Below are positions 1 to 64,000 of a stretch of 64,000 nucleotides of DNA, one piece after another. The stretch's first letter is position 1; every line of letters begins with the position of its first letter. The notes below the pieces were generated by a model, which was not told where the DNA came from, did not search any database, and was given only the letters and a program-made list of their open reading frames with translations. Location: IMG/VR virus record IMGVR_UViG_2974644787_000001, positions 1 through 64,000 of that record. The stretch is one strand, 5' to 3'. Both the position numbers and the translations under genes were made by a program. The stretch is from a virus (Duplodnaviria > Caudoviricetes).

Positions 1-246
1 GAATTCTCTCTATTAAACAAATCTCTGCAAACAATAATTTTGCATTTATTACAAAATTTAGAATGGCCCAAGTTTCGCAACTAGAACTTTGCCATTCCAT
101 TTGCCCACTTTTAGAAGTAGAATTTACAGATTCTATTTTTTGGTAAAAACTTGAATTCTAGAACCCATCTTATTTACATTTTAGATTTCTCTTTATTATA
201 GAATTTCCTTGTCATCGAAAGGCTCAGATCATTCCATTCGTTGTAG

Positions 247-984
247 ATGAAAATTATTACTGTTGCCTCTTTAAAAGGCGGGATTGGGAAAACCACCACT
301 GCCTTGTATTTAAGTCAGGCCCTTAGAAATCTTGGGAAAAAAGTCCTACTAATTGACCTAGATCAAAACAATAATCTATCTAATTTTATGATCAAGCAGT
401 TCCCAAAAGGGAATGACCTTGATGAAAAAAATATTCTCAACATGCTGAAAGGATATGCGGATATTTCTGAATTTATATGGAAATCTAACGGCGGGATTGA
501 TCTAATTCCGGCAAAAAAAGATATCAAAAACATAGACATCGAATTTGCAACAGACCCTATTCTAGGATTAAGATTCCGAAATGACCTTAAATCTCTAAAC
601 TACGATTTCATTATTATTGATGCGCACCCGGCAACAAACACAGGATTAAGATGTGCAATTCTTGCGTCCGATGAAATAATCTGTCCAGTTGAACCTAGTG
701 TATGGAGCTCGCAGGGAATCGATGATATCGAAATCGAAAGACTGAATGCATCCAAGGCAATAAAAAACGAAATCAGGCTGAGAGCATTAATTTCCAAATG
801 TACTCTAAAAAAGGCAGAAGAATTGACACCGATATTAAAGAAGAAAGGATATCAGGTTTTCCAAACGGCAATTGTAAATTCAGAGTCCATAAAAATCTCA
901 AACGATATTAGCGAGTTTTTGAACGAAAAAACAGGAAAGGCATTTCCAATGTTTATATCTTTAGCTAAGGAAATTTTGAAGTGA
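247..984 (+). CDS. parA: ParA-family partition ATPase
   Basis: Deviant Walker A KGGIGKTT, LLIDLDQ and IIIDAHP motifs; 245 aa. Confidence 0.95.
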   Translation: MKIITVASLKGGIGKTTTALYLSQALRNLGKKVLLIDLDQNNNLSNFMIKQFPKGNDLDEKNILNMLKGYADISEFIWKSNGGIDLIPAKKDIKNIDIEFATDPILGLRFRNDLKSLNYDFIIIDAHPATNTGLRCAILASDEIICPVEPSVWSSQGIDDIEIERLNASKAIKNEIRLRALISKCTLKKAEELTPILKKKGYQVFQTAIVNSESIKISNDISEFLNEKTGKAFPMFISLAKEILK

Positions 985-1541
985 GCAAAAAAGATAAGCG
1001 CCTAAGTGCTTTTGATGAAGTTCGGCCAGGTGGAGAAGAAAGGAGTATTGTCGAAATAGACAAAGATGCTGATCTTGTAAAACTTAGAGATCTCCACCGA
1101 AGCACAATTGGTGCTGCAATGAATACAATTCGGAATGCAATTCTTACCGGAGAAGAATTGGTTCGGATTAAATCAAATCTCGGACATGGAAAATTTCTGC
1201 CTTACATAGAATCAAATAAAGAATTCATTGGCTTCGACAAAAGGATGGCCAGCAATTACATAAGATTTTATGAAAATAGAGAAAATGTAAAGAATGCAAA
1301 ATCAATTCGCGAAGCATTAAAAATGATTGCGGATTTAAACAGAAGTGAAAAGGAAATAAACCCCGTAGACATTAAGAAGGATGAACCAAAGGAGCTTTAT
1401 CAAAGATTTAGAGCTGGGAATTCTCTTAGTTCGAAAGAGAAAAAAATACTCAAAGAATATTTGATAAGCGAAAAAGAGCGAGTTCTGATAGCTGCAAAAA
1501 CTAAGATCTCCCAACTTGAAAAGGATCTCAATCAAATTTGA
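981..1541 (+). CDS. ParA partner, probable centromere-binding protein (DUF3102-like helical region)
   Basis: Overlaps the parA stop (GTGA); the segment GEELVRIKSNLGHGKF...MASNYIRFY resembles DUF3102; no ParB CTPase motif seen. Confidence 0.6.
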   Translation: MSKKDKRLSAFDEVRPGGEERSIVEIDKDADLVKLRDLHRSTIGAAMNTIRNAILTGEELVRIKSNLGHGKFLPYIESNKEFIGFDKRMASNYIRFYENRENVKNAKSIREALKMIADLNRSEKEINPVDIKKDEPKELYQRFRAGNSLSSKEKKILKEYLISEKERVLIAAKTKISQLEKDLNQI

Positions 1542-1915
1542 AAAAGGAAACGCGTTGCCGATTTCAAATTTTTAACTTAGAATTTAATTTTTTTGTTGTA
1601 CTTGTTTTGAATTCTGACTACTTAGTACATGTCTAGCTTCACTAGATAAGAACGATGCGGGAATTCGGAAGCCCGCAAAGTTCAGACTTCTCAAACGCAG
1701 TTCCTGAAAATCATTTCTCCTCCATCTTGATCCATTATGTCTCATTATGTGCTTGACTTATTATGTCTCTTAAATATACCGTGTACCCGTCTTAACGCCT
1801 GAGACTTGCCACTTCCGAAAATTTGGCAATTTAGTGAAGCTGGATCAATCCAATGATCCAAACAAAAAATCAATTTATTACGTGGCCGTAGGCGTGTCCA
1901 CCTAAGAGGATCATT
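1542..1915. other. Probable replication origin and rep control region
   Basis: Non-coding gap directly upstream of rep; ATTATGT repeated at 1734, 1744 and 1760; hairpin GCGGG-N10-CCCGC; AT-rich 5' part. Confidence 0.55.
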
Positions 1916-2458
1916 ATGAGAACAGGATTATGGATACCTGTTGAGATCGAAGTATTGCCTTTGAATCTTACAGAAAAAGTATTACTAGCAGAAATTGTTT
2001 CTCTCGATAGGGCAGGGGAGTGCTTCGCATCAAACGAACATTTTTCCAAACTTCTTGGAGTAAGATCGGACTCTGTTTCACGGATTATTTCTAAACTTAA
2101 AAAAGTGGGGTTGGTAAAACAAACTGGATTCGATGGAAGACGAAGGAAACTAATTCCAATTTTAGAATCAAAATCTCAAATAAAACAAGAACCGATTTTG
2201 TCACCAGAACCAAAGCAGGCAGTTCCTAAAACCAAAAGCAGAATAGGGATGAGTGCCGAAGCAGCCTTTGCAATTTCCAACGTTCCTCTTAAGAGAGTAC
2301 AATTACAAAATAATGTACAAAAGAGTTGGGACGAATTTTTGAATTGGAGTAGGGGAAGAGTTGCACCTACAACATGGGACCTGATTTCAAAAGTATCACG
2401 ACCGGAAGACTTGAAAGGGAGCGCATCCTTAATGTGGAAAAATTGGGCTATACTATGA
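1916..2458 (+). CDS. rep: Plasmid/phage replication initiator with N-terminal winged HTH
   Basis: LTEKVLLAEIVSL...CFASNEHFSKLLGVRSDSVSRIISKLKKVGLV is an HTH typical of phage initiators; follows the parA operon; good SD (AGAGGA). Confidence 0.75.
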   Translation: MRTGLWIPVEIEVLPLNLTEKVLLAEIVSLDRAGECFASNEHFSKLLGVRSDSVSRIISKLKKVGLVKQTGFDGRRRKLIPILESKSQIKQEPILSPEPKQAVPKTKSRIGMSAEAAFAISNVPLKRVQLQNNVQKSWDEFLNWSRGRVAPTTWDLISKVSRPEDLKGSASLMWKNWAIL

Positions 2459-2682
2459 TTGAACTTTTCCCACAATCAGACAATGACCAATTCATTTTCA
2501 CTGAAGAGGCTGAATTGTATTTTAAAGATTCATCTAAAATACCTTTTTGTCAAATTTGCAAAAGCAATGTTGCATACCACGAATGGGAAAAGGATAGAGT
2601 AGAATTTGCCTGTCATGGGAATATTTTGCGATTCTACTTTCAGGAAGGGGTTTTAGCAAGAGTAGAGGAACTCAATGATTAG
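2455..2682 (+). CDS. Small Cys/His protein, possible Zn ribbon
   Basis: ATGA overlap with the rep stop; FCQIC and FACHG motifs; start moved from 2374 to 2455. Confidence 0.5.
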   Translation: MIELFPQSDNDQFIFTEEAELYFKDSSKIPFCQICKSNVAYHEWEKDRVEFACHGNILRFYFQEGVLARVEELND

Positions 2683-2756
2683 TAGAAATCTGTAACCAAA
2701 AGGCATGGTATAGGGACTCAATCTAGAAACGATTGAAATGTCGCAATGAAAACTGC

Positions 2757-2790
2757 TTGATTATCCAATCACAGGCCATACTTGTCTTCA
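2757..2790 (+). promoter_or_regulatory. Late-type promoter copy 1: TTGATT-N17-ACTTGT, ATG at 2791
   Basis: Same hexamers and 17-bp spacing as nine other sites; 5-nt gap to ATG. Confidence 0.55.
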
Positions 2791-3639
2791 ATGGAAAAGA
2801 TTTTATATTCCGAAATAAAACTAATAAAACTCGATGACCTGGCTATCCACAAAGACAACTTTTTTCGTGATGTGGATCGCGAATCCCAAAAAGAATTCGA
2901 TGCGGATGTAGCAGCTCAAGGCGTGCAGGATCCGATAGTTTTAACAAAAGAAAAAAACGCCAATGGCCAATATGAAATTCTGAATGGCGCCAGAAGATTC
3001 CGCGCTTCCAAAAAAGCAGGTTTTAAGACAATCCCTGCAAAACATGTTTTATCTGAATTAACTGATATCGTTCGAGCCCGTGTAATGGTGGCCCAAAATG
3101 GTTTCGCAAAAGACTACACACCTGAAAATAGAAAACGCGTAATACTCATTTGGTTTGGAAAAGATGAAGTTCTTCAAGATGATAGGGGAGGTTCATACGG
3201 GAACAAATTCTCTTCCCGAAAGGAATTCAAAACACCTATACGCCGTAAAATAATGGATATGTTCGGCTGGCCACTTGGAACAGTTAACCGGGACCTAAAA
3301 GAACTTCGTGATGAACTCAAAAAGGATATGAAGAAGCCTCCGAAGGAATTACCCGAACTCAAAGATGGTGAGATCCGTTATTTCAATAATCGGATTTTAG
3401 ATTGGTGGGAAGCAGAAAAGCAAAAGATGAAGGTAAAAGCCGACTTAAGAAAAGAAATTGATTCTTATAAAGAGAGATTGAACAAAATTTCCAAAAAGCA
3501 ATCGGAACATAAAAAGGACTTTGGAAAGGTCGGTGGTTTTGATCACTACGTGAAATACGCGTTACAAAAGGATCCTGATATCAAGAAATTGAAAGATCTG
3601 AAGAAATTTATAGAAGAAAAGGAGATACCAAAAGGATGA
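2791..3639 (+). CDS. ParB/Srx N-terminal domain protein
   Basis: GVQDPIVL...YEILNGARRFRA is a ParB-N motif; basic, coiled-coil C-terminus. Confidence 0.8.
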   Translation: MEKILYSEIKLIKLDDLAIHKDNFFRDVDRESQKEFDADVAAQGVQDPIVLTKEKNANGQYEILNGARRFRASKKAGFKTIPAKHVLSELTDIVRARVMVAQNGFAKDYTPENRKRVILIWFGKDEVLQDDRGGSYGNKFSSRKEFKTPIRRKIMDMFGWPLGTVNRDLKELRDELKKDMKKPPKELPELKDGEIRYFNNRILDWWEAEKQKMKVKADLRKEIDSYKERLNKISKKQSEHKKDFGKVGGFDHYVKYALQKDPDIKKLKDLKKFIEEKEIPKG

Positions 3640-4196
3640 AACTCTATGAGTATTTTTTGCAACACGAGTTTCTTAAAAGATATAAAAGCTTTTTTGATGG
3701 TAAAATAAAACCTTATCAAAGCCAATTCAAAGGACTTTCTATAGAATTAGAGGAAGATTTGATAAGAGCATACTTTCTTAATCAAGAATCAATTATCTTA
3801 GAAGAAAATGAAGTAAGTAATGAGATTGTCTCCCTAGTGATATTTGTTTTAGATGATAAAATTTACCAAGCAGAAGGTTTTAAAGATCTTTTTGCCGAAG
3901 GTACTGGTTGGCGTCCGACTGGAATAGACAGCTTATTTTATAGAACAGATCCACCTAGACCTGAAAACCAAAATCGAAGAGAAATCTGTTTGGCTTATAA
4001 GAAAAATTTGAGATCCACTCCTCAATGGACCTGGTACGATGATGGTAAGCGAAAGGATAAATGGAAATTTACTAAAGAACCAAATAATACAATAAAATCA
4101 TTTGCAGCTAGTTTTTTTAACAAACCTATAAGCTTTTTAGAGATTCACCATGGCTTCGTTGATGCTCAAACAGGGAAACAAAAGTTATTTGGATAA
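3636..4196 (+). CDS. Hypothetical protein
   Basis: 186-aa ORF with ATGA coupling to the upstream gene. Confidence 0.6.
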   Translation: MKLYEYFLQHEFLKRYKSFFDGKIKPYQSQFKGLSIELEEDLIRAYFLNQESIILEENEVSNEIVSLVIFVLDDKIYQAEGFKDLFAEGTGWRPTGIDSLFYRTDPPRPENQNRREICLAYKKNLRSTPQWTWYDDGKRKDKWKFTKEPNNTIKSFAASFFNKPISFLEIHHGFVDAQTGKQKLFG

Positions 4197-4221
4197 GACT
4201 CCGGATAACTGAAAGCAAAAG

Positions 4222-5028
4222 TCATAGAAATCTAGCTATATTTGGGAACTGAGCAGCAACATTCATTGTAAGTAAAATGGCTGATCTATTTAAACAAACA
4301 AAAGTTTCATCGTTGCAAAAAGATTTTATAAAAGGCGAATAACTTGATGAAAATGCACGATGATTGGAATCAGGTATTGGAATTCCGCTCTCGGTCTTAA
4401 ATTGTAAAAGATCCCAGTAAATTAAATATTCTAGACAATTAAAAAACTTTAGTATGTGTTTTTTGGGTAAATTTAATCCTTCTTTCTTTAATGAGTCAGG
4501 TGTATTTAAAACCTTTACAGTATTCCCTACGGTTATTTGACAAAAAGCATCTAATAGTTCTGCACCAGTCTTATTTGAAAAACCGGGATGTTTTAACTCG
4601 CCTTCAATTTGAGAATACATTTGCATGTATTGAAGTAAATACTCTTCATTTTTTTGCCTAATAGAACTCTCTAGTTGATTGTATGCTATTTGAGTTTGCT
4701 TACCTGCTTCAGCGTTCGCTGTTTCTAATTCTTTACGATTAAGTCTTAACTCCTCCCTGTTTAAACCTAACTCTTCTCGCTGTAAATGAAGAGTGTACAA
4801 AATTGCAAGGAAAGTTAAAAAAGAAAAAATACTGCTTAAAGTCCCGCCTACAAAATCTCCGAACTGAGCCCAAAGTTCATTATCATCTGTTAAAAATGGG
4901 AAATTGTGCTTATAATATCCAAAAACAAATCCTATAATCGCAAAGCCAGATAAAGCCATTAGGATCAAAAATATTTTGAACCAATCTATCTTAGAAATGA
5001 AGTTAAGCAATTTATCCACTTTTCCCAT
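4222..5028 (-). CDS. Membrane protein resembling the putative phage abortive-infection family
   Basis: Two TM helices with WAQFGDFVGGTL followed by LQREEL..NREEL coiled coil, the usual N-terminus of this family. Confidence 0.65.
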   Translation of the reverse strand: MGKVDKLLNFISKIDWFKIFLILMALSGFAIIGFVFGYYKHNFPFLTDDNELWAQFGDFVGGTLSSIFSFLTFLAILYTLHLQREELGLNREELRLNRKELETANAEAGKQTQIAYNQLESSIRQKNEEYLLQYMQMYSQIEGELKHPGFSNKTGAELLDAFCQITVGNTVKVLNTPDSLKKEGLNLPKKHILKFFNCLEYLIYWDLLQFKTESGIPIPDSNHRAFSSSYSPFIKSFCNDETFVCLNRSAILLTMNVAAQFPNIARFL

Positions 5029-5170
5029 CCTTTTTTCGTTTTCTAATCGCTATCTGCAATTGGTATTCTTTTAACAATCGGATCATATATTTCTGCTGAG
5101 ATAACTCTCCGCGATCACTTTCAAGTAATTCATAAGATTCTTCATCTAAATCAATTGTAATCCGCGGCAT
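5012..5170 (-). CDS. Ribbon-helix-helix (CopG/Arc-like) regulator
   Basis: 52 aa, MPRITIDLDEESYELLE...LSQQKYMIRLLKEY; overlaps the Abi-like gene start; start moved from 5311. Confidence 0.65.
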   Translation of the reverse strand: MPRITIDLDEESYELLESDRGELSQQKYMIRLLKEYQLQIAIRKRKKDGKSG

Positions 5171-5179
5171 AAAGAGATA

Positions 5180-5198
5180 TTGCAGTAATTTACTGCAA
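5180..5198. promoter_or_regulatory. Palindromic operator TTGCAGTAA-T-TTACTGCAA, with a degenerate second copy at ~5226-5241
   Basis: Perfect 9-bp inverted repeat between the divergent RHH and terS genes. Confidence 0.7.
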
Positions 5199-5217
5199 AA
5201 GGTCAATGCGTTTTTCG

Positions 5218-5255
5218 TTGACAGACAGTATTTTACTGCAATTTGTCCCTTCCCG
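5218..5255 (+). promoter_or_regulatory. Late-type promoter copy 2: TTGACA-N17-ATTTGT-CCCTTCCCG-ATG (terS)
   Basis: Matches the conserved motif; no SD before the ATG. Confidence 0.75.
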
Positions 5256-5897
5256 ATGGCTCCAAAGAAGAAATCAAACAAGAAAATAGCACCTAACGGG
5301 CGTGCTAACAAGGGGAAATCGAATCGTAAGGGAAAAAATACAAACCCGACAAATCCTGAAAACCCGACCGAAAACGAATCACTAAGTCGGGAACCTCACG
5401 AGATTATTTCCGAGAGTAGGGGAGGGGAGGAATTCCGACCTATCCCAGAAAATAGATCTGTGGTTGTATATCGTGAGTTTCCAAACGTATCACCATTTCA
5501 GGAAGCGGGACTTGTTTTGTATCGATCAGGAGAATATCGAACTAACATCGGTCCAAGGATTGGAAGAGGAAGAGACTGGTTCGCATATCAATATAAATAC
5601 CATGAAGAGTTTCGAAAATATGCCGACCAAATCGAATTGGAGTTGTTAGCTGAGATTCGGGAAAATGCCGTTCCCGTGGCTGTGGGAATGTTTCGGATAC
5701 TTGAACAGATTGCGAATGGACAGTATGATTTTGAAGACAGGATCCAGGCAGGGAAATTAGCCTTTGCTTATTTAGAGAAGACTGGCCGTCTTCCAAAGTC
5801 CGATGACAAAGAGGAAGAAGACAAAAAGATAGAACAAGCAGTTCAGGCACTTTCAACTGCGCTTGCGGAAAAGTTTGGGAATGACCTTGCGATATGA
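5256..5897 (+). CDS. terS: Probable terminase small subunit
   Basis: Directly upstream of and overlapping terL; basic N-terminus, helical core. Confidence 0.65.
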   Translation: MAPKKKSNKKIAPNGRANKGKSNRKGKNTNPTNPENPTENESLSREPHEIISESRGGEEFRPIPENRSVVVYREFPNVSPFQEAGLVLYRSGEYRTNIGPRIGRGRDWFAYQYKYHEEFRKYADQIELELLAEIRENAVPVAVGMFRILEQIANGQYDFEDRIQAGKLAFAYLEKTGRLPKSDDKEEEDKKIEQAVQALSTALAEKFGNDLAI

Positions 5898-7585
5898 TCG
5901 AAATCGAGGAATTGCGTAAGGAGTTAAAGAGGTATCCGGCAAAAGTCGCGGAAATCTATCTAAAGAGATTTTTAGAAAAACGGAAAGCGCAAACTGGTGA
6001 GGGAAACCCAATTACCCTACGCCGAGTCAAGGCAATTGAAAAGTTTAGAGTTTTCATCGATACATATTTCTCGCATTATTTTTCAACCGAATTTGGAGAA
6101 CAACAATTAGAGCTGATCGAAGACATCCAATCCTTCGCAGGAAAGAAGGGTAGGGCTCCGATGAAAATTATTCGTGCGCTTTCCAGAGGATTTGGAAAAT
6201 CAACCATACTATCGTTATGTGGTGTAATGTGGCTCATACTTAGACGCGATTGGCATTTTGTCATAATGGTTTCAGCTTCACTCTCACAAGCAAAAGGTTT
6301 CCTCCAGAAGATTGTAGATGAGTGTGAGGACAACGAACTCCTGGTTTCTGACTTTCCAGAACTCCGACCAGCAAAAGACCAAAAAGGTCAAAATGTTGCA
6401 TGGAACGATTTGGACATCGTTTTCCGTGGTGGTGCCAGAATCATAGCAAAGGGATTCCTAAATGCGATTCGAGGAACTAGGTATAGGCAGTATCGTCCCG
6501 ATGCTCTCATTGTCGATGACCCCGATGAAGAGAAGGATGTCGAGTCAGACTCTAGGATGCAAAAGAAGTATCGGTGGTTCGACCGTGCAGCTTTGAAACT
6601 TGGGAACCAATGGGGCATCGATGTGATTTTGTCCTACACTACTCTTTCACCAAACTGCATAGGCGAAGTAATCTATAACGATACGAAAAAGTATTGGGAT
6701 TGGAACAGGAAAAAGTTTTCTGCAATCGGAGTTCGTCCGGATGGAAGCGAGTATTCTACTTGGGAAGCTGGCGCACCTTTATCGATGCTGATAAAGGAAA
6801 GGGAAGTAGACCCTATTTCTTTTGCGAGGGAAAAACAAAACGTAATTCTCGCAGAGATCGATCAGAAATTCAAAAGCAGAATCCAGCGATATACTTTTGT
6901 TCGTCCTGATTCATGGGAAGGATGGACCTTGGCAGTGGCCGTCGACTTATCGTTAGGTAAAACACAAAGGTCGGATTTCTCAGCGATCGTAGGAACAGGT
7001 CTTTCCCCTCAAGGAAAATTCTATGAAATCTATTCAGACATCGCGAGAAGGCCTCCAGATCAGATTCAAATTGACTTCGTAAAGGCTCTGAGAGCGTTTC
7101 CATGGGCTGTTGGGGGTATCGAGACTAGCGGAGGCCAAGAATACTTTCTGGATGCATTTAAGGGCCATTTAGAGGACTGGAACGAGCTCTGTGTGAATCC
7201 AGAAAACGGCCAAGGACTTACATGGAAAGATCAGATAACAATTCCAATAGTTGGGATCCCAAATAATGGAGATAAGATAAAGCGAATCGAAGGTGCTCTC
7301 CAAACAAAAATAGCAACGGGCCTTTTCTTACTTAGAGATGATTCTGATTTACTCTATGAGCAGTTAAACGAATTCCCATACAAGAAAATCGATGGACCCG
7401 ATGCTTTGGAAATGTCGCACCGATTGATCGTGGAACAAATGGGGAATATGATAAGTATAGTGACTCCTGAACAATTGGCGAAGGCAAGAGAACGGGAAGC
7501 AGGATTAAATCAGGATTCTCAAGTTACAATCGGAAAATCTATTCAGCAATTAAGGCGAGAGCAATTGAGAAGACGTGGGTATTAA
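5894..7585 (+). CDS. terL: Terminase large subunit
   Basis: Walker A SRGFGKST, Walker B LIVDDPD, RNase H-like AVDLS...DGPDALE. Confidence 0.95.
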   Translation: MIEIEELRKELKRYPAKVAEIYLKRFLEKRKAQTGEGNPITLRRVKAIEKFRVFIDTYFSHYFSTEFGEQQLELIEDIQSFAGKKGRAPMKIIRALSRGFGKSTILSLCGVMWLILRRDWHFVIMVSASLSQAKGFLQKIVDECEDNELLVSDFPELRPAKDQKGQNVAWNDLDIVFRGGARIIAKGFLNAIRGTRYRQYRPDALIVDDPDEEKDVESDSRMQKKYRWFDRAALKLGNQWGIDVILSYTTLSPNCIGEVIYNDTKKYWDWNRKKFSAIGVRPDGSEYSTWEAGAPLSMLIKEREVDPISFAREKQNVILAEIDQKFKSRIQRYTFVRPDSWEGWTLAVAVDLSLGKTQRSDFSAIVGTGLSPQGKFYEIYSDIARRPPDQIQIDFVKALRAFPWAVGGIETSGGQEYFLDAFKGHLEDWNELCVNPENGQGLTWKDQITIPIVGIPNNGDKIKRIEGALQTKIATGLFLLRDDSDLLYEQLNEFPYKKIDGPDALEMSHRLIVEQMGNMISIVTPEQLAKAREREAGLNQDSQVTIGKSIQQLRREQLRRRGY

Positions 7586-7608
7586 ATTGGGCTTTTATTC
7601 TTGTATTT

Positions 7609-7627
7609 GAAAAAGGTAACCTTTTTC
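7609..7627. repeat. Perfect inverted repeat GAAAAAGGT-A-ACCTTTTTC
   Basis: Read directly, just after the terL stop. Confidence 0.8.
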
Positions 7628-7843
7628 GTTTACGCTAGTGTTCTATGAAAAGGTACTTAAAGAGGTTCTTAATATGGTTCGTAAAAAAGGCCGTATTTTC
7701 ATTTACAGAGATTTAAAAACCCCTACTTTTTTCAATGACTGTAAATGGTTTTAGGTGTTAGGTGACTGGGTTGTAAATGAAATTCACCCACTTTTCCGTT
7801 TACTGCTTTTTGTATCCTAAAAAAGACCGGAATTTGATGTACA

Positions 7844-7872
7844 GACCATAGCGAACTTTTTCCGCTATGGTC
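7844..7872. repeat. Hairpin element GACCATAGCG-N9-CGCTATGGTC, copy 1
   Basis: Perfect 10-bp stem; 30 bp identical to 28527-28556. Confidence 0.9.
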
Positions 7873-8166
7873 GGAATTTGCTTCAAAATGTGCCTTTCTA
7901 TACAATGAGACATAATTCTAATGCGACATATTGTGTATTATCGGAAGTGCCATATTGCATCACGTAAGAATCTACTTTAGATTTTCAATATAAGTCGAAC
8001 TGAAAACAGAAGTACATAGACTGAATTAGATCACAATATCAGTTTTCCTTTACACTTGAAAATACGCAAAATTATCAATATAACAACTTTTGAATTCGGG
8101 TTTTCAAATCGTTTTCAAACGAATTTAAAAACTCCTAAAAACCCCTTCTCCGGTATTAAAAAACGA

Positions 8167-8203
8167 TTGCATTGATTGAGAACTAAAATCCTTGTCGCTT
8201 CCT
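8167..8203 (+). promoter_or_regulatory. Late-type promoter copy 3: TTGCAT-N17-CCTTGT-CGCTTCCT-ATG (portal)
   Basis: Conserved motif and spacing. Confidence 0.75.
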
Positions 8204-9874
8204 ATGCCACGTCCCAGAGGGAAGAACTACGATAAGAATCTTTTTTATAGAACTCCACCTGAGTTGAGGGAAAAAGTTGTTACTGGTAAAGCCAAGCCGG
8301 TAGATGAGCATACATCTTCGGATCCTCGGACTATGACCGTTGAGGAATTCCGTAAATCTACATTTTATTCCCATACAAGATCAACAGTTAAGCAAGCCAT
8401 CGATTTAAATAATCGAATGTTTAACTTGCTTGAAACAGCAAAGGATAAGAAGAATCCAATTTATTCCGATGACATGGTTGTTCCTGTACAACAAGGTGTG
8501 CGTGTTCGACCAATTTACAGAATCCCACTTGAGGATTTACGAAATATTTCTTATGCCTCCTCTCTCATTGGGGCCATTCACCAAATCATGGCCGATGACG
8601 TTTCAATGTACGCCAAGATCGGCGAAGACCCTGGGTTTGAATATAAGCTGAAACAAAAGGATATTTCCGCTTCGGATATGCAGCGGAAGGAAATGGCCGA
8701 ATTCGCAAATCGAGTTTTCCTAATGGGGGACAAATCGCAAGCAGATTGGCGAGAACGTGAACGACTCGGGGAAGTCCTTGAAATGGCAACTAGGGACACT
8801 CTTGCAATTGATGCAGTGGCATATTTGAGAACTTATAATAGAGCAGGTGAAATTTGTGACGTTCGTTATCTGGATCCCGCGACTATTTTCCGTGTAGATC
8901 CAAGGATAGGATACAAAGGTGATAAGAATATCACTCACGTTCAAATGGTGCATAACACGGTTACTGAGACGTATGAAGCAGGACGTATTGTTTATCGTCA
9001 CAAGAATAACCTTTCAGATATTCGGATGCGCGGATTTGGTTATTCGCCTATCGAATCTTGTTTGGTTGAGATCATGTCCCTACTCTTTACCATAAAACAT
9101 AATGCGGACAGATTCAATTCTAGGAATCCACCGAAAGCAATTATATCTTCCAAGAATGCAATTCCAAAATCTGATCAAGAGCGAATAGAACTCATTTGGG
9201 AAAACGCATTCTTTGGGCCGAGAGAAGGATTTAAAATCCCAATGATGTTTGGTGCAGGCGAGATCCAGGTCCACAACTTAGATGTATCGGATGATTTTGA
9301 ATTCGATAAAATGCTCCAAATGGTTTCCTCATTTATTATTGCAAGGCATGGAATTGATCCTGCGCAACTTGGACTTAGACTGAATCAATCCCAATCACTT
9401 GCAGAACCTTCTATGGATGGAAGACAGCATTTTTCTCGGGATCGAGCGCATGGTTCAATTATGAGCTTCCATCAAGATTGTCTTAATGAAGTTTTCGACC
9501 CGAGTGACGAAAGTCCAATCGCTTTGAGTTTCATTGGAGTGAAAACAGAGCAAGAGGATAAAAAAGCAGACCTTGAGGATAAACAATTCAAAGTTAGTCG
9601 GTCACTTGACGAGATACGCAAAGCAAATGATTTACCTACGATGAAAGAGGAAGCGGAAGATTATGTGGCTCGCGGAATTATAACGAAAGAACAGGGTAAG
9701 AAAATGGCCCGTCTCGGTCTCTTACGTGGAAATCAATTTTTCAGCCAAGAGTTTGGAAAAATTTTCTCAGATGAGGGACAAGCTCAAGGTGGTGAGGAGG
9801 AGCAATCTCCTATTGCAAGCGAGAGTCATGGAGAATTGCCGTGGGGTGAGGAAGATTTTCTACCTAGTACGTAG
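8204..9874 (+). CDS. Portal protein
   Basis: Follows terL; YLDPATIFR, RGFGYSPIE and RHGIDPAQLG motifs of phage portals; acidic tail. Confidence 0.9.
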   Translation: MPRPRGKNYDKNLFYRTPPELREKVVTGKAKPVDEHTSSDPRTMTVEEFRKSTFYSHTRSTVKQAIDLNNRMFNLLETAKDKKNPIYSDDMVVPVQQGVRVRPIYRIPLEDLRNISYASSLIGAIHQIMADDVSMYAKIGEDPGFEYKLKQKDISASDMQRKEMAEFANRVFLMGDKSQADWRERERLGEVLEMATRDTLAIDAVAYLRTYNRAGEICDVRYLDPATIFRVDPRIGYKGDKNITHVQMVHNTVTETYEAGRIVYRHKNNLSDIRMRGFGYSPIESCLVEIMSLLFTIKHNADRFNSRNPPKAIISSKNAIPKSDQERIELIWENAFFGPREGFKIPMMFGAGEIQVHNLDVSDDFEFDKMLQMVSSFIIARHGIDPAQLGLRLNQSQSLAEPSMDGRQHFSRDRAHGSIMSFHQDCLNEVFDPSDESPIALSFIGVKTEQEDKKADLEDKQFKVSRSLDEIRKANDLPTMKEEAEDYVARGIITKEQGKKMARLGLLRGNQFFSQEFGKIFSDEGQAQGGEEEQSPIASESHGELPWGEEDFLPST

Positions 9875-9900
9875 TTATAAAAAATTTAGAAGGACAGAAC

Positions 9901-10506
9901 ATGGAAAATAAAAACGAAACAAAAGAACAAGTGGCCGTGGAAGAAACACCGGAGACATTCACGGAAGAAGTAATGGAAGACTCTGAGAGCGTACAGACGG
10001 CCGTAGTGGAAGGCGTTGATACTGTTTCTGGGGATGGAACAGGTGAACCCCTTCCCGAATTTGATCAGGAAAATCCTTCCGATCTTAAAGATGGAAATGT
10101 ATTAAATCCACCTCCTGAAATTGAAGAAGAAAACTTGGGAGAGGAAGCCTCTGCAGAAGATCTAGGGATAGGTTTCATTCAAGGGGAAATTGATCACTTA
10201 AGTGAACAAGAGAAAACGGAATTGGGATACACGATTTCCGATATACTCGCTACTCCTAACCAATCGCAATCTATAATCGTATCCATGGTTATAAATGCTA
10301 TTTTGGATAAAGTTGGTAGTGTAAATCCAAATGCAATCGAGGCTCTTGGACAATTATCAACTCAAATTGTAGAACGCGCGGCCACTCAAGAATATCTCAC
10401 GCTTGTTTCCGAATTTGAGGGTGTTGTTTCTAGTGGATTGCCGAATGCTACTAAGTTGTCTTTATACTCACAGCAGTTAGATCAATTTGCAAAACGATTG
10501 GGGTAA
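9901..10506 (+). CDS. Acidic hypothetical head-module protein
   Basis: SD AAGGA; very Glu-rich N-terminal half. Confidence 0.65.
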   Translation: MENKNETKEQVAVEETPETFTEEVMEDSESVQTAVVEGVDTVSGDGTGEPLPEFDQENPSDLKDGNVLNPPPEIEEENLGEEASAEDLGIGFIQGEIDHLSEQEKTELGYTISDILATPNQSQSIIVSMVINAILDKVGSVNPNAIEALGQLSTQIVERAATQEYLTLVSEFEGVVSSGLPNATKLSLYSQQLDQFAKRLG

Positions 10507-11470
10507 AGAGTCCCCCTTTTTGCGAAGTAAAGCAGGAAGGGAATTTCAGCTAATTGTTGGGGATAGGCTCAAGTGGATAGAATATGTCGTGCTTGGTCCT
10601 GACTCCCCTACTATGTACGCATCAAAACTTTATTTTAAGAAAGGTGTATTAAATTGGGGAAAAAATCTTTTTGCCAGATTATTCCCTACTATTTCTTCGA
10701 AAACATTCCCAATAAAAATGCGACCGACTGTTATAAGCATTGGAAAAGATACAGTTCACGAAGATTTGCCGGATCCTCAAAACCTGGAATTCGATGAATG
10801 GTTGTTTGATTATTTGGAAACAGACTGGAACCCTACTTATAAAGCAATAGGGGAATCAGGAACATTGCTCGGATACCTTTCTGGTTATTTGACAGGTGAA
10901 CTAAAACTTCCAATGGAAACTGTCACTGAAATGGGGATCCAAGATTATGACAAAGCCTTAAAGCATAAACTTGGGTTTGGAATTGAGGAAATTTTCGAAA
11001 AAGAAAAGATAGTCTCGAAAAAAGAAGTCACAAGGCTTGCGACTGAATACGCAAAGAAACACGGAGCGGAATGGCTTGCGATATACAAGCGAGATGACCA
11101 GGGTGAAATAATCTATGGAGAAGATGGGCAACCTATAAGAGGTGGAAAGCCTTATGAGTACCTAACACAAATGTGGCGCGATATGATCGTTACAGCAATT
11201 CAAGAAGGGAAGACGCTTGAACAAATGCAAAGCGATTTTGCTTATCCAGATCTAATGGACCTAGTTGATAAAGGGACAATTTCACCTGAAACTTATTTGG
11301 AATTACTCAATGGGAAAGAATCCGAATTGCTTCAATTGCGTTTGAATAGAAATTTTCGACGATTTGCCTGGACAGAGGCAAGTATGGCATTCAATGCTGG
11401 AAGAATCCGTGCTATGAGTGAAATGGGGATCAATTATGGTATATTCCGAAAAGGGCAAAGAGTGATGTAA
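10487..11470 (+). CDS. MuF-like minor head protein, N-terminal part only
   Basis: Ends NRNFRRFAWTEASMAFNAGRI...GINY (MuF R-x-A-x-TE...N-x-G motif) but lacks the C-x-x-C...HP-x-C-x-C half. Confidence 0.65.
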   Translation: MQNDWGKESPFLRSKAGREFQLIVGDRLKWIEYVVLGPDSPTMYASKLYFKKGVLNWGKNLFARLFPTISSKTFPIKMRPTVISIGKDTVHEDLPDPQNLEFDEWLFDYLETDWNPTYKAIGESGTLLGYLSGYLTGELKLPMETVTEMGIQDYDKALKHKLGFGIEEIFEKEKIVSKKEVTRLATEYAKKHGAEWLAIYKRDDQGEIIYGEDGQPIRGGKPYEYLTQMWRDMIVTAIQEGKTLEQMQSDFAYPDLMDLVDKGTISPETYLELLNGKESELLQLRLNRNFRRFAWTEASMAFNAGRIRAMSEMGINYGIFRKGQRVM

Positions 11471-11931
11471 TGACTGATCATTATAAAGAGCATTTAGAAT
11501 TTCTTAGGCGAGTAATTTTAAAAAAGTTTGAAGATGCAAATAAGCGTCACCAAACATGGCACGATATTACACCGATTGAGGATCCTTGGGAAAAGAAGTA
11601 TTGGCTCATGCTTAAGGATATTTTGGATCGAGTTGATAGTTATATAAAATCGACTCCACCAAAACGTTCTGGAAGAGAGGTCGTTCTAGATGCAATGGCC
11701 TTCTCAGAAATGACAGAATTTTTAGATCCTAAAAGTGCAGTTTCTAAATACAGAAATGAAATGGACACGGATGAGTTCGAAACTCTCGGTATCGTTCTGC
11801 TCTCTGTGAGGAAAGCGGGAGAAGAAATCTATCTAGATGTTTCTGGATCAACATTTACCCAAGAGCAAAAACTCGCAGTCATAGAATCCGCAAAAGAGGT
11901 AATCGAGCGGAATGGTGGGAAATATAACTAA
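11470..11931 (+). CDS. Hypothetical protein
   Basis: 153-aa ORF translationally coupled on both sides. Confidence 0.6.
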   Translation: MTDHYKEHLEFLRRVILKKFEDANKRHQTWHDITPIEDPWEKKYWLMLKDILDRVDSYIKSTPPKRSGREVVLDAMAFSEMTEFLDPKSAVSKYRNEMDTDEFETLGIVLLSVRKAGEEIYLDVSGSTFTQEQKLAVIESAKEVIERNGGKYN

Positions 11932-13085
11932 TGGCAAAGCAATATCTTTCTGGTGGCGGGAATCCATTTGGAGTTACCCCTGCGCCTTCAGTATTTAATC
12001 CTAATCCTCCAGATGATCTCATCAGTAGGCAAGGCGAGCCTGCAATTTGGATCCGTGCAATTCCTAAAATAGGTGATCTAGACGAAACAAAAATGGCGAT
12101 TCCAGGAAGTGATTCTCAATTGTATCGAATAGAACGATATCGACGAATGCCAACGGAAACATTGAATCCGATGTTTTACGATGGCAATGTCGTCCAAACG
12201 AAATACGGACCAATATCAAAAATCAGGTCTCTGAAAGTGTTTCGGAATAATGATTTCGGAGGGAATTTTAATCTATCAATTGAGAGTTTTGAGCACAATA
12301 GAATTAAGCTAAAACCAAATATTGAATTCCAAGAATATTACCAATTGGATTGTGATTACGATATTGAATCTTTTACAAAATTTGAAAATGTTCCATTTAT
12401 TCAAGAGGAAGACGGATATTTACTCCATCCAGTTCAAGAAGATATCATTGTAATAGTCGATTCGGTTTGGAGAGAACGTCCTGACAAATCGGGTTATGAT
12501 GAAATTGGATTCAAATATGATTTTACCAAAATCTCATGTGAGACAGTGGCAGAAGCGGGTCGAAGATATTTATTAAGCTACGTTACATTTTCGCCAATTA
12601 AAATTGGTTATAAAACTATCGATACTAAAGATGCTCGATTAGCAGAGAAAATGTTAGATGTCCAGTCAGGGGATATAGATATCGTAGTCGGTTCTGGTTT
12701 AAACCTTTCAAAAGATGACATACTGATTCCACTTCGAACTCTAAGGACAGAGAAAGAAATCCTGCAAAAAGATAAAGAAGGAAGATATCCAGTTAAATAT
12801 AGCCCACTCAGAGAGATTGTGGCCATCTATACTGACTCTATCGAGTATGAAGACTTTTGGATCGAAGACAGTAGATACGTTCGCATCAATTCTAGCACTC
12901 TTCCAGAAAGAATAGTCTGTGTGTACCAATATAACCCGCGATATTCAATTATGCCAGATACAACAGCCTCGGCATTGGCAGAACGTATCCAACCAAGAAA
13001 ATTTATTGGGAGGATTAATCAAACGAGGCTTGATCTTGGAAGAATCTTTCGCGAATCAATTTATCGTTCGGTAGCGACAGACTGA
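11931..13085 (+). CDS. Probable virion structural protein (head/neck)
   Basis: Beta-rich 384-aa ORF in the head operon; family not recognised. Confidence 0.5.
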   Translation: MAKQYLSGGGNPFGVTPAPSVFNPNPPDDLISRQGEPAIWIRAIPKIGDLDETKMAIPGSDSQLYRIERYRRMPTETLNPMFYDGNVVQTKYGPISKIRSLKVFRNNDFGGNFNLSIESFEHNRIKLKPNIEFQEYYQLDCDYDIESFTKFENVPFIQEEDGYLLHPVQEDIIVIVDSVWRERPDKSGYDEIGFKYDFTKISCETVAEAGRRYLLSYVTFSPIKIGYKTIDTKDARLAEKMLDVQSGDIDIVVGSGLNLSKDDILIPLRTLRTEKEILQKDKEGRYPVKYSPLREIVAIYTDSIEYEDFWIEDSRYVRINSSTLPERIVCVYQYNPRYSIMPDTTASALAERIQPRKFIGRINQTRLDLGRIFRESIYRSVATD

Positions 13086-13098
13086 AAACGAAAAAAGC

Positions 13099-13135
13099 TT
13101 GAATTCTCGCATAGGGGGTGCCCTTGTCACTTCCC
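13099..13135 (+). promoter_or_regulatory. Late-type promoter copy 4: TTGAAT-N17-CCTTGT-CACTTCCC-ATG
   Basis: Conserved motif and spacing. Confidence 0.8.
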
Positions 13136-16100
13136 ATGTCAAACTCCGCATCCAGTATTATACTGAACTTTATTAAAGGAACAAAAGGATCAGTCGGCCA
13201 AAACGTTAAGTATTATAAACGGGAATTAAAAGCAAAAGGTGGTTATCGATATTGGTATTCGAAGGAAGAATACGAAAAAGATCATCGGGAGAAAAAACCA
13301 AGTAAAGAGCTTGGGATATTAGAAAGAATTGCAGGCTTTTTCAAAACCGATCCTAGCGAAGCTAAGAAAGTTCCAAAAAAGGAATATGAAACTCACTCAA
13401 TTTCCGAAAAAGGTATTTCCTATCCAGAGTGGACTACTCACTTCGCAAAATATTTTGAACGTAAAGCAGAATATGATGCAAGATTTAACCAAGAGAAAAC
13501 GGCAACAGCAACTAACGGTAAAATTATAGACAAAAATCAAGAAACTGTTACAAAGATTGCAGATCAAAAATCGGAATCCAAATCGATTTATAAAACTTCG
13601 ATATTCCGGACTTTATTTAATTTATACGGAGAAAAAAATGTCATCGAAAGTAACACCGGAAGCACTTTACCAGAAAATCAAAGAGAGGAATCTATCACCT
13701 CTGATGCAATACACTCCACAGTGGATTTACGAGAGCCTGGCAGGGATTTGCGAAGCGGAAAAGAAACAAATCACGATGGAAAACCTTCTCCTTTACTCGG
13801 GGACTCTAAACGTGGATCTGGACATGATGTTCTCAGGGGGGAGCGATTAAAGAGTTTTTCTTCCCAAGTAAAATTCATTTCGACTATGCTCGAAGAAAAG
13901 GGCATAGATATTGAGAAGGACCTAAACAAACCAGGTCACATCGGTCTTACTTATCGTAACCTACTTGAGTTTATCGATTCAATGCCTAAGGAAACGAAAG
14001 CTCAAATCAAAAAAACATTCTCACAAATTGATTTTAAAAATGGAGATATCAAACATTACTTAGATTTTCTCGTAAATGGGATGATCCAATCAAAAGGGTT
14101 GGGAGCCAATTCAAATGTTTCTTTGTCAAAGGAAACTGAAATAACGGACCCAAACGCTCTATCTGAAGCGATGATAGGTAATCAGAATGCAAAAAAAGAT
14201 TCTCCATCTTTTCAACTCATCCAGGAATCAGTTTCAGAACCTAAAGGATTCCAGAAAGAAAATAACCTTTTCGGAATAACTCCTCAAACAGAAAGGAAAA
14301 TTCTTAATTCCAGCTTTCAGCCAAAACTTCAAGTATCGGAGGTAAAAACCATTCCTGAATTCGTTACAATGGTCAAAGATGCACTTCTGAAAGAAGGTCT
14401 TGATCAGAAAGCAGAGGAATGGGTAGACCAAGCATACAAAAGCGATGCGAAATCATTGAACGATTTACTAAATAAAGCATACCGCTTTGTTCAAATTAGT
14501 TCTGACGATTCTAATAAGATCCGGAAAGGATTAAAATCAATTCCTCACCAATCAAACTTAGAAACTGCTTCTAAAAACGTTGAGATAGTTAAAGAGAAGT
14601 TTTCCCAAAAAAAACAATTTGAAATCAATTCGAAGTGCAAACAGATTCTAGCATCGACTCCACCAAGCCAAATCACGGAAGAACAAAAAGAAATACTTCG
14701 CCAATATGAAGGCTCAGGTGGGCAGTCAACCAACGACGATGCGGAATCGAATCGTGGAATGCTCTACCAATTTTTCACACCAAGGAAAATGATTTCTAAA
14801 GTTCAGGATATCATGGCCAGGTATCTAAAGCCAGGTGACTCTGGACTAGAACCTAGTGCTGGTATTGGACGTTTCGCTGAAGGCGAAGGTTCAAAATACA
14901 ATTGGGATATGCTCGAATACAATCCTGATGACAATACAGCCTTTCAAATCGCGCGGATCCTTCATCCCGATGCAAATGTTTCTGACAAAGCTTTCGAAAC
15001 GTTATTTGTGGATTCAAAAAACAGATCTGTCGGTGAAAACTACAAAGGTAAGAAATACAAGTTTATCTCAGGGAATCCACCTTACGGAGAAATGTCGGGA
15101 AAATTCAAAGCCATCGAAGGGAAAGGTTGGAATCGTTACGAACACTACTTCATAAATAGAGGTCTTGATACTCTTGAGGAAGGCGGGACAATGTTCTATG
15201 TGGTCCCTTCCACTTTCTTACAAGCTGGTGAAACAACGTGGAAAAAGAAGATATTCGCGAAAGCTGAATTACTGGAAGCATATCGAATGCCTGAAGGTTC
15301 ATTTGGGAATACTGCAATCGGTGTTGATGTAATTGTTCTTAGAAAGAATACTACCGGTACTCAGGATAACGCAAACGCTTTCAATGGTAAGTATTTCGAA
15401 GAGAATCCGGAACATGTATTTGGAGATACACTAGAAAGAACCAACAGATTTGGACGGCCAGAAACCTATGTGAAAGGCAAAGCAGATGCTTTCTATAGTA
15501 TGACTCTCCCTTCCCCCAAGGAAATGTCTCAGGCTCAAAAGGATGCAATTTCACTTGGCCTCATGGGAAATGATAATGCCAAAGGGAAACGAAAAGCAGA
15601 AATTGCGGAAGGAACAAAGAAGGTCAATAAAACGGCCACAAAAAAAGAAGAAATCAAGAATACGATCGCTGAGAAGAAAGATCCTACAAAGAAAATTGAT
15701 ACTTATACTCAGGAAGAATTTAATACAAAATTCAATAAGAAGTTCACAGAAAAGGACCTAGAACTTGTTCGGAACACTTCACCTACTGGAATTATCGATG
15801 AAAAAATTCCATTCGATTCGGAAAGCATGGCAGTCCTTCCAGGTGGTGCAAGAACACCGCTTTATCTCTATAAGGCTGGCAATATAAAACAGAAATTAAT
15901 TGAACTCGAAAATTCAAAAGATGAATTGATCGCGGATTATGGCGAAGAACAATTTGAACGTCAAAGAAAACTTCTGATTTCAAAGGTTCCACCTAAGATC
16001 AAAATCGAGGATATTACGTTAACTCCAATTGAACCTTTTTCCAAGGGAATGGTTTTCGATAACGGAGACGGAAGTGAATCGACTCTTATTCAGAAATTCA

Positions 16101-19051
16101 AGGATTGGGTTTTAGGACAAAAAGTAGAATTTGGCTATGGTAGAAGGAGGCAGGTTCGGTATGAAGGTGGCATCGATCCAAAACTTTTCAATGGTTACTC
16201 GGTAACGCGGGAAGACATTATTGATTATGTAGACGGAGAGAGAGTAAGGCGAAGCCAAGATTTTTCCAATGACCTAAGAAAAGAAGAACGTAAAACCCTC
16301 GGTAATAAATATTTCAAAGAGTTTATGGATACCGTGCTAACTCCATCCGAAAAAGCAAAAGTCGAATTGGAGTGGAATGATAGATATAACGTCAATGCAA
16401 ACATCGATGGATCTGAAATCCCAGTCCTCTTGGAAGGTATGTCGAAAACTTACAAGGGCGAAATCCAAGACCCTAGAGATTTGCAAATGGAGTTTGTTGC
16501 CAGATATATGGCCAAAGGCGTTGGATGTGCAACACATGAAGTCGGCCTCGGTAAAACTTGGTCCGGGATCATGTCCACTGTCTCGGCAATGCAGGCAGGA
16601 AGAACGAAAAAACCGTTGATCGTTGTCCCTACTTCAGTTTTAGAAAAATGGTATACGGAAGCTAAAGAACGATTCCCGAATGTTCCTTTCCAAATGGTAG
16701 GTACTCCGGAGCTAAATAAACTTACGGCCGACCAAGGTGGCAAATACACTCCTCCGGAAGGGACAGTTACAATCATGTCTTATAATGCGTTTGAAACCTT
16801 TGGATTCTCAGACGAAATTTATAGCGAGCTCACTTCAGATATCAAAGATAAGATAATAGATCCAAAATCAACAGAAGGGAAAAAAGGAAATTCCAAATCA
16901 AGAACGGAAGCTAAAGACCAGGAGAAAGTAGAAGGGAAAATGTCCCTGGCTTTAAAAGGTACTTCAAATCAACTTAAATTTGATGAAGCGGGTTTTGATC
17001 ACCTAACAGTTGACGAAGCACACAATTTTAATAACATCTTTACGGACCAAGCATCTGGCCGATTCGGGAATAATCAAGGCGCAAGTGAAGATCCACTTAC
17101 TAAAGGGAAAGAGGATGATGAGAAGGAATCTGTAAACGAATACGCTGGTATCACTGGTGGAACTCCGTCAAGTAGAGGATGGAAAATGTGGCTCGCATCT
17201 CAGTACGTCCAAAAGAGAAATAACAACAGAAACGTTTTGCTACTCTCCGCAACTCCATTTACGAATAATCCTCTTCAGGTGTATTCATTGCTTTCTATGA
17301 TTGCGCGGGAAAAATTGCAATCGCTTGGGATAAACTCTGTAAGAGATTTCCTTGGTGCGTTTGTAGAATCTCAAGCTGAAAACGTTGTAAAAGGTGATGG
17401 AACTATCATTCGTAAAAATGTTGTGAGAAGCTGGAAAAATGCACCTGCATTCCAGGATCTCATTGCTGAATTTTTCGAATTCAAGTCAGGCGATAAGAAT
17501 GGAGTCAAAAGACCAAAGCTAAAACTAAAAGCTGTCACTATTCCTTTGTCTGAAGAACAAATTCAAATTCGAGACCAATTGGAATCGATGTATGATGCAA
17601 GAGATAAGGATGGTAACCCTCTTCCTGGAGCTCCACTTGTCTCCATTGGGGTTCAGCAGCTAATGGGCGTTTCCCCTGCACTTGTAAAAAAAGGCGAAGG
17701 CGCAATTTGGGATACGGAGGAAGCTACTGGTATCAATCCAAATGGGTCGAGGGATTTCGTAGAGCGATCCCCTAAATTGAAATATATTTGCGATTCAATC
17801 GCTGGCTTTTACAAAGCGCATCAGGATGCAAAACCTGGTGAACCTATCCCTGGACAAATTTTCTTCCTACCGAAAGGCGTAGAGCGAATCAAAGAAGTAA
17901 AAGAGTATTTGGTAAGCGTGAAAGGTCTTCCACCTGAAGCTGTTGAATTTCTTGATGCAAAATCTAAAACGGATCCAGCGAAAGATGTCGATTTGAAAAA
18001 TAAAGGGATCAAACGGTTTACGGAGATTACGAATGATTTCAATAACATAAACGGTAAATGTAAAATCATAATCGGAACGGATGTGATTAAAGAAGGTGTA
18101 GATCTAAACGGGAATACTGCGGTTGCATATAACTCTTGTATCGATTGGAACCCTACTACTGAAGTTCAGAAGCGTGGCCGTCACCATAGACCCGGAAACC
18201 TGTTGAGTAACGTAATGTGGGTTGATGTTCTCATGGAAGATTCAATCGATTCCAAACTCTATCAAAAGCAAGGGGAAAAGATTTCAAGGATCAATCAAGT
18301 ATTTGAGAAAGATGGATCAAAGGCCATAGACATTTCCGAGATTAATCCAGATGAAATGAAATTGGATTTAATCCGTGACCCTATTAGAAAGGCCCGGTTG
18401 TCTTTGTTAGAAGAATCTCAGAAAATCAATGTAAAGGCTCGCGAAGCACAATCACAAGCACTCATGTATGCCGGACTTTCAAATGATTTTGAATCGCTTA
18501 CTAAAGAAATCACTGAACTCGAAGTTGATCTCTTAGATAACGAGAAATACTTAAAAGAGCAAATTGATGAAATGAAAGCAAGTGGTTTGGAAAAGAAAGA
18601 TTGGGAAAATAAATGGAACTACAAGTGGGCAAAAGATAAAGTAGCAAAATCTAAAAAAGATATCTCGGAAGCAAAACGTAAACTTGAGAGAGTTGAAAAC
18701 CAATTAAAATCCAAAGGCGTAAATGAGAAGACTGCTATAAAAGAAGCTGAAAAATTCCAAGCAATTGCGGACAAACTTTTTGAGCAAGTGAGAGAGTATA
18801 AGGATCCAGAAACTCAAAAGAAACTCGCCAAAAAATTTGCAGATGAAATTGCCAAGAGGGATAAAGACAAAATCAAAACTCCTCTCGATCAAATGGTTCA
18901 ATCCCAGGTAGCAGAAGTCCTTGAAATGGTAGGAATCAAACAAATTCAGAAATCTCACTCTTCACAATTGAGTGATAGAAGAATCATAACCCAAGCAAAG
19001 ATCACAATTTTCAATTTCGTAAAAGGTAAAAAACATGGCTCGACCGTTTAA
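13136..19051 (+). CDS. DarB-like polyvalent protein: N6-adenine methyltransferase plus SNF2/SF2 helicase, probably virion-packaged
   Basis: MTase motifs EPSAGIGRF and GNPPY; helicase motifs HEVGLGKT, VDEAHNF, SATP, QKRGRHHRPGN; architecture of P1 DarB. Confidence 0.85.
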   Translation: MSNSASSIILNFIKGTKGSVGQNVKYYKRELKAKGGYRYWYSKEEYEKDHREKKPSKELGILERIAGFFKTDPSEAKKVPKKEYETHSISEKGISYPEWTTHFAKYFERKAEYDARFNQEKTATATNGKIIDKNQETVTKIADQKSESKSIYKTSIFRTLFNLYGEKNVIESNTGSTLPENQREESITSDAIHSTVDLREPGRDLRSGKETNHDGKPSPLLGDSKRGSGHDVLRGERLKSFSSQVKFISTMLEEKGIDIEKDLNKPGHIGLTYRNLLEFIDSMPKETKAQIKKTFSQIDFKNGDIKHYLDFLVNGMIQSKGLGANSNVSLSKETEITDPNALSEAMIGNQNAKKDSPSFQLIQESVSEPKGFQKENNLFGITPQTERKILNSSFQPKLQVSEVKTIPEFVTMVKDALLKEGLDQKAEEWVDQAYKSDAKSLNDLLNKAYRFVQISSDDSNKIRKGLKSIPHQSNLETASKNVEIVKEKFSQKKQFEINSKCKQILASTPPSQITEEQKEILRQYEGSGGQSTNDDAESNRGMLYQFFTPRKMISKVQDIMARYLKPGDSGLEPSAGIGRFAEGEGSKYNWDMLEYNPDDNTAFQIARILHPDANVSDKAFETLFVDSKNRSVGENYKGKKYKFISGNPPYGEMSGKFKAIEGKGWNRYEHYFINRGLDTLEEGGTMFYVVPSTFLQAGETTWKKKIFAKAELLEAYRMPEGSFGNTAIGVDVIVLRKNTTGTQDNANAFNGKYFEENPEHVFGDTLERTNRFGRPETYVKGKADAFYSMTLPSPKEMSQAQKDAISLGLMGNDNAKGKRKAEIAEGTKKVNKTATKKEEIKNTIAEKKDPTKKIDTYTQEEFNTKFNKKFTEKDLELVRNTSPTGIIDEKIPFDSESMAVLPGGARTPLYLYKAGNIKQKLIELENSKDELIADYGEEQFERQRKLLISKVPPKIKIEDITLTPIEPFSKGMVFDNGDGSESTLIQKFKDWVLGQKVEFGYGRRRQVRYEGGIDPKLFNGYSVTREDIIDYVDGERVRRSQDFSNDLRKEERKTLGNKYFKEFMDTVLTPSEKAKVELEWNDRYNVNANIDGSEIPVLLEGMSKTYKGEIQDPRDLQMEFVARYMAKGVGCATHEVGLGKTWSGIMSTVSAMQAGRTKKPLIVVPTSVLEKWYTEAKERFPNVPFQMVGTPELNKLTADQGGKYTPPEGTVTIMSYNAFETFGFSDEIYSELTSDIKDKIIDPKSTEGKKGNSKSRTEAKDQEKVEGKMSLALKGTSNQLKFDEAGFDHLTVDEAHNFNNIFTDQASGRFGNNQGASEDPLTKGKEDDEKESVNEYAGITGGTPSSRGWKMWLASQYVQKRNNNRNVLLLSATPFTNNPLQVYSLLSMIAREKLQSLGINSVRDFLGAFVESQAENVVKGDGTIIRKNVVRSWKNAPAFQDLIAEFFEFKSGDKNGVKRPKLKLKAVTIPLSEEQIQIRDQLESMYDARDKDGNPLPGAPLVSIGVQQLMGVSPALVKKGEGAIWDTEEATGINPNGSRDFVERSPKLKYICDSIAGFYKAHQDAKPGEPIPGQIFFLPKGVERIKEVKEYLVSVKGLPPEAVEFLDAKSKTDPAKDVDLKNKGIKRFTEITNDFNNINGKCKIIIGTDVIKEGVDLNGNTAVAYNSCIDWNPTTEVQKRGRHHRPGNLLSNVMWVDVLMEDSIDSKLYQKQGEKISRINQVFEKDGSKAIDISEINPDEMKLDLIRDPIRKARLSLLEESQKINVKAREAQSQALMYAGLSNDFESLTKEITELEVDLLDNEKYLKEQIDEMKASGLEKKDWENKWNYKWAKDKVAKSKKDISEAKRKLERVENQLKSKGVNEKTAIKEAEKFQAIADKLFEQVREYKDPETQKKLAKKFADEIAKRDKDKIKTPLDQMVQSQVAEVLEMVGIKQIQKSHSSQLSDRRIITQAKITIFNFVKGKKHGSTV

Positions 19052-19985
19052 AGGGTTTCTATTCCAAAATCCCGATGAAAATGCAAATAGACACCTTTTG
19101 GAAAGGCTGTATGCAACAGAAAATCCTGGTGAAATCGATCCATCTATTCCAAAGACCGGCGGGTGGGGAGCAATTGTAACTCCAGATGAGATCCGATATT
19201 CTTTAATGTCAGGTAACGGGCGATTGGTGACGGTCGATGGATCGTATATCACAGACGAAAATTTAAAAGGATTCGTCGATCAGGTTACGCTTGCAATTTC
19301 TGAGGAATTGGAACATGAAATTTATCCGACAATCTACAGGCATAGACCAAAAGGGAATCTACCGCGAGCAATTGAGCCTCATGCAAAGTGGTACGATGCT
19401 CACGATTATCAGAATTCAGATCTTGGTAATAATTTCTTTGTGGAACTTCGTAAAAAACCACTTCAGCGACTTATCACTTGGCAGTTTGTAAATCCGATTG
19501 GCCGGGACATGAACAATGAACCTACCACCACAATTGTTGATTTCCAAAAGCGAGCGAGAATAATGTATGATCAAGGGATTTTACGTTCTATCGGGATCCT
19601 CGGTTCCAATGTCTCCTTTTCTGGTAACGCTGCGCTTCGATCGCAAAGGGTTTTCCAAGGCATGAGTCCAACCAAAATTCCAACTACTCATTATATTGAT
19701 TTTATCTCAGGTTATGACTCTGCTTATCGAGTTCCAGCCGAACTAAGAGAGGTGATCGGACTTATAACAGCCATTAAAGTAATGTCGATCTATGGAGATG
19801 GGCGTGCCGCAGCCGTCGCTAGTTTTTCAGTAGGAGTAGGAGTGCTTCATGAATCTGTCAGCACTACTCAGTCAGCGACGAGCTCAATGTACGGAGCCCG
19901 TATCTTAGAATTGACTAACTATCTGAAGGCATGGTATGAAAAAAACATGAGTCGATATAGGTCAATGAGGGTGGCAATACTTTAA
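19035..19985 (+). CDS. Probable head-tail adaptor/connector
   Basis: IDFISGY...VPAELREVIG...SFSVG pattern seen in myovirus neck proteins; position in the operon. Confidence 0.6.
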   Translation: MARPFKGFLFQNPDENANRHLLERLYATENPGEIDPSIPKTGGWGAIVTPDEIRYSLMSGNGRLVTVDGSYITDENLKGFVDQVTLAISEELEHEIYPTIYRHRPKGNLPRAIEPHAKWYDAHDYQNSDLGNNFFVELRKKPLQRLITWQFVNPIGRDMNNEPTTTIVDFQKRARIMYDQGILRSIGILGSNVSFSGNAALRSQRVFQGMSPTKIPTTHYIDFISGYDSAYRVPAELREVIGLITAIKVMSIYGDGRAAAVASFSVGVGVLHESVSTTQSATSSMYGARILELTNYLKAWYEKNMSRYRSMRVAIL

Positions 19986-19999
19986 TTATTGCATTTGGA

Positions 20000-20330
20000 T
20001 ACCTAAATCTCACACTGGGATTTAGGAACGGACAAGACATTGGCACGGTTTCAACCCGTGGTGGGTGGTGGGTGGCGAGTGGTTCCTTTCGCAAGGTGGC
20101 GGAAAATACAGACGCGGTGGGCGCGGAAAGACTCTCCCCCATGGCTCCGAGCAGAAGGCTGACTGAGAGATGTAGGCTGGGTAATCGGGATGAAGGTGTG
20201 AACCCTTCCCTTGTGAGTATTGAAACCATTTAAAAGAATTTACTGAGCCGTAGGCGGTCGGAATTCGAGGGTAGTTACTCGAAGTCCAAGAGTGTTTCAA
20301 GGAACTACCTTTGGAACGCGACTTGCGGAA
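20000..20330 (+). ncRNA. Structured non-coding RNA with a tRNA-like core and kissing-loop 3' domain
   Basis: GC-rich intergenic island; acceptor-like CGCAAGG/CCTTGTG, D-like, anticodon-like and T-like stems; complementary loops GTAGTT/AACTAC. Confidence 0.75.
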
Positions 20331-20354
20331 ATTTTCAAAACAAGGACAAGAATC

Positions 20355-20846
20355 GTGAGCAATAAATTTCAACAAAAAAGAGCCAAACAAGTTATTGGGA
20401 AAGAGCGGGTGGAGTTACTCACATTTACGCATAGATTCTATCTTCATTACATGAATCCAATTCATCGATGGATAGTTCTTGCTTTGTTTAAATTATCTGT
20501 GAAAGCGAATCTTAGAAAGAAGCCTAGACTCTCTGAATTTTTACAGTTTCTTTCTCAGTTTATCCAAGCTTTTGCGGGATACTCAGTGACTCATGTTTCC
20601 AATGTTCCTCCGAAAATAGATATCTACTCAATGGGGATAAGGATTGGCCTCGCAAATTTCTTCTGGAAAAGACGATGGCTATTAATGTGTAAAATATTCC
20701 TTTTGGGAAAAGATCCAGATTTTATCGATTCTATGAAGCGGTTAATTGTCTCAAATTATCGAGAAGGTCTGAATTTGCCTGAGCCAACTGCAAACGAAGT
20801 AAATCGGGGTTCGGCTCGACAGGTTTTGCCCTTGAAGCAGGTGTAA
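20355..20846 (+). CDS. Hypothetical basic protein
   Basis: GTG start after AAGGA; the longer 20292 start would overlap the RNA structure. Confidence 0.45.
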   Translation: MSNKFQQKRAKQVIGKERVELLTFTHRFYLHYMNPIHRWIVLALFKLSVKANLRKKPRLSEFLQFLSQFIQAFAGYSVTHVSNVPPKIDIYSMGIRIGLANFFWKRRWLLMCKIFLLGKDPDFIDSMKRLIVSNYREGLNLPEPTANEVNRGSARQVLPLKQV

Positions 20847-21143
20847 GAATTTTATATATATCACGGTGTCTTGTATAGATACCGTTGATAATACCTATAG
20901 TAAGTTTCTTTTGAGCATGTGTTAGATATATTGATTTAGTTCGGATATCTCTCAGCTTTCTCACTTCTGATAAAAAAATCCTTATCTTCCCTTGAGAAAA
21001 CAATTCAAGTAATCTATCGATTGATGCGTGAATTATAATGAATTCAGCAGTTGGAATATTTGGATCAAAATTCTCTTCTTCATGTACCACAATAATCCGA
21101 TAATACGAGACATAAAAAAACATTCAAGTATTTCATTTTTTTC

Positions 21144-21180
21144 TTGCAAATTGCCGGTATTTCTTCCCTTGTCACTCCCT
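21144..21180 (+). promoter_or_regulatory. Late-type promoter copy 5: TTGCAA-N17-CCTTGT-CACTCCCT, leadered
   Basis: Conserved motif; the next gene has its own SD (GAGGT) before ATG 21213. Confidence 0.75.
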
Positions 21181-21212
21181 AATCAATACCTGCTCCGCTT
21201 ATGCGAGGTAAA

Positions 21213-22001
21213 ATGTTAGCTAATATAGATCAGAAAATTAATCAAGCCCAAGGAGAAGCTAGTAAAGAACTAGTTGTCACCTCTATCGAGAAGTCCTCTT
21301 TGTCGGTCAAAATTGGATCTAAACCTTTCTATGTACGGGAAAGTGATACCGGAAGAAAGTTTTACTGGAATGGACTCAAGTTTATCGATTTAACAAATGA
21401 TCCTGGTTTGCGTGCTTGCAATACTTTGCGAATCGCGACTAATGTCGCTGATGCGGAAACCGTTGTAATTGGTTCAAGAATCTATGAATTTGATCGTGCA
21501 GAAAATGGTGTAGTATCTGGGAACATTGCTGTAAAAGGACATGCGGATGATACACCTGGGAATGCAATTACTGCGCTTGTAGAAGCTATTAATTCAGATG
21601 CAATTTCAGAAGTAACGGCTATTAAAGTTTCAGCAAATGAAATGTTTGTTTATCACAAAGAACCTGGTAACAAGACTACCGCTACTTCAGAAACACTCAT
21701 GGGAGCAAACAACGGCTGGGCATCTGCAACGTTACTCAATGGTCGTGAACCCGGTAGTCAGTCGTATTCTGTGATTCGGCGCGTTCCTACTGCAGTTGAA
21801 GTCGCTTTAGGTGTAATGCATTTCTATTTCGATTATCCTCCTACTTTGGCTGATATTCGTGTTGTCGTGACTGCGACTCCAGGTGTTCCATTAGCATGGG
21901 ACGGTGCAGTAACAATTACTGGGAATAGACTTACAATTGACAACACTGGCTCTGTTGATTGGTCAACAACCAACACGATCGTTCTTACGGTGGCAAAATA
22001 G
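21213..22001 (+). CDS. Probable head decoration or accessory structural protein
   Basis: Small-residue, beta-rich protein opening the capsid operon. Confidence 0.5.
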   Translation: MLANIDQKINQAQGEASKELVVTSIEKSSLSVKIGSKPFYVRESDTGRKFYWNGLKFIDLTNDPGLRACNTLRIATNVADAETVVIGSRIYEFDRAENGVVSGNIAVKGHADDTPGNAITALVEAINSDAISEVTAIKVSANEMFVYHKEPGNKTTATSETLMGANNGWASATLLNGREPGSQSYSVIRRVPTAVEVALGVMHFYFDYPPTLADIRVVVTATPGVPLAWDGAVTITGNRLTIDNTGSVDWSTTNTIVLTVAK

Positions 22002-22002
22002 C

Positions 22003-22308
22003 GTGAGAAAATTTCTAGCAGCTCAGGATATTGCAAGAGCTCCGTATGCAAACCATTTTACGGAGCCACATAACGCAACTATCGTAGCATTGAATGATCC
22101 TGAAAAAATCTACGTTATTACGGAAGTTCGTTCAAGTGGAGCATGGACCTGCGAATATACGAACTCCTCAGCTGATGGGAAGGTATATTCACGAAATGGG
22201 AATGGAATACAGTCTTTTGTCCCAAAAGCATTCACTGCCGAGAACTTGAAATTCGTGGGTGTCACTGAGGTTTCAGGTTATTATATTCCTGCTGGTAAAG
22301 TTTTTTAA
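22003..22308 (+). CDS. Small hypothetical structural protein
   Basis: GTG directly after the upstream stop; beta-rich. Confidence 0.5.
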   Translation: MRKFLAAQDIARAPYANHFTEPHNATIVALNDPEKIYVITEVRSSGAWTCEYTNSSADGKVYSRNGNGIQSFVPKAFTAENLKFVGVTEVSGYYIPAGKVF

Positions 22309-22722
22309 ATGGCTGCTATACAAATCAAGTCACAAGTCACTTTAGTTGAAGATTCTGGTGTGCAAGTCGTATTACCAGAAACTGTAACACAAAACGAATT
22401 CATCAAAGGTGCGCTTAGTGAGACAATCATTATAGAAAATCCAGTTTCCAATACAATGGTTACTCCAGTGACAGTTTCACTCGAATCGTATCCAAATACT
22501 ACATGCATAGTACTAAAAGCCGAGTATGCCGAAAATGATTTCCCAAATGGAATCAAAGCAGGTGATAGAGCCAAATTTCAATTCAGATTTGACGGGGGAA
22601 ATTGGTGTGAAGCCTATTCCGTGATTCTCGAAGGTTATAAGCCTGCTACGCCAGAAATAGAAATTAGAGCTCAAGGTGCTGCAAAAATTCTAGTAAAGAG
22701 GACTGTCAGTGCAACCGAATAA
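22309..22722 (+). CDS. Small hypothetical structural protein
   Basis: Coupled ORF in the capsid operon. Confidence 0.55.
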   Translation: MAAIQIKSQVTLVEDSGVQVVLPETVTQNEFIKGALSETIIIENPVSNTMVTPVTVSLESYPNTTCIVLKAEYAENDFPNGIKAGDRAKFQFRFDGGNWCEAYSVILEGYKPATPEIEIRAQGAAKILVKRTVSATE

Positions 22723-23542
22723 ACCTTATTGTTTTTTAAAATCTGCAACCGTTGAACAAGCTGAAATTGAAGGCAAGTTCATCAATATGCTTCTTAAAGT
22801 ATCGACAGAGAAGCGTGATAAAGAAGGTGATATGTTCCTAAAAGGAGCTTGGACCCACAAAGAAGATGTTGAATACTTTCAAAAGAAAGGTGTGATTGAT
22901 TGGAATCACTTATCACAAACTTCAAAATTTGCAAAGTCGAATAACCCGAAAGAAAAGGCCGAAAATGAATTGGTTAGCGCCGAAGCTATTATTGGTGTTC
23001 CAAGTGGTCGAGGGCTATTTTTTGGCGAAGATGGATTGTATTGTGAAGCCCGAATTAACGCAGAAAATAAATACATCAAACCATTCGTTCCATTACTCAA
23101 AGCTGGGTTTTCTGGATTGGAAGTTTCTGCTGCCGGTGGTGCATATCGTCCAAGCCCAGAAACAATTTCCAAGTATGGGGAAAAGACTTGGGATCGCGCG
23201 CGTCTTACTCACATTGCAATTTGCCCACCTGGTGAGGCAATCAATGATGAAACACAAGCTTTACTCATAAAGTCTCATCTCCCTTCGGAACTTGGATGGA
23301 AGGATGATGAGGAGCCAATATCAACCAAGTTTAATATTGATCCTGTCGGTTCAGTGTTAGAATACATTTCCTCTTCACCTGACTACAATCAATGGGTTGC
23401 AAACAGACTAGTTGGTGCAATCGATTCTGGTCTTCTCCAAAAGGATTACCAAGCGATTTTTGAATTCGTTAAAAATCATGGTCTATCGGTAGAGAAGGCA
23501 AAACAATACGCAATTAAACTACTACAGGCTATGGAGGTCTGA
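22709..23542 (+). CDS. Prohead (maturation) protease
   Basis: STEKRDKEGD, IDWNH, VSAAG and THIAIC...AIN motifs; upstream of scaffold and capsid genes. Confidence 0.85.
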   Translation: MQPNKPYCFLKSATVEQAEIEGKFINMLLKVSTEKRDKEGDMFLKGAWTHKEDVEYFQKKGVIDWNHLSQTSKFAKSNNPKEKAENELVSAEAIIGVPSGRGLFFGEDGLYCEARINAENKYIKPFVPLLKAGFSGLEVSAAGGAYRPSPETISKYGEKTWDRARLTHIAICPPGEAINDETQALLIKSHLPSELGWKDDEEPISTKFNIDPVGSVLEYISSSPDYNQWVANRLVGAIDSGLLQKDYQAIFEFVKNHGLSVEKAKQYAIKLLQAMEV

Positions 23543-23543
23543 A

Positions 23544-24275
23544 ATGAATAAGGATTGGCAGAAACAGTTTATGGGACTTGTCTCCTCGTTTACCAAATCC
23601 AGTACAGGAGCAGAGGATACACCGCCACCTCCTAGTGCTGAAGATGGTGGAACAGAAGCAGGTGAGGGAATCTCTGATGAATTTTTAGATAAATTGAAGT
23701 CAGCGATTGAATCAGGTGAGGTTGCAGTCGAAGAATCGGCAATCCAGGCTTACTGTAAAACAAATGGAATTTCTGATGAAGACAGTGCAGAAATTTGGGG
23801 AATTATCTCTGAAGGTTTGGGTGATGATGGTGGTGAAGAGCCCGCATCTGAGCCTAATCCAGATAGTGATATCCAGAAAGGTGGGAACAAGGGTATGGAC
23901 CCTGACTTTGTGGCTTTTGCAAAATCAGCAGCATTGGCTGTTAAAAGCGCAGAGACTCATGAAATGGCTATCGCTTCATTAATCGAAGAGAATGCTGCAA
24001 TCGCAAAAGAAAACCAAGAAATCAAAAAGGAAATCACATTCCTGAAATCAGAACTCGGGAAAATATTAAAACAACCGGTTGATTCAAAGAAACCTGTTAT
24101 TGATACTTCCGGGATCCCTGCGCAATACGGAAGAGCTGAAATTATTCAGCGAATTTCCAAAGGTGTCCAGGATAAAAAATTAGCTCTCGGTGACTTGCAG
24201 ACGTTCAAATCGTCCGGCCGTCAAACTGAGGCTGTTGTGGAATTTTTAAAAAGTTCATCCAAAGGGGGAAACTAA
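23544..24275 (+). CDS. Capsid scaffolding protein
   Basis: Acidic, coiled-coil protein between the protease and major capsid genes. Confidence 0.65.
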   Translation: MNKDWQKQFMGLVSSFTKSSTGAEDTPPPPSAEDGGTEAGEGISDEFLDKLKSAIESGEVAVEESAIQAYCKTNGISDEDSAEIWGIISEGLGDDGGEEPASEPNPDSDIQKGGNKGMDPDFVAFAKSAALAVKSAETHEMAIASLIEENAAIAKENQEIKKEITFLKSELGKILKQPVDSKKPVIDTSGIPAQYGRAEIIQRISKGVQDKKLALGDLQTFKSSGRQTEAVVEFLKSSSKGGN

Positions 24276-25828
24276 TGAAACTCAACTTAAAATTCACTTT
24301 GATTGGTGTTGTTTCAACAATTCTCTTCTGCATTGGCCTCCTCCATCTTGGAGGCACTGAGACTGTTATGCTCGGGTTATTAACCCCGTCATTCGGTTCG
24401 CTAGAAGAAATCAGAAACTTCATGAAGTCATTTAACGCAAATAGCGACGGTATCACCGACGTTACTGCTCTCACAAATGGTGCTGCAACTACTATGCACA
24501 ATTTGGACGAAGAGATGGTTCTCTTAGCACAGGATTCAGACGAATATAACTTCCTGAATACAATGTTCTATCGAGATACCAAATCGACTCTAAACGTGTT
24601 TGGTCAAATTCTCGATTGGGGTGGCAATGGCGACTTCTCATTCGTAGGTGAAGTAGACGATGCAGAATTCAAAGATGTTTCCATTAAAAGAATCTCTAAA
24701 ACCGTTTCTTTCCTCGCGGAAGGTTATGCAGTATCTAAGGTTTTGGATATCCAAGACACAGGTTCTTATGATCCAGAAGCAATCCAAGTTCAAGGTGCGA
24801 TTAACCGAATCATGCAAACTCTCGCTTATGGTGCCTGGTATGCTGAGAAGGCTATCAATCCACTTGAATTCGATGGTTTTGTAACTGAACTAAAGAATGC
24901 TGGTCAAGTTTATGATGCTCGCGGTGGTTTTCCAGAAATTAAAATCATCAAAGAATTAGCTGTGAATATCAGAACAAACTTCGGTATGGTTAACGAATTT
25001 TGGCTCCACGATGGTGTTAAAAACGTATTGGATACATACTACACTGAATCCAAAGAATTTTTTACCCAACCGAATAACGGATCTATGGCAGACGTTGGAT
25101 ACAATATCCCAGGTTTAGTTGGTGCTCCACTCAAAGATAAAAGATTGGAATTCAAAACTGACCTTTGGATGAACCGTCATCTAGTTGAATTGCCAACTTA
25201 CAGAGACGCCAACGGGAACAAAGTATCGGGGAAAACAAATTCTCTCGCTCCAGATGCACCTAGTATCGCATTAGCAGTTTCTGGTGGTTCGGTTTTAGGT
25301 TCTCAGTGGCTTCCAAAAGATACAAAAAATTCATCTGGTGCTGATGCCGGTGTAAGTTATCGAGTGGTTGCATGTAACAAATCGGGTCGTTCTGCTCCTA
25401 GTGCGATTGTAACTTCGACTGCAATGAGTGTAGGAAAATCGATCACTGTAACCATTACACCTGCTGGAAGTGGATACGCGGCGACTTATTTCCAAATTTT
25501 CCGTGAGACTTTCCCTGGCTCTGGTGACTTCCGATTGACAGAAAGAATCGTGAAATCTGCAAACCCTACAACTGTGTATGTTGATCTCAATGCTTGGCGC
25601 CCAGGTTGTACTGAAGGTGTTGTTGGTGATTTCAATTCAAGATCTGCTCTCGACCAAAAACGAACCTACCAAATGTTACGTATGTTGCCTTTGTTACAAA
25701 CCAAGTTCTCACCGAACGCAGTTTATCAAAGAAAACTAGCAGGTATGGTTGAATGGTATGGTGGTCTTGCGGTTTTACAACCAAAGAGATTCTATTTAAT
25801 TAAGAACTTACCTACTACACTCGTATAG
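24275..25828 (+). CDS. Major capsid protein
   Basis: 517 aa; KSF...GAA..M.NLD start, NPLEFDG, and an Ig/FN3-like insertion (YRVVACNKSGRSAPS); followed by a terminator. Confidence 0.9.
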   Translation: MKLNLKFTLIGVVSTILFCIGLLHLGGTETVMLGLLTPSFGSLEEIRNFMKSFNANSDGITDVTALTNGAATTMHNLDEEMVLLAQDSDEYNFLNTMFYRDTKSTLNVFGQILDWGGNGDFSFVGEVDDAEFKDVSIKRISKTVSFLAEGYAVSKVLDIQDTGSYDPEAIQVQGAINRIMQTLAYGAWYAEKAINPLEFDGFVTELKNAGQVYDARGGFPEIKIIKELAVNIRTNFGMVNEFWLHDGVKNVLDTYYTESKEFFTQPNNGSMADVGYNIPGLVGAPLKDKRLEFKTDLWMNRHLVELPTYRDANGNKVSGKTNSLAPDAPSIALAVSGGSVLGSQWLPKDTKNSSGADAGVSYRVVACNKSGRSAPSAIVTSTAMSVGKSITVTITPAGSGYAATYFQIFRETFPGSGDFRLTERIVKSANPTTVYVDLNAWRPGCTEGVVGDFNSRSALDQKRTYQMLRMLPLLQTKFSPNAVYQRKLAGMVEWYGGLAVLQPKRFYLIKNLPTTLV

Positions 25829-25841
25829 GTTTGGAACTAAG

Positions 25842-25867
25842 AGACAGGGTTTTGGCCCTGTCTTTTC
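25842..25867 (+). terminator. Rho-independent terminator after the major capsid gene
   Basis: AGACAGGG-TTTTGG-CCCTGTCT then TTTC. Confidence 0.75.
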
Positions 25868-25877
25868 ATTAAACACA

Positions 25878-28535
25878 ATGCTCACTGCCAATAGCGAAGG
25901 AAATACAGATGTTGGAAATTTAACCGGTGGAGCAGCACTTCAGAAAGATCCATTTTCTCGGTCTACCCGTGGGAAAAGTTTCAAAAAATACATAAAATCC
26001 TTAAAAGGTAAATTTTTCCAAAAATCGTTGCAAAAGAAAATAGTCTGCATTGATTTTGATGGTGTAATAAACTCTTATAAGTCAGGATGGCAAGGCTTTT
26101 CAATTTTACCAGATCCTCCTGTCAACGGTGCGATAGAGTTCCTATTTAATCTTTTCCATTCGGGAGAATTTGAAATTGTAATTTTTTCTTCCAGATGTGC
26201 AAAACCTGAAGGCGTTCAAGCAATTAAAGAATACCTCGATCATCATGAAAAAGAATATCGTGATTTTCTTTATGACCAAAAAGGTGGGAGTCCTAAAACT
26301 CATTATCTCTCACGTACTTCGAAATTTACCGATAAAAAGATTCCAGCTCATTTATATATAGATGATAGATCTCTAAATTTCAATGGCATTGCATTCCCAT
26401 CTCTTGATGAAGTAAGAAATTTTAAGTCTTGGGTAGATTCTGGTGAATTCCAAAAATCAGTTTTAAAAATCTCTAAGGATGAATTCCATCCAAATCCAAC
26501 TCACGCACAAAAAGAAGCAGGCAACTACAAGAAAGCCCATGTAAAAGTCCAAGGCTTTGATATTTCCGTGGAAAACCCAAAGGGATCCTATAGAAGAGGA
26601 AAAGATTCCGATGGCAAAGAGTGGAAAAATAAAATGGTCCATCATTACGGCTATTTCAAAAGAACATTGGGAAAAGACGGAGACCATATCGATTGTTTCA
26701 TTGGACCAAATACAAATTCAGAACTCGTTTTTATCATTAACCAAATCAAGCCTTCATCTGGTGTTTTCGATGAGCATAAAGTTATGCTAGGTTTTGATTC
26801 TTTGGAAGATGCAAGAGAAGGTTATTTAGTAAACTATACTCCCGGCTGGAAAGGATTAGGTGAGATAAAATCAATGACCGTGGACCAATTCAAAACCTGG
26901 CTAGAGAAAGCTGATACAACTAAGAAAGCGAAATCCGTAATTATTAAATCCTCAATAAAAAACTTATTCTTAAAAAGTAATAAAGCACAGGTAGGCGAAA
27001 CTCGTACTTGGGCTGATGGGAAACGACATCGTAAAACTGACAAAGGTTGGGTAGAAGTATCCGGCAATAATCAGGCCACTCCTCCTCTTAATGAATTGAA
27101 TGAAAAACGAAAACCAAATGTAGATTCAAATTCTGGTCAAAATAAAACATACGAACAGAAAGCTATTGAGGCAATCGAAAGATGGAAGGAGTTCGAGCAA
27201 CTTGCGAAAGAAAGGAACAAGCAGAGAATTTCGAAAATGAAGCCCGAGAAAAGAAACGAGGCATTTGATATTAAGAATGCCGAACCAGGCGATATCGTTA
27301 GAATTGAGAGACCAATAGATGGGCGGGTAAATCGAGGCCATCTAGCGAAAGTTTTGGATAAAATTGATGGGCACCTAAAAGTGATGCTCCCTTCAGGAAG
27401 TATTTTTCTATTTTTGGCTGCAGATCTAGCTTTCGCAAAATCGAGTAAAACGCATTTCATGCAAAAATTCTTCCCATTCATAAAAGGGAAACTTGCTCAG
27501 GTTGGTGAAATTAGAACATGGTCCGATGGGAATAAATACCGAAAAGAATCGAATGGATGGCGAATGATTGGTGAGAGTGAGAACAAGGCTGCACACCAAA
27601 CAACATCAAAGGAAGCCTCAAAAAAAGCCGGTATGTCCAAAGAAGAACATTCGCAGGCAACAGAAAAAGCCATGCAAGACGGGGTTAAAATTCCAGTTAA
27701 AGTTTTAAGGGAGTACCCTACACTTCTTGAAAAATATCCAAAATATAAGGAAAGAGTCAGTGCTATAGATTCTCTTTCTAAAGGGATGAAAAAAGGAGAG
27801 AAAATTGGGAACCAATTGGAAGTATCTTCTGATTCACTAAAACAAGGGAAAATTCCTGATGCAATCAAATCGATTGATTTAATGAAATCTAATGGGAATC
27901 GATTAGAAAAATCCGGTGATCCAAAAATCCAAGCAGCTGAAAAGTTAAATAACCTAAAGTCTCCAGAAGGTAAACTTAAAGTTGCAGTTAAAAAAATAAA
28001 ATCAGAAGCCAAACTTAAACTCACCTCAAAAGAGCAGAAGAAAGTGGATGATTTTGAAAACAGAAACCTTGCAACTGAAGCTATTATGGTTTATGCAAAC
28101 AAACTGAAAAACAAAAAGTATTTGTTTGCACTAAAGGAAAACAGAAAAAAGCATCTTAAGCTCGGCCATCTTAGCAATGAACTCAAGAAAGAGAGAGATG
28201 ACATTTTCCATGAAGTCATGCGAGAATTTAAATCGGATTCTGAAAGACTTGGGAAAATTAATAAACCTGAAACTCTGACAGATTCACAAATTTATGAAAA
28301 CGTAAGGGATGCTTCCCTACTCGATCCTAAGAAACTACAGAGAAATGTATCTCTCATTGATATACAAATTGCGATGGCAGAGAAGCAAGGAAAAGCCAAT
28401 GCAATTCGAAAATTAGAAGTCAAGGGAACGATGTATCGAGTCGCTCAGCTCTTTCAAAGCGATAAATCTATGACTAAAGATGATGTTGCCTCTCTTGTAA
28501 GACATGGAGCGGAGTTGCCAGACCAGAGACCATAG
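25878..28535 (+). CDS. Polyvalent internal protein: HAD phosphatase, inorganic-pyrophosphatase-like domain, SH3-like domain and repeats
   Basis: CIDFDGV...IDDR (HAD); ENPKGS.R...YGYF...GKDGDHIDCFIG...FDEHKVMLGF (InPase of polyvalent proteins). Confidence 0.8.
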   Translation: MLTANSEGNTDVGNLTGGAALQKDPFSRSTRGKSFKKYIKSLKGKFFQKSLQKKIVCIDFDGVINSYKSGWQGFSILPDPPVNGAIEFLFNLFHSGEFEIVIFSSRCAKPEGVQAIKEYLDHHEKEYRDFLYDQKGGSPKTHYLSRTSKFTDKKIPAHLYIDDRSLNFNGIAFPSLDEVRNFKSWVDSGEFQKSVLKISKDEFHPNPTHAQKEAGNYKKAHVKVQGFDISVENPKGSYRRGKDSDGKEWKNKMVHHYGYFKRTLGKDGDHIDCFIGPNTNSELVFIINQIKPSSGVFDEHKVMLGFDSLEDAREGYLVNYTPGWKGLGEIKSMTVDQFKTWLEKADTTKKAKSVIIKSSIKNLFLKSNKAQVGETRTWADGKRHRKTDKGWVEVSGNNQATPPLNELNEKRKPNVDSNSGQNKTYEQKAIEAIERWKEFEQLAKERNKQRISKMKPEKRNEAFDIKNAEPGDIVRIERPIDGRVNRGHLAKVLDKIDGHLKVMLPSGSIFLFLAADLAFAKSSKTHFMQKFFPFIKGKLAQVGEIRTWSDGNKYRKESNGWRMIGESENKAAHQTTSKEASKKAGMSKEEHSQATEKAMQDGVKIPVKVLREYPTLLEKYPKYKERVSAIDSLSKGMKKGEKIGNQLEVSSDSLKQGKIPDAIKSIDLMKSNGNRLEKSGDPKIQAAEKLNNLKSPEGKLKVAVKKIKSEAKLKLTSKEQKKVDDFENRNLATEAIMVYANKLKNKKYLFALKENRKKHLKLGHLSNELKKERDDIFHEVMREFKSDSERLGKINKPETLTDSQIYENVRDASLLDPKKLQRNVSLIDIQIAMAEKQGKANAIRKLEVKGTMYRVAQLFQSDKSMTKDDVASLVRHGAELPDQRP

Positions 28536-28556
28536 CGAACTTTTTCCGCTATGGTC
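28528..28556. repeat. Hairpin element GACCATAGCG-N9-CGCTATGGTC, copy 2
   Basis: Identical to 7844-7872; overlaps the stop codon of the 885-aa gene. Confidence 0.9.
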
Positions 28557-28570
28557 TTTCCTGAAAAGAA

Positions 28571-28607
28571 TTGACTTCCATCGAGAACAATTCCCTTGTC
28601 CTTCCTC
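28571..28607 (+). promoter_or_regulatory. Late-type promoter copy 6: TTGACT-N17-CCTTGT-CCTTCCTC-ATG
   Basis: Conserved motif and spacing. Confidence 0.8.
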
Positions 28608-31187
28608 ATGAATCCAAATCTTGCAATCATACTAAATTTCCTTAAAGGGGGCAAAGGCTCTCAGGGAACGAACGTAAAATACTACAAGCGAGAACCAAAA
28701 GCAAAAGGCGGTTATCGTTATTGGTACACAAAAGAAGCGTATGATCGAGATCACAAAAAACAAGAACCGAAAAAGGACGGCCATAAAGAACCTTCTATTT
28801 GGAGCAAGGTCGCTAGCTTTTTCGGAGTCAAAACTACGGAAATCAGTGCAAAGATTGAATCGGAATACAAAGAAAACTTGGACGCAATTACCAAGGAAGC
28901 TGGTCCGGTCACAAAACAGGATTTCGCGTCTCATCTTGCAGAGTATTTGGCTAATAAAGCCAAATGGGATTTAAAATTTAAGGCAAAAAAACCTGAGCCT
29001 ACAAAAGAAACTAGCGAACCGAAGGAAGATAATGGTAGCGACATCGATGTCGCTACCAAAGAAGAAAAGGTAAAGACTCCAAAAGAAAAAGTCGCAGAGC
29101 AGGCAGAAAAATTCCAAGAAGGGAGGAAATGGAACCTTAAGCTCATGCAATTCATTGCAAGTAAGTATACTGATACAAATGAGAAACGTGGGGAGGAGTC
29201 CACTCAAGAAATTGTAAATAACTTGGAGAAACTCGGGTTCACCAAAGAGCAAACTTCAGAAGTAAAAAACGCAACAAAATACAAATATCTTTCACAAAGT
29301 GGGAAGGAAGTGAGTTTTTTTTATAAACCTACAGAAGATAAATGGATTTGGTCTCAAGGAACAGGAACTGAAAAATTTTATTCCGAAAAAAATCCAAAAC
29401 AAGTTTTGTCACAGGCAAAGCACTCTATTGAAAGTCTTGGAGAGCAAGGTATATCAAATTGGAGCGAAATCCCAAAATCCAAAAAGGATGAGTTGAGTAA
29501 ATTGCTGGATAGTTTTAAGAAGAATTCCAGTTTACCTAAATCCCAAACTGAAACTAAGGAATTATCCAAAGTAGTCAACGAGCAGGACCCGATAGAGACT
29601 AAAATCACTCAATCCAAGAATAAAATTGATTCCATTCGTAAAGATAAAAGCCTCAGTGAGGATGAGTTTAGGACAGAAATTGAAAAAGCCCGAGCGGAAT
29701 TAAGATCCGCTATGAAAGAGAAACAGGCGCGTGATGGTTTCAAATCACTTAGTGATCTCGAGAAAGTCGCATTTGAAGCTTTATACAAGGTCGATGCACC
29801 TGACACATTCCCAGTTGATGCTAAAGGGAATGTTGACAAGAAGGCAATTACGAATTACGTCAAAGAGAAACAATCACTCGATCCTGATGCACTTTCCAAA
29901 GCCATGGAAGGGAATGATAATGCAAAGAAAGATGGTGCAATCAAGGCGATTTCTGAAATTAAAAAAAAAAGCCCTAAGCTAAGATCACAAGCACTTCGCA
30001 TTTCTGGAGACAAGCATGTTTATCGGCAAGCTGTATCAGAAAAGACTTCAAACAAACTAAAAGAAGTACCTGCCTCTGATATTTATACAATTGAGCAGTA
30101 TACTGATGAAAAAAATTATAATAGAAAAGTCATTGAAGGAATCAAGTCTTCGATACTTGCGAAAGGATTTGATCCTGGTTCTCCTATTAAAGTTGATAGA
30201 GATAAAGAAGGGAAACTAACAGTTGTCGATGGTCACCATCGTTTTACAGCCGTAAAAGAACTCATTTCAGAAGGAAAACTCCCTAAAGATACTCCTATCT
30301 ATGTAATTGAGGAAAAATACAATTCTGAATCTGACCGGTTACTCGCACAGGTTTCAGCGAACAAAAACAAGCGCGAAGTGGAACGTTTGGATGATGCCAA
30401 GGCCTACGCGAAACTTATAGCGCAAGGTAAGTCCGTGCAAGAGATTTCCGAACGAACAGGAGAGTCTGCGGAATATGTCAAAGGGACCATCGCGCTCAAT
30501 AATTTAATTCCAGAATTACAAGGCCTTCTTCGAACCGATGCAAAGAAGAACATTCGTACATCGGATAAGGGAAACGATGGATCGAAAGAGAAAAGAGAAA
30601 CAATTCCTGAATCATTGGCTATCGTTATTGCAAAAAACGGGAATGATGATAATGGGGTGCCTTCCCCTACTATCCAAAGAAAAGCCTTTGCTTGGTACAT
30701 TCAAAACAAAGGAAAAGGAATTTCGCCTAACCAAGTAAAGTCATATATTGATAGTCTAAAAGCACAGAATTTCACTTTTGGAAACATGGATTCCCATGGT
30801 AGATCCGACGTAGAACAAGAAGCTATGAAATTTGCCGGTGGCGAAGACAATGCAAAGGCAAACTCAGCAGGTTTCGAAAACTTACTTACTGCAATTCAAA
30901 AACCAATTCAAAAATTCCTTGGTGACACAATTACGGATCTCAATGAAGGGAGAGCGAAAGAACTAGCGGCTTCCATAATTGCAACGAAAGGAGAAAGTGC
31001 ACTGGAAACTGAACTTGCAAGACTATCTGATGCGCTTAATAATATTGCCGCTTTTAGAGATTCATTAAAAAAGAAATTCGGAGAGATAAAAGCAGATTCC
31101 CAAACTCCGGATATGTTCGCTTTCAAAAGCTCAATGGGGACATTCCTTAAAGCATTTAAAGCTAAAAAATCAGGAAGATTAAAGTGA
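28608..31187 (+). CDS. Polyvalent internal protein with a ParB/Srx plus HTH domain; N-terminus paralogous to the DarB-like protein
   Basis: LTVVDGHHRF...AQVSANKNKRE...ISERTGESAEYV; N-terminal IILNFLKG...KYYKRE.KAKGGYRYWY. Confidence 0.8.
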   Translation: MNPNLAIILNFLKGGKGSQGTNVKYYKREPKAKGGYRYWYTKEAYDRDHKKQEPKKDGHKEPSIWSKVASFFGVKTTEISAKIESEYKENLDAITKEAGPVTKQDFASHLAEYLANKAKWDLKFKAKKPEPTKETSEPKEDNGSDIDVATKEEKVKTPKEKVAEQAEKFQEGRKWNLKLMQFIASKYTDTNEKRGEESTQEIVNNLEKLGFTKEQTSEVKNATKYKYLSQSGKEVSFFYKPTEDKWIWSQGTGTEKFYSEKNPKQVLSQAKHSIESLGEQGISNWSEIPKSKKDELSKLLDSFKKNSSLPKSQTETKELSKVVNEQDPIETKITQSKNKIDSIRKDKSLSEDEFRTEIEKARAELRSAMKEKQARDGFKSLSDLEKVAFEALYKVDAPDTFPVDAKGNVDKKAITNYVKEKQSLDPDALSKAMEGNDNAKKDGAIKAISEIKKKSPKLRSQALRISGDKHVYRQAVSEKTSNKLKEVPASDIYTIEQYTDEKNYNRKVIEGIKSSILAKGFDPGSPIKVDRDKEGKLTVVDGHHRFTAVKELISEGKLPKDTPIYVIEEKYNSESDRLLAQVSANKNKREVERLDDAKAYAKLIAQGKSVQEISERTGESAEYVKGTIALNNLIPELQGLLRTDAKKNIRTSDKGNDGSKEKRETIPESLAIVIAKNGNDDNGVPSPTIQRKAFAWYIQNKGKGISPNQVKSYIDSLKAQNFTFGNMDSHGRSDVEQEAMKFAGGEDNAKANSAGFENLLTAIQKPIQKFLGDTITDLNEGRAKELAASIIATKGESALETELARLSDALNNIAAFRDSLKKKFGEIKADSQTPDMFAFKSSMGTFLKAFKAKKSGRLK

Positions 31188-31942
31188 GTATTACAAATGT
31201 GCTATCGCAGATCAAAAAGAGACCTGAAAATTTCCCTCGGTATTTTTCTGTTCTTCGAGAAGCTGCGGAGAAAATCCAGTCTCGGTGGCTCTTTATGGCA
31301 GGTGAACGAGCAAAACTTGGAGTTAAAGCAGGAGGACTAGGCTGGTGGGGAGTTCAGTATCTTAGCAGAGGCCAGGTTCAAATCGAACAACAAGGCATTG
31401 GATATAAAATTTTTTACTCAAAAGGATCTGGGAACTATAATGTTGAAAAAATTGCCGAGGATGGAAGAAGTTCTTTTGATATTGTTCAAAGCCTATTGAA
31501 TAATTCGAAAAAAGTCAGAATTTCCAAAGGAGGTAAAAAATATTTAATAGTTCCAATGGCATCTAACGAAAGCCAAGCGGATGTCGTCATGAAAATTATT
31601 GGAAGCTACAAGGAAGAGTCTCCAAATGGCGGTTTTGTAACTCGGAATAAATATAACTATTCTAAGCTAACAGACAAAAAAAAAGGGACTAAAACATTCC
31701 AATTTTCTCAAAAGCAGGAGAGAGGTGGAAGTAGTAGTTCAAACCATAATTTAATCATGGTGACCTCGGATTCACAGTGGAAGCCTTATCCTGAAATCAA
31801 AGGACAGAAATTTTCTGCCAAAATGCAAAAAGTTGCAGATCAGCTACTTTCGAGCGAACCATTTCTCAAGGCACTTGCAGAGGCAATTATCATAGATTTG
31901 CAAGAGAATAGAATCAAACTTCAAAAGGAGAAACGAAAATGA
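31184..31942 (+). CDS. Probable neck/tail-completion protein
   Basis: Basic protein with KKYLIVPM motif, upstream of sheath. Confidence 0.55.
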   Translation: MSITNVLSQIKKRPENFPRYFSVLREAAEKIQSRWLFMAGERAKLGVKAGGLGWWGVQYLSRGQVQIEQQGIGYKIFYSKGSGNYNVEKIAEDGRSSFDIVQSLLNNSKKVRISKGGKKYLIVPMASNESQADVVMKIIGSYKEESPNGGFVTRNKYNYSKLTDKKKGTKTFQFSQKQERGGSSSSNHNLIMVTSDSQWKPYPEIKGQKFSAKMQKVADQLLSSEPFLKALAEAIIIDLQENRIKLQKEKRK

Positions 31943-32715
31943 TATTATCTATGTGGCAACTGGATCCAGAGTTTCGGATCATCCAAGAGTTGAAAGAACT
32001 CTTTCTAGAAACTGGTTTGGGCGATAGAGGTATTCCTTGCGAAAAAATTGTTCACCCAGGTCATCCACTATATTCAATCGCTTCTGTTCCTTCCGGAGAA
32101 GGAGCCAAAGATACAGATTCATTTTTCCCAAAGGTTGGTGTGGAATGGTCTGATGATGAACCCTCCGATGATTTAGGCGGGAATTACAGAATTTTCCCTT
32201 TTGATTCTCAGATTAAAAACAAAATTATCGCTTATAAAGCAAGGAAAGATTCTGAATACGAACATTTTGGTTTCAAACAGTTTGATAAGATTTTAAATTC
32301 AACTAACTTTGGTATAGTGGAATCTTATACCTCGCATATCATTTCAAATGTGACCATATCTGGTTGGGGGGGAAGCGGTAACAATGGGAGGAAAATAGCC
32401 CAAGAATTATATAAGGCTACAATGTCCGTCCTTCCTTTCCTTAAACACAACATCCAAAAGAAATATAAGGCTTCAGTAGGACTTGAAGGCAAACCAGCAG
32501 TGAATGTAGAAGCGCCTCAAGTTGGAAGAGGCGCATGGGGTTTCGAAGTTATGTTATCAGTAAGGCAAATCAAAAGAGAGTTCAGATTCACAGCAGGAAG
32601 TCTCATTTCAAAAGCAGATGTCTACTTTGATGGAGTTGGAACACTCCCGAGTAAAGACAAGCTAGGAAAATCACAAGGAAATATGAATTTTCATCCGCTT
32701 AAATCAAAAATTTAG
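31939..32715 (+). CDS. Probable tail terminator/completion protein
   Basis: Position before sheath; coupled ORF. Confidence 0.5.
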   Translation: MILSMWQLDPEFRIIQELKELFLETGLGDRGIPCEKIVHPGHPLYSIASVPSGEGAKDTDSFFPKVGVEWSDDEPSDDLGGNYRIFPFDSQIKNKIIAYKARKDSEYEHFGFKQFDKILNSTNFGIVESYTSHIISNVTISGWGGSGNNGRKIAQELYKATMSVLPFLKHNIQKKYKASVGLEGKPAVNVEAPQVGRGAWGFEVMLSVRQIKREFRFTAGSLISKADVYFDGVGTLPSKDKLGKSQGNMNFHPLKSKI

Positions 32716-32752
32716 TTGATAATTTTGGAGTCTAGTTCCCTTGTCACTTCCC
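32716..32752 (+). promoter_or_regulatory. Late-type promoter copy 7: TTGATA-N17-CCTTGT-CACTTCCC-ATG (tail operon)
   Basis: Conserved motif and spacing. Confidence 0.8.
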
Positions 32753-33004
32753 ATGCAAGGGACTCAAGATTCTACAGTCGAAACAAAGCCAAAAACTGCA
32801 AAAGTCGTTGATGCTTCACCTAACAATGAATTAGTCAAGGATCCGACTGCAAAATTCATTGAGTCCAAATCTGAACTTGCCCGTTATTCTATGGCGCAAG
32901 TATTCCGAGAATTTTTGGTTAAAAACCATAAAAAATTTAACGGATTGAAGACCAAAGATGATTACGAAAAAGCATTTGAAGAATTTTGGGGAGTGAAAAA
33001 GTAA
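32753..33004 (+). CDS. Small hypothetical protein
   Basis: First gene of the sheath operon. Confidence 0.6.
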   Translation: MQGTQDSTVETKPKTAKVVDASPNNELVKDPTAKFIESKSELARYSMAQVFREFLVKNHKKFNGLKTKDDYEKAFEEFWGVKK

Positions 33005-34789
33005 ATGGGCGTTTTAGGGAAGGCATTCGAGGGACGTTCTTACGTTCGACCAGGTTCGAGAGGAAAATTTCGCGCTAAGGATCAAATCCCTGGCGATTCA
33101 GTTGACCTATTTACTCAATTAATTATTGGGCAAGCCGACAATGGCGTAAACTGTAATGATACAAATTTATCAGATGAAGACAGATATTATATTTTTTACT
33201 CTTTCGAAGAGGCGAAAAAAGTTTTAGGTGGCGGAGAACTTTTGGAAGCAATTATGCTTGCAGATACTCCTTCAAGTGAAGATGATTTTGCGCCTGGACC
33301 ACAACGATTCATCGCACTCAATACAAGAGCTAATGTGGCCGCAAGTGCATCCATTCCTTCATTAAAATCAGGTCAATCTCATACTCTTACCTTCCCTATT
33401 CCAGGACCAAAAGGCAAAAAAGTTCGATTCCGTAAAACGGTAGCTACGAAACAAATTGAGATCGGAGATAACGAGGGTATTCTCACCTCCCCTGCTCTTG
33501 AACAAAAAGTTCTAACTATTTCTTATACAGGCGATGCAACTTCCGCAATTCTTTCTGTAACCGGATCCGCTTTAATTGTAACCTTGGCAGGTCAAAATGA
33601 TGGATCTGTTTCGCTAACGGTTCCATTTGCAGATTATCCTACGGCCATTGAAGCTGTAGATTATATCAATTCTATCCCATTCTACACTGCTTCAATGATG
33701 TCCAATGCTACATTTATGATGTCCAATTTGGATCACGTTGAATCTTCGGAGGCGATTTCAGTAAAAAGTCCTGCAATTGCGACTGTCTATGCTGATTTGT
33801 TTGCAGAGAAAAATTGGATTGAATCCACAGGGTTTGCAGTTTTTACAACGGCTGCGACAGTGAAAAAACCTTTTGCAAACAATACAATATTCACCTACCT
33901 AACCACTGGTGGTACAACAGGTACGGAAGGAGTAACTGCAGTTAAGGATGCGATTACATTTGCAAAGAAAATTCCTGCAATGTATCGTAATATTCTCGCG
34001 TCCTCCTTATCTGACAAAGTGCATTTTAAAACCGCTTGTTTCGATATGATTTCTCCGGATGGAGGAAAGGAAACGATTGGTGGTTGTGGTGGGGATCTGT
34101 CGTTATCTATTGACGCAAGGCGTGAAGAAGCCCGCACTTTGGGCGTTTATTGGATGAACTACGGCCTTGAAAAGTTCGTGGCTTTTGATCTTGCAGGAAA
34201 TCAAAAAACTTATCCTGGTTATATGCTTTCTGTTTTAGATAATGCAATTTCTGCAGCAAACTCTCCTCGACATTCCCCAACCTGGAAAGCACTCAATATC
34301 TTAAAAAGTGCAGAAAACCTGATTGATTCAGTGCGTGATGCATCAATTCGCGATGGAGCATTGGTTCTTACCAAGAATCCAGTCACGGGTGCATGGGTAA
34401 TTGAGAGATCTATCACAACAGAAAGAAAAGACAATATCATACTCAACGAAAAGAACTCTGTTGCCGTTGCCCTAACAATGGTCCGTGAACTCAGGGAAGG
34501 ATTTAACTCTAGATTTATCGGTCGTTCAACGGTAGATGAAAATGCAAAAGTTCAAGGTGTGACTGTTGCAGACGTTAAGGGATATGTCGAACAAAGACTA
34601 CAATCCTTCGTTGAGAAAGGTTATTTGGTTGGATCCTCGGCACTCGGTGTTGATGCATTCCAAAAAGATTTTGTTGTCGAAGTCGACGGAGACACTTGGT
34701 ATTTTAGATCGCTCGAAGGTACTGTAATTTCACCAGTGAATTTCATTTTTTACATTCTATCTCTTGATACTCTCAAAGGAAGTGCATAA
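33005..34789 (+). CDS. Contractile tail sheath protein
   Basis: 594 aa; YVRPG N-terminus, C-terminal ERSITT...VVEVDGD...SPVNFIF sheath pattern. Confidence 0.92.
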   Translation: MGVLGKAFEGRSYVRPGSRGKFRAKDQIPGDSVDLFTQLIIGQADNGVNCNDTNLSDEDRYYIFYSFEEAKKVLGGGELLEAIMLADTPSSEDDFAPGPQRFIALNTRANVAASASIPSLKSGQSHTLTFPIPGPKGKKVRFRKTVATKQIEIGDNEGILTSPALEQKVLTISYTGDATSAILSVTGSALIVTLAGQNDGSVSLTVPFADYPTAIEAVDYINSIPFYTASMMSNATFMMSNLDHVESSEAISVKSPAIATVYADLFAEKNWIESTGFAVFTTAATVKKPFANNTIFTYLTTGGTTGTEGVTAVKDAITFAKKIPAMYRNILASSLSDKVHFKTACFDMISPDGGKETIGGCGGDLSLSIDARREEARTLGVYWMNYGLEKFVAFDLAGNQKTYPGYMLSVLDNAISAANSPRHSPTWKALNILKSAENLIDSVRDASIRDGALVLTKNPVTGAWVIERSITTERKDNIILNEKNSVAVALTMVRELREGFNSRFIGRSTVDENAKVQGVTVADVKGYVEQRLQSFVEKGYLVGSSALGVDAFQKDFVVEVDGDTWYFRSLEGTVISPVNFIFYILSLDTLKGSA

Positions 34790-34792
34790 GCC

Positions 34793-35242
34793 ATGCCAGA
34801 TATCTCAATTGGTGACATACCAGATACTTCGATCCTAGTTGGATCCAATGCTCAAGTCTACATTGATGGAAAACTTGCTGCCTATGTAGATGATATTGAT
34901 GTCGATGAAAACTATAACCAAACCGACATTCGTGCCATTGGCGATTTTTTCCCGAAGGATACAAAAGCATTATTCTTTGATGGATCATTTTCTGGAAAAA
35001 TGTGGGTTATCACGGATGAAAAAGATCCTGGATCTATTGTTAAGTCTCTTCCTGATCTTACAAATATCTTAACTAAAAAAGGGAATTTGTGGGAATTTAG
35101 GGAAAAAAGTACTGGGAAGAGAATTATGCGTTGTGTAGCCAAACTCAATACTCGCAAAACAAATATTTCTACCACTCAACCAAGTGTGAGAAATGTTTCT
35201 TTTAAAATAATTCGAATTCAACACATGGAAGGCGATAACTAG
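34793..35242 (+). CDS. Tail tube protein
   Basis: 149 aa after sheath; IRAIGDFFP motif. Confidence 0.85.
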   Translation: MPDISIGDIPDTSILVGSNAQVYIDGKLAAYVDDIDVDENYNQTDIRAIGDFFPKDTKALFFDGSFSGKMWVITDEKDPGSIVKSLPDLTNILTKKGNLWEFREKSTGKRIMRCVAKLNTRKTNISTTQPSVRNVSFKIIRIQHMEGDN

Positions 35243-35244
35243 AT

Positions 35245-35679
35245 ATGGGTCTATTCCCTGGAGTCGAAAGAGAATTCCATTTTGAAGTAGATGGACATAA
35301 ATTTGGTGGAAGATTCCCTCTTCCATCAGATCGCCGTAACATTGATGTCATCGTCTCACAACGACTTGGTGGAACTTCGCTTCAGTCTATCCCCACAGAG
35401 ACCTATTCCGCAGAGTATGTTTTTGTAACTTTGAACTATACTCTCACAGATAGACCAAGAGATTTTGAAGGATTGGATTTTGCAGACATACCTGACGAGG
35501 ATTTCATCGTCAAGGTTTGGTCACAATATAATAAACTTCAAAAGGCCTACCAAGCGGGTCTAAAAAAAAATAACCGAACCGTTGTACCTACAAAAACTCC
35601 TGGCAAACAATCTAGACAGTCTGCTCAATCTGTATCTACTCAAAGAGTTCCGGATATTGCCGAGAGGGTACCAGACTAG
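35245..35679 (+). CDS. Tail assembly chaperone (G-like)
   Basis: Between tube and tape measure; contains an A9 run at 35562-35570. Confidence 0.75.
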   Translation: MGLFPGVEREFHFEVDGHKFGGRFPLPSDRRNIDVIVSQRLGGTSLQSIPTETYSAEYVFVTLNYTLTDRPRDFEGLDFADIPDEDFIVKVWSQYNKLQKAYQAGLKKNNRTVVPTKTPGKQSRQSAQSVSTQRVPDIAERVPD

Positions 35680-35923
35680 TGAGGATTTCCAAACAGAGGA
35701 AAAACTTGCAATCTTCATAGCTGAGTCAGTAAGACCAGATTTTCAGCAAATCCAGAAGTATATGTCGATCAAAACCCAATTAGAGGAATTAGTGAATCGC
35801 CCTCTTTCTGATTGGATCGACAAAGGCATCTCCGGATTGCCGAAAGAAGATCAGGAAAAGATTGCTCGATCAAAACGTGCCAGCGAAATCGCAGAACTAA
35901 AACAACAGATAGGTGAGACATAG
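35564..35923 (+). CDS. Tail assembly chaperone T-like frame, likely reached by frameshift
   Basis: Frame opens inside the A9 run, right after TAA 35561-35563; it is +1/-2 relative to G. Confidence 0.65.
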   Translation, partial: KKITEPLYLQKLLANNLDSLLNLYLLKEFRILPRGYQTSEDFQTEEKLAIFIAESVRPDFQQIQKYMSIKTQLEELVNRPLSDWIDKGISGLPKEDQEKIARSKRASEIAELKQQIGET

Positions 35924-35925
35924 CC

Positions 35926-37632
35926 ATGGCTGAAGTACTAATCGATATAGACAGCATTGCATCGAAACTAGCACAAAAACTCGGACCAGAAATGGTCGCT
36001 GAGATTTCCAAACGCCAAAAGGGTGTAGGTGGTGGTTCATCCGATTCTGGGAGCGGATCTAAAAAAGAATCAGCAAGCGCGAGTAAGGAAAAGAAAAAAG
36101 AATCACTTACAGACAAAACAGTCAATAGTTACAAAGAAGGCGCAGCTTCAAGCACTCTCGATCAAGACGCTTCAGAGCTAAGATCTGGACGATTTTCTGG
36201 AGTAATTGGCCGGAGAATCGATTCTGCCAAAAAGATAAAAGACAAAATTCAGGAAGAACGCAAGAAGCGAGCCGAAAAATACGATATTGGTGAGAAAGGG
36301 CAAGATCCTTCGTTACCTTCATTGGGACAGCCAAACAAAGATAATGGGGTACAAAAGTATAACATCCTTGAAGTCAAGGAGGCAAAGTTCACGAAAGTGA
36401 TCATGCAAGGCGGTGGCAGTGGTTCTTTTGGTGGGGGGATTACAATCCCAGGGAGAGGTGGCAGTGGTATCTCTAGCCCACCCTCTTCTGCCGATCAACA
36501 GGACGGCAACATGGAAAGGCGTAATGAGGGCGTTGCAAAAGCAGGCCAAGGAATTGCGAGTGGGATAGGAATCCCGGTTATAGGAGCTATTCTTGGAGCA
36601 ACAGTAGCAGCAGTCTCTACCATGGGTGGTATGCACCAGCAAGCTTTGCAAGCACAGGAAGGTACATTTAGCGCATATCGTGGGCTAGGTGGCAGACTAG
36701 GAAGTGGGATTTCAAGTGAGAACGGTATAGTGCGGACTCCTGAGTTGGCTCAATTAGGAATAGCTCGAGCAAGAATTTTGGGAGGTGACCCAAATTCGCA
36801 AATTGGAATGAACTCAAGATATGGAACAGGTTTAGGAGTCAGATTTGGAGTTACTCAAGGTCTTGGTGGATCGGCTGGCGCAGAGATGTTTGCAAAATTG
36901 AAAAAATATGGTGGGTTCGATGAGAGTGAATCTTCCTTAAAGAAAATCTTGTCTGATGGAATACGTTCGGGATTTGGAGGACTAAGACAAGCTGAGTTTA
37001 TGCAACAAGTCTCAGGGATTTCTGAAAATGCTTATAATTCCGGTATGGGAACTCAATCAGTAGACCGAATTGCAGGCGCATTTTCCGGGTTAAATGGAGC
37101 TGGTATTCGAGATAATCGATTAGGTTCTGTGTATAGTGCGATAAATGATAACATGACCAAAGACGGTGGTCAAATGAATTCAATGTTAGTTGCTCACCAT
37201 ATGCAACAGAATGGTGGGGATTATTTAGCAGCTATGGCAGCAGCCGAAGAAGGGATGGGAAGTCAGGCGAATATTGGTGCTGTCAATCAAATGACTCAAG
37301 GGATGGATCCAAAGACAAAAGCTATTTGGATGAAAAAACAAGGTTTAATTACTGCTACCGAAGGTCAAAATTCAGTTAGTTTAGGGAAAGATATTTTAAC
37401 AGAAGCGGGGAAAATAACAACTGTAAGTAACGAGGGTCGGGATGCTGGTAACGATGTTAGAAATGTTTCAGGTCAAACTCAAATAGCTCATTCAAATCAA
37501 TTGGATGCTGCTGCAATGGGAGCAGCCTTTGAGGCTGCCTATGCTGTTCAAAACAAAATATTTGATTTGATGATTAAATTAGCTGAATCTGGTAATAAGA
37601 CAGTCGCAAAATTGAAGAAATATTTGGACTAA
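35926..37632 (+). CDS. Tape measure protein
   Basis: Gly/Ala-rich helical protein after the chaperones; 568 aa. Confidence 0.75.
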   Translation: MAEVLIDIDSIASKLAQKLGPEMVAEISKRQKGVGGGSSDSGSGSKKESASASKEKKKESLTDKTVNSYKEGAASSTLDQDASELRSGRFSGVIGRRIDSAKKIKDKIQEERKKRAEKYDIGEKGQDPSLPSLGQPNKDNGVQKYNILEVKEAKFTKVIMQGGGSGSFGGGITIPGRGGSGISSPPSSADQQDGNMERRNEGVAKAGQGIASGIGIPVIGAILGATVAAVSTMGGMHQQALQAQEGTFSAYRGLGGRLGSGISSENGIVRTPELAQLGIARARILGGDPNSQIGMNSRYGTGLGVRFGVTQGLGGSAGAEMFAKLKKYGGFDESESSLKKILSDGIRSGFGGLRQAEFMQQVSGISENAYNSGMGTQSVDRIAGAFSGLNGAGIRDNRLGSVYSAINDNMTKDGGQMNSMLVAHHMQQNGGDYLAAMAAAEEGMGSQANIGAVNQMTQGMDPKTKAIWMKKQGLITATEGQNSVSLGKDILTEAGKITTVSNEGRDAGNDVRNVSGQTQIAHSNQLDAAAMGAAFEAAYAVQNKIFDLMIKLAESGNKTVAKLKKYLD

Positions 37633-37637
37633 GAGTC

Positions 37638-38204
37638 TCACTCTTCTACTGGTTTTATACCACTGAACTCCGTAATTTTCACGGTCATAGTTATGTTACT
37701 TCCAATTTCATAGCTGTAAATGAAGTATTTCATCGGAGGTATTTGAAATATTGCTTTTATTTCGAAATTTTTAGCACGTAAAGAATCTTCTTCAATTTTT
37801 TCCACGATATCCGGAAGAGTAAGCTGTTTTTTATCGCAGTTAATCGAAGTTTGGCTGCAAATTGAGATTTCTCCAACTCCATAAAAATATTTTCTATCTC
37901 CATACTCTTTCAATGTTTCTTCACTTAAATCCAAGCAAGCTAGTCCAAATCTTTTGTTATCAAGCTGTCCACCATTTATTTTCAAGAATTCATTTGGTAT
38001 TATTTCTGTCCCGACAGTTAACATGGCCTTCAGTTTGGTATGGACTATCTCTTGTAGCTTTTTTGATTTAATTGATTGCCCTCTATCTCTAAGTTCAGCA
38101 GCTTCCCTTCCCTGTGCCATCACTTCGCAGAATGCTTTGTTGTCTAGGGTCTTTGCAGAAAGAGAGAATGATAAAAAAATAGTCAGTAAAATAAATCTGG
38201 TCAT
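37638..38204 (-). CDS. Exported moron protein
   Basis: Signal peptide MTRFILLTIFLSFSLSA; own promoter TTGACC-N17-AATAAT at 38239-38211. Confidence 0.7.
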   Translation of the reverse strand: MTRFILLTIFLSFSLSAKTLDNKAFCEVMAQGREAAELRDRGQSIKSKKLQEIVHTKLKAMLTVGTEIIPNEFLKINGGQLDNKRFGLACLDLSEETLKEYGDRKYFYGVGEISICSQTSINCDKKQLTLPDIVEKIEEDSLRAKNFEIKAIFQIPPMKYFIYSYEIGSNITMTVKITEFSGIKPVEE

Positions 38205-38210
38205 TGTTAG

Positions 38211-38239
38211 ATTATTCGATTTAGGTGGGAAAGGGTCAA
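38211..38239 (-). promoter_or_regulatory. Canonical sigma70-like promoter TTGACC-N17-AATAAT, leaderless
   Basis: 6 nt upstream of ATG 38204. Confidence 0.65.
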
Positions 38240-38279
38240 TCCCATTCTATAGTCCAATCCGAATCGGAATCCGTTAAGA

Positions 38280-38558
38280 TTATTTTTTGTGGCAAGAAAG
38301 CGCACTTCCGGAAGCGCCGTAGCAAATTGAAGTCGAATTCTCACATCGAACTACACCGCCCATTGCGAGCATCCCACCTTCACTTTTTGGATTGGTCAAC
38401 TCTGAAAGCATTTTTACCATTGGTGAGTCGTCACCTGCAATAATTCTAATCTGCTTACAGACCAAATCATTCCCTAAAGTCTCTTTCGTTTTTTCGTCTT
38501 TACTGAAAATGGATGAAGTAATCGTTAAAAATAAAAGTAGGAATAGTAAGTTTTTCAT
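38280..38558 (-). CDS. Small exported protein with four Cys
   Basis: Signal peptide MKNLLFLLLFLTITSSIFS. Confidence 0.65.
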   Translation of the reverse strand: MKNLLFLLLFLTITSSIFSKDEKTKETLGNDLVCKQIRIIAGDDSPMVKMLSELTNPKSEGGMLAMGGVVRCENSTSICYGASGSALSCHKK

Positions 38559-38734
38559 GAGCTAACTATGGGATAGTTGATGCCTGGGTCAAAACGAAAA
38601 AGATTAAAGTCAAAACATATCGGAAAATTTGCGAAATGAGATGCCAATACCGAACAAGGCCAGCAGTTCCGAAACAAAGCTTTAAGTTACGGTCACTTGT
38701 TGGTTTTAATATAACGTTAATAGAAATTGCTCGA

Positions 38735-39880
38735 TTATTTATTAGGTTCAATCAGGAATTGCTTCACTTTATGCATTCTAAGCTCATATTTTGCTTTTTT
38801 ATAAAGATCTCCTTTGATTGATACCTTTTTTGAATCTTTGTGTGCTCCTAGTGCAGAATTGTAATCTATTTCGCTTAATTCAATAATTATTTCGGTTTTT
38901 CTGTTTTTGCTGGGAAAGATTTCATTTAATTCTGAAGTTTTTATAGTTCCAGAAATTGTAACTGTCCTTTTCTGGTCTTTGAATGTCCTGAATAATAAAT
39001 CTTTGTTTTTATCTTGAGTAGCAATGACATATCCTTCTATGATTACATCTAATATTGGATTCTGCTCTTTTAAAGTTATAGAGGCTTGTTCTAAAATTTC
39101 ATAGTTTTCCGATCTTAATATATATGGTTTAATAATATTTAGATTTCGTTTTTTATATAAAAATGATGCATCAAAAGTAATAGTATTGGTATCTAATTTT
39201 CTCGCTATATTCGCAAGAGCGTCACACATGTTTGCGTTAAAACCATTTTGATAATTATTAACAATGATATTTTCATTCTTTTCTTTAATTGCATACGTTA
39301 GATTTTGAAATCCTGTAAATATACGATCGATAACTTTTTCTTCGATTGTAATTTCGTCATCTTCAAAAAGATAACTTTCTTCTTTGCCTAGTTCAACCGA
39401 AAAACCAAAACTTCCTTTAAATGTATGTGGAAAGGATAGCTTTGATACTGTATCTTTTGCTTTTTTCGGTGCTTCCAAAAAGTAAGCAACTGGATTAAAT
39501 TCAAAAGAGTATCCATAGAGAAGAAGAAAATATAGGTTGTTGATTGTTATTCGAGTTAAATTTAGTGGTATTTTATTAGTGTCTTGATTTTTATTAATTA
39601 AGGCTTTGATAACTGCAAAATATACGTCGATAATCTCCTTTGCAATCTCATCGATACTTTTTTTATAAATTATTGAGAGGGTTTTAAATACAGAATTTAT
39701 TCTATCATTATAATCTTCATAATTATTAGAGCGAGGGAAGACTAAGGTTACTGGTTTATTTAGCTTCTTAGGTGCTTCAAAAAAGAAAATACCCGTATTT
39801 GAGTGAGGTATTATTTTCCATCCTAATTTTTCAAGATATGATTTGATTTTATCCGCGGGTAAATTGTTGAAATTAAGCAT
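38735..39880 (-). CDS. Uncharacterised protein, partner of the DUF4365-like gene; candidate defence component
   Basis: AT-rich; HicA-like N-terminus (SYLEKLGWK) and OB-like C-terminus (ALGAHKDSKKVSIKGDL). Confidence 0.6.
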   Translation of the reverse strand: MLNFNNLPADKIKSYLEKLGWKIIPHSNTGIFFFEAPKKLNKPVTLVFPRSNNYEDYNDRINSVFKTLSIIYKKSIDEIAKEIIDVYFAVIKALINKNQDTNKIPLNLTRITINNLYFLLLYGYSFEFNPVAYFLEAPKKAKDTVSKLSFPHTFKGSFGFSVELGKEESYLFEDDEITIEEKVIDRIFTGFQNLTYAIKEKNENIIVNNYQNGFNANMCDALANIARKLDTNTITFDASFLYKKRNLNIIKPYILRSENYEILEQASITLKEQNPILDVIIEGYVIATQDKNKDLLFRTFKDQKRTVTISGTIKTSELNEIFPSKNRKTEIIIELSEIDYNSALGAHKDSKKVSIKGDLYKKAKYELRMHKVKQFLIEPNK

Positions 39881-39882
39881 AA

Positions 39883-40413
39883 TTAAAATTCACCAATTTG
39901 AAGTTTTTCTACTAGATTCGAAAGTTCTTCTGCTGTGAGTAAGTTTTTACGTGGGATATGAAGAGTTATCTTACTATCTGTTGGTTTTCTTTCTTTATCT
40001 GTTATATCATACCAGTAGCAAGCTCGGTTAAGAATTAAGCGATCTTCGCTTACATTTAACCAACTTTTTTCATCTTCAGGTAAGCAAAATGCGATTAGAA
40101 TTTGTCGGAGACTTCTATTATTATTTAATGTAACAAATTTGTTATAAGCTTTGGTAGTAATAGTAAAGGTAATAAATTCGTCTTTGAAAACATAATTTGA
40201 AGATGCTTTTAGCTGAAAGCAAAGAGGATATCCAATTTCAGTTATTTCATTTTTTTGATTTTCATTCAATTCAACAAAAACTTTTGAAAATCTACCATCA
40301 ATTCCATAATCAAAATTTGCATCATTTATGCGAATTAATAGCCCAGCTTTTCCTGCGATGGCCTGTACATAGGATATACTTAGGCTTTCTTTTCTATGGT
40401 TTTCAGTAATCAT
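39883..40413 (-). CDS. DUF4365-like PD-(D/E)XK-fold protein
   Basis: KESLSISYVQAIA...DYGIDG...FQLKAS motif. Confidence 0.75.
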   Translation of the reverse strand: MITENHRKESLSISYVQAIAGKAGLLIRINDANFDYGIDGRFSKVFVELNENQKNEITEIGYPLCFQLKASSNYVFKDEFITFTITTKAYNKFVTLNNNRSLRQILIAFCLPEDEKSWLNVSEDRLILNRACYWYDITDKERKPTDSKITLHIPRKNLLTAEELSNLVEKLQIGEF

Positions 40414-40634
40414 TTCTTGAAAGCCTCACAGATGCATTTTTTATATAAGACTGAAAAAATCATTAAAATTTTTTAAATGGACTTTCTAGTGTTATCGTAA
40501 AGTCAAAGTATATTTTTTGATTAGATTTTTTAAAAATGCACATAACTCATATTACTAACACAAAACACCTTTTTGAAGAGAAAGGCCAAACTCTAGAGAT
40601 TTTTTCTTTTCCAAACAATTACTATAACGATTAT

Positions 40635-43418
40635 CTAATGCGCCTTACTTCTTCCTTTTTTTGATGGGCTTTTTATCTGCGAAGTAAGAGTATTTGTGTA
40701 TTTCTCATACAGTTCAAAAAGGAACTCAACCCTCTCGGATTCTGATTGGAATGGCTTTGACCGGTAAACCTTATCCACTGCTTTGTCCAGTTTGTTATGC
40801 GCATCCCGAAGGACTTTCGGCATGGTTAGTGGGTCGTAGAGATCCGAAAGCGATGATTCAGGGAACTGCGCTCTGGCGTCCAAAACTGATAGAGCGAGCG
40901 ATTCAATTTCTTTCTTTTGTTTGTCGGATGGATTTTCTGGCCAAGGGAAATTATTGTAAGACAATTTCACTGAGTATCTTATATCGCTTTTTAATCTACC
41001 AGATGTTAAAGAAGTCCAATTATTATGAATTCGACTGGTCAAGAATGCAAATGTATATAAGTCGCAATTGGGGACTATCTGTAAATCATTTGCGGCAATT
41101 ACATTGGAACTTAGAAAACCGATTGGCATATAATCTCTTTTTTCAGATGAAGTTCTGGGTATTGCCAAATAATTACCACTTTTTGGTTGTCTGATTTCAG
41201 TAAAAAGATAAGGTATCTGAGCTTTTCTTTGAGTAGGTTTTTTCTTACTTGCAAGTCGAAACTCTTTTACCTTCAATAAAACGTCATGAATAAATTTACT
41301 CTTTCTTATTTCTTCTAAGTCTGCATTTTCCAGCCAGAGGCAATAACGAAACTCTTTATTTAGAAATCCCACTGCACCAAGGTACAATCTAAAATACTTC
41401 TCTGCAATTTTGTCATTTTTTATTATTTCAATGTATTCTTCAGGTGTTACCAAAAAGTTACCGCCGTCAGCAGGTATGCTTCCATTTAAAATAGGTGGGA
41501 CCTTACAAAGTGGTTTCAATCTAGGCATGATTATTGTGTTATTCCCGTTATGAAGATACGGAGAAATATTTTTCACTTTAATTAAAATTGGATCTTTTTT
41601 AATACCATCGCTATATACAAATAAACTTTTCATAGATTGATTTAGATGTTTACTAAATCCCACGATTACACAATGAACTGCAGCATTTCTTGCTGCCTCA
41701 TTACTCCATTGGAAAGTTTGATGAGCAAAAGTAATTACGATTCCATTATTTAGCATCCATTTCCAAAAAAAAGGGATATGCTCTCCTTGTGAAATTGAGT
41801 TTGTAGAAACGAATGCTATTTTTATTTCATGATTTTGTATGTAATTGATTGCTCTAATATACCAACCGCAAACATAATCTAAACTTCCGTAATTTCTTAA
41901 TTGGGAACATGCAAAAGCCATATCCGATTTTTGGGAATCACTTTGTAATTTAGATCCTGCAAAAGGAGGATTCCCCAAAATATAAGTCAATTCGTCAGGT
42001 TTTATAATTTCTTCCCATTTTAACCGGAGAGCATTCCCTATCACTATCGTTGGTGCTTTCTTAAGTGGCAACCTAACATAATATTCACCAAACTCTTTCC
42101 CCATTTCCACATTCATTAAGTGGTCCATGATCCAAATTGCCGTTTTGGCAATTTGCGCCGGGAATTCTTCGATTTCAATTCCATATAGATGATCAACATC
42201 GAGACTATCGAGAGTTTGAATAGATAACTCAAGACCAAGGCCTTTCAGCTTTCTGATCTCTTTTAATAAATTGATTTCTAGCCGTCGAAGCTCTCGGTAA
42301 GATAAAATTAAAAAGTTTCCACATCCACAGGCTGGATCAAGGATTTTGATTTTCCTTATTCTTGCCAGAAGGTCTTCGAGACCTTTGATGTTCTTCTTTA
42401 AATTTAAGCTTTTAAATTCTTCGAGATGCTCATCGAGGAAAAGACCATGAATAGTTTTTAAGATATTCTTTTCGCTTGTGTAATGCGCTCCAAGCTCTCG
42501 CCTTTCGACTTTGCTCATTACATATTGAAATAGACTTCCGAAGATTGCTGGGCTAACAAGAGCCCAATTGAATTCGCAAGCTTGAATCAAAATATCGCGC
42601 AACTTCTGGTCGAATTGTGCAAATGGGATCGCTTCCTCAAATAATTGACCATTAACATAAGGAAATTTTGCAAGATCTTCATCTAGGTTCGCTTGCCTTT
42701 GTTCCGTAGGAGTATTGAGCACTTGGAAAAATTGAGCAATCCATAGCCCTAAGTCACTCCCATCTAATTTGGTTCGTTCTTTTAAGAAGAAAAGAAAATC
42801 ATCTTTATTGAAAATACCGGTATCATCGGCGAAGAAACAAAACATTAAGCGAACAAGCATTAGTTTCAATGGATGTTCCTTAAATCCATTTCTTTCTAGT
42901 TCATCATGCAATTTACCCATGAGCTCAGCTGCTTTGATATTAACAGGATCTTCATCTTTATATTCTCTTTGTTCATATCCTAATAGAAAATTAAAGCGTT
43001 GAAGATGGTCGAGAAGATCGATGATTTTGAATTCTACAGATTTTTCTTGGTCTATAAAATTTACCAATCGAAGTCTTTCAAAATCGCAAACACAAATATA
43101 GCTTGGAAGTTCTTCATCGGGTATACCTCCTGTCAAACAGTAGTCCAATGCTTGCTTGTATGCTTTATCTAAATCCTCTCCTTTACTTTTTTGCTCTATT
43201 AGGATAGTCTTTGGCCAGAAATAGTCTATAAATCCAGTCGTTTGTCTTAGAGTTTTTGCTCTCTCTTCAAAGATCCCAACCTTTTTAGCACTAATACCCC
43301 ATATATTAAAGAAATCTCGCCAGAATAATTGAGACTCCCCTTTTTCGTATTTGTCATCTTTATGGTCGTGAATAAATGAAATTGCTCTAGATTTGATTTC
43401 GTTAGGTGATAATGCCAT
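40635..43418 (-). CDS. MmeI-like type IIL restriction-modification enzyme
   Basis: N-terminal FWRDFF...LIEQKS nuclease; PAIFGSLFQ, LDPACGCGNF and GNPPF MTase motifs; C-terminal GRLKSDIRYS...YNNFPWP. Confidence 0.92.
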   Translation of the reverse strand: MALSPNEIKSRAISFIHDHKDDKYEKGESQLFWRDFFNIWGISAKKVGIFEERAKTLRQTTGFIDYFWPKTILIEQKSKGEDLDKAYKQALDYCLTGGIPDEELPSYICVCDFERLRLVNFIDQEKSVEFKIIDLLDHLQRFNFLLGYEQREYKDEDPVNIKAAELMGKLHDELERNGFKEHPLKLMLVRLMFCFFADDTGIFNKDDFLFFLKERTKLDGSDLGLWIAQFFQVLNTPTEQRQANLDEDLAKFPYVNGQLFEEAIPFAQFDQKLRDILIQACEFNWALVSPAIFGSLFQYVMSKVERRELGAHYTSEKNILKTIHGLFLDEHLEEFKSLNLKKNIKGLEDLLARIRKIKILDPACGCGNFLILSYRELRRLEINLLKEIRKLKGLGLELSIQTLDSLDVDHLYGIEIEEFPAQIAKTAIWIMDHLMNVEMGKEFGEYYVRLPLKKAPTIVIGNALRLKWEEIIKPDELTYILGNPPFAGSKLQSDSQKSDMAFACSQLRNYGSLDYVCGWYIRAINYIQNHEIKIAFVSTNSISQGEHIPFFWKWMLNNGIVITFAHQTFQWSNEAARNAAVHCVIVGFSKHLNQSMKSLFVYSDGIKKDPILIKVKNISPYLHNGNNTIIMPRLKPLCKVPPILNGSIPADGGNFLVTPEEYIEIIKNDKIAEKYFRLYLGAVGFLNKEFRYCLWLENADLEEIRKSKFIHDVLLKVKEFRLASKKKPTQRKAQIPYLFTEIRQPKSGNYLAIPRTSSEKRDYMPIGFLSSNVIAANDLQIVPNCDLYTFAFLTSRIHNNWTSLTSGRLKSDIRYSVKLSYNNFPWPENPSDKQKKEIESLALSVLDARAQFPESSLSDLYDPLTMPKVLRDAHNKLDKAVDKVYRSKPFQSESERVEFLFELYEKYTNTLTSQIKSPSKKGRSKAH

Positions 43419-43501
43419 CGGTATGCAAAATTAGAATATAGGGAACCAGTGAGTCAACCAATTTGAATAATGCTGATGCTCTCTTTATTGATTCTTTTCC
43501 G

Positions 43502-43538
43502 TTGACAAAATCAAAATAACAAGAATTTGTCCCTTCCC
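43502..43538 (+). promoter_or_regulatory. Late-type promoter copy 8: TTGACA-N17-ATTTGT-CCCTTCCC-ATG
   Basis: Conserved motif and spacing. Confidence 0.8.
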
Positions 43539-44228
43539 ATGCCAGAATTCCCATCATATGGAAGACAATCGAAAGTTGCGTTTGCGCCACCTGGACTTGC
43601 GCAACCAAGTATTATGAATGGTTTGGAACTCGGTGAAATTGATTCTCTCAGCGGTGGACTCATGAAATACCGAGCCGACATTCGACTTTTTAATGGACAG
43701 ATTCTGAAGAAAGTGCGTCTCCCAGGTCCTTACATCGGTCTTTTAGGGTTTCTTTCGGGATTCAAATTTGGATACAGAGAGGGACAGATGGTCCTTGTTG
43801 GATTTCTCCAAAATCGTAGAGACAATCCTATCGTCATTCAGGTGTATCCTTTTGCAGCACAGACAAAAGGAAAAAGCTCGCTAATCAAACATTCTTCACA
43901 ATTCGATTCTGAAGAAACATCTGTAGGCCACGAATCTGGGCATAGAACAAAATGGGACAAAGACAAAGTTCTCTTTAAAGATAAATTAGATACGACAAGA
44001 GTCCAAATCGATCACACGATACCACCAATCCTTAACTCTCTGGAAAAAGCTGCGCAAGGCGAAACTTTGAAATCAATTCTAGAAGAAATCTGTGACGAAA
44101 TCACCAAACTCACTGTTCAGTGTACTGCCCCCGGGACTTCGAGCTTACCCCCAGATAATGCAGCCAAGTTTCTTGTGATTAAAGGAAAATTAAACACTAT
44201 CCTTTCCGAGGTTTTAAAACACTACTAA
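43539..44228 (+). CDS. Baseplate central spike (gpV/gp45-like)
   Basis: OB-fold with GYREGQMVLVGFLQ...PIVI, followed by beta-strands and a PGTSSLPPDN tip. Confidence 0.7.
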   Translation: MPEFPSYGRQSKVAFAPPGLAQPSIMNGLELGEIDSLSGGLMKYRADIRLFNGQILKKVRLPGPYIGLLGFLSGFKFGYREGQMVLVGFLQNRRDNPIVIQVYPFAAQTKGKSSLIKHSSQFDSEETSVGHESGHRTKWDKDKVLFKDKLDTTRVQIDHTIPPILNSLEKAAQGETLKSILEEICDEITKLTVQCTAPGTSSLPPDNAAKFLVIKGKLNTILSEVLKHY

Positions 44229-44605
44229 TGAATTTTTGGGAACACTTCGATATCGATAACGATCATTCACATAACAAAACTTTTTTGTTTGAGAAAGCAA
44301 AATCGAAAATTATGCATTCATGCGAATTTTGCTCAGATCATTGGGGCACGGTAGTGAGGCTTTTTAAAAGCCAAAGTGATTTTGAGAATTCAGACTTCTA
44401 TGGCGGGGAAGATGTTGTAAAGGGGGATCCAAGAGCAAAAATCGCTGTGTGGCCAGGAAAAAATAACGTAGGTAGAGATAAAAACTCATATTGGTTATGC
44501 GCCCCTGTTCATCCCCTTTGTGGATGCGAAATTGAAGTTGAGGAAACTTTACATGAATCCATAGAGGATCTAGAAGACTGGTATTCAACTTTAGAATGGG
44601 ATTAG
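44228..44605 (+). CDS. MuF-like C-terminal Cys/His domain as a stand-alone gene
   Basis: SCEFC...VWPGKNNVGR...W..APVHPLCGC matches the C-terminal half of MuF head proteins. Confidence 0.65.
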   Translation: MNFWEHFDIDNDHSHNKTFLFEKAKSKIMHSCEFCSDHWGTVVRLFKSQSDFENSDFYGGEDVVKGDPRAKIAVWPGKNNVGRDKNSYWLCAPVHPLCGCEIEVEETLHESIEDLEDWYSTLEWD

Positions 44606-46110
44606 TCCATTTCCCAAGCAGCATTTTCAATTCGCTTCCCCCACTTAACCATTGTTTCCTGAGTCGCAGTACCTGAACCAGGTCGCCAGACAACACGAAC
44701 TCCAGTTACATAGAAATTAGGATGATATTGTTTGATTTCTTTGTGCAAAGAATCGGAATATCCATCATCGTCCGTAAGTCGCATGATTTGTCCTTTGCAT
44801 AATCCACGAAAGTAAAAACCAGAAAAAGAACCCGTGAATATTCTTTCGCCTGTCCCAAATGCTTCGTATAATTTCTCTTGAATTTTGAGGAGGGATGCAA
44901 TATTACTGGATTGTGCACCTGGAGCTTGCAGTTCTGGAGGCATCCCTACTCCATCCATTGTAATTTGCATAACTCTTTGTCCAAATTTCGCGAGTAAAGA
45001 TGGATTATATGTTACTGGATTTAATGCGAGTCCAGTGATGGTATCTTGGATCCCGAGATTCACATGAACGCCGGAAAAAATATCCTCTTGGGATTCGGTG
45101 AGATCAAAACTGTTGAATTGAGATTCAGGGACCTCCGAAGAGATCCCGAAATAAGGAAGGAAGAAATCGTCTTCTAACTTATCAAAGGGAGTTTTCCGAA
45201 AAACTAACCTTGCAAGTGGTAGATCTGGCGTAAAGTCATCAGATCTAAACGAGCCAAAGCCATTTGATTTTTTTTCGATTGGTGAAGTGGTTTCGCCAGC
45301 GTAAAGAGAACAATCTTGGTCGTAATGAAAGAAAAGTTCATATAGCGGAGGTTTGGCGATTGATGCCATAAGTGACCAAATCGAAAGTGAATTCCCGAAA
45401 CTCTGATTATTGATCCATTGAACTGTATGGATAAAACCAATAGTGTATGATAGTTTATCAAATTTGTAATCGACGAGATCCCAAAAAATCTCACCACCAT
45501 AGTTTCCATTGGAAAGCAGTGTTCTTATTGCAGCATCCGAAAGTGATTCTATAATTCCGCTGGGTGTTTTAGATTCAGAAATCACTTCCGAAATTATATT
45601 TAGTGCAGCTTGAATTTTAGAGATAGGCAAATTGGAAACACTTTCCGCTGGTTGACCTACGATATTCGGGCCAGATTTGTCAAAATCGATAAATAAGGTT
45701 TGAGACTGGATACAGTCCTCCAATCCTCCCCCAGAGACCACATAGCTTTGCTCTCCAGATACATTGCTCACATGATTGGCTGTTTTAATTCTTCCTACAA
45801 ACTTAGTTTTTTTTGATTCGGTAACTACAATGAGCTCACCTGTTCGCAAAACTTCACGAATACGAACTTTCCCTGCATAGGTAGTAATAATATTCCCAGT
45901 TGCACCTTTTGCGAGAGTCAGAGTGAAACTTCCATTATCTATGGAATCTACATAAGTAAGCGATTCAATGAATTCTCCGGGAATTTCTATTGGAGAACGC
46001 ATGGCAGCGATTTCCCCTGGAGAAAGCCTTTTTGATAATCGACTTATGATATTAGGCACGAATCCAAATAGAAAAACCTGAAAATCTGGGTTTACGGCAT
46101 TAACTTTCAC
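44602..46110 (-). CDS. Baseplate hub protein (gp27/gpD-like)
   Basis: GSFTLTL, KFVGRI, PPLYELFF...LVFRKTPF and FYVTGVRVVW pattern. Confidence 0.65.
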   Translation of the reverse strand: MKVNAVNPDFQVFLFGFVPNIISRLSKRLSPGEIAAMRSPIEIPGEFIESLTYVDSIDNGSFTLTLAKGATGNIITTYAGKVRIREVLRTGELIVVTESKKTKFVGRIKTANHVSNVSGEQSYVVSGGGLEDCIQSQTLFIDFDKSGPNIVGQPAESVSNLPISKIQAALNIISEVISESKTPSGIIESLSDAAIRTLLSNGNYGGEIFWDLVDYKFDKLSYTIGFIHTVQWINNQSFGNSLSIWSLMASIAKPPLYELFFHYDQDCSLYAGETTSPIEKKSNGFGSFRSDDFTPDLPLARLVFRKTPFDKLEDDFFLPYFGISSEVPESQFNSFDLTESQEDIFSGVHVNLGIQDTITGLALNPVTYNPSLLAKFGQRVMQITMDGVGMPPELQAPGAQSSNIASLLKIQEKLYEAFGTGERIFTGSFSGFYFRGLCKGQIMRLTDDDGYSDSLHKEIKQYHPNFYVTGVRVVWRPGSGTATQETMVKWGKRIENAAWEMD

Positions 46111-47951
46111 TCAATTAAGCCTCTAACTCTTCTTAACTTAAATGATTTGAAATCGCCAATTGGATTCACCTTCACAATGTATGAGATTGCATCGGAATCT
46201 ATTGAGAATTCCACAATATCGGCAGTTTGGACACCCAAGTCAGATTGTATATCGTCGAGAATTTTTTTCGGTATAACCAAATTGAGAAAATCGTCAGGCA
46301 CAGATCCTGGTTTGGGAAGAGCTCCGATATCAGGATGCATTGGGATCTGACCAGGAAGAATTCGCATTTTATCAAGAAGCCCATCAACTAAACAGTCGAT
46401 CCCTTTTGACGTGCCTATATCTCCCCCTTTGGTCTCGATATCTCGATCGGCTTTTAATGCTATGTCCTCACCAAACAAGAATTCTTCGAGTAATTCCTGA
46501 GTTTTTGAATTGGATAAATTGTTAAAAAGAAATCTTTCAAGATAAACTCCCGTATCCCTTTGGTTATATGTCACACTTGTTGGAACCTTAATTGACATTC
46601 CAATTATTTCTTCATTTGATTTTCCAATGAGTCTCGGGTCATTTTGGATGAGTAAATCTATTCTATCTGGAGAACCAAAGTATTTCCTCGCAAGAATTTC
46701 AAGTGTCTCACCCGGTTTTACTTTAATGTATGAGGAATTCTGAGCCAAATTTTCATTATTTGCGAGCATTAAGATGGTAGAAATAGTCCCAAGTGCAATC
46801 TGAATATTTAGAACAGATAAAACAGCGGGATCTACAGCTGCTTCAATTTCGAAATCACTTACTGCTCCAGATGTAAGAACATTATCTAAAACTGAATTCG
46901 GAATTTCTTGCGCGTCAATCTCGGATTGTGAACTTGTTGTGCTTACTGGCACGATCGGTATATCAAGAGCTCCAATAGATGGGACGGTTTGATTCGGGAA
47001 TAGAGATTGCATGAGTAATTCTTGAAACTGATTTGTCTTTTTCTTTAGTGGCCCACCTGCTTTGGAGATTGCGCGAAGTGATTCTTTGTTTGTCGCTTCG
47101 AAAGATTTTAGAGCATCTTTCATTCCTTCTGCTAAATTGGCAATATCGGAATATAGTTCAGTAATCCCTTTCAGGTAACTAAGCGGCCCAGATAAATCAG
47201 AAAGAAATTCTTCAAAAGTAACCAATACACCTGAAACCATTTGTTTAAGGTCTGGGAGTGGGGCTCGCCGATTCTTACCTCGGCCAGACTCATCTTTTAC
47301 TCCGATGAAATTTAGATTCCAATACCAAGTATGGGGATCTTCTTTTGATTGTGATATTTTGAATCCATTCTTATCGAAAGCAACTTCCCAATGCGAATCA
47401 CGGTCATAGTCATGAAAAATCATCTGGATCTCTTCCGAGTTAAAAGATTCCGTACCAAATGCAGATGCCACACTATATATATCAAAAGCATTTGGATAAA
47501 ATGAACTGAAAGTCGGAACTCTAGATTTGAATTTTTCTTTTTCGCGAGCTTCCTGCATAAGGTATACCAAATCAAAGAAGTCTAAATAACCTGCCTTTTT
47601 AACGGGATTTAAATCTTCCAATTCTCCAAGAAGTGCATTCCCTACGCCTGCCAATCCTGGCATCGGTTTCCTAACTGGTTTCCCCGTATAATGCGCGTAT
47701 ATTTCTCCAGATAAGTTTATTTGGGAAATTCCATTCCCATTATCGACTACTTGCGCACCATTGTATGTCGGTGTCACAGAAACATTATAAGTGAATGTAT
47801 GATCCATTCGGGAAAGGCCAAGTAGAAAGAAATACTCTCCCAAAGAGATATTAGGTCCGTATTTGACACGGGATAGAAATTCTACTGAATAAGCACCTGT
47901 GGCAGAATAACCACCAGTGTTATTTGTTACGCTCGTCGCAAGAGATCCCAT
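46107..47951 (-). CDS. Tail-tube initiator / LysM / gp25-like fusion protein
   Basis: LysM YIKVKPGETLEILARKYFGSP; C-terminal GDIGTSKGID...PMHPDIG gp25-like domain. Confidence 0.7.
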   Translation of the reverse strand: MGSLATSVTNNTGGYSATGAYSVEFLSRVKYGPNISLGEYFFLLGLSRMDHTFTYNVSVTPTYNGAQVVDNGNGISQINLSGEIYAHYTGKPVRKPMPGLAGVGNALLGELEDLNPVKKAGYLDFFDLVYLMQEAREKEKFKSRVPTFSSFYPNAFDIYSVASAFGTESFNSEEIQMIFHDYDRDSHWEVAFDKNGFKISQSKEDPHTWYWNLNFIGVKDESGRGKNRRAPLPDLKQMVSGVLVTFEEFLSDLSGPLSYLKGITELYSDIANLAEGMKDALKSFEATNKESLRAISKAGGPLKKKTNQFQELLMQSLFPNQTVPSIGALDIPIVPVSTTSSQSEIDAQEIPNSVLDNVLTSGAVSDFEIEAAVDPAVLSVLNIQIALGTISTILMLANNENLAQNSSYIKVKPGETLEILARKYFGSPDRIDLLIQNDPRLIGKSNEEIIGMSIKVPTSVTYNQRDTGVYLERFLFNNLSNSKTQELLEEFLFGEDIALKADRDIETKGGDIGTSKGIDCLVDGLLDKMRILPGQIPMHPDIGALPKPGSVPDDFLNLVIPKKILDDIQSDLGVQTADIVEFSIDSDAISYIVKVNPIGDFKSFKLRRVRGLIE

Positions 47952-47990
47952 TGGGGAATGGACAAAGCATCCATTCCCTCAGAAAATCAA
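47952..47990 (-). promoter_or_regulatory. Late-type promoter copy 9 (minus strand): TTGATT-N17-CTTTGT-CCATTCCCCA-ATG
   Basis: Back-to-back with copy 10. Confidence 0.7.
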
Positions 47991-48010
47991 CTCATTTACA
48001 TCAAAAATGC

Positions 48011-48047
48011 TTGCAAAATGAGTCCATTACTTCCCTTGTCACTTCCC
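48011..48047 (+). promoter_or_regulatory. Late-type promoter copy 10: TTGCAA-N17-CCTTGT-CACTTCCC-ATG
   Basis: Conserved motif and spacing. Confidence 0.8.
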
Positions 48048-49205
48048 ATGTCTACGGCATATGCACCTCGAACATTTCTAGCTTATTTTTCCAATATTAT
48101 GGCTTATATTGTTGGTGCAGGAGTTCGTCTTACTAATTGGAAGCCTGGTTCTCGGATCAGAACATTAGTAGAAGCAATCGCATTACAATTATCGAGAGGC
48201 GATGCTGAATTTTTTGCCGGATACCAATATGCAAGAGACAACGCTTGTTATGACTCGTTCAATTTCGGTTTGCTCCCAGGTAACAAGGCAACAGGATATA
48301 TCCGGTATAATCATACAGGTCACACATCCAATATCGATATACCAGTATTTGCAATTTCACTTTTTGGAATTACCTATAAAACGATTCAACCTGCGACACT
48401 CCTCGTAGGGGATACTTCAGTTGATATTGATATAATTGCAGATGAGTTAGGGACCAAAGGGAATTTGGTACCTTTAGAAATAGACACGGATCAAGGGAAA
48501 GGTGAAATCTATAATCCAATTGATCCGAATGCCATTCTTACATATGATAGAATTTTTAATCCTGTAAATATAACAGGCGGTACAGACCAAGAATCAGAAG
48601 AATCAAGACAAGCGCGATGGCAAGAATTCATTACAAATCTTGCACGTTCAACTCTATCTGGTATTAGATCCGCAGTAAGGTCTGTCCCAGGAGTAGTGGA
48701 CTCTTTCGTAACAGAAAATATTAACCCGTATACAGGTGACCCAGAAACAGGATGGATCAATGTTTATATTTCTGATGGAACAGGTAGTGTAGATCCATTG
48801 ATTGTAGCAGCCGTTAGAAACAAAATCGATGGAATTGAAAGTACCGATGAACTTGGATACCGTGCAGGAGGGACGACATTATTTGTAGGAAATATCTTAA
48901 TCCAAGCGGTAAACGTAGACTATGAACTTGATGTTTTGCTTACGAGTTCAGTTTCTAACTCAACATTTAAGTCACTAGTCGAGACTTCGATCTCGAATGC
49001 TGTGAACCGACTTTCAAACGGTTCGGATGTTTTGCTCGATTTAATGCGAGCAGCTGCACTAAATTCGCATCCAGATATTTTAAGGATTCGGTTTATAACT
49101 CCTACATCTGACGTCTCCGTACCTTCTGGATCACTACCAAAGATCGGTGGAACCGGAGGCGGAACCATTACGAACTCCGCCATCGATAGGATACCAAGGC
49201 CATGA
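48048..49205 (+). CDS. Baseplate J-like wedge protein
   Basis: GSRIRTLVEA, GNKATG, GGTDQESEESRQARW and AVRSVPGV motifs; start moved from 47958. Confidence 0.9.
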   Translation: MSTAYAPRTFLAYFSNIMAYIVGAGVRLTNWKPGSRIRTLVEAIALQLSRGDAEFFAGYQYARDNACYDSFNFGLLPGNKATGYIRYNHTGHTSNIDIPVFAISLFGITYKTIQPATLLVGDTSVDIDIIADELGTKGNLVPLEIDTDQGKGEIYNPIDPNAILTYDRIFNPVNITGGTDQESEESRQARWQEFITNLARSTLSGIRSAVRSVPGVVDSFVTENINPYTGDPETGWINVYISDGTGSVDPLIVAAVRNKIDGIESTDELGYRAGGTTLFVGNILIQAVNVDYELDVLLTSSVSNSTFKSLVETSISNAVNRLSNGSDVLLDLMRAAALNSHPDILRIRFITPTSDVSVPSGSLPKIGGTGGGTITNSAIDRIPRP

Positions 49206-49840
49206 TATTCGATTATCTATCGCTTTTTGGTCGATTTGGTAAAGTTTTCAAAGCAATTCTTTACGACTCAGATAAAGCAGAAAAGCAAACTATTTCTAAC
49301 ATAAATGATATCAATAAAGGTGGGATTCATAATGCCATAGAATGGCATATGCGAGTCATTTATCGTTTATTGGATGAATTCCCGTTAACTCGCGCTAAAG
49401 GATTCTTACTGAGAGATTGGGGTAGATTTCTCGGAATCTTAAATGATGAAGGTTTGGGAGACGATGACTACCGAGCAAAAATCATCGCTAGATTATTATC
49501 AATCGTAGGTACTAAAAACATCATCAAAGGACTTATTCCAGAAACTTCAGATGTTTATTTAAGAGAAGGAAACCAAATGGGTTGGTTTTTAGATGTCTGT
49601 TATTTGGATACTCCAGCTTATCCAGACAAAATGGTTGGAGCTGCTTTTACATTCCAACACAATGCACTTTATATTTTATTTCGTACGATATATGACATCA
49701 ATCTTCCTTTACTTAGGTCGATTTATGAACTGAAATCGGCCGGTATCGGGGTTTATGCTGGGACCATTGTTGAACTACCGACGCTGGCTCAGATTTATTT
49801 AGATTATGGATTCATAGATAGGGATTTTCTCGGAGAATAA
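49202..49840 (+). CDS. Baseplate wedge protein (gpI-like)
   Basis: FLLRDWGRFLG...DDDYRAKI motif after baseplate J. Confidence 0.7.
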   Translation: MIFDYLSLFGRFGKVFKAILYDSDKAEKQTISNINDINKGGIHNAIEWHMRVIYRLLDEFPLTRAKGFLLRDWGRFLGILNDEGLGDDDYRAKIIARLLSIVGTKNIIKGLIPETSDVYLREGNQMGWFLDVCYLDTPAYPDKMVGAAFTFQHNALYILFRTIYDINLPLLRSIYELKSAGIGVYAGTIVELPTLAQIYLDYGFIDRDFLGE

Positions 49841-49841
49841 T

Positions 49842-51473
49842 ATGCCAATAGTAACAGTACCAGTCACATCAAGTACTAGAAAAAAAACAATTTACAACCC
49901 CAATCAGAGGGTTAACTCCAAAACCGTTGGGAATATTCCTGGACTAGAAGATGATTTAGTTCTCTATCCAAAATCTATAGCTATGCTAATCAGGGAACTT
50001 TTTGGAGCGTTGCCTGCAGATAAACAATTCTTTAATGGGAATGTTGAGAGTTTTAATACAACGGAAATTGTAACAAAAGAAGGTGCCTATCTAGTTGGAG
50101 ACGATATCTATTATCTTGAGGCATTGACTCTCGCTCCAACAGCAGCAGGCTTTTGGGGGTTTTTCGAAATTGAACTTGAATCAATTGATTCTGATCCAGC
50201 AAGTTTACAATTCTTTGACGTTTCTACTAATACGTTAAGCCAACAAACAGTCAATACACGGAAATCATTCAACATCAAAGTATATGAAAACTATAATACG
50301 ACTGCCTCCTTCCCTACTCTCACTCCTGGTCGAATCAAATGGATTGAATTTAAGAAAGATGCCGCCTTTGGAAATATTATTGAAGTCACAAAGTTGCTTA
50401 ACTCAGTTGTTTTCCCAAACGACAAATCAGGAACAGTGGCATTACTAGAAGACCAAACATTTATAGGACTAAATGATACACCCGGGAGCTATACAGGTCA
50501 GAAAGGTAGAGTTCCAGTTGTAAATCAATTAGAGAATGGGATTATCTTTCAGCAACAATTTGGATTGTTAGACTCAAAATGGAGTTCTAGAAAATTTAGT
50601 CCTTCACCTTCCGAACCTTGGTTTAGAAAAGATCTCGACCATACTTTTAACATTTCGAATTGGCCACTACTTGTTCCAGAATTAAGAAACACCAAGTGGG
50701 AATTTGGATCGACGAGCATTTTTAACGTAACTGGCTTCACGCCAGGAACAGTAACGAGACTTCAACTCGAAGACGCTCTCGTTGTTAGAAACTTGGTAAG
50801 GGCCCTACTTGAAGATTATCATTATTCAAAATCTTATACTGCATCAACGAATGCGGATACGGTTGATGATGATTCAGCCTTTTCAAATTGGGGAATGATT
50901 GTTAGAATTGTCACTGACATAGGAACAGGAATTAACGCACCTAAAGCAAATCAGGAATTCAGAATTCGTTATTTAACTTCGCTAGCAAACACTTTGTCTA
51001 TAACAAATCGATTCATCTGTATCGATAAGGATACTTCGGCAAGTGCGACTACAGGATCTGGCACAATCGAAATCACACCTTATCGAATTGCCTCAGCAGG
51101 AGTTCCAAATCCAAATCAAGCACGATGGAGAAAGCGGCCCGAGTCTGGATTAATGACCCCTGGTTCAACCTTTTATTCCGGAACAGATTTAGTTGAAGTA
51201 CCAGCTAATTCAAGGGTACGAGATAGAGCACACAAACACCGGCATTTTTTCGGATATGCTGATGGCGATAATTCACTAATAAATATTTCTCCACTAATTG
51301 GAGATGCAACAAGTATCTATGGGGATACGGCAAATAATTGGTCGAACAAAAACGTATTCGTGAATGACATGCGATCAACAGGAATTGATGGAGATATTCG
51401 TGGTGGCCCAAGCACCAGGGTAAGATCAGGAGTAGAATATTTATATGGGAATGGTGTAATTTACATCGCATGA
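49842..51473 (+). CDS. Tail fibre / receptor-binding protein
   Basis: After the baseplate; GLNDTPGSYTGQKG repeat and collar-like C-terminal HKHRH. Confidence 0.75.
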   Translation: MPIVTVPVTSSTRKKTIYNPNQRVNSKTVGNIPGLEDDLVLYPKSIAMLIRELFGALPADKQFFNGNVESFNTTEIVTKEGAYLVGDDIYYLEALTLAPTAAGFWGFFEIELESIDSDPASLQFFDVSTNTLSQQTVNTRKSFNIKVYENYNTTASFPTLTPGRIKWIEFKKDAAFGNIIEVTKLLNSVVFPNDKSGTVALLEDQTFIGLNDTPGSYTGQKGRVPVVNQLENGIIFQQQFGLLDSKWSSRKFSPSPSEPWFRKDLDHTFNISNWPLLVPELRNTKWEFGSTSIFNVTGFTPGTVTRLQLEDALVVRNLVRALLEDYHYSKSYTASTNADTVDDDSAFSNWGMIVRIVTDIGTGINAPKANQEFRIRYLTSLANTLSITNRFICIDKDTSASATTGSGTIEITPYRIASAGVPNPNQARWRKRPESGLMTPGSTFYSGTDLVEVPANSRVRDRAHKHRHFFGYADGDNSLINISPLIGDATSIYGDTANNWSNKNVFVNDMRSTGIDGDIRGGPSTRVRSGVEYLYGNGVIYIA

Positions 51474-51480
51474 GGTAAAA

Positions 51481-52023
51481 ATGTATTATTTAGTTAAAAA
51501 CGACAGAGTAGTTGATCAATCAGAGATTGAATCTGATTTACTTTTAATTTCAGAAAATGGGATGTTTATCACAGATTCTTGGCCACCAATTGGTAGAAAA
51601 TATGAGAACGGAAGTTGGAGAGATAAAACTATTTCGGAGAAGACTGAAGATGGGGAAATCTCTCTCGAAAATCGAAGATCAATTCTAAAATCAGAAATCC
51701 TTAATTTTCTTTCCAATAAACTTGAGCAAGGTGTTCAATTTCAGGGATTTAATTTTCAAGCGAGGGAAGAAGATTTAATTCGGATGTCACTTGCAATTAA
51801 GAAAATTGAACTTGGAGGATCTTGGTCTGGTTTTTGGCGAGATAGCATAAACCAATGGAGAGAGCTAACATCAGAACAATTAAATGAACTAGCTCTCACT
51901 GCCGGGAATTTTTGGGAAACCTGTTTTCGCAAAGCACGTACTTTGATCGATGAATTACCATCGAAAAATAAAACTCAACTAGCAAATTTCAATATTCAGG
52001 CGGCTTGGGATGCGATCAATTAA
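51481..52023 (+). CDS. Tail fibre assembly protein (DUF4376-like)
   Basis: GVQFQGFNFQAREED...FWRDSINQWRELT motif. Confidence 0.75.
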   Translation: MYYLVKNDRVVDQSEIESDLLLISENGMFITDSWPPIGRKYENGSWRDKTISEKTEDGEISLENRRSILKSEILNFLSNKLEQGVQFQGFNFQAREEDLIRMSLAIKKIELGGSWSGFWRDSINQWRELTSEQLNELALTAGNFWETCFRKARTLIDELPSKNKTQLANFNIQAAWDAIN

Positions 52024-52079
52024 CAAGCTAATAAAGAATATCAAGTTCAATTCAAATTCTCATAAGGAAGAAAACTAAA

Positions 52080-52745
52080 ATGACCTTTTGGGATTTTGCT
52101 CACTTGCATTTCTTTGAATTATTTTTTCTGTTACTCTCTGTAACTTTCATTTTTGCAATGATTTTCTGGTTTCTTGTATTTTTAATTAATAAGTATTCAT
52201 TGAATCTCACTTCAAAATGGTTAAACTTAAAATCAGAAAAAATTCCTCTCTCGGAATATGTATCAAGAGATACGCTTGTATTTGGACAATTAAGTACACT
52301 AAGAGAATATTCGAATGCTGAAATTGCAGCAGTCTTTTCACTTCATAATGGTGGAAAATTCAATAACGGTATTTCAGTTCAAAAATGGTCACTGACTCAT
52401 GATTGCTGTGCAGATGGATCCTTCCCTTTTTATGATAAAAGCTTAAAATACAGGGACCAACTAATTTCGCAAACAGATTGGGTAGCAAATGCGATTATTG
52501 AAGATTTATACTTTTTAGATATATCGACAATGCGTGAAACATCAGCGTGGCGCAGGGAATTTGTTCGCAATTCTATTGTTTCATGTGTATTTAAACTCGT
52601 TCAAACGAATGACGCGCAGGAACTTATTGTTGGGCTATTCTTCAGGGATAACGTAATCAATAAATCTACTTTTGATACTAAAAAGCTAATCGAATACTCT
52701 GACCGAATTTCTTCAATACTCAAAACAGGAATGGAAAACTTATGA
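52080..52745 (+). CDS. Single-TM lysis-module protein with a soluble (GAF-like?) domain; holin or antiholin candidate
   Basis: Hydrophobic N-terminal helix; directly upstream of the endolysin. Confidence 0.5.
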   Translation: MTFWDFAHLHFFELFFLLLSVTFIFAMIFWFLVFLINKYSLNLTSKWLNLKSEKIPLSEYVSRDTLVFGQLSTLREYSNAEIAAVFSLHNGGKFNNGISVQKWSLTHDCCADGSFPFYDKSLKYRDQLISQTDWVANAIIEDLYFLDISTMRETSAWRREFVRNSIVSCVFKLVQTNDAQELIVGLFFRDNVINKSTFDTKKLIEYSDRISSILKTGMENL

Positions 52746-53392
52746 ATAAAATATTAAATTTACTTCTGCCAATTTTAAGATTAATCCTTAATCACGAAAA
52801 ATTACAGAAACAATCAAATAATTGGAACGACTCCCCTATCGCTTCAAAGAAAACTGAGACATTACGATCTGAGATTCCAATCCCAGAAACCGTTGAGAAA
52901 CCGTTATTTTTCCATCCAGTTCGAATTGTATCGGAAAGAGTTACATCATCTTATGGATATCGAACTTTGAACATCGATGGGAAAGCAGTAAGACAGTTTC
53001 ACATAGGAACTGATTTCGGAGGTTCTGGACCGGTATATGCTGTGGAAGATTCGATTGTCGTGAGGGCTTTGGCGGCCGACAAAAAATTTCCGGTTAGATT
53101 TGCGAAACGCGATGGAACCTGGGTAGATCTTATCAAAGCAAAGGAAATCCCATCCGATCGTGCATGGACTCCATATGTGATTTTGAAAGGAATCCATACA
53201 GGGAATGAATACAAATACAAACACGTTGATCCATCTGTCGAAGTAGGCGCTGAGATAACAGCGGGTACTGAAGTCGGCAGGAGTGGGAATTTTGGATATT
53301 CAATGGGAGCTCATTTACACTTTGAAGTATGGGTAAATTCAAAGACAGTCGATCCACTGAAATATTTAAAATCCCTGGAACTAGTAAAATGA
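52742..53392 (+). CDS. M23-family peptidase endolysin
   Basis: TSSYGYR...FHIGTDF and GAHLHFEV zinc motifs. Confidence 0.9.
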   Translation: MNKILNLLLPILRLILNHEKLQKQSNNWNDSPIASKKTETLRSEIPIPETVEKPLFFHPVRIVSERVTSSYGYRTLNIDGKAVRQFHIGTDFGGSGPVYAVEDSIVVRALAADKKFPVRFAKRDGTWVDLIKAKEIPSDRAWTPYVILKGIHTGNEYKYKHVDPSVEVGAEITAGTEVGRSGNFGYSMGAHLHFEVWVNSKTVDPLKYLKSLELVK

Positions 53393-53547
53393 ATTCTGTC
53401 GAAGCACTTGCGGAAGGATTTAGGATTTTGCGTCTGCATGAAAATCTTCCGCAAGAAGTAAAAGACCTCATGGAAACTCTGATTAGAACAAACTTCAAAT
53501 TAGAGAAAGAAATTATAGAACTCAAAAAAGGAAAAAACAATGGTTGA
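53389..53547 (+). CDS. Small hypothetical protein
   Basis: ATGA-coupled to the endolysin gene, 52 aa. Confidence 0.5.
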   Translation: MNSVEALAEGFRILRLHENLPQEVKDLMETLIRTNFKLEKEIIELKKGKNNG

Positions 53548-53941
53548 ATTTTTATCTTCGGCAATCCCTCAAGCAGTCACATCGACTATCTACATCGGTG
53601 CAGTCATTATTGTATCCCAGGCTGTCTTTCGATTTATCCCGATTAAAGCAGTTCTCTTGCACAAGAAAAGAATGGTATTTATCATCGCAACTTTGATTGC
53701 TATTCCTCCGAATGTTCTCTATTGGATTACAGCACCAGAAAACTTTCAATACTGTGTTGAATTTTCATTTGTACAAGACCCTGTTTGCACTGAACTACCT
53801 GGATGGACTCTTTCTCTATATCAGAGTGCATTTTTGTTTTTAAGTTATCTTCTTTCTCAATTTCTATACGATAAACTTGCTAGAAAAATGTTCGAGAAAG
53901 TTGGTTTTGTCCCAAAACCCATTGATGAGGAAACTCTATGA
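53540..53941 (+). CDS. Holin candidate
   Basis: Three hydrophobic helices and a charged C-terminus in the lysis cluster. Confidence 0.6.
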   Translation: MVEFLSSAIPQAVTSTIYIGAVIIVSQAVFRFIPIKAVLLHKKRMVFIIATLIAIPPNVLYWITAPENFQYCVEFSFVQDPVCTELPGWTLSLYQSAFLFLSYLLSQFLYDKLARKMFEKVGFVPKPIDEETL

Positions 53942-54267
53942 AACTAATCGATCGCTTAAGACTTTTAATTCAGGCACAGGCACCTGGACTCCTTTTCTGT
54001 GTGATTGGAATTCTAGTTATTCTGGTATTTCGCGAATCATTAAAAGACCTTTTTCATTCTCCGCGAATACCTGTGGTAATTCAAAACTCTGGCAAAAAGG
54101 CAAACTATGGGCCCGATATCACTTTTTTGGAGTGTTTGGGAATCCAACACTCCTGTATATATGACAACATTCGTTCTGAAACAGAAAAGTTTATCATTGA
54201 AAATTGCGAAGATGAAAACTTTTGCACGTTAGAAATATCGAATAATAAAAACAGGAAACGAAAATGA
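53938..54267 (+). CDS. Inner-membrane spanin candidate
   Basis: One N-terminal TM, then a Cys-containing soluble domain. Confidence 0.45.
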   Translation: MKLIDRLRLLIQAQAPGLLFCVIGILVILVFRESLKDLFHSPRIPVVIQNSGKKANYGPDITFLECLGIQHSCIYDNIRSETEKFIIENCEDENFCTLEISNNKNRKRK

Positions 54268-54662
54268 AACCATTTCTGATCTTTATATTTTTACTCTGTG
54301 CTTGCTCAACACCGCCTAAGAAAATTGAATACTCACCTTCTTCACAGACTGGATGCATAAAAATTCAAGAAGTAAAAGCAAGACTTACCTGTATAGGTCG
54401 ACTAGTTAAACAACTAGAAGGTATCCACAACGCAGTGATCTCTGTAGAAGTTGAGAATTTGGAAAGAATAGATTCCGAATATGTAAACACGAAAGAAACC
54501 TATTGTTTCACTTCACAGGACACTGGCGAAAAATATTTGTGCTTTGAAACTCAAGTTGCAAAATATGATCCGACAACACTGGGGAAGATTTATTCGTTTG
54601 GAGTAAAATTTGGGTTTGGATTCTTATTTGGAATAGTTACTGGTATCGGAATTTCAAATTAA
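54264..54662 (+). CDS. Lipoprotein with C-terminal TM; spanin candidate
   Basis: Lipobox LLCA-C at the N-terminus and hydrophobic FGFGFLFGIVTGIGI at the C-terminus. Confidence 0.55.
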   Translation: MKPFLIFIFLLCACSTPPKKIEYSPSSQTGCIKIQEVKARLTCIGRLVKQLEGIHNAVISVEVENLERIDSEYVNTKETYCFTSQDTGEKYLCFETQVAKYDPTTLGKIYSFGVKFGFGFLFGIVTGIGISN

Positions 54663-54675
54663 ATTTACCTAAGTC

Positions 54676-54873
54676 TCAAATGGGATTTAGCTCTTTCGGA
54701 GGATAGAACCCCTCTATCTCCGGGAGTGTTGCTGTAAAAAACCATGAAAAGATAATTACAGAATTGGTTTCCTTATCGACGGATATTTTAATCAATTCGC
54801 GCTCAATTCCATCATAAGTTCGGAATACCATACCTGCTGCAGGTATCACTTTATTGAATTCATTTATTGTCAT
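54676..54873 (-). CDS. Small hypothetical protein
   Basis: Last gene of the leftward early cluster. Confidence 0.5.
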   Translation of the reverse strand: MTINEFNKVIPAAGMVFRTYDGIERELIKISVDKETNSVIIFSWFFTATLPEIEGFYPPKELNPI

Positions 54874-55126
54874 TTGGTAAATCCTGAAAACTTGCTTCTA
54901 CTAAATATTGATACACTAAACCATTGGCGTTTGGGTCCTTAAAGTAGAGTTGCATTTTGACTCCAATAAGCGGCATACTCTGATCAATGGACGCATGTAA
55001 TTTTCCATTTTCAAGTGTAAGACCCATCCCTTTGAATACCTTTTCCAATTGTATATATGCCTCGCGAGAACCTTCTATCCCAAGCAACGCATCCATTTCT
55101 TTTTTATTTTGCCACGTATTGTCCAT
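54860..55126 (-). CDS. Small hypothetical protein
   Basis: SD GAGGGTG; coupled ORF. Confidence 0.55.
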   Translation of the reverse strand: MDNTWQNKKEMDALLGIEGSREAYIQLEKVFKGMGLTLENGKLHASIDQSMPLIGVKMQLYFKDPNANGLVYQYLVEASFQDLPNDNK

Positions 55127-55412
55127 CGATCACCCTCTGCATTCTATCAGCTATTTCGAAAAATTCCTTTTTGATCCAATAACTAACTCTTTCCTCCACA
55201 CATAAAAGTTCATATTCCGAATGGCATTTCCAGCATTGGCAAACGATTAAGTTTTTATCGCATGGGTTATTTTGTTTATACAACGCATACTTTTTGAATA
55301 AATGGCTCGGAGTTAAATACAATACACTCTTACAGGTAATACAAAATTGTGCCTTTTCAGATTGCATGAATTCTCGCATCGCAGTTTTGATTTCTATCGT
55401 ACGTCGGTGCAT
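55104..55412 (-). CDS. HNH/NinG-like Zn-binding nuclease candidate
   Basis: CITC...TPSH...CQCWKCH pattern. Confidence 0.55.
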   Translation of the reverse strand: MHRRTIEIKTAMREFMQSEKAQFCITCKSVLYLTPSHLFKKYALYKQNNPCDKNLIVCQCWKCHSEYELLCVEERVSYWIKKEFFEIADRMQRVIDGQYVAK

Positions 55413-55854
55413 TATGTTATAAACACAAAAGGGTAACCAATATAAGTTTTATTCGCAGGGTTTTCGGAGGGTAGATTATCGGATGATTAGAAGATTGCCA
55501 TTGGTCGCCTTCTTTTGTTGGGTCTAGGAAATAATCCCCACTTGTCCTAGATGTTCCGTGTATTACATTAGGTGGATCATTTTGCGCGCCAGTTATTGCT
55601 TGGTGTCTATTGCATTGGTTTATCATGCCTATGTCTTTCTCTGTTGCACCCTTCACCTTATACTCCTTACCTGTTTGTTGTGATACATACTCTGTTTAGA
55701 TGTGGTCATACAAAAAAGTCCCATTTAAAAAATCTAATTCCTCGACCAGATAAATCCAATGTGATTATTATGAAATACAAACCCAAGATTCCGTTTTGTT
55801 TGTCAAAATGAAACTTTCTGTAATCACAATTTGTTAGACTAAAAAATAATTTGC

Positions 55855-55902
55855 TCATCCTTCCCCCTCCACTAGTTCAGATAGGTTGGTTTTGGTGAAA
55901 TC
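55855..55902. repeat. 48-bp direct repeat, copy 1 (copy 2 at 56215-56262)
   Basis: 45/48 identical; on the minus strand it encodes DFTK.NLSELVEGEG-stop. Confidence 0.9.
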
Positions 55903-56038
55903 AGATTGGTGAATAACAGTATTTTCCCTTCCCCATATTGGTAACTGCCTTCTGTTTGTTGTTCGTCTTGAACATAATCTAACTCTCGTTTACGTTTATT
56001 CACAGCTTCTATCAATCTCTGTTTAGGTGTGGGGTTGG

Positions 56039-56218
56039 TCATTGGTTATGCTCATCTGAAGTAAAATGCCTAGCGATAACAAAAAACCAAAAAACAAGTG
56101 ATAGGCTCCAATCTGTAACAGATACATCTTCGCCATATCTGAATTGTTTTGCGGAATACAAACCCAGTAAAAACGTTACGACAATCAAACCTAATAAGTT
56201 AATTATTTTTGTCTTCAT
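56039..56218 (-). CDS. Small membrane protein (59 aa, not in the ORF track)
   Basis: MKTKIINLLGLIVVTFLLGLY...; ATGA coupling to the 94-aa gene. Confidence 0.5.
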   Translation of the reverse strand: MKTKIINLLGLIVVTFLLGLYSAKQFRYGEDVSVTDWSLSLVFWFFVIARHFTSDEHNQ

Positions 56219-56499
56219 CCTTCCCCCTCCACTAGTTCAGATAGATTGCATTTGGTGAAATCTTGCTGATAGATATTTGAATACTTCGTGATTTCTTTCC
56301 TTTGCAAATGAGGGAACCCTAAATGATCGTTCCATTCATATAGATCCTTTATCTCATCTAGAAAGGCTCGTTCGTTTTTGGAACAGGTGGGTGGCATGAT
56401 TTTGCGTAAAGATTCTTCAAACAAGCTATAATTAAATGTGCCATCATCGTAACAATACGAGTTTGCCAGATTACAAATTTCAGTTATTAGATTTTCCAT
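56215..56499 (-). CDS. Small paralogue-family protein A
   Basis: PPTCSKNERAFLDEI core shared with the neighbouring gene. Confidence 0.6.
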   Translation of the reverse strand: MENLITEICNLANSYCYDDGTFNYSLFEESLRKIMPPTCSKNERAFLDEIKDLYEWNDHLGFPHLQRKEITKYSNIYQQDFTKCNLSELVEGEG

Positions 56500-56505
56500 C
56501 TTCTC

Positions 56506-56805
56506 TCACTCTCCTTGAATTACTTTTTGTAGGTCGGCGATAAATTTACTCTGCCAAATAATCACACCGCAATCATTGCTAGTTATACATTCGTCGGTAG
56601 TGCCAATATTGACTTTTCTATAATTAAACTTCTCCACTTCATCCAAAAACTTCCTTTGTTCTTCTCCGCAAGTAGGACGGGAAGCGAGTTGCCATTCCAT
56701 GAATTCCTTAGTGTAGCCGTAAAAACACGGCCCTTCCCAAATCTCGGCTCGTTTGCCTGGGTTATCTGCTTCGTATTGTTGTATTAGTTTATTTAGTTGG
56801 TTCAT
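56506..56805 (-). CDS. Small paralogue-family protein B
   Basis: RPTCGEEQRKFLDEV core. Confidence 0.6.
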   Translation of the reverse strand: MNQLNKLIQQYEADNPGKRAEIWEGPCFYGYTKEFMEWQLASRPTCGEEQRKFLDEVEKFNYRKVNIGTTDECITSNDCGVIIWQSKFIADLQKVIQGE

Positions 56806-56814
56806 TTGTTAGCC

Positions 56815-57072
56815 TTATGATTTCCTGGTTAATACTTGAACTAAAATTTCCAATTCTTCTACTGTCTGTATATCAGAATCATAATATCCTGCAAGTTTCA
56901 AATCCCCTGGTTCACCTCGCAAAGTTAAATATTGCCCAGTGCGACTATTCAATGTCCAGATATCCATCCCAGCCCATTGATCCTGACCACCAGCTCCGAA
57001 TCTTTTATATACAAACCCTTTATCAATTAAGTGTTGTTTGGTTATTTTCTCACTCATACAATCCTCATCCAA
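56815..57072 (-). CDS. Small hypothetical protein
   Basis: ORF in the coupled leftward cluster. Confidence 0.5.
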   Translation of the reverse strand: MDEDCMSEKITKQHLIDKGFVYKRFGAGGQDQWAGMDIWTLNSRTGQYLTLRGEPGDLKLAGYYDSDIQTVEELEILVQVLTRKS

Positions 57073-57968
57073 TGACCGTCTAGTTCAAACACACAATCAA
57101 GGCTTCTCCATTTAACAATGATTCCTTCCTTGGCTATGCAATGGACATTCCCTCTGTCAAAGTCTCCGTTGTGAATAAAGTTTACATCTACCCCAAACGG
57201 CGGTATCCACTCACTTAATGGTATCCGTTTATCAAATGGTATCCCGTCTAGGCTGTCAAGGATGCGGTAGGTTTTGTGGGGGTAATTCCAAATCTTGTAA
57301 TCATCTTTCCCAGAAACCTTGAGAGCATTCGCAATATCTATAAATGATGGGCCGTCATCTAGGCTATCGTGAATCATGCTAGCACGTAGTTTGGGGTCTA
57401 CCTCAACTTTATATTCCTTCCCTGTCTGTTTAGCTACATATTCTAGGAATTCAGTGGGGGATTCGGTGATGGTGTAGCCGTTGTTTTGGTACCAGTCTTT
57501 AGTTTGATAACCAATATGCTTGTAATCCCCTAGCCATCCGTAACCAACAAATTCAAATAATGCCATTTCTGCATCTGGCACATTCTTAACTAACCATTCC
57601 CGATCCCCATCATTCAACCAGCCGACTTCTATCGCCATACCTTTTATGGTTGTTTCCTTTTTGGAAATATCCACTTCAAACGTCGGCTTAGGTAGTCCTA
57701 GTATCTCCGCCACACGTTCGCAGAATTCAGTTCCTGTTTTGACTTCAACTATCCCACAAGCACGCAACCCGAGAAAATCTTCTCTTTTGCCGCAAGTAAA
57801 TGTTGGAGAATCGCAATACCCGAAAGCCAAAATAGGTTCATTAAGTTCCCTACTTGAAAACTTGACTTTTGGCCATCCAGGTGCAGTATTCCACGTCGCC
57901 CCGCACCCATCCAACCACTCTGCATGGTGGGGTAGTATGTTCTCTCGCTCTGTGTATATGCTGTTCAT
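57054..57968 (-). CDS. Hypothetical protein
   Basis: 304-aa ORF in the coupled leftward cluster. Confidence 0.6.
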   Translation of the reverse strand: MNSIYTERENILPHHAEWLDGCGATWNTAPGWPKVKFSSRELNEPILAFGYCDSPTFTCGKREDFLGLRACGIVEVKTGTEFCERVAEILGLPKPTFEVDISKKETTIKGMAIEVGWLNDGDREWLVKNVPDAEMALFEFVGYGWLGDYKHIGYQTKDWYQNNGYTITESPTEFLEYVAKQTGKEYKVEVDPKLRASMIHDSLDDGPSFIDIANALKVSGKDDYKIWNYPHKTYRILDSLDGIPFDKRIPLSEWIPPFGVDVNFIHNGDFDRGNVHCIAKEGIIVKWRSLDCVFELDGHWMRIV

Positions 57969-58147
57969 GGTTCTACCCTCTCAACTTGGTATCTGTCAAA
58001 CTTCAATTCAATCATATCTTTTTTAAGTTTTACTAATGCTCTTTGTTGGACCACGAAATCGCTTTCGTCTACGTTTGCATTTACACCAACCGTCTTAATG
58101 GTCCGGCCCTCTCGAATAAAATTTACATTACAAAAATGGTAACTCAT
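57965..58147 (-). CDS. Small hypothetical protein
   Basis: SD GAGGGGGAAGAGG; coupled ORF. Confidence 0.5.
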   Translation of the reverse strand: MSYHFCNVNFIREGRTIKTVGVNANVDESDFVVQQRALVKLKKDMIELKFDRYQVERVEP

Positions 58148-58159
58148 GCCTCTTCCCCC

Positions 58160-58472
58160 TCAAAATGGTGTTTGTTCTTTGCCGTAGTTTCGGCAAGCAT
58201 CGACGTTGACTCGAAACTTGTATTGGCGTTTACCCGTTTCTTTGTTCTCCCAGGAGTTCTGGTCGAGTTCGCCCGTGACCATAATCAGATCATTTTCTTC
58301 CACTTTATCAAGTGCGGAGTTCCAACACTCAAGATCAATATAGTATCCTTTATCTGATTTAAGATTCACAGCGATGATTCTTTTACCTGAGTTCGTGGTG
58401 CGTTCGGTCTTTGATTTTGCAGTACCGCCGATGATGATGGTAGCGATTGCTTTGTGTCTTTTTTTCGTTCAT
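58160..58472 (-). pseudogene. ssb: Single-stranded DNA-binding protein with an apparent frameshift in an A7 run
   Basis: OB-fold IIIGG...ER.TNSGK...IDLECW...MVTGELDQNSWENKETGK; the SD-backed ATG at 58472 is out of frame by one base at 58459-58465. Confidence 0.6.
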
Positions 58473-58983
58473 CAGGAATTCCTTCATACACTTCCTTTAA
58501 TCGATCTCTGATGTGAAGCCTTCGAAGTAGACTATACATTAAAGAATGTTCTGCTTTGACGTTGTACTCAAATGAAGGCAAAGTTATGTTTGTTTTTTCT
58601 CTTCCATAGACACATCTTGCCTTTCCCTTATCGTTGACTTCCACCAATCCCCATCCATCTGGTAATTCTGGAATTCTTATTACATCTTTTGGAGCCAAAT
58701 AAAAACGATACCTACCCATTCCCAATCTAGGATGCTGCCTAAAATACTTTTTCTTGTCGGAAAGAAAATCAGATCTTGAAGTTTTGCATTCAATTAATAC
58801 CGAAAATCCTTGAGATCCAAAGCCAATAACATCGGGAATCTCATTCGTATTCGAAACAGCCGATATTTCTTTCACTGCTATACCGCACGATGTGTTATTC
58901 AAAACCCACCGGTAAGCAATTTCAACTAATTCCCGATGAGTGAATCTTTTCACAGCATTAATCATCTCGGCATTCTTAATCAT
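58366..58983 (-). CDS. PD-(D/E)XK nuclease, MmcB-related
   Basis: EIPDVIGF...VLIECKTSRSDFLSD...YRFYLAP...ELPDGWGL. Confidence 0.75.
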   Translation of the reverse strand: MIKNAEMINAVKRFTHRELVEIAYRWVLNNTSCGIAVKEISAVSNTNEIPDVIGFGSQGFSVLIECKTSRSDFLSDKKKYFRQHPRLGMGRYRFYLAPKDVIRIPELPDGWGLVEVNDKGKARCVYGREKTNITLPSFEYNVKAEHSLMYSLLRRLHIRDRLKEVYEGIPDERKKDTKQSLPSSSAVLQNQRPNAPRTQVKESSL

Positions 58984-59185
58984 TAACTGCGGAAGACATT
59001 ACCAGTAGGAAATGGTGAACGTTATCGAAAACCACGACAGTGCCATCATCCTTATTAACTGAAAAATTTTGCTCTGTTGAAACACTCATTGCCCTGGCAG
59101 ATTCTACAAGACATCGATTGTAAAGTTTGCATAAATTTGGATCTTTTGCGTAGCTCTTCATTCTATTCCCCTCTCCCATTCTCAA
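58976..59185 (-). CDS. Small hypothetical protein
   Basis: Coupled ORF. Confidence 0.45.
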   Translation of the reverse strand: MRMGEGNRMKSYAKDPNLCKLYNRCLVESARAMSVSTEQNFSVNKDDGTVVVFDNVHHFLLVMSSAVND

Positions 59186-59573
59186 ACAATGTCCAATAAA
59201 TCAACTTCCCCTCGAAAGGCTTATTAAACCATCTCCAGAAATCTTCTAATGAATCGAAGCCATCATTCCTAGCGAATGCCAACACACCATCTCCTCGATA
59301 AACAATTCCTGAGCCATGCTCGATGAAGACTCTTTCCTTTTCGGGATTGATGATTAGCTTTGGAGTTTGAGTACATCTTCCAAGTGCGAACTGTTTATAC
59401 TTCTTAGTTCGAACACCAATCGAAAACTGAATGATTCTGCCAGGCTTCCATCGGTCATGCTCATCGATTCGAGCAGTGTGGATCTTTCTTCCATCGAGAA
59501 TCTTTTGTGGGAAGTGTGTGAATTTCGGTTCCTTCCCTCCCCAAGGGAAAACTGTTGAGAATCCTAGAATCAT
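59163..59573 (-). CDS. ASCH/PUA-like phage protein
   Basis: ILDGRKIHTAR...WKPGRII...FARNDGFDSLEDFWRWF. Confidence 0.7.
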   Translation of the reverse strand: MILGFSTVFPWGGKEPKFTHFPQKILDGRKIHTARIDEHDRWKPGRIIQFSIGVRTKKYKQFALGRCTQTPKLIINPEKERVFIEHGSGIVYRGDGVLAFARNDGFDSLEDFWRWFNKPFEGKLIYWTLFENGRGE

Positions 59574-59890
59574 TATTTTGTGACCGAATCTCTTGATGAA
59601 TCAAAGACGGTTGGCTTCCCAACCCATGCACCAATTACAAAAAATACGAGAGCCGTGACACTCCCTACTAACAAATAATTTATAAGCAATTGGCTCTTGT
59701 AGATTAAGATAACTTCTTTCATATTGCTAACTCGGCACATGGAGTGTGCATTGAAACTAGTTCATTAAGTCTTTTAATTTCCAGATCTTTTTCCTGAAGT
59801 TTTCGCTCCAAGATTCTGTATTTTACCGAATGAATATATTCCACGCCTTTGATGATCACGAATTCTTGCATTTGGTTCTCCTTTGTTTTC

Positions 59891-59918
59891 CGAAAAAGTC
59901 GGGGAATAAATCCCCCGG
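59891..59918 (-). terminator. Probable Rho-independent terminator
   Basis: Minus strand CGGGGGA-TTTA-TTCCCCG then ACTTTTT, downstream of the 210-aa gene. Confidence 0.55.
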
Positions 59919-59931
59919 GTTAAAATGTTGT

Positions 59932-60564
59932 TTATGCTACAGCTAATGAATCCTCAGTATTGATCCTTTTAGTTCTCTTTTTTGCAGGTTTTACTATTTG
60001 ATCCGACACTTCTTCTTGAGGAAATTGTTGGATTGCTTCCAATCCTCTCGGTTTATCAGTTCGAGGAGAATTAATTTCGGAACGCTTCTTAACGGCTGAT
60101 TTCTTTTTGACAGCGGGGTTCTTCCCTGATTTTTTTCTTTTTGTTTCAGAATCTAGAAAAATGGATCCAATTCTTCTAAATCTCCAAGATTCAAAAGGGA
60201 AGATATAACAATTGCCGTTACTATGCTGAACAAGAAGGTTTATATCACAGTTTATTTTGGGATCGATATTACTTTGATTTCCTGGAAATTTGGGTATGTC
60301 GAAGCCTACTACGATAGCTTGCTCCCCAATTAACGGAAGTCCTTGCGCTTTGCATTCCGGAATCCATTCAAGAATGTCTCCGTTTTTAAATTTCTTTTTT
60401 TTCGTTAAATATTCTTTCGCTGCGGTATAGACAACTGTATTGTCTCGTTTGACACTTACTTGATCAGTCTTTCTTGGAGTTTCCTTCCCAAGGTTTACGA
60501 TATTAATCCATAAGGTAGCGAACCATACCACTACTCGATTCCATTTTTCTCTTACTTTACTCAT
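59932..60564 (-). CDS. Hypothetical protein (SH3/KOW-like core, basic tail)
   Basis: FKNGDILEW...AIVVGF...FESWRFRRIG. Confidence 0.55.
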   Translation of the reverse strand: MSKVREKWNRVVVWFATLWINIVNLGKETPRKTDQVSVKRDNTVVYTAAKEYLTKKKKFKNGDILEWIPECKAQGLPLIGEQAIVVGFDIPKFPGNQSNIDPKINCDINLLVQHSNGNCYIFPFESWRFRRIGSIFLDSETKRKKSGKNPAVKKKSAVKKRSEINSPRTDKPRGLEAIQQFPQEEVSDQIVKPAKKRTKRINTEDSLAVA

Positions 60565-60596
60565 TTTATTTTATTCTCCTTTTTTAAAAATAAAAA

Positions 60597-61049
60597 CTAT
60601 CCAATTAGGATTTGAGGCTGTTTACCATCTAGGTAAGCCTGCTTAACTTTCGGGATTACCTCCTCTGCTACTGTGCTTCCATTTGGCATTACAATGTATG
60701 GAAGAAACTCTTCATCAAATGTCGCTATTCCACATTCCAGCATCTCAAGCTTTGCTTTTATGGCCAAGCTAAGTGCTCGCCATCTTTGTCTAATCCCTTG
60801 CTCGTAAGCTTCTTCAATCTGATTTGGCTTTCGCGCCCTTCCGGTTTCCGTTTTCGAGAAATCTGATTTTGGCGGTAGCGGTAAGAGAAACTTAACCTTT
60901 CTGCCCTCCATACTAAAAAGGATCATTGCTTGGTTATCATTCCAACCTGAGACGAACTCTTTAGCTCCATATTTTCGAAGAGTTTTCTCAATCTCGGATT
61001 TTGATCTGTCAGAGGATACCTCTGTGTTCTCAGCATATTTTCCTTTCAT
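60597..61049 (-). CDS. Conserved phage hypothetical protein
   Basis: SKSEIEKTLRKYGA...QRWRAL...IKAKLE...TFDEEFLPYIV motif common in phages. Confidence 0.7.
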   Translation of the reverse strand: MKGKYAENTEVSSDRSKSEIEKTLRKYGAKEFVSGWNDNQAMILFSMEGRKVKFLLPLPPKSDFSKTETGRARKPNQIEEAYEQGIRQRWRALSLAIKAKLEMLECGIATFDEEFLPYIVMPNGSTVAEEVIPKVKQAYLDGKQPQILIG

Positions 61050-61933
61050 ACTGCTATCTCCTGAAATAAAGTTGGATGAAGATTCTGTGAAACCAAAGGA
61101 CTTAAATAAAGTGCCTCTACTCTTTCGTTAGAATTTCTCGTTTTTCTTTTTTGCATTGAGTTTGCTAAGGTACTTTTCGTAACTACTTCCCATCCAGAAA
61201 AGATTTCGTCATAAACTGGATGAGGATAATGGCTAACAACGGCCATACCTTTGATTTTTGTTAATGTCTCAAGAACACTTACATGTTGTTCAACTTGAGA
61301 AAATTCCTTGGTATATAAGTTCTTTGTATTCCTGGATTCTGCTAAATAAGGTAAATCAAGATAAAACAAGGTGCCTTCTGAATCATAGATCTTGGTCAAC
61401 TCAATAGCATTTTTTTCCAATATGAAAACTCCTCTCAATCTATCGGAAATTTTATAGAGGTGTTTGATTTTGGAAAACAAACGTGCTGGATTGTGGCCAC
61501 CTTCCTCGGCAAGATTACCTTTTGCACGAAAATCGATATTTGATTTGCGAACATCATTTGCTCGCATCGACATCCAACAGATTGTATAGAATTTCCAAGC
61601 GCGATCGATGGGGTCTTCAGTCGAATCAATCGTTTCCAAAGCATACTTCAGGGATTTTTCTGAGTAAGGAGTGAGACTTATTTTTCTAATAAGTTTTTTG
61701 GGTTCATCTCTTAAAACGGAAAAGAATGTTGTGATATTCCCATCTAAATCATTGGCTACTTCTACTTTTGAGCGATCTTTCGAAAGTAGAACGCTACTCG
61801 CTCCACAAGACATTTCAACGTAGACTTGATGTTTTGGAAAATGAGAAAGTATCCATTCTCGAAGTCTGAATTTCCCACCATTATATTTTAATGCCGGTCG
61901 ATTCATGCTGCATCCTTCTGTAGAAAACCACAC
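61046..61933 (-). CDS. Dam/D12-class DNA adenine methyltransferase with atypical motifs
   Basis: LKYNGGK, VANDLDG, FYLDLPY; true start probably the second Met (MNRPALKY). Confidence 0.85.
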   Translation of the reverse strand: MWFSTEGCSMNRPALKYNGGKFRLREWILSHFPKHQVYVEMSCGASSVLLSKDRSKVEVANDLDGNITTFFSVLRDEPKKLIRKISLTPYSEKSLKYALETIDSTEDPIDRAWKFYTICWMSMRANDVRKSNIDFRAKGNLAEEGGHNPARLFSKIKHLYKISDRLRGVFILEKNAIELTKIYDSEGTLFYLDLPYLAESRNTKNLYTKEFSQVEQHVSVLETLTKIKGMAVVSHYPHPVYDEIFSGWEVVTKSTLANSMQKRKTRNSNERVEALYLSPLVSQNLHPTLFQEIAV

Positions 61934-62160
61934 ATGGTTTTCATTTTTTCAGTATGAAGTTCTTTTGGGAATTTGTTCAAATCCAAAGGAGGAACGTAGG
62001 CTTTCAGTTTTTTCAACCTCCGAACGAAAAATAAAATTCGTTCTTCGAGACTACCACCACCAACTGCAACTAGATTCCCGCAATGTTCCAAAAGAAATGC
62101 CTCCGGGTTTTCGCTGAAATTATTCTTAGGATTTAGTGAATTTGTGGCCAATTGCTGCAT
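61903..62160 (-). CDS. Small hypothetical protein
   Basis: Coupled ORF. Confidence 0.45.
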   Translation of the reverse strand: MQQLATNSLNPKNNFSENPEAFLLEHCGNLVAVGGGSLEERILFFVRRLKKLKAYVPPLDLNKFPKELHTEKMKTMCGFLQKDAA

Positions 62161-62650
62161 CGAATTCCTCCAATATTCTGATAGATTCGGGATCCCGATC
62201 TAAATCATATTCTGTGCGTTTAACATAAACAGAGGCCGAGACATTTTGTATTCGAACTTCTGTTTTCGGTTCTTCCATCGGCAGCACATCCGTAGGTTTT
62301 GACGCACTGTAAACCAATGCCTTATTTCTTGCGGGTCTATCTGCCTTAATCCAGCCTTCCTTCCGAAGCCACCGGAGAATGTATTCTACTCTAGCATAGG
62401 TCCATCTTTTCTGTGAAAGTGGAGTGTTCTCGTTTGCAATCTCTACTATCTTATTGATGCGTCCAGACCAGGATCCCTGGTTCCCAATTTTAAAAAGCAG
62501 GAGACCATATATGAAAAGTTTATTCGGACACCTAATGTAAAGAGGAGCCGACAACGGCATTTTCGACCAATACTCATTTGGCTTAATCTCAGTCTGGGAT
62601 TTAGGTAAATTTTTCATTTGGAATTCCTTAGAACTTTTTCGGCGCTCCAT
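62126..62650 (-). CDS. Winged-helix DNA-binding protein; possible initiator or regulator
   Basis: LFIYGLLL...YARVEYILRWLRKEGWI wHTH pattern; next to the helicase. Confidence 0.55.
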   Translation of the reverse strand: MERRKSSKEFQMKNLPKSQTEIKPNEYWSKMPLSAPLYIRCPNKLFIYGLLLFKIGNQGSWSGRINKIVEIANENTPLSQKRWTYARVEYILRWLRKEGWIKADRPARNKALVYSASKPTDVLPMEEPKTEVRIQNVSASVYVKRTEYDLDRDPESIRILEEFDAAIGHKFTKS

Positions 62651-64000
62651 CCGTTGTTAGCAAAGATAGAAATTACAAGAGACGCACTCGCGACAGACAT
62701 CTTCTCTGTATTTATAACTTTAAGTTTTGCTAAGATCTCTTTTTGTTTGGAAGTGATTGAGCCTTCAGCATTACTTAGCCTTCTTCCCTCATATTCAAGA
62801 TCTAATTCCTTATCATACGCCTTGCCTTTGAGCTCTAATAACGCGAAAGGATCATAATACGTTGAACCGTATTGAACAATTTTCACGCTATCGAGAGCTG
62901 ATTTTCTTAAGTTCTCTTTTGCAAGATCTAACAACTCGAGCATGTAGTAGTTTGGTTTCAGTGAACTAAGTCTTTCAGCCTCTTTCCGAACATCTGGGCT
63001 ATAATGCTCTGTGATAAAGAGATCGAATGGTTTTACCAATTGGTGTTGATTAGCTTGGTACCCAAATTCAACCAATAAACAATGAGATTTACCGGGAGAT
63101 AAACGGGTGCCTCTCCCAACCATTTGCGAATACTTTGTTCTCGATTTTGTAGGACAAGCGATGACTACGGCCTCAATTTCAGGGCAATCAAATCCTTCCG
63201 TGAAAAGAGCACAGTTCAATAAGTGAGTAATTTCTCCCCTTCGGAATTGTGAAATTGCGTATCTTCTTTCCTCAACACTAGATTCTGCAGATAACGCCTT
63301 TGCTTTGATGCCGTTTTCTTTGAGTATTGCTTCAAGCATTACCGCCATTCGGACAGAAACAGTGAAAACGATAGTTCTACGCCCGATTGTTTCTTTAAGC
63401 ACACCCTCGGCAATATTGAGAATTTTGGAAGACATCACATCATCAAGTGCTCCTTGATCCAAGTCTCCGGCTACAGTTCGAATTCCTGATAAATCAATAT
63501 CACAGTCAACCTTGACTCCTATCAAATTGCACAGGTTCCCGTCTTTAATTGCCTCCAGCAAAGAATAGTTATAAGCAATATCCGAGAAAATACTCTTTAA
63601 GCCACCACCTTTGGCACCATCGGGAGTTGCTGTTAAACCAACAACATTAGAACGAAACCTTGATTGAAAGAACTCAATGATTGTTTGGTAAGAGTCAGCT
63701 GTTGCATGATGGCATTCGTCAATAATAATGTCATCTATTCTGAAATCAGAGAACCTTGAATCTAGTCTGGATTTCCTGAGCGTAGGTACAGATCCAACAA
63801 TTACATTCTCAGTCAGATCGGCGCGGTGTTCAGCTCTTTCTAAGCCACTATTAATTTGGCAAATATTGTCGATCTGCGATTTTGCTTGATCAATCAACTC
63901 TTCTCGATGGGCAAGCCATAGAATTTTTTTCCCACGGGAAATTCTTTCTTTGATAATAGACGAACCAACGACCGTTTTCCCTGTACCGGTGGCCATAATT
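62614..64000 (-). CDS. Superfamily 2 (DEAD/DEAH, T4 UvsW/ResIII-like) helicase, 5' end beyond the window
   Basis: ATGTGKT, IIIDECHH, GLTATP, LFTEGFDCP and QMVGRGTR motifs; Walker A lies at the window edge. Confidence 0.92.
   Translation of the reverse strand, partial: IMATGTGKTVVGSSIIKERISRGKKILWLAHREELIDQAKSQIDNICQINSGLERAEHRADLTENVIVGSVPTLRKSRLDSRFSDFRIDDIIIDECHHATADSYQTIIEFFQSRFRSNVVGLTATPDGAKGGGLKSIFSDIAYNYSLLEAIKDGNLCNLIGVKVDCDIDLSGIRTVAGDLDQGALDDVMSSKILNIAEGVLKETIGRRTIVFTVSVRMAVMLEAILKENGIKAKALSAESSVEERRYAISQFRRGEITHLLNCALFTEGFDCPEIEAVVIACPTKSRTKYSQMVGRGTRLSPGKSHCLLVEFGYQANQHQLVKPFDLFITEHYSPDVRKEAERLSSLKPNYYMLELLDLAKENLRKSALDSVKIVQYGSTYYDPFALLELKGKAYDKELDLEYEGRRLSNAEGSITSKQKEILAKLKVINTEKMSVASASLVISIFANNGWSAEKVLRNSK

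Follow-up and report, generated by a model that had tools for sequence, protein, structure and literature searches.

The plasmid prophage LE1 of Leptospira biflexa carries a promoter-like motif at the heads of its virion and packaging operons, in most cases directly in front of the first start codon, which raises the question of what this motif does and which factor reads it. The window analyzed here covers the first 64 kb of a record of 73,623 bp matching LE1. It includes, besides the late genes, partition, replication, and immunity modules and an MmeI restriction-modification region. A preliminary description of the window had proposed ten copies of a late promoter with a sigma70-like -35 element and a non-canonical -10 hexamer, (C/A)(C/T)TTGT.

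A promoter-like motif heading virion and packaging operons

The pattern TTGNNN-N17-MYTTGTC was matched 11 times on the two strands of the window, compared with 0.90 ± 0.93 matches expected from 100 dinucleotide shuffles (maximum 4). The ten proposed sites are all present at the coordinates given for them, but they are not equivalent when graded by position weight matrix (PWM) score and conservation, which leaves eight strong copies, one good copy (47990, minus strand), and one doubtful copy (2757). The eleventh match, at 45652 (+), lies antisense within a 502-aa gene and is probably due to chance. The PWM, trained on the eight core sites, scored these at 29-55 bits, with the site at 32716 as the best; the next match was 47990 (-) with 13.9 bits, compared with a best score of 7.8 bits in shuffled genomes, and the site at 2757 remained below 12 bits. 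A looser regular expression gave 23 matches versus 4.9 expected in LE1 and 26 versus 5.6 expected in the L. interrogans plasmid pLiSL40, and a scan of the last 9.6 kb of the LE1 genome found no further copies. The conserved block extends one base (C) past the proposed hexamer, the gap between TTGNNN and TGTC is 20 nt, and an A- or T-tract of at least 4 nt lies directly upstream of the -35 element in 22 of 25 sites, as counted by hand.

The packaging genes are headed by a site at 5206..5258 (+), in which a T-tract, TTGACA (5218-5223), N17, and ATTTGTC (5241-5247) are followed after 8 nt by ATG 5256 without a Shine-Dalgarno (SD) sequence; the gene starting there occupies the terS position ahead of terL and has a weak match to the PHROG terminase small subunit. 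At the head of the portal operon (8155..8206, +), an A-tract precedes TTGCAT (8167-8172), N17, CCTTGTC (8190-8196), 7 nt, and ATG 8204 of a gene with a Phage_portal domain match. The giant gene for a 1971-aa methylase/SNF2-helicase protein (site 13087..13138, +) has TTGAAT at 13099-13104, CCTTGTC at 13122-13128, and ATG 13136. An operon for an 859-aa giant ParB-domain protein (28559..28610, +) has TTGACT at 28571-28576, CCTTGTC at 28594-28600, and ATG 28608, and its site is preceded by a terminator-like hairpin with a T-run, GACCATAGCG..CGCTATGGTC-TTT. The operon encoding an 83-aa protein, the tail sheath (phrog_279), the tube, and the tape measure (32704..32755, +) has TTGATA at 32716-32721, CCTTGTC at 32739-32745, and ATG 32753, and a two-gene operon for 229-aa and 125-aa proteins (43490..43541, +) has TTGACA at 43502-43507, ATTTGTC at 43525-43531, and ATG 43539. 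Two further sites stand back to back: that of the baseplate J operon (47999..48050, +; TTGCAA 48011-48016, CCTTGTC 48034-48040, ATG 48048; Baseplate_J match) and the weaker one of the 614-aa and 502-aa baseplate/tail genes (47949..48002, -; TTGATT 47990-47985, CTTTGTC 47967-47961, 9 nt, ATG 47951), behind which lies the baseplate protein phrog_975. The capsid operon (21132..21215, +), which contains the major head protein (phrog_752), has TTGCAA at 21144-21149, CCTTGTC at 21167-21173, and an A at 21181, the position equivalent to the other starts, and its first gene begins at ATG 21213 behind an SD, GAGG, at 21205-21208, as had been described. The doubtful member (2757..2793, +) combines TTGATT, N17, and ACTTGTC with only 4 nt before ATG 2791 of a ParB_N-domain gene, and no counterpart was found upstream of the ParB_N genes in pLiSL40 or in another lineage, G005.

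The motif follows gene orientation on both strands and heads the terS/terL, portal, giant-protein, capsid, sheath, baseplate, and tail modules. The window scan found none in the partition, replication, immunity, or restriction-modification modules; TAnnnT-type boxes were read there by eye instead (parA, immunity, and MmeI regions), and the immunity-region repeats, CCTATAT, are unlike the motif. The canonical TTGACC-N17-AATAAT reported earlier was located at 38239 (-), before a 188-aa gene of the restriction-modification island. The proposal of a distinct promoter-like class confined to virion and packaging operons was borne out.

Start codons directly behind the motif

The start codons lie 7-9 nt behind GTC, and the first T of TTG is 37-38 nt ahead of the start-codon purine. 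Measured from the proposed hexamer, the distance to ATG is 8 nt in six cases, 9 nt at 5218, 5 nt at 2757, and 10 nt at 47990 (-), in agreement with the preliminary description, and the starts assigned by the ORF finder at TTG 8192, GTG 13118, and TTG 28596, 32741, and 43527 do fall within the motif. That the codons directly behind the motif are the true starts is confirmed by the sequence comparison: ortholog N-termini align from residue 1-2, in-frame stops occur 9-36 nt upstream in most cases, and an SD is absent, as had been claimed. For example, the portal N-terminus MPRPRGKNY aligns with VARPRGTNY of pLiSL40 from residue 1, with an in-frame stop 27 nt upstream; an in-frame stop lies 24 nt upstream of ATG 13136 of the 1971-aa gene; and the N-terminus of the 614-aa protein, MGSLATSVT, is the same in pLiSL40. 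Operon-first genes have no SD, whereas most internal genes have AGGA or GGAG.

Conservation across relatives

The heads of the orthologous operons also carry the motif in two close relatives (8 versus 0 matches in each), in pLiSL40, whose TerL is 56% identical to that of LE1 at the amino acid level, and in seven further IMG/VR records (8 to 15 matches versus 0-4 in reversed controls), with diverging spacers. Spacers at orthologous positions are unrelated among LE1, pLiSL40, and G005-G012; those of the 32716 site differ in pLiSL40, G006, and G008, and the terS sites of G001 and G002 retain TTGAC and TTGTC, the G002 spacer being unrelated. In pLiSL40, the terS site reads TTGACA-N17-TTTTGTC-8 nt-GTG, that of the 1971-aa ortholog TTGCAA-N17-ATTTGTC-9 nt-ATG, and that of baseplate J TTGATT-N17-TCTTGTC-8 nt-ATG, and the ortholog of the 43502 site has an N18 spacer. 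Orthologous sites in G005 are TTGCAA-N17-TTTCGTC-7 nt-ATG (portal), TTGACT-N17-TTCCGTC-9 nt-ATG (859-aa ortholog), TTGATT-N17-..ACAGTC-7 nt-ATG (43502), and TTGCTT-N17-TTTCGTC-8 nt-GTG (baseplate J). In both pLiSL40 and G005 the capsid operon also has an SD leader, and so has the 47990 (-) ortholog in pLiSL40, the one in G005 being of the TCGTC type. The G005 lineage has seven TCGTC-type sites and no TTGTC-type site, whereas TCGTC occurs in LE1 at background only.

Across the three deep lineages, only TTG and GTC, the latter preceded by T/C, are invariant. The hexamer (C/A)(C/T)TTGT was therefore misplaced, since the comparison leaves only T/C-GTC, a core whose sequence resembles an ECF-type -10. 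The pyrimidine tract that had been described, CACTTCCC, belongs to the LE1 lineage and is not conserved elsewhere. In the lytic phage LE4, which infects the same host, no intergenic motif copy was found, and the intergenic regions read by eye contain sigma70-like hexamers, TTTACA-N17-TAnAnT, followed by SD leaders, indicating that the motif class is not the host's default. The motif is also absent from LbrZ_5399-type Leptospira phages, and the strict pattern gave only one match, judged to be chance, across 185,579 species genomes.

The putative reader and comparison with known systems

No sigma-like gene is recognizable in the window, as noted earlier, and the suggested search of the rest of the genome was carried out and likewise found no recognizable sigma-family or activator protein there or in five relatives. 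None of these six elements encodes a sigma2 or sigma4 domain protein; the only region 4-like matches were to an XRE repressor-like protein and to the HTH at the N-terminus of the terS-position gene, and no PHROG transcription-regulation match was obtained besides a weak repressor-like HTH. A conserved small gene of about 115 aa (phrog_21632; 20734..21090, -) runs divergently from the 21144 site at a distance of about 55 nt. It is predicted by gene callers on other contigs, its protein is kept in pLiSL40 (47%) and G005 (37%) and is missing from LbrZ_5399, and in pLiSL40-type records and G005 the gene is itself headed by the motif, in the variant of the respective lineage, with a leaderless start codon behind it. 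The AF2 model (pLDDT 76) is a three-helix bundle with a long C-terminal helix and gave no informative fold match, and we regard this gene as a weak candidate for a late regulator. Outside the late region, ImmA is the only gene common to LE1, pLiSL40, and G005, the last being only 87% complete, which makes a conserved early phage factor less plausible.

We consider it probable that LE1-type leptophages use the motif sites as their late promoters. Each would consist of a UP-element-like A- or T-tract, a sigma70-like -35 (TTGMWW), a fixed 17-bp gap, nY-T-(T/C)-GTC in place of TATAAT, and 7-9 more pyrimidine-rich bases before ATG or GTG. The upstream half may recruit the host multisubunit RNA polymerase, and opening at the GTC core would depend on some specificity factor that is not the housekeeping sigma. 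The transcription start would be the start-codon purine, which is the first purine past the pyrimidine run, or a position no more than 1-2 nt from it, so that in most virion and packaging operons the mRNA would be leaderless at its first gene; a normal SD leader would follow the same core in the capsid operon and, in some lineages, in the 614-aa operon. The TTG-to-purine distance speaks against late promoters to some extent, as this geometry borders on the limits of a sigma70-family holoenzyme. If the sites are late promoters, the reader is most likely phage-encoded and unrecognizable by sequence, which we rate at roughly an even chance; a host ECF-like sigma would have a clearly smaller chance, and host sigma70 alone a slim one.

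A host alternative ECF-like sigma common to saprophytic and pathogenic Leptospira, activated or released by the phage for late timing, appears unlikely as an account of the sites. As at promoters of ECF (group 4) sigmas such as E. coli sigmaE and L. interrogans sigmaX, TATAAT is absent and the short -10 core is centered on GTC, the invariant T/C-GTC, with CGTC in G005, being the hallmark of ECF -10 elements (consensus cited in PMC7708080), and about ten promoters would form a dedicated regulon. Leptospira encodes 5-11 ECF sigmas (PMC6941012) and L. biflexa five, no phage sigma was found, and the motif is shared by L. biflexa and L. interrogans phages with few early genes in common. However, the -35 element lacks AAC, and the block-to-block gap is 3-5 bp longer (20 versus 15-17). 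The sole characterized leptospiral ECF motif, that of sigmaX (TGRCAC-N15/16-TCGTT), differs, with the -35 elements overlapping only partially (TGACA versus TGRCAC), and sigmaX is missing from saprophytes, the LE1 host included (PMC7708080). Unlike ECF systems, LE1-type elements have predicted leaderless transcripts and, in the six elements searched, no sigma2/sigma4 protein. LE4 and LbrZ_5399-type phages lack the motif, and the strict pattern is absent from the species genomes; a phage-borne reader more easily explains why most sites in one phage lineage have changed to CGTC.

Reading by the unaided sigma70 holoenzyme, with T/C-GTC as an operator through which a phage repressor or activator would set the timing, is less probable still. 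The sigma70-like -35 element, the UP-like tract, and a T-terminated hexamer after a 17-bp gap would suit it, and MEME analysis of L. interrogans did not yield a clear sigma70 consensus (PMC5243855), so that leptospiral -10 requirements are poorly known. Nevertheless, A is not found at the second position of a plausible -10 hexamer in any of the sites, whereas TAnnnT-type boxes were read by eye in LE4 and, in LE1 itself, in the immunity region and ahead of parA, and CCGATAA-type boxes occur at many mapped host start sites; a 5-bp asymmetric core would also be a poor operator, and the immunity-region repeats differ from it. It is very improbable that the motif is not a promoter but an RNA-level signal for translation initiation or processing in longer transcripts, or a DNA element bound by packaging or ParB-like partition proteins, as could be supposed from the tract adjoining start codons without an SD and from the at least four ParB-domain proteins encoded by LE1. 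A conserved TTG 25 nt upstream at fixed spacing would be meaningless for an RNA signal beside AUG, the GTC-to-AUG tract varies between lineages, two members have ordinary SD leaders, some sites are preceded by terminator-like hairpins, and the sites track gene orientation.

As late promoters, the sites would have partial parallels. Phage-plasmid P1, like LE1 a plasmid prophage, has many dispersed late promoters heading virion and packaging operons, with the activator Lpa, and both carry a DarB-like giant methylase-helicase virion protein. P1 late promoters retain the sigma70 -10 and have a conserved inverted repeat in place of the -35, whereas LE1 retains the -35, replaces the -10, and has no conserved repeat in the spacer. 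T4 gp55/gp33, SPO1 gp34, and phiEco32 gp36 drive late genes from phage-private promoters unreadable by the housekeeping sigma; these systems have an identifiable sigma-family protein, and T4 late promoters have no -35 element, whereas LE1 keeps a sigma70-type -35 with a UP-like tract and has no detectable sigma-like protein. Hundreds of leaderless mRNAs are documented in Leptospira, with about 440 such genes in L. interrogans (PMC5243855), and leaderless mRNAs also occur for phage repressor genes; as predicted for LE1, their start codon is at the 5' end without an SD. Unlike these, LE1 would couple the leaderless start to a non-canonical -10 systematically, at the first genes of late operons. 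The LE1-type motif would represent a phage late promoter class with a variant -10 core.

Genomic context and motif sites

The virus record, whose first 64,000 bases form the window, is 73,623 bp long with a GC content of 38.6%, which matches LE1, a temperate phage-plasmid of Leptospira biflexa reported to have 73,622 bp and 38.5% GC (PMC6078989). The large terminase had its nearest named relatives in LE1-like Leptospira phages and plasmids. The record carries partition and replication genes (ParA and ParB-like genes and a Rep-like gene), virion and packaging genes (small and large terminase, portal, major head protein, tail sheath and baseplate J), a gene for a giant methylase/SNF2 protein of 1971 aa, an MmeI-family restriction-modification enzyme on the minus strand and, in its last 9.6 kb, an XRE repressor-like gene, ImmA and SbcCD-like genes. 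A 316-aa protein gave a weak adaptor/neck match, and PDB sequence searches with four shared proteins gave no informative match. A 333-aa early protein, encoded on the minus strand at 68919-69920 of the record (14919-15920 of the retrieved sequence L033), adjoins the SbcC- and SbcD-like genes and is conserved in pLiSL40, a plasmid of L. interrogans. In the named ESM Atlas clusters nearest to this protein, a minority of members have Rad52, Sak or RecT domains for single-strand annealing, and none of the 30 nearest clusters had a common Pfam family. The ESM features thus provide a lead only to a single-strand annealing protein, which probably forms a recombination module with its SbcC/SbcD-like neighbours.

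A search of the window for TTGNNN-N17-MYTTGTC returned 11 matches, compared with 0.90 expected and a maximum of 4 in dinucleotide shuffles. The ten sites listed in the preliminary description (2757, 5218, 8167, 13099, 21144, 28571, 32716, 43502, 48011 and, on the minus strand, 47990) were all present, its distances were correct on re-measurement, and the ORF-finder starts at 8192, 13118, 28596, 32741 and 43527, which it had attributed to translation of promoter DNA, fall within the motif. A position weight matrix built from the eight best sites scored those eight at 29-55 bits, apart from everything else; the next match was the minus-strand site 47990 with 13.9 bits, the best shuffled score was 7.8, and site 2757 was under the threshold. 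Another match, at 45652, is intragenic and antisense. The motif sites are oriented as the genes are and placed at the heads of gene strings, with hairpin and T-run structures upstream of some of them.

Between the adaptor-like gene and the capsid operon, a 1.1-kb stretch (20000-21130) contains two overlapping conserved ORFs on opposite strands: phrog_18945, of 184 aa, on the plus strand, and phrog_21632, of about 115 aa, on the minus strand. A site that resembles the motif but has an N18 spacer, at 20375 on the minus strand, points into a GC-rich stretch. Upstream of terS, a perfect palindrome, TTGCAGTAA-T-TTACTGCAA, is located at 5180-5198, 20 nt upstream of the -35, and a third TTACTGCAA half-site at 5233-5241 is part of the promoter spacer, directly next to the TTGTC core. 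Elsewhere in the genome an exact copy occurs only once, at 30886 in coding DNA, and extra copies are found upstream of the terS site of G002, a close IMG/VR relative. The palindrome could function in TerS/pac recognition or as an operator of the packaging operon alone.

Conservation and specificity of the motif

Two IMG/VR relatives (TerL 90% at the amino acid level) had exactly eight copies each, restricted to one strand, and the reversed pattern used as a control gave none. At the terS site of G002, the spacer is unrelated to that of LE1, whereas TTGAC and TTGTC, their spacing and the start codon are the same. The same architecture was found at nine positions in pLiSL40, which is syntenic with a TerL of 56% at the amino acid level: upstream of terS, portal, the SNF2 giant gene, the gene after it, the capsid operon, the sheath operon, a two-gene operon, baseplate J and the divergent 620-aa gene. 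This plasmid (NZ_CP092745.1; L042/L043) also has an internal duplication of ~16 kb (about 30-46 kb and 47-62 kb) that covers tail and head genes, promoters included, and that could be real or an assembly artefact. Furthermore, a search with the major capsid protein gave eight more records with 65-72% amino acid identity, seven of which contained 8-15 motif matches (controls, 0-4); these head the same operons, and their spacers differ. The eighth, G005, had no TTGTC site and seven TCGTC sites (control 0), TCGTC being present in LE1 at background only (3 versus 2); its remaining operon heads carry ATATGTC, TTCCGTC and ACAGTC.

Across the three deep lineages (LE1, pLiSL40 and G005), TTG and GTC at fixed spacing are invariant, and the base preceding GTC is usually T or C. 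Because these are the invariant bases, the -10 hexamer of the preliminary description, (C/A)(C/T)TTGT, misses the key C of GTC, and the tract CACTTCCC, given there as part of the motif, is confined to the LE1 lineage and not kept in pLiSL40 or G005. A match in the retrieved sequence L003, inside a coding ORF with a GC content of 47%, and one in a Nitrospira contig were discarded as chance.

The host's default promoter is of another kind. When 185,579 species genomes were scanned for the strict pattern, the single match was due to chance, and the intergenic regions of LE4, a lytic phage of the same host, had no copy; those read had TTTACA-N17-TAnAnT followed by AGGGAGAAAA leaders. In LE1 itself, inspection by eye located TAnnnT-type boxes in the immunity region and upstream of parA, a TATATT box before the 927-aa gene of the restriction-modification island and, at 38239 on the minus strand of that island, the TTGACC-N17-AATAAT pair that had been noted for a moron gene, the hexamers of the island being sigma70-like. 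This MmeI island (37638-43418, minus strand) has five genes, the first of which encodes the 927-aa type IIL enzyme, in which each of the five MmeI Pfam domains is present; insertion of the island separates the tape-measure gene from the two-gene late operon, and pLiSL40 and G005 lack it. Beyond the window, the immunity region, which separates the leftward early operon from the 126-aa XRE gene (70820-70925 of the record; L033 16820-16925), has three CCTATAT/ATATAGG repeats that overlap TATATT-type -10 boxes. The ATG of the XRE gene is only 4-5 nt after a -10-like box, so that this gene may have another leaderless mRNA, from an ordinary promoter.

In L. interrogans, many mapped start sites carry nCCGATAA boxes at -15 to -8 (PMC5243855, supplementary table 7). 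In the distant phages of the LbrZ_5399 type, TerL is 51-54% and the other virion proteins are only 25-35% compared with LE1, and the motif is lacking (8 matches versus 5.5 expected). In LbrZ_5399 (KF114879; L027/L029), CCGAT[AT][AT] was enriched (85 versus 47 expected), with boxes that resemble the nCCGATAA of mapped L. interrogans starts upstream of portal and neighbouring genes; this phage may use a different, host-type late promoter.

Start codons and comparison with known promoter classes

No SD-like word was present in the 20 nt upstream of the start at seven of the eight core sites (5218, 8167, 13099, 28571, 32716, 43502 and 48011) and at 47990 on the minus strand, and the eighth, 21144, is leadered with an SD, as originally stated. 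AGGA or GGAG lies 9-16 nt upstream of most internal late genes and of none of the first genes behind the motif. Because ortholog N-termini align from the first or second residue (portal, MPRPRGKNY versus VARPRGTNY; 614-aa protein, the counterpart of the 620-aa product of pLiSL40, MGSLATSVT in both) and in-frame stops lie 9-36 nt upstream of the start codon in most cases, the start codon directly behind the motif is the real one. The gap from GTC to the start codon is 7 nt in LE1 (8 at terS), mostly 8 nt in pLiSL40 (9 at the giant gene) and 7 to 10 nt at the leaderless-type sites of G005, and the bases just before the start codon are nearly always pyrimidines. Transcription initiation prefers a purine, and the purine of the start codon would thus be the natural initiating nucleotide, at which transcription putatively begins. 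The predicted 5' ends are at 5256, 8204, 13136, about 21181, 28608, 32753, 43539, 48048 and, on the minus strand, 47951, to within 2 nt. With no SD and a start codon fixed next to the promoter core, the mRNAs are predicted from sequence to be leaderless. Leaderless mRNAs are common in Leptospira (PMC5243855). In each of the three lineages, the same core also precedes the SD-leadered capsid operon, and in pLiSL40 the 620-aa gene, likewise SD-leadered, which argues that it acts in transcription, not in translation.

In all 28 operon-head sites read in LE1, pLiSL40 and G005, TTG is followed by A or C, and several are TTGACA, so that the -35 is close to the TTGACA of canonical sigma70 (group 1) promoters. 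However, the -10 of that class, TAnnnT at 16-18 bp after the -35, is lacking: the hexamer at N17 is nYTTGT, and no motif site has an A at hexamer position 2. A simple sigma70 scan of window positions 1-20000 missed all three core sites there (5218, 8167 and 13099), and one of its listed pairs begins inside the doubtful 2757 site. By manual count, 22 of 25 sites have an A or T run of at least 4 in the 12 nt preceding TTG; these runs resemble the sigma70 UP element, an accessory feature, which suggests that the host multisubunit polymerase is used at the motif sites. TTGTCA was also considered as the -35 of a downstream promoter, and no conserved -10 was found 17 nt further on.

The GTC core, extended to TGTC in LE1 and pLiSL40 and to CGTC in seven of the nine G005 operon-head sites (the exceptions being TGTC at the giant gene and AGTC at muF2), corresponds to the GTC/CGTC -10 core of ECF (group 4) promoters. 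In other respects the motif departs from this class, which has a -35 with AAC and a gap of 15-17 bp, whereas the motif has TTGMWW with no conserved AAC and 20 nt from TTGNNN to TGTC, and no cognate sigma (Sigma70_r2 plus r4_2) was found nearby in the six elements searched. One specific case is sigmaX of L. interrogans, which recognizes TGRCAC-N15/16-TCGTT and has homologues reported only in infectious species (PMC7708080). It was rejected as the factor reading the LE1 motif, the spacing and the -10 being different and the host of LE1 being the saprophyte L. biflexa. With regard to lifestyle and layout, P1 is the closest analogue; its many late promoters depend on Lpa and have a sigma70 -10 and a conserved inverted repeat near -22 in place of the -35. 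The motif is not of this type, with no TATAAT-like -10 and with spacers unrelated between sites and lineages, and the element replaced is the -35 in P1 but the -10 in LE1. The Bacteroidota sigmaA promoter (-33 TTTG and -7 TAnnTTTG, with TAnnTTTG about 19-21 bp after TTTG) was rejected as well: LE1 infects a spirochaete, the motif sites do not conserve TA and have a G-to-G distance of 25 compared with 27-29, and G005 has CGTC. The sigma54, sigma28 and sigma32 consensus sequences, compared by eye, gave no fit.

Candidates for the factor reading the motif

A six-frame search with Pfam Sigma70_r2 gave no match in LE1, G005, G006, G008, G011 or pLiSL40, and the only Sigma70_r4/r4_2-like matches were in the repressor-like XRE protein and in the product of the TerS-position gene, at its N-terminal HTH, a usual element of small terminases. 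The statement that no sigma-like factor is recognizable in the window therefore extends to the rest of the genome and five relatives. Pfam and PHROGs searches of about 70 LE1 proteins revealed no activator or sigma, and those of the giant proteins other than the 885-aa protein (25878-28535) revealed no RNA polymerase family. Among the giant proteins searched, a single-subunit or virion RNA polymerase was rejected, the 1971-aa protein combining a methylase with an SNF2 helicase, the 927-aa protein belonging to the MmeI family and the 859-aa protein carrying ParB. Outside the late region, tblastn indicated that LE1 and pLiSL40 have in common only the partition and Rep genes, the SSAP/SbcCD module, small HTH proteins, the XRE protein, and ImmA with its neighbour, and that LE1 and G005 (87% complete) have only ImmA in common.

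A conserved gene of about 115 aa (phrog_21632; 20734-21090, minus strand) stands out by its position, being divergent and about 55 nt from the capsid-operon site, and is a weak, circumstantial candidate for the reader. All lineages examined that have the motif also have this gene, and LbrZ_5399 lacks it, a phyletic pattern common to many late genes. In pLiSL40-type records and G005, it is preceded by the lineage's own variant of the motif and then by a start codon without a leader. The AF2 model of its product (pLDDT 76) is a three-helix bundle with a long C-terminal helix, for which Foldseek gave no match at E<=0.001, VIA only generic helical-bundle matches (Z<=6.9) and ESM Atlas nothing.

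The motif could be read either by a host ECF-like sigma that is hijacked with an unusual geometry, or by a phage factor without sigma homology that redirects RNA polymerase. A more specific proposal, which we consider rather unlikely, is that the reader is phage-encoded without a sigma-family signature, for example a small helical protein such as the 115-aa product, and yields precisely leaderless late mRNAs by "-10 appropriation" or as a minimal sigma of a new kind. Such a phage factor would keep the sigma70-like -35 and UP contacts of the host polymerase, and recognition of TATAAT would be replaced by that of T/C-GTC.

Taken together, the motif is real and deeply conserved and is predicted to be a phage-private class of late promoter, mostly giving leaderless mRNAs. 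No description of it or of LE1 promoters was found in the literature searched, to which the original 2005 LE1 genome paper did not belong. The transcription signals of Leptospira are poorly defined, and the only genome-wide start-site study yielded no general promoter consensus. The predicted class is sharply defined and deeply conserved, each element carrying about ten copies; it occurs in LE1, a laboratory phage of L. biflexa, and in L. interrogans plasmid prophages, those of L. kirschneri being included on the basis of a TerL match alone. The reader is the point of interest, and the natural TGTC/CGTC difference between lineages is a built-in test of its specificity. The motif also leads to directly testable start-site predictions and corrects several annotated gene starts, and it could supply tightly phage-dependent expression signals for Leptospira, which is short of genetic tools.
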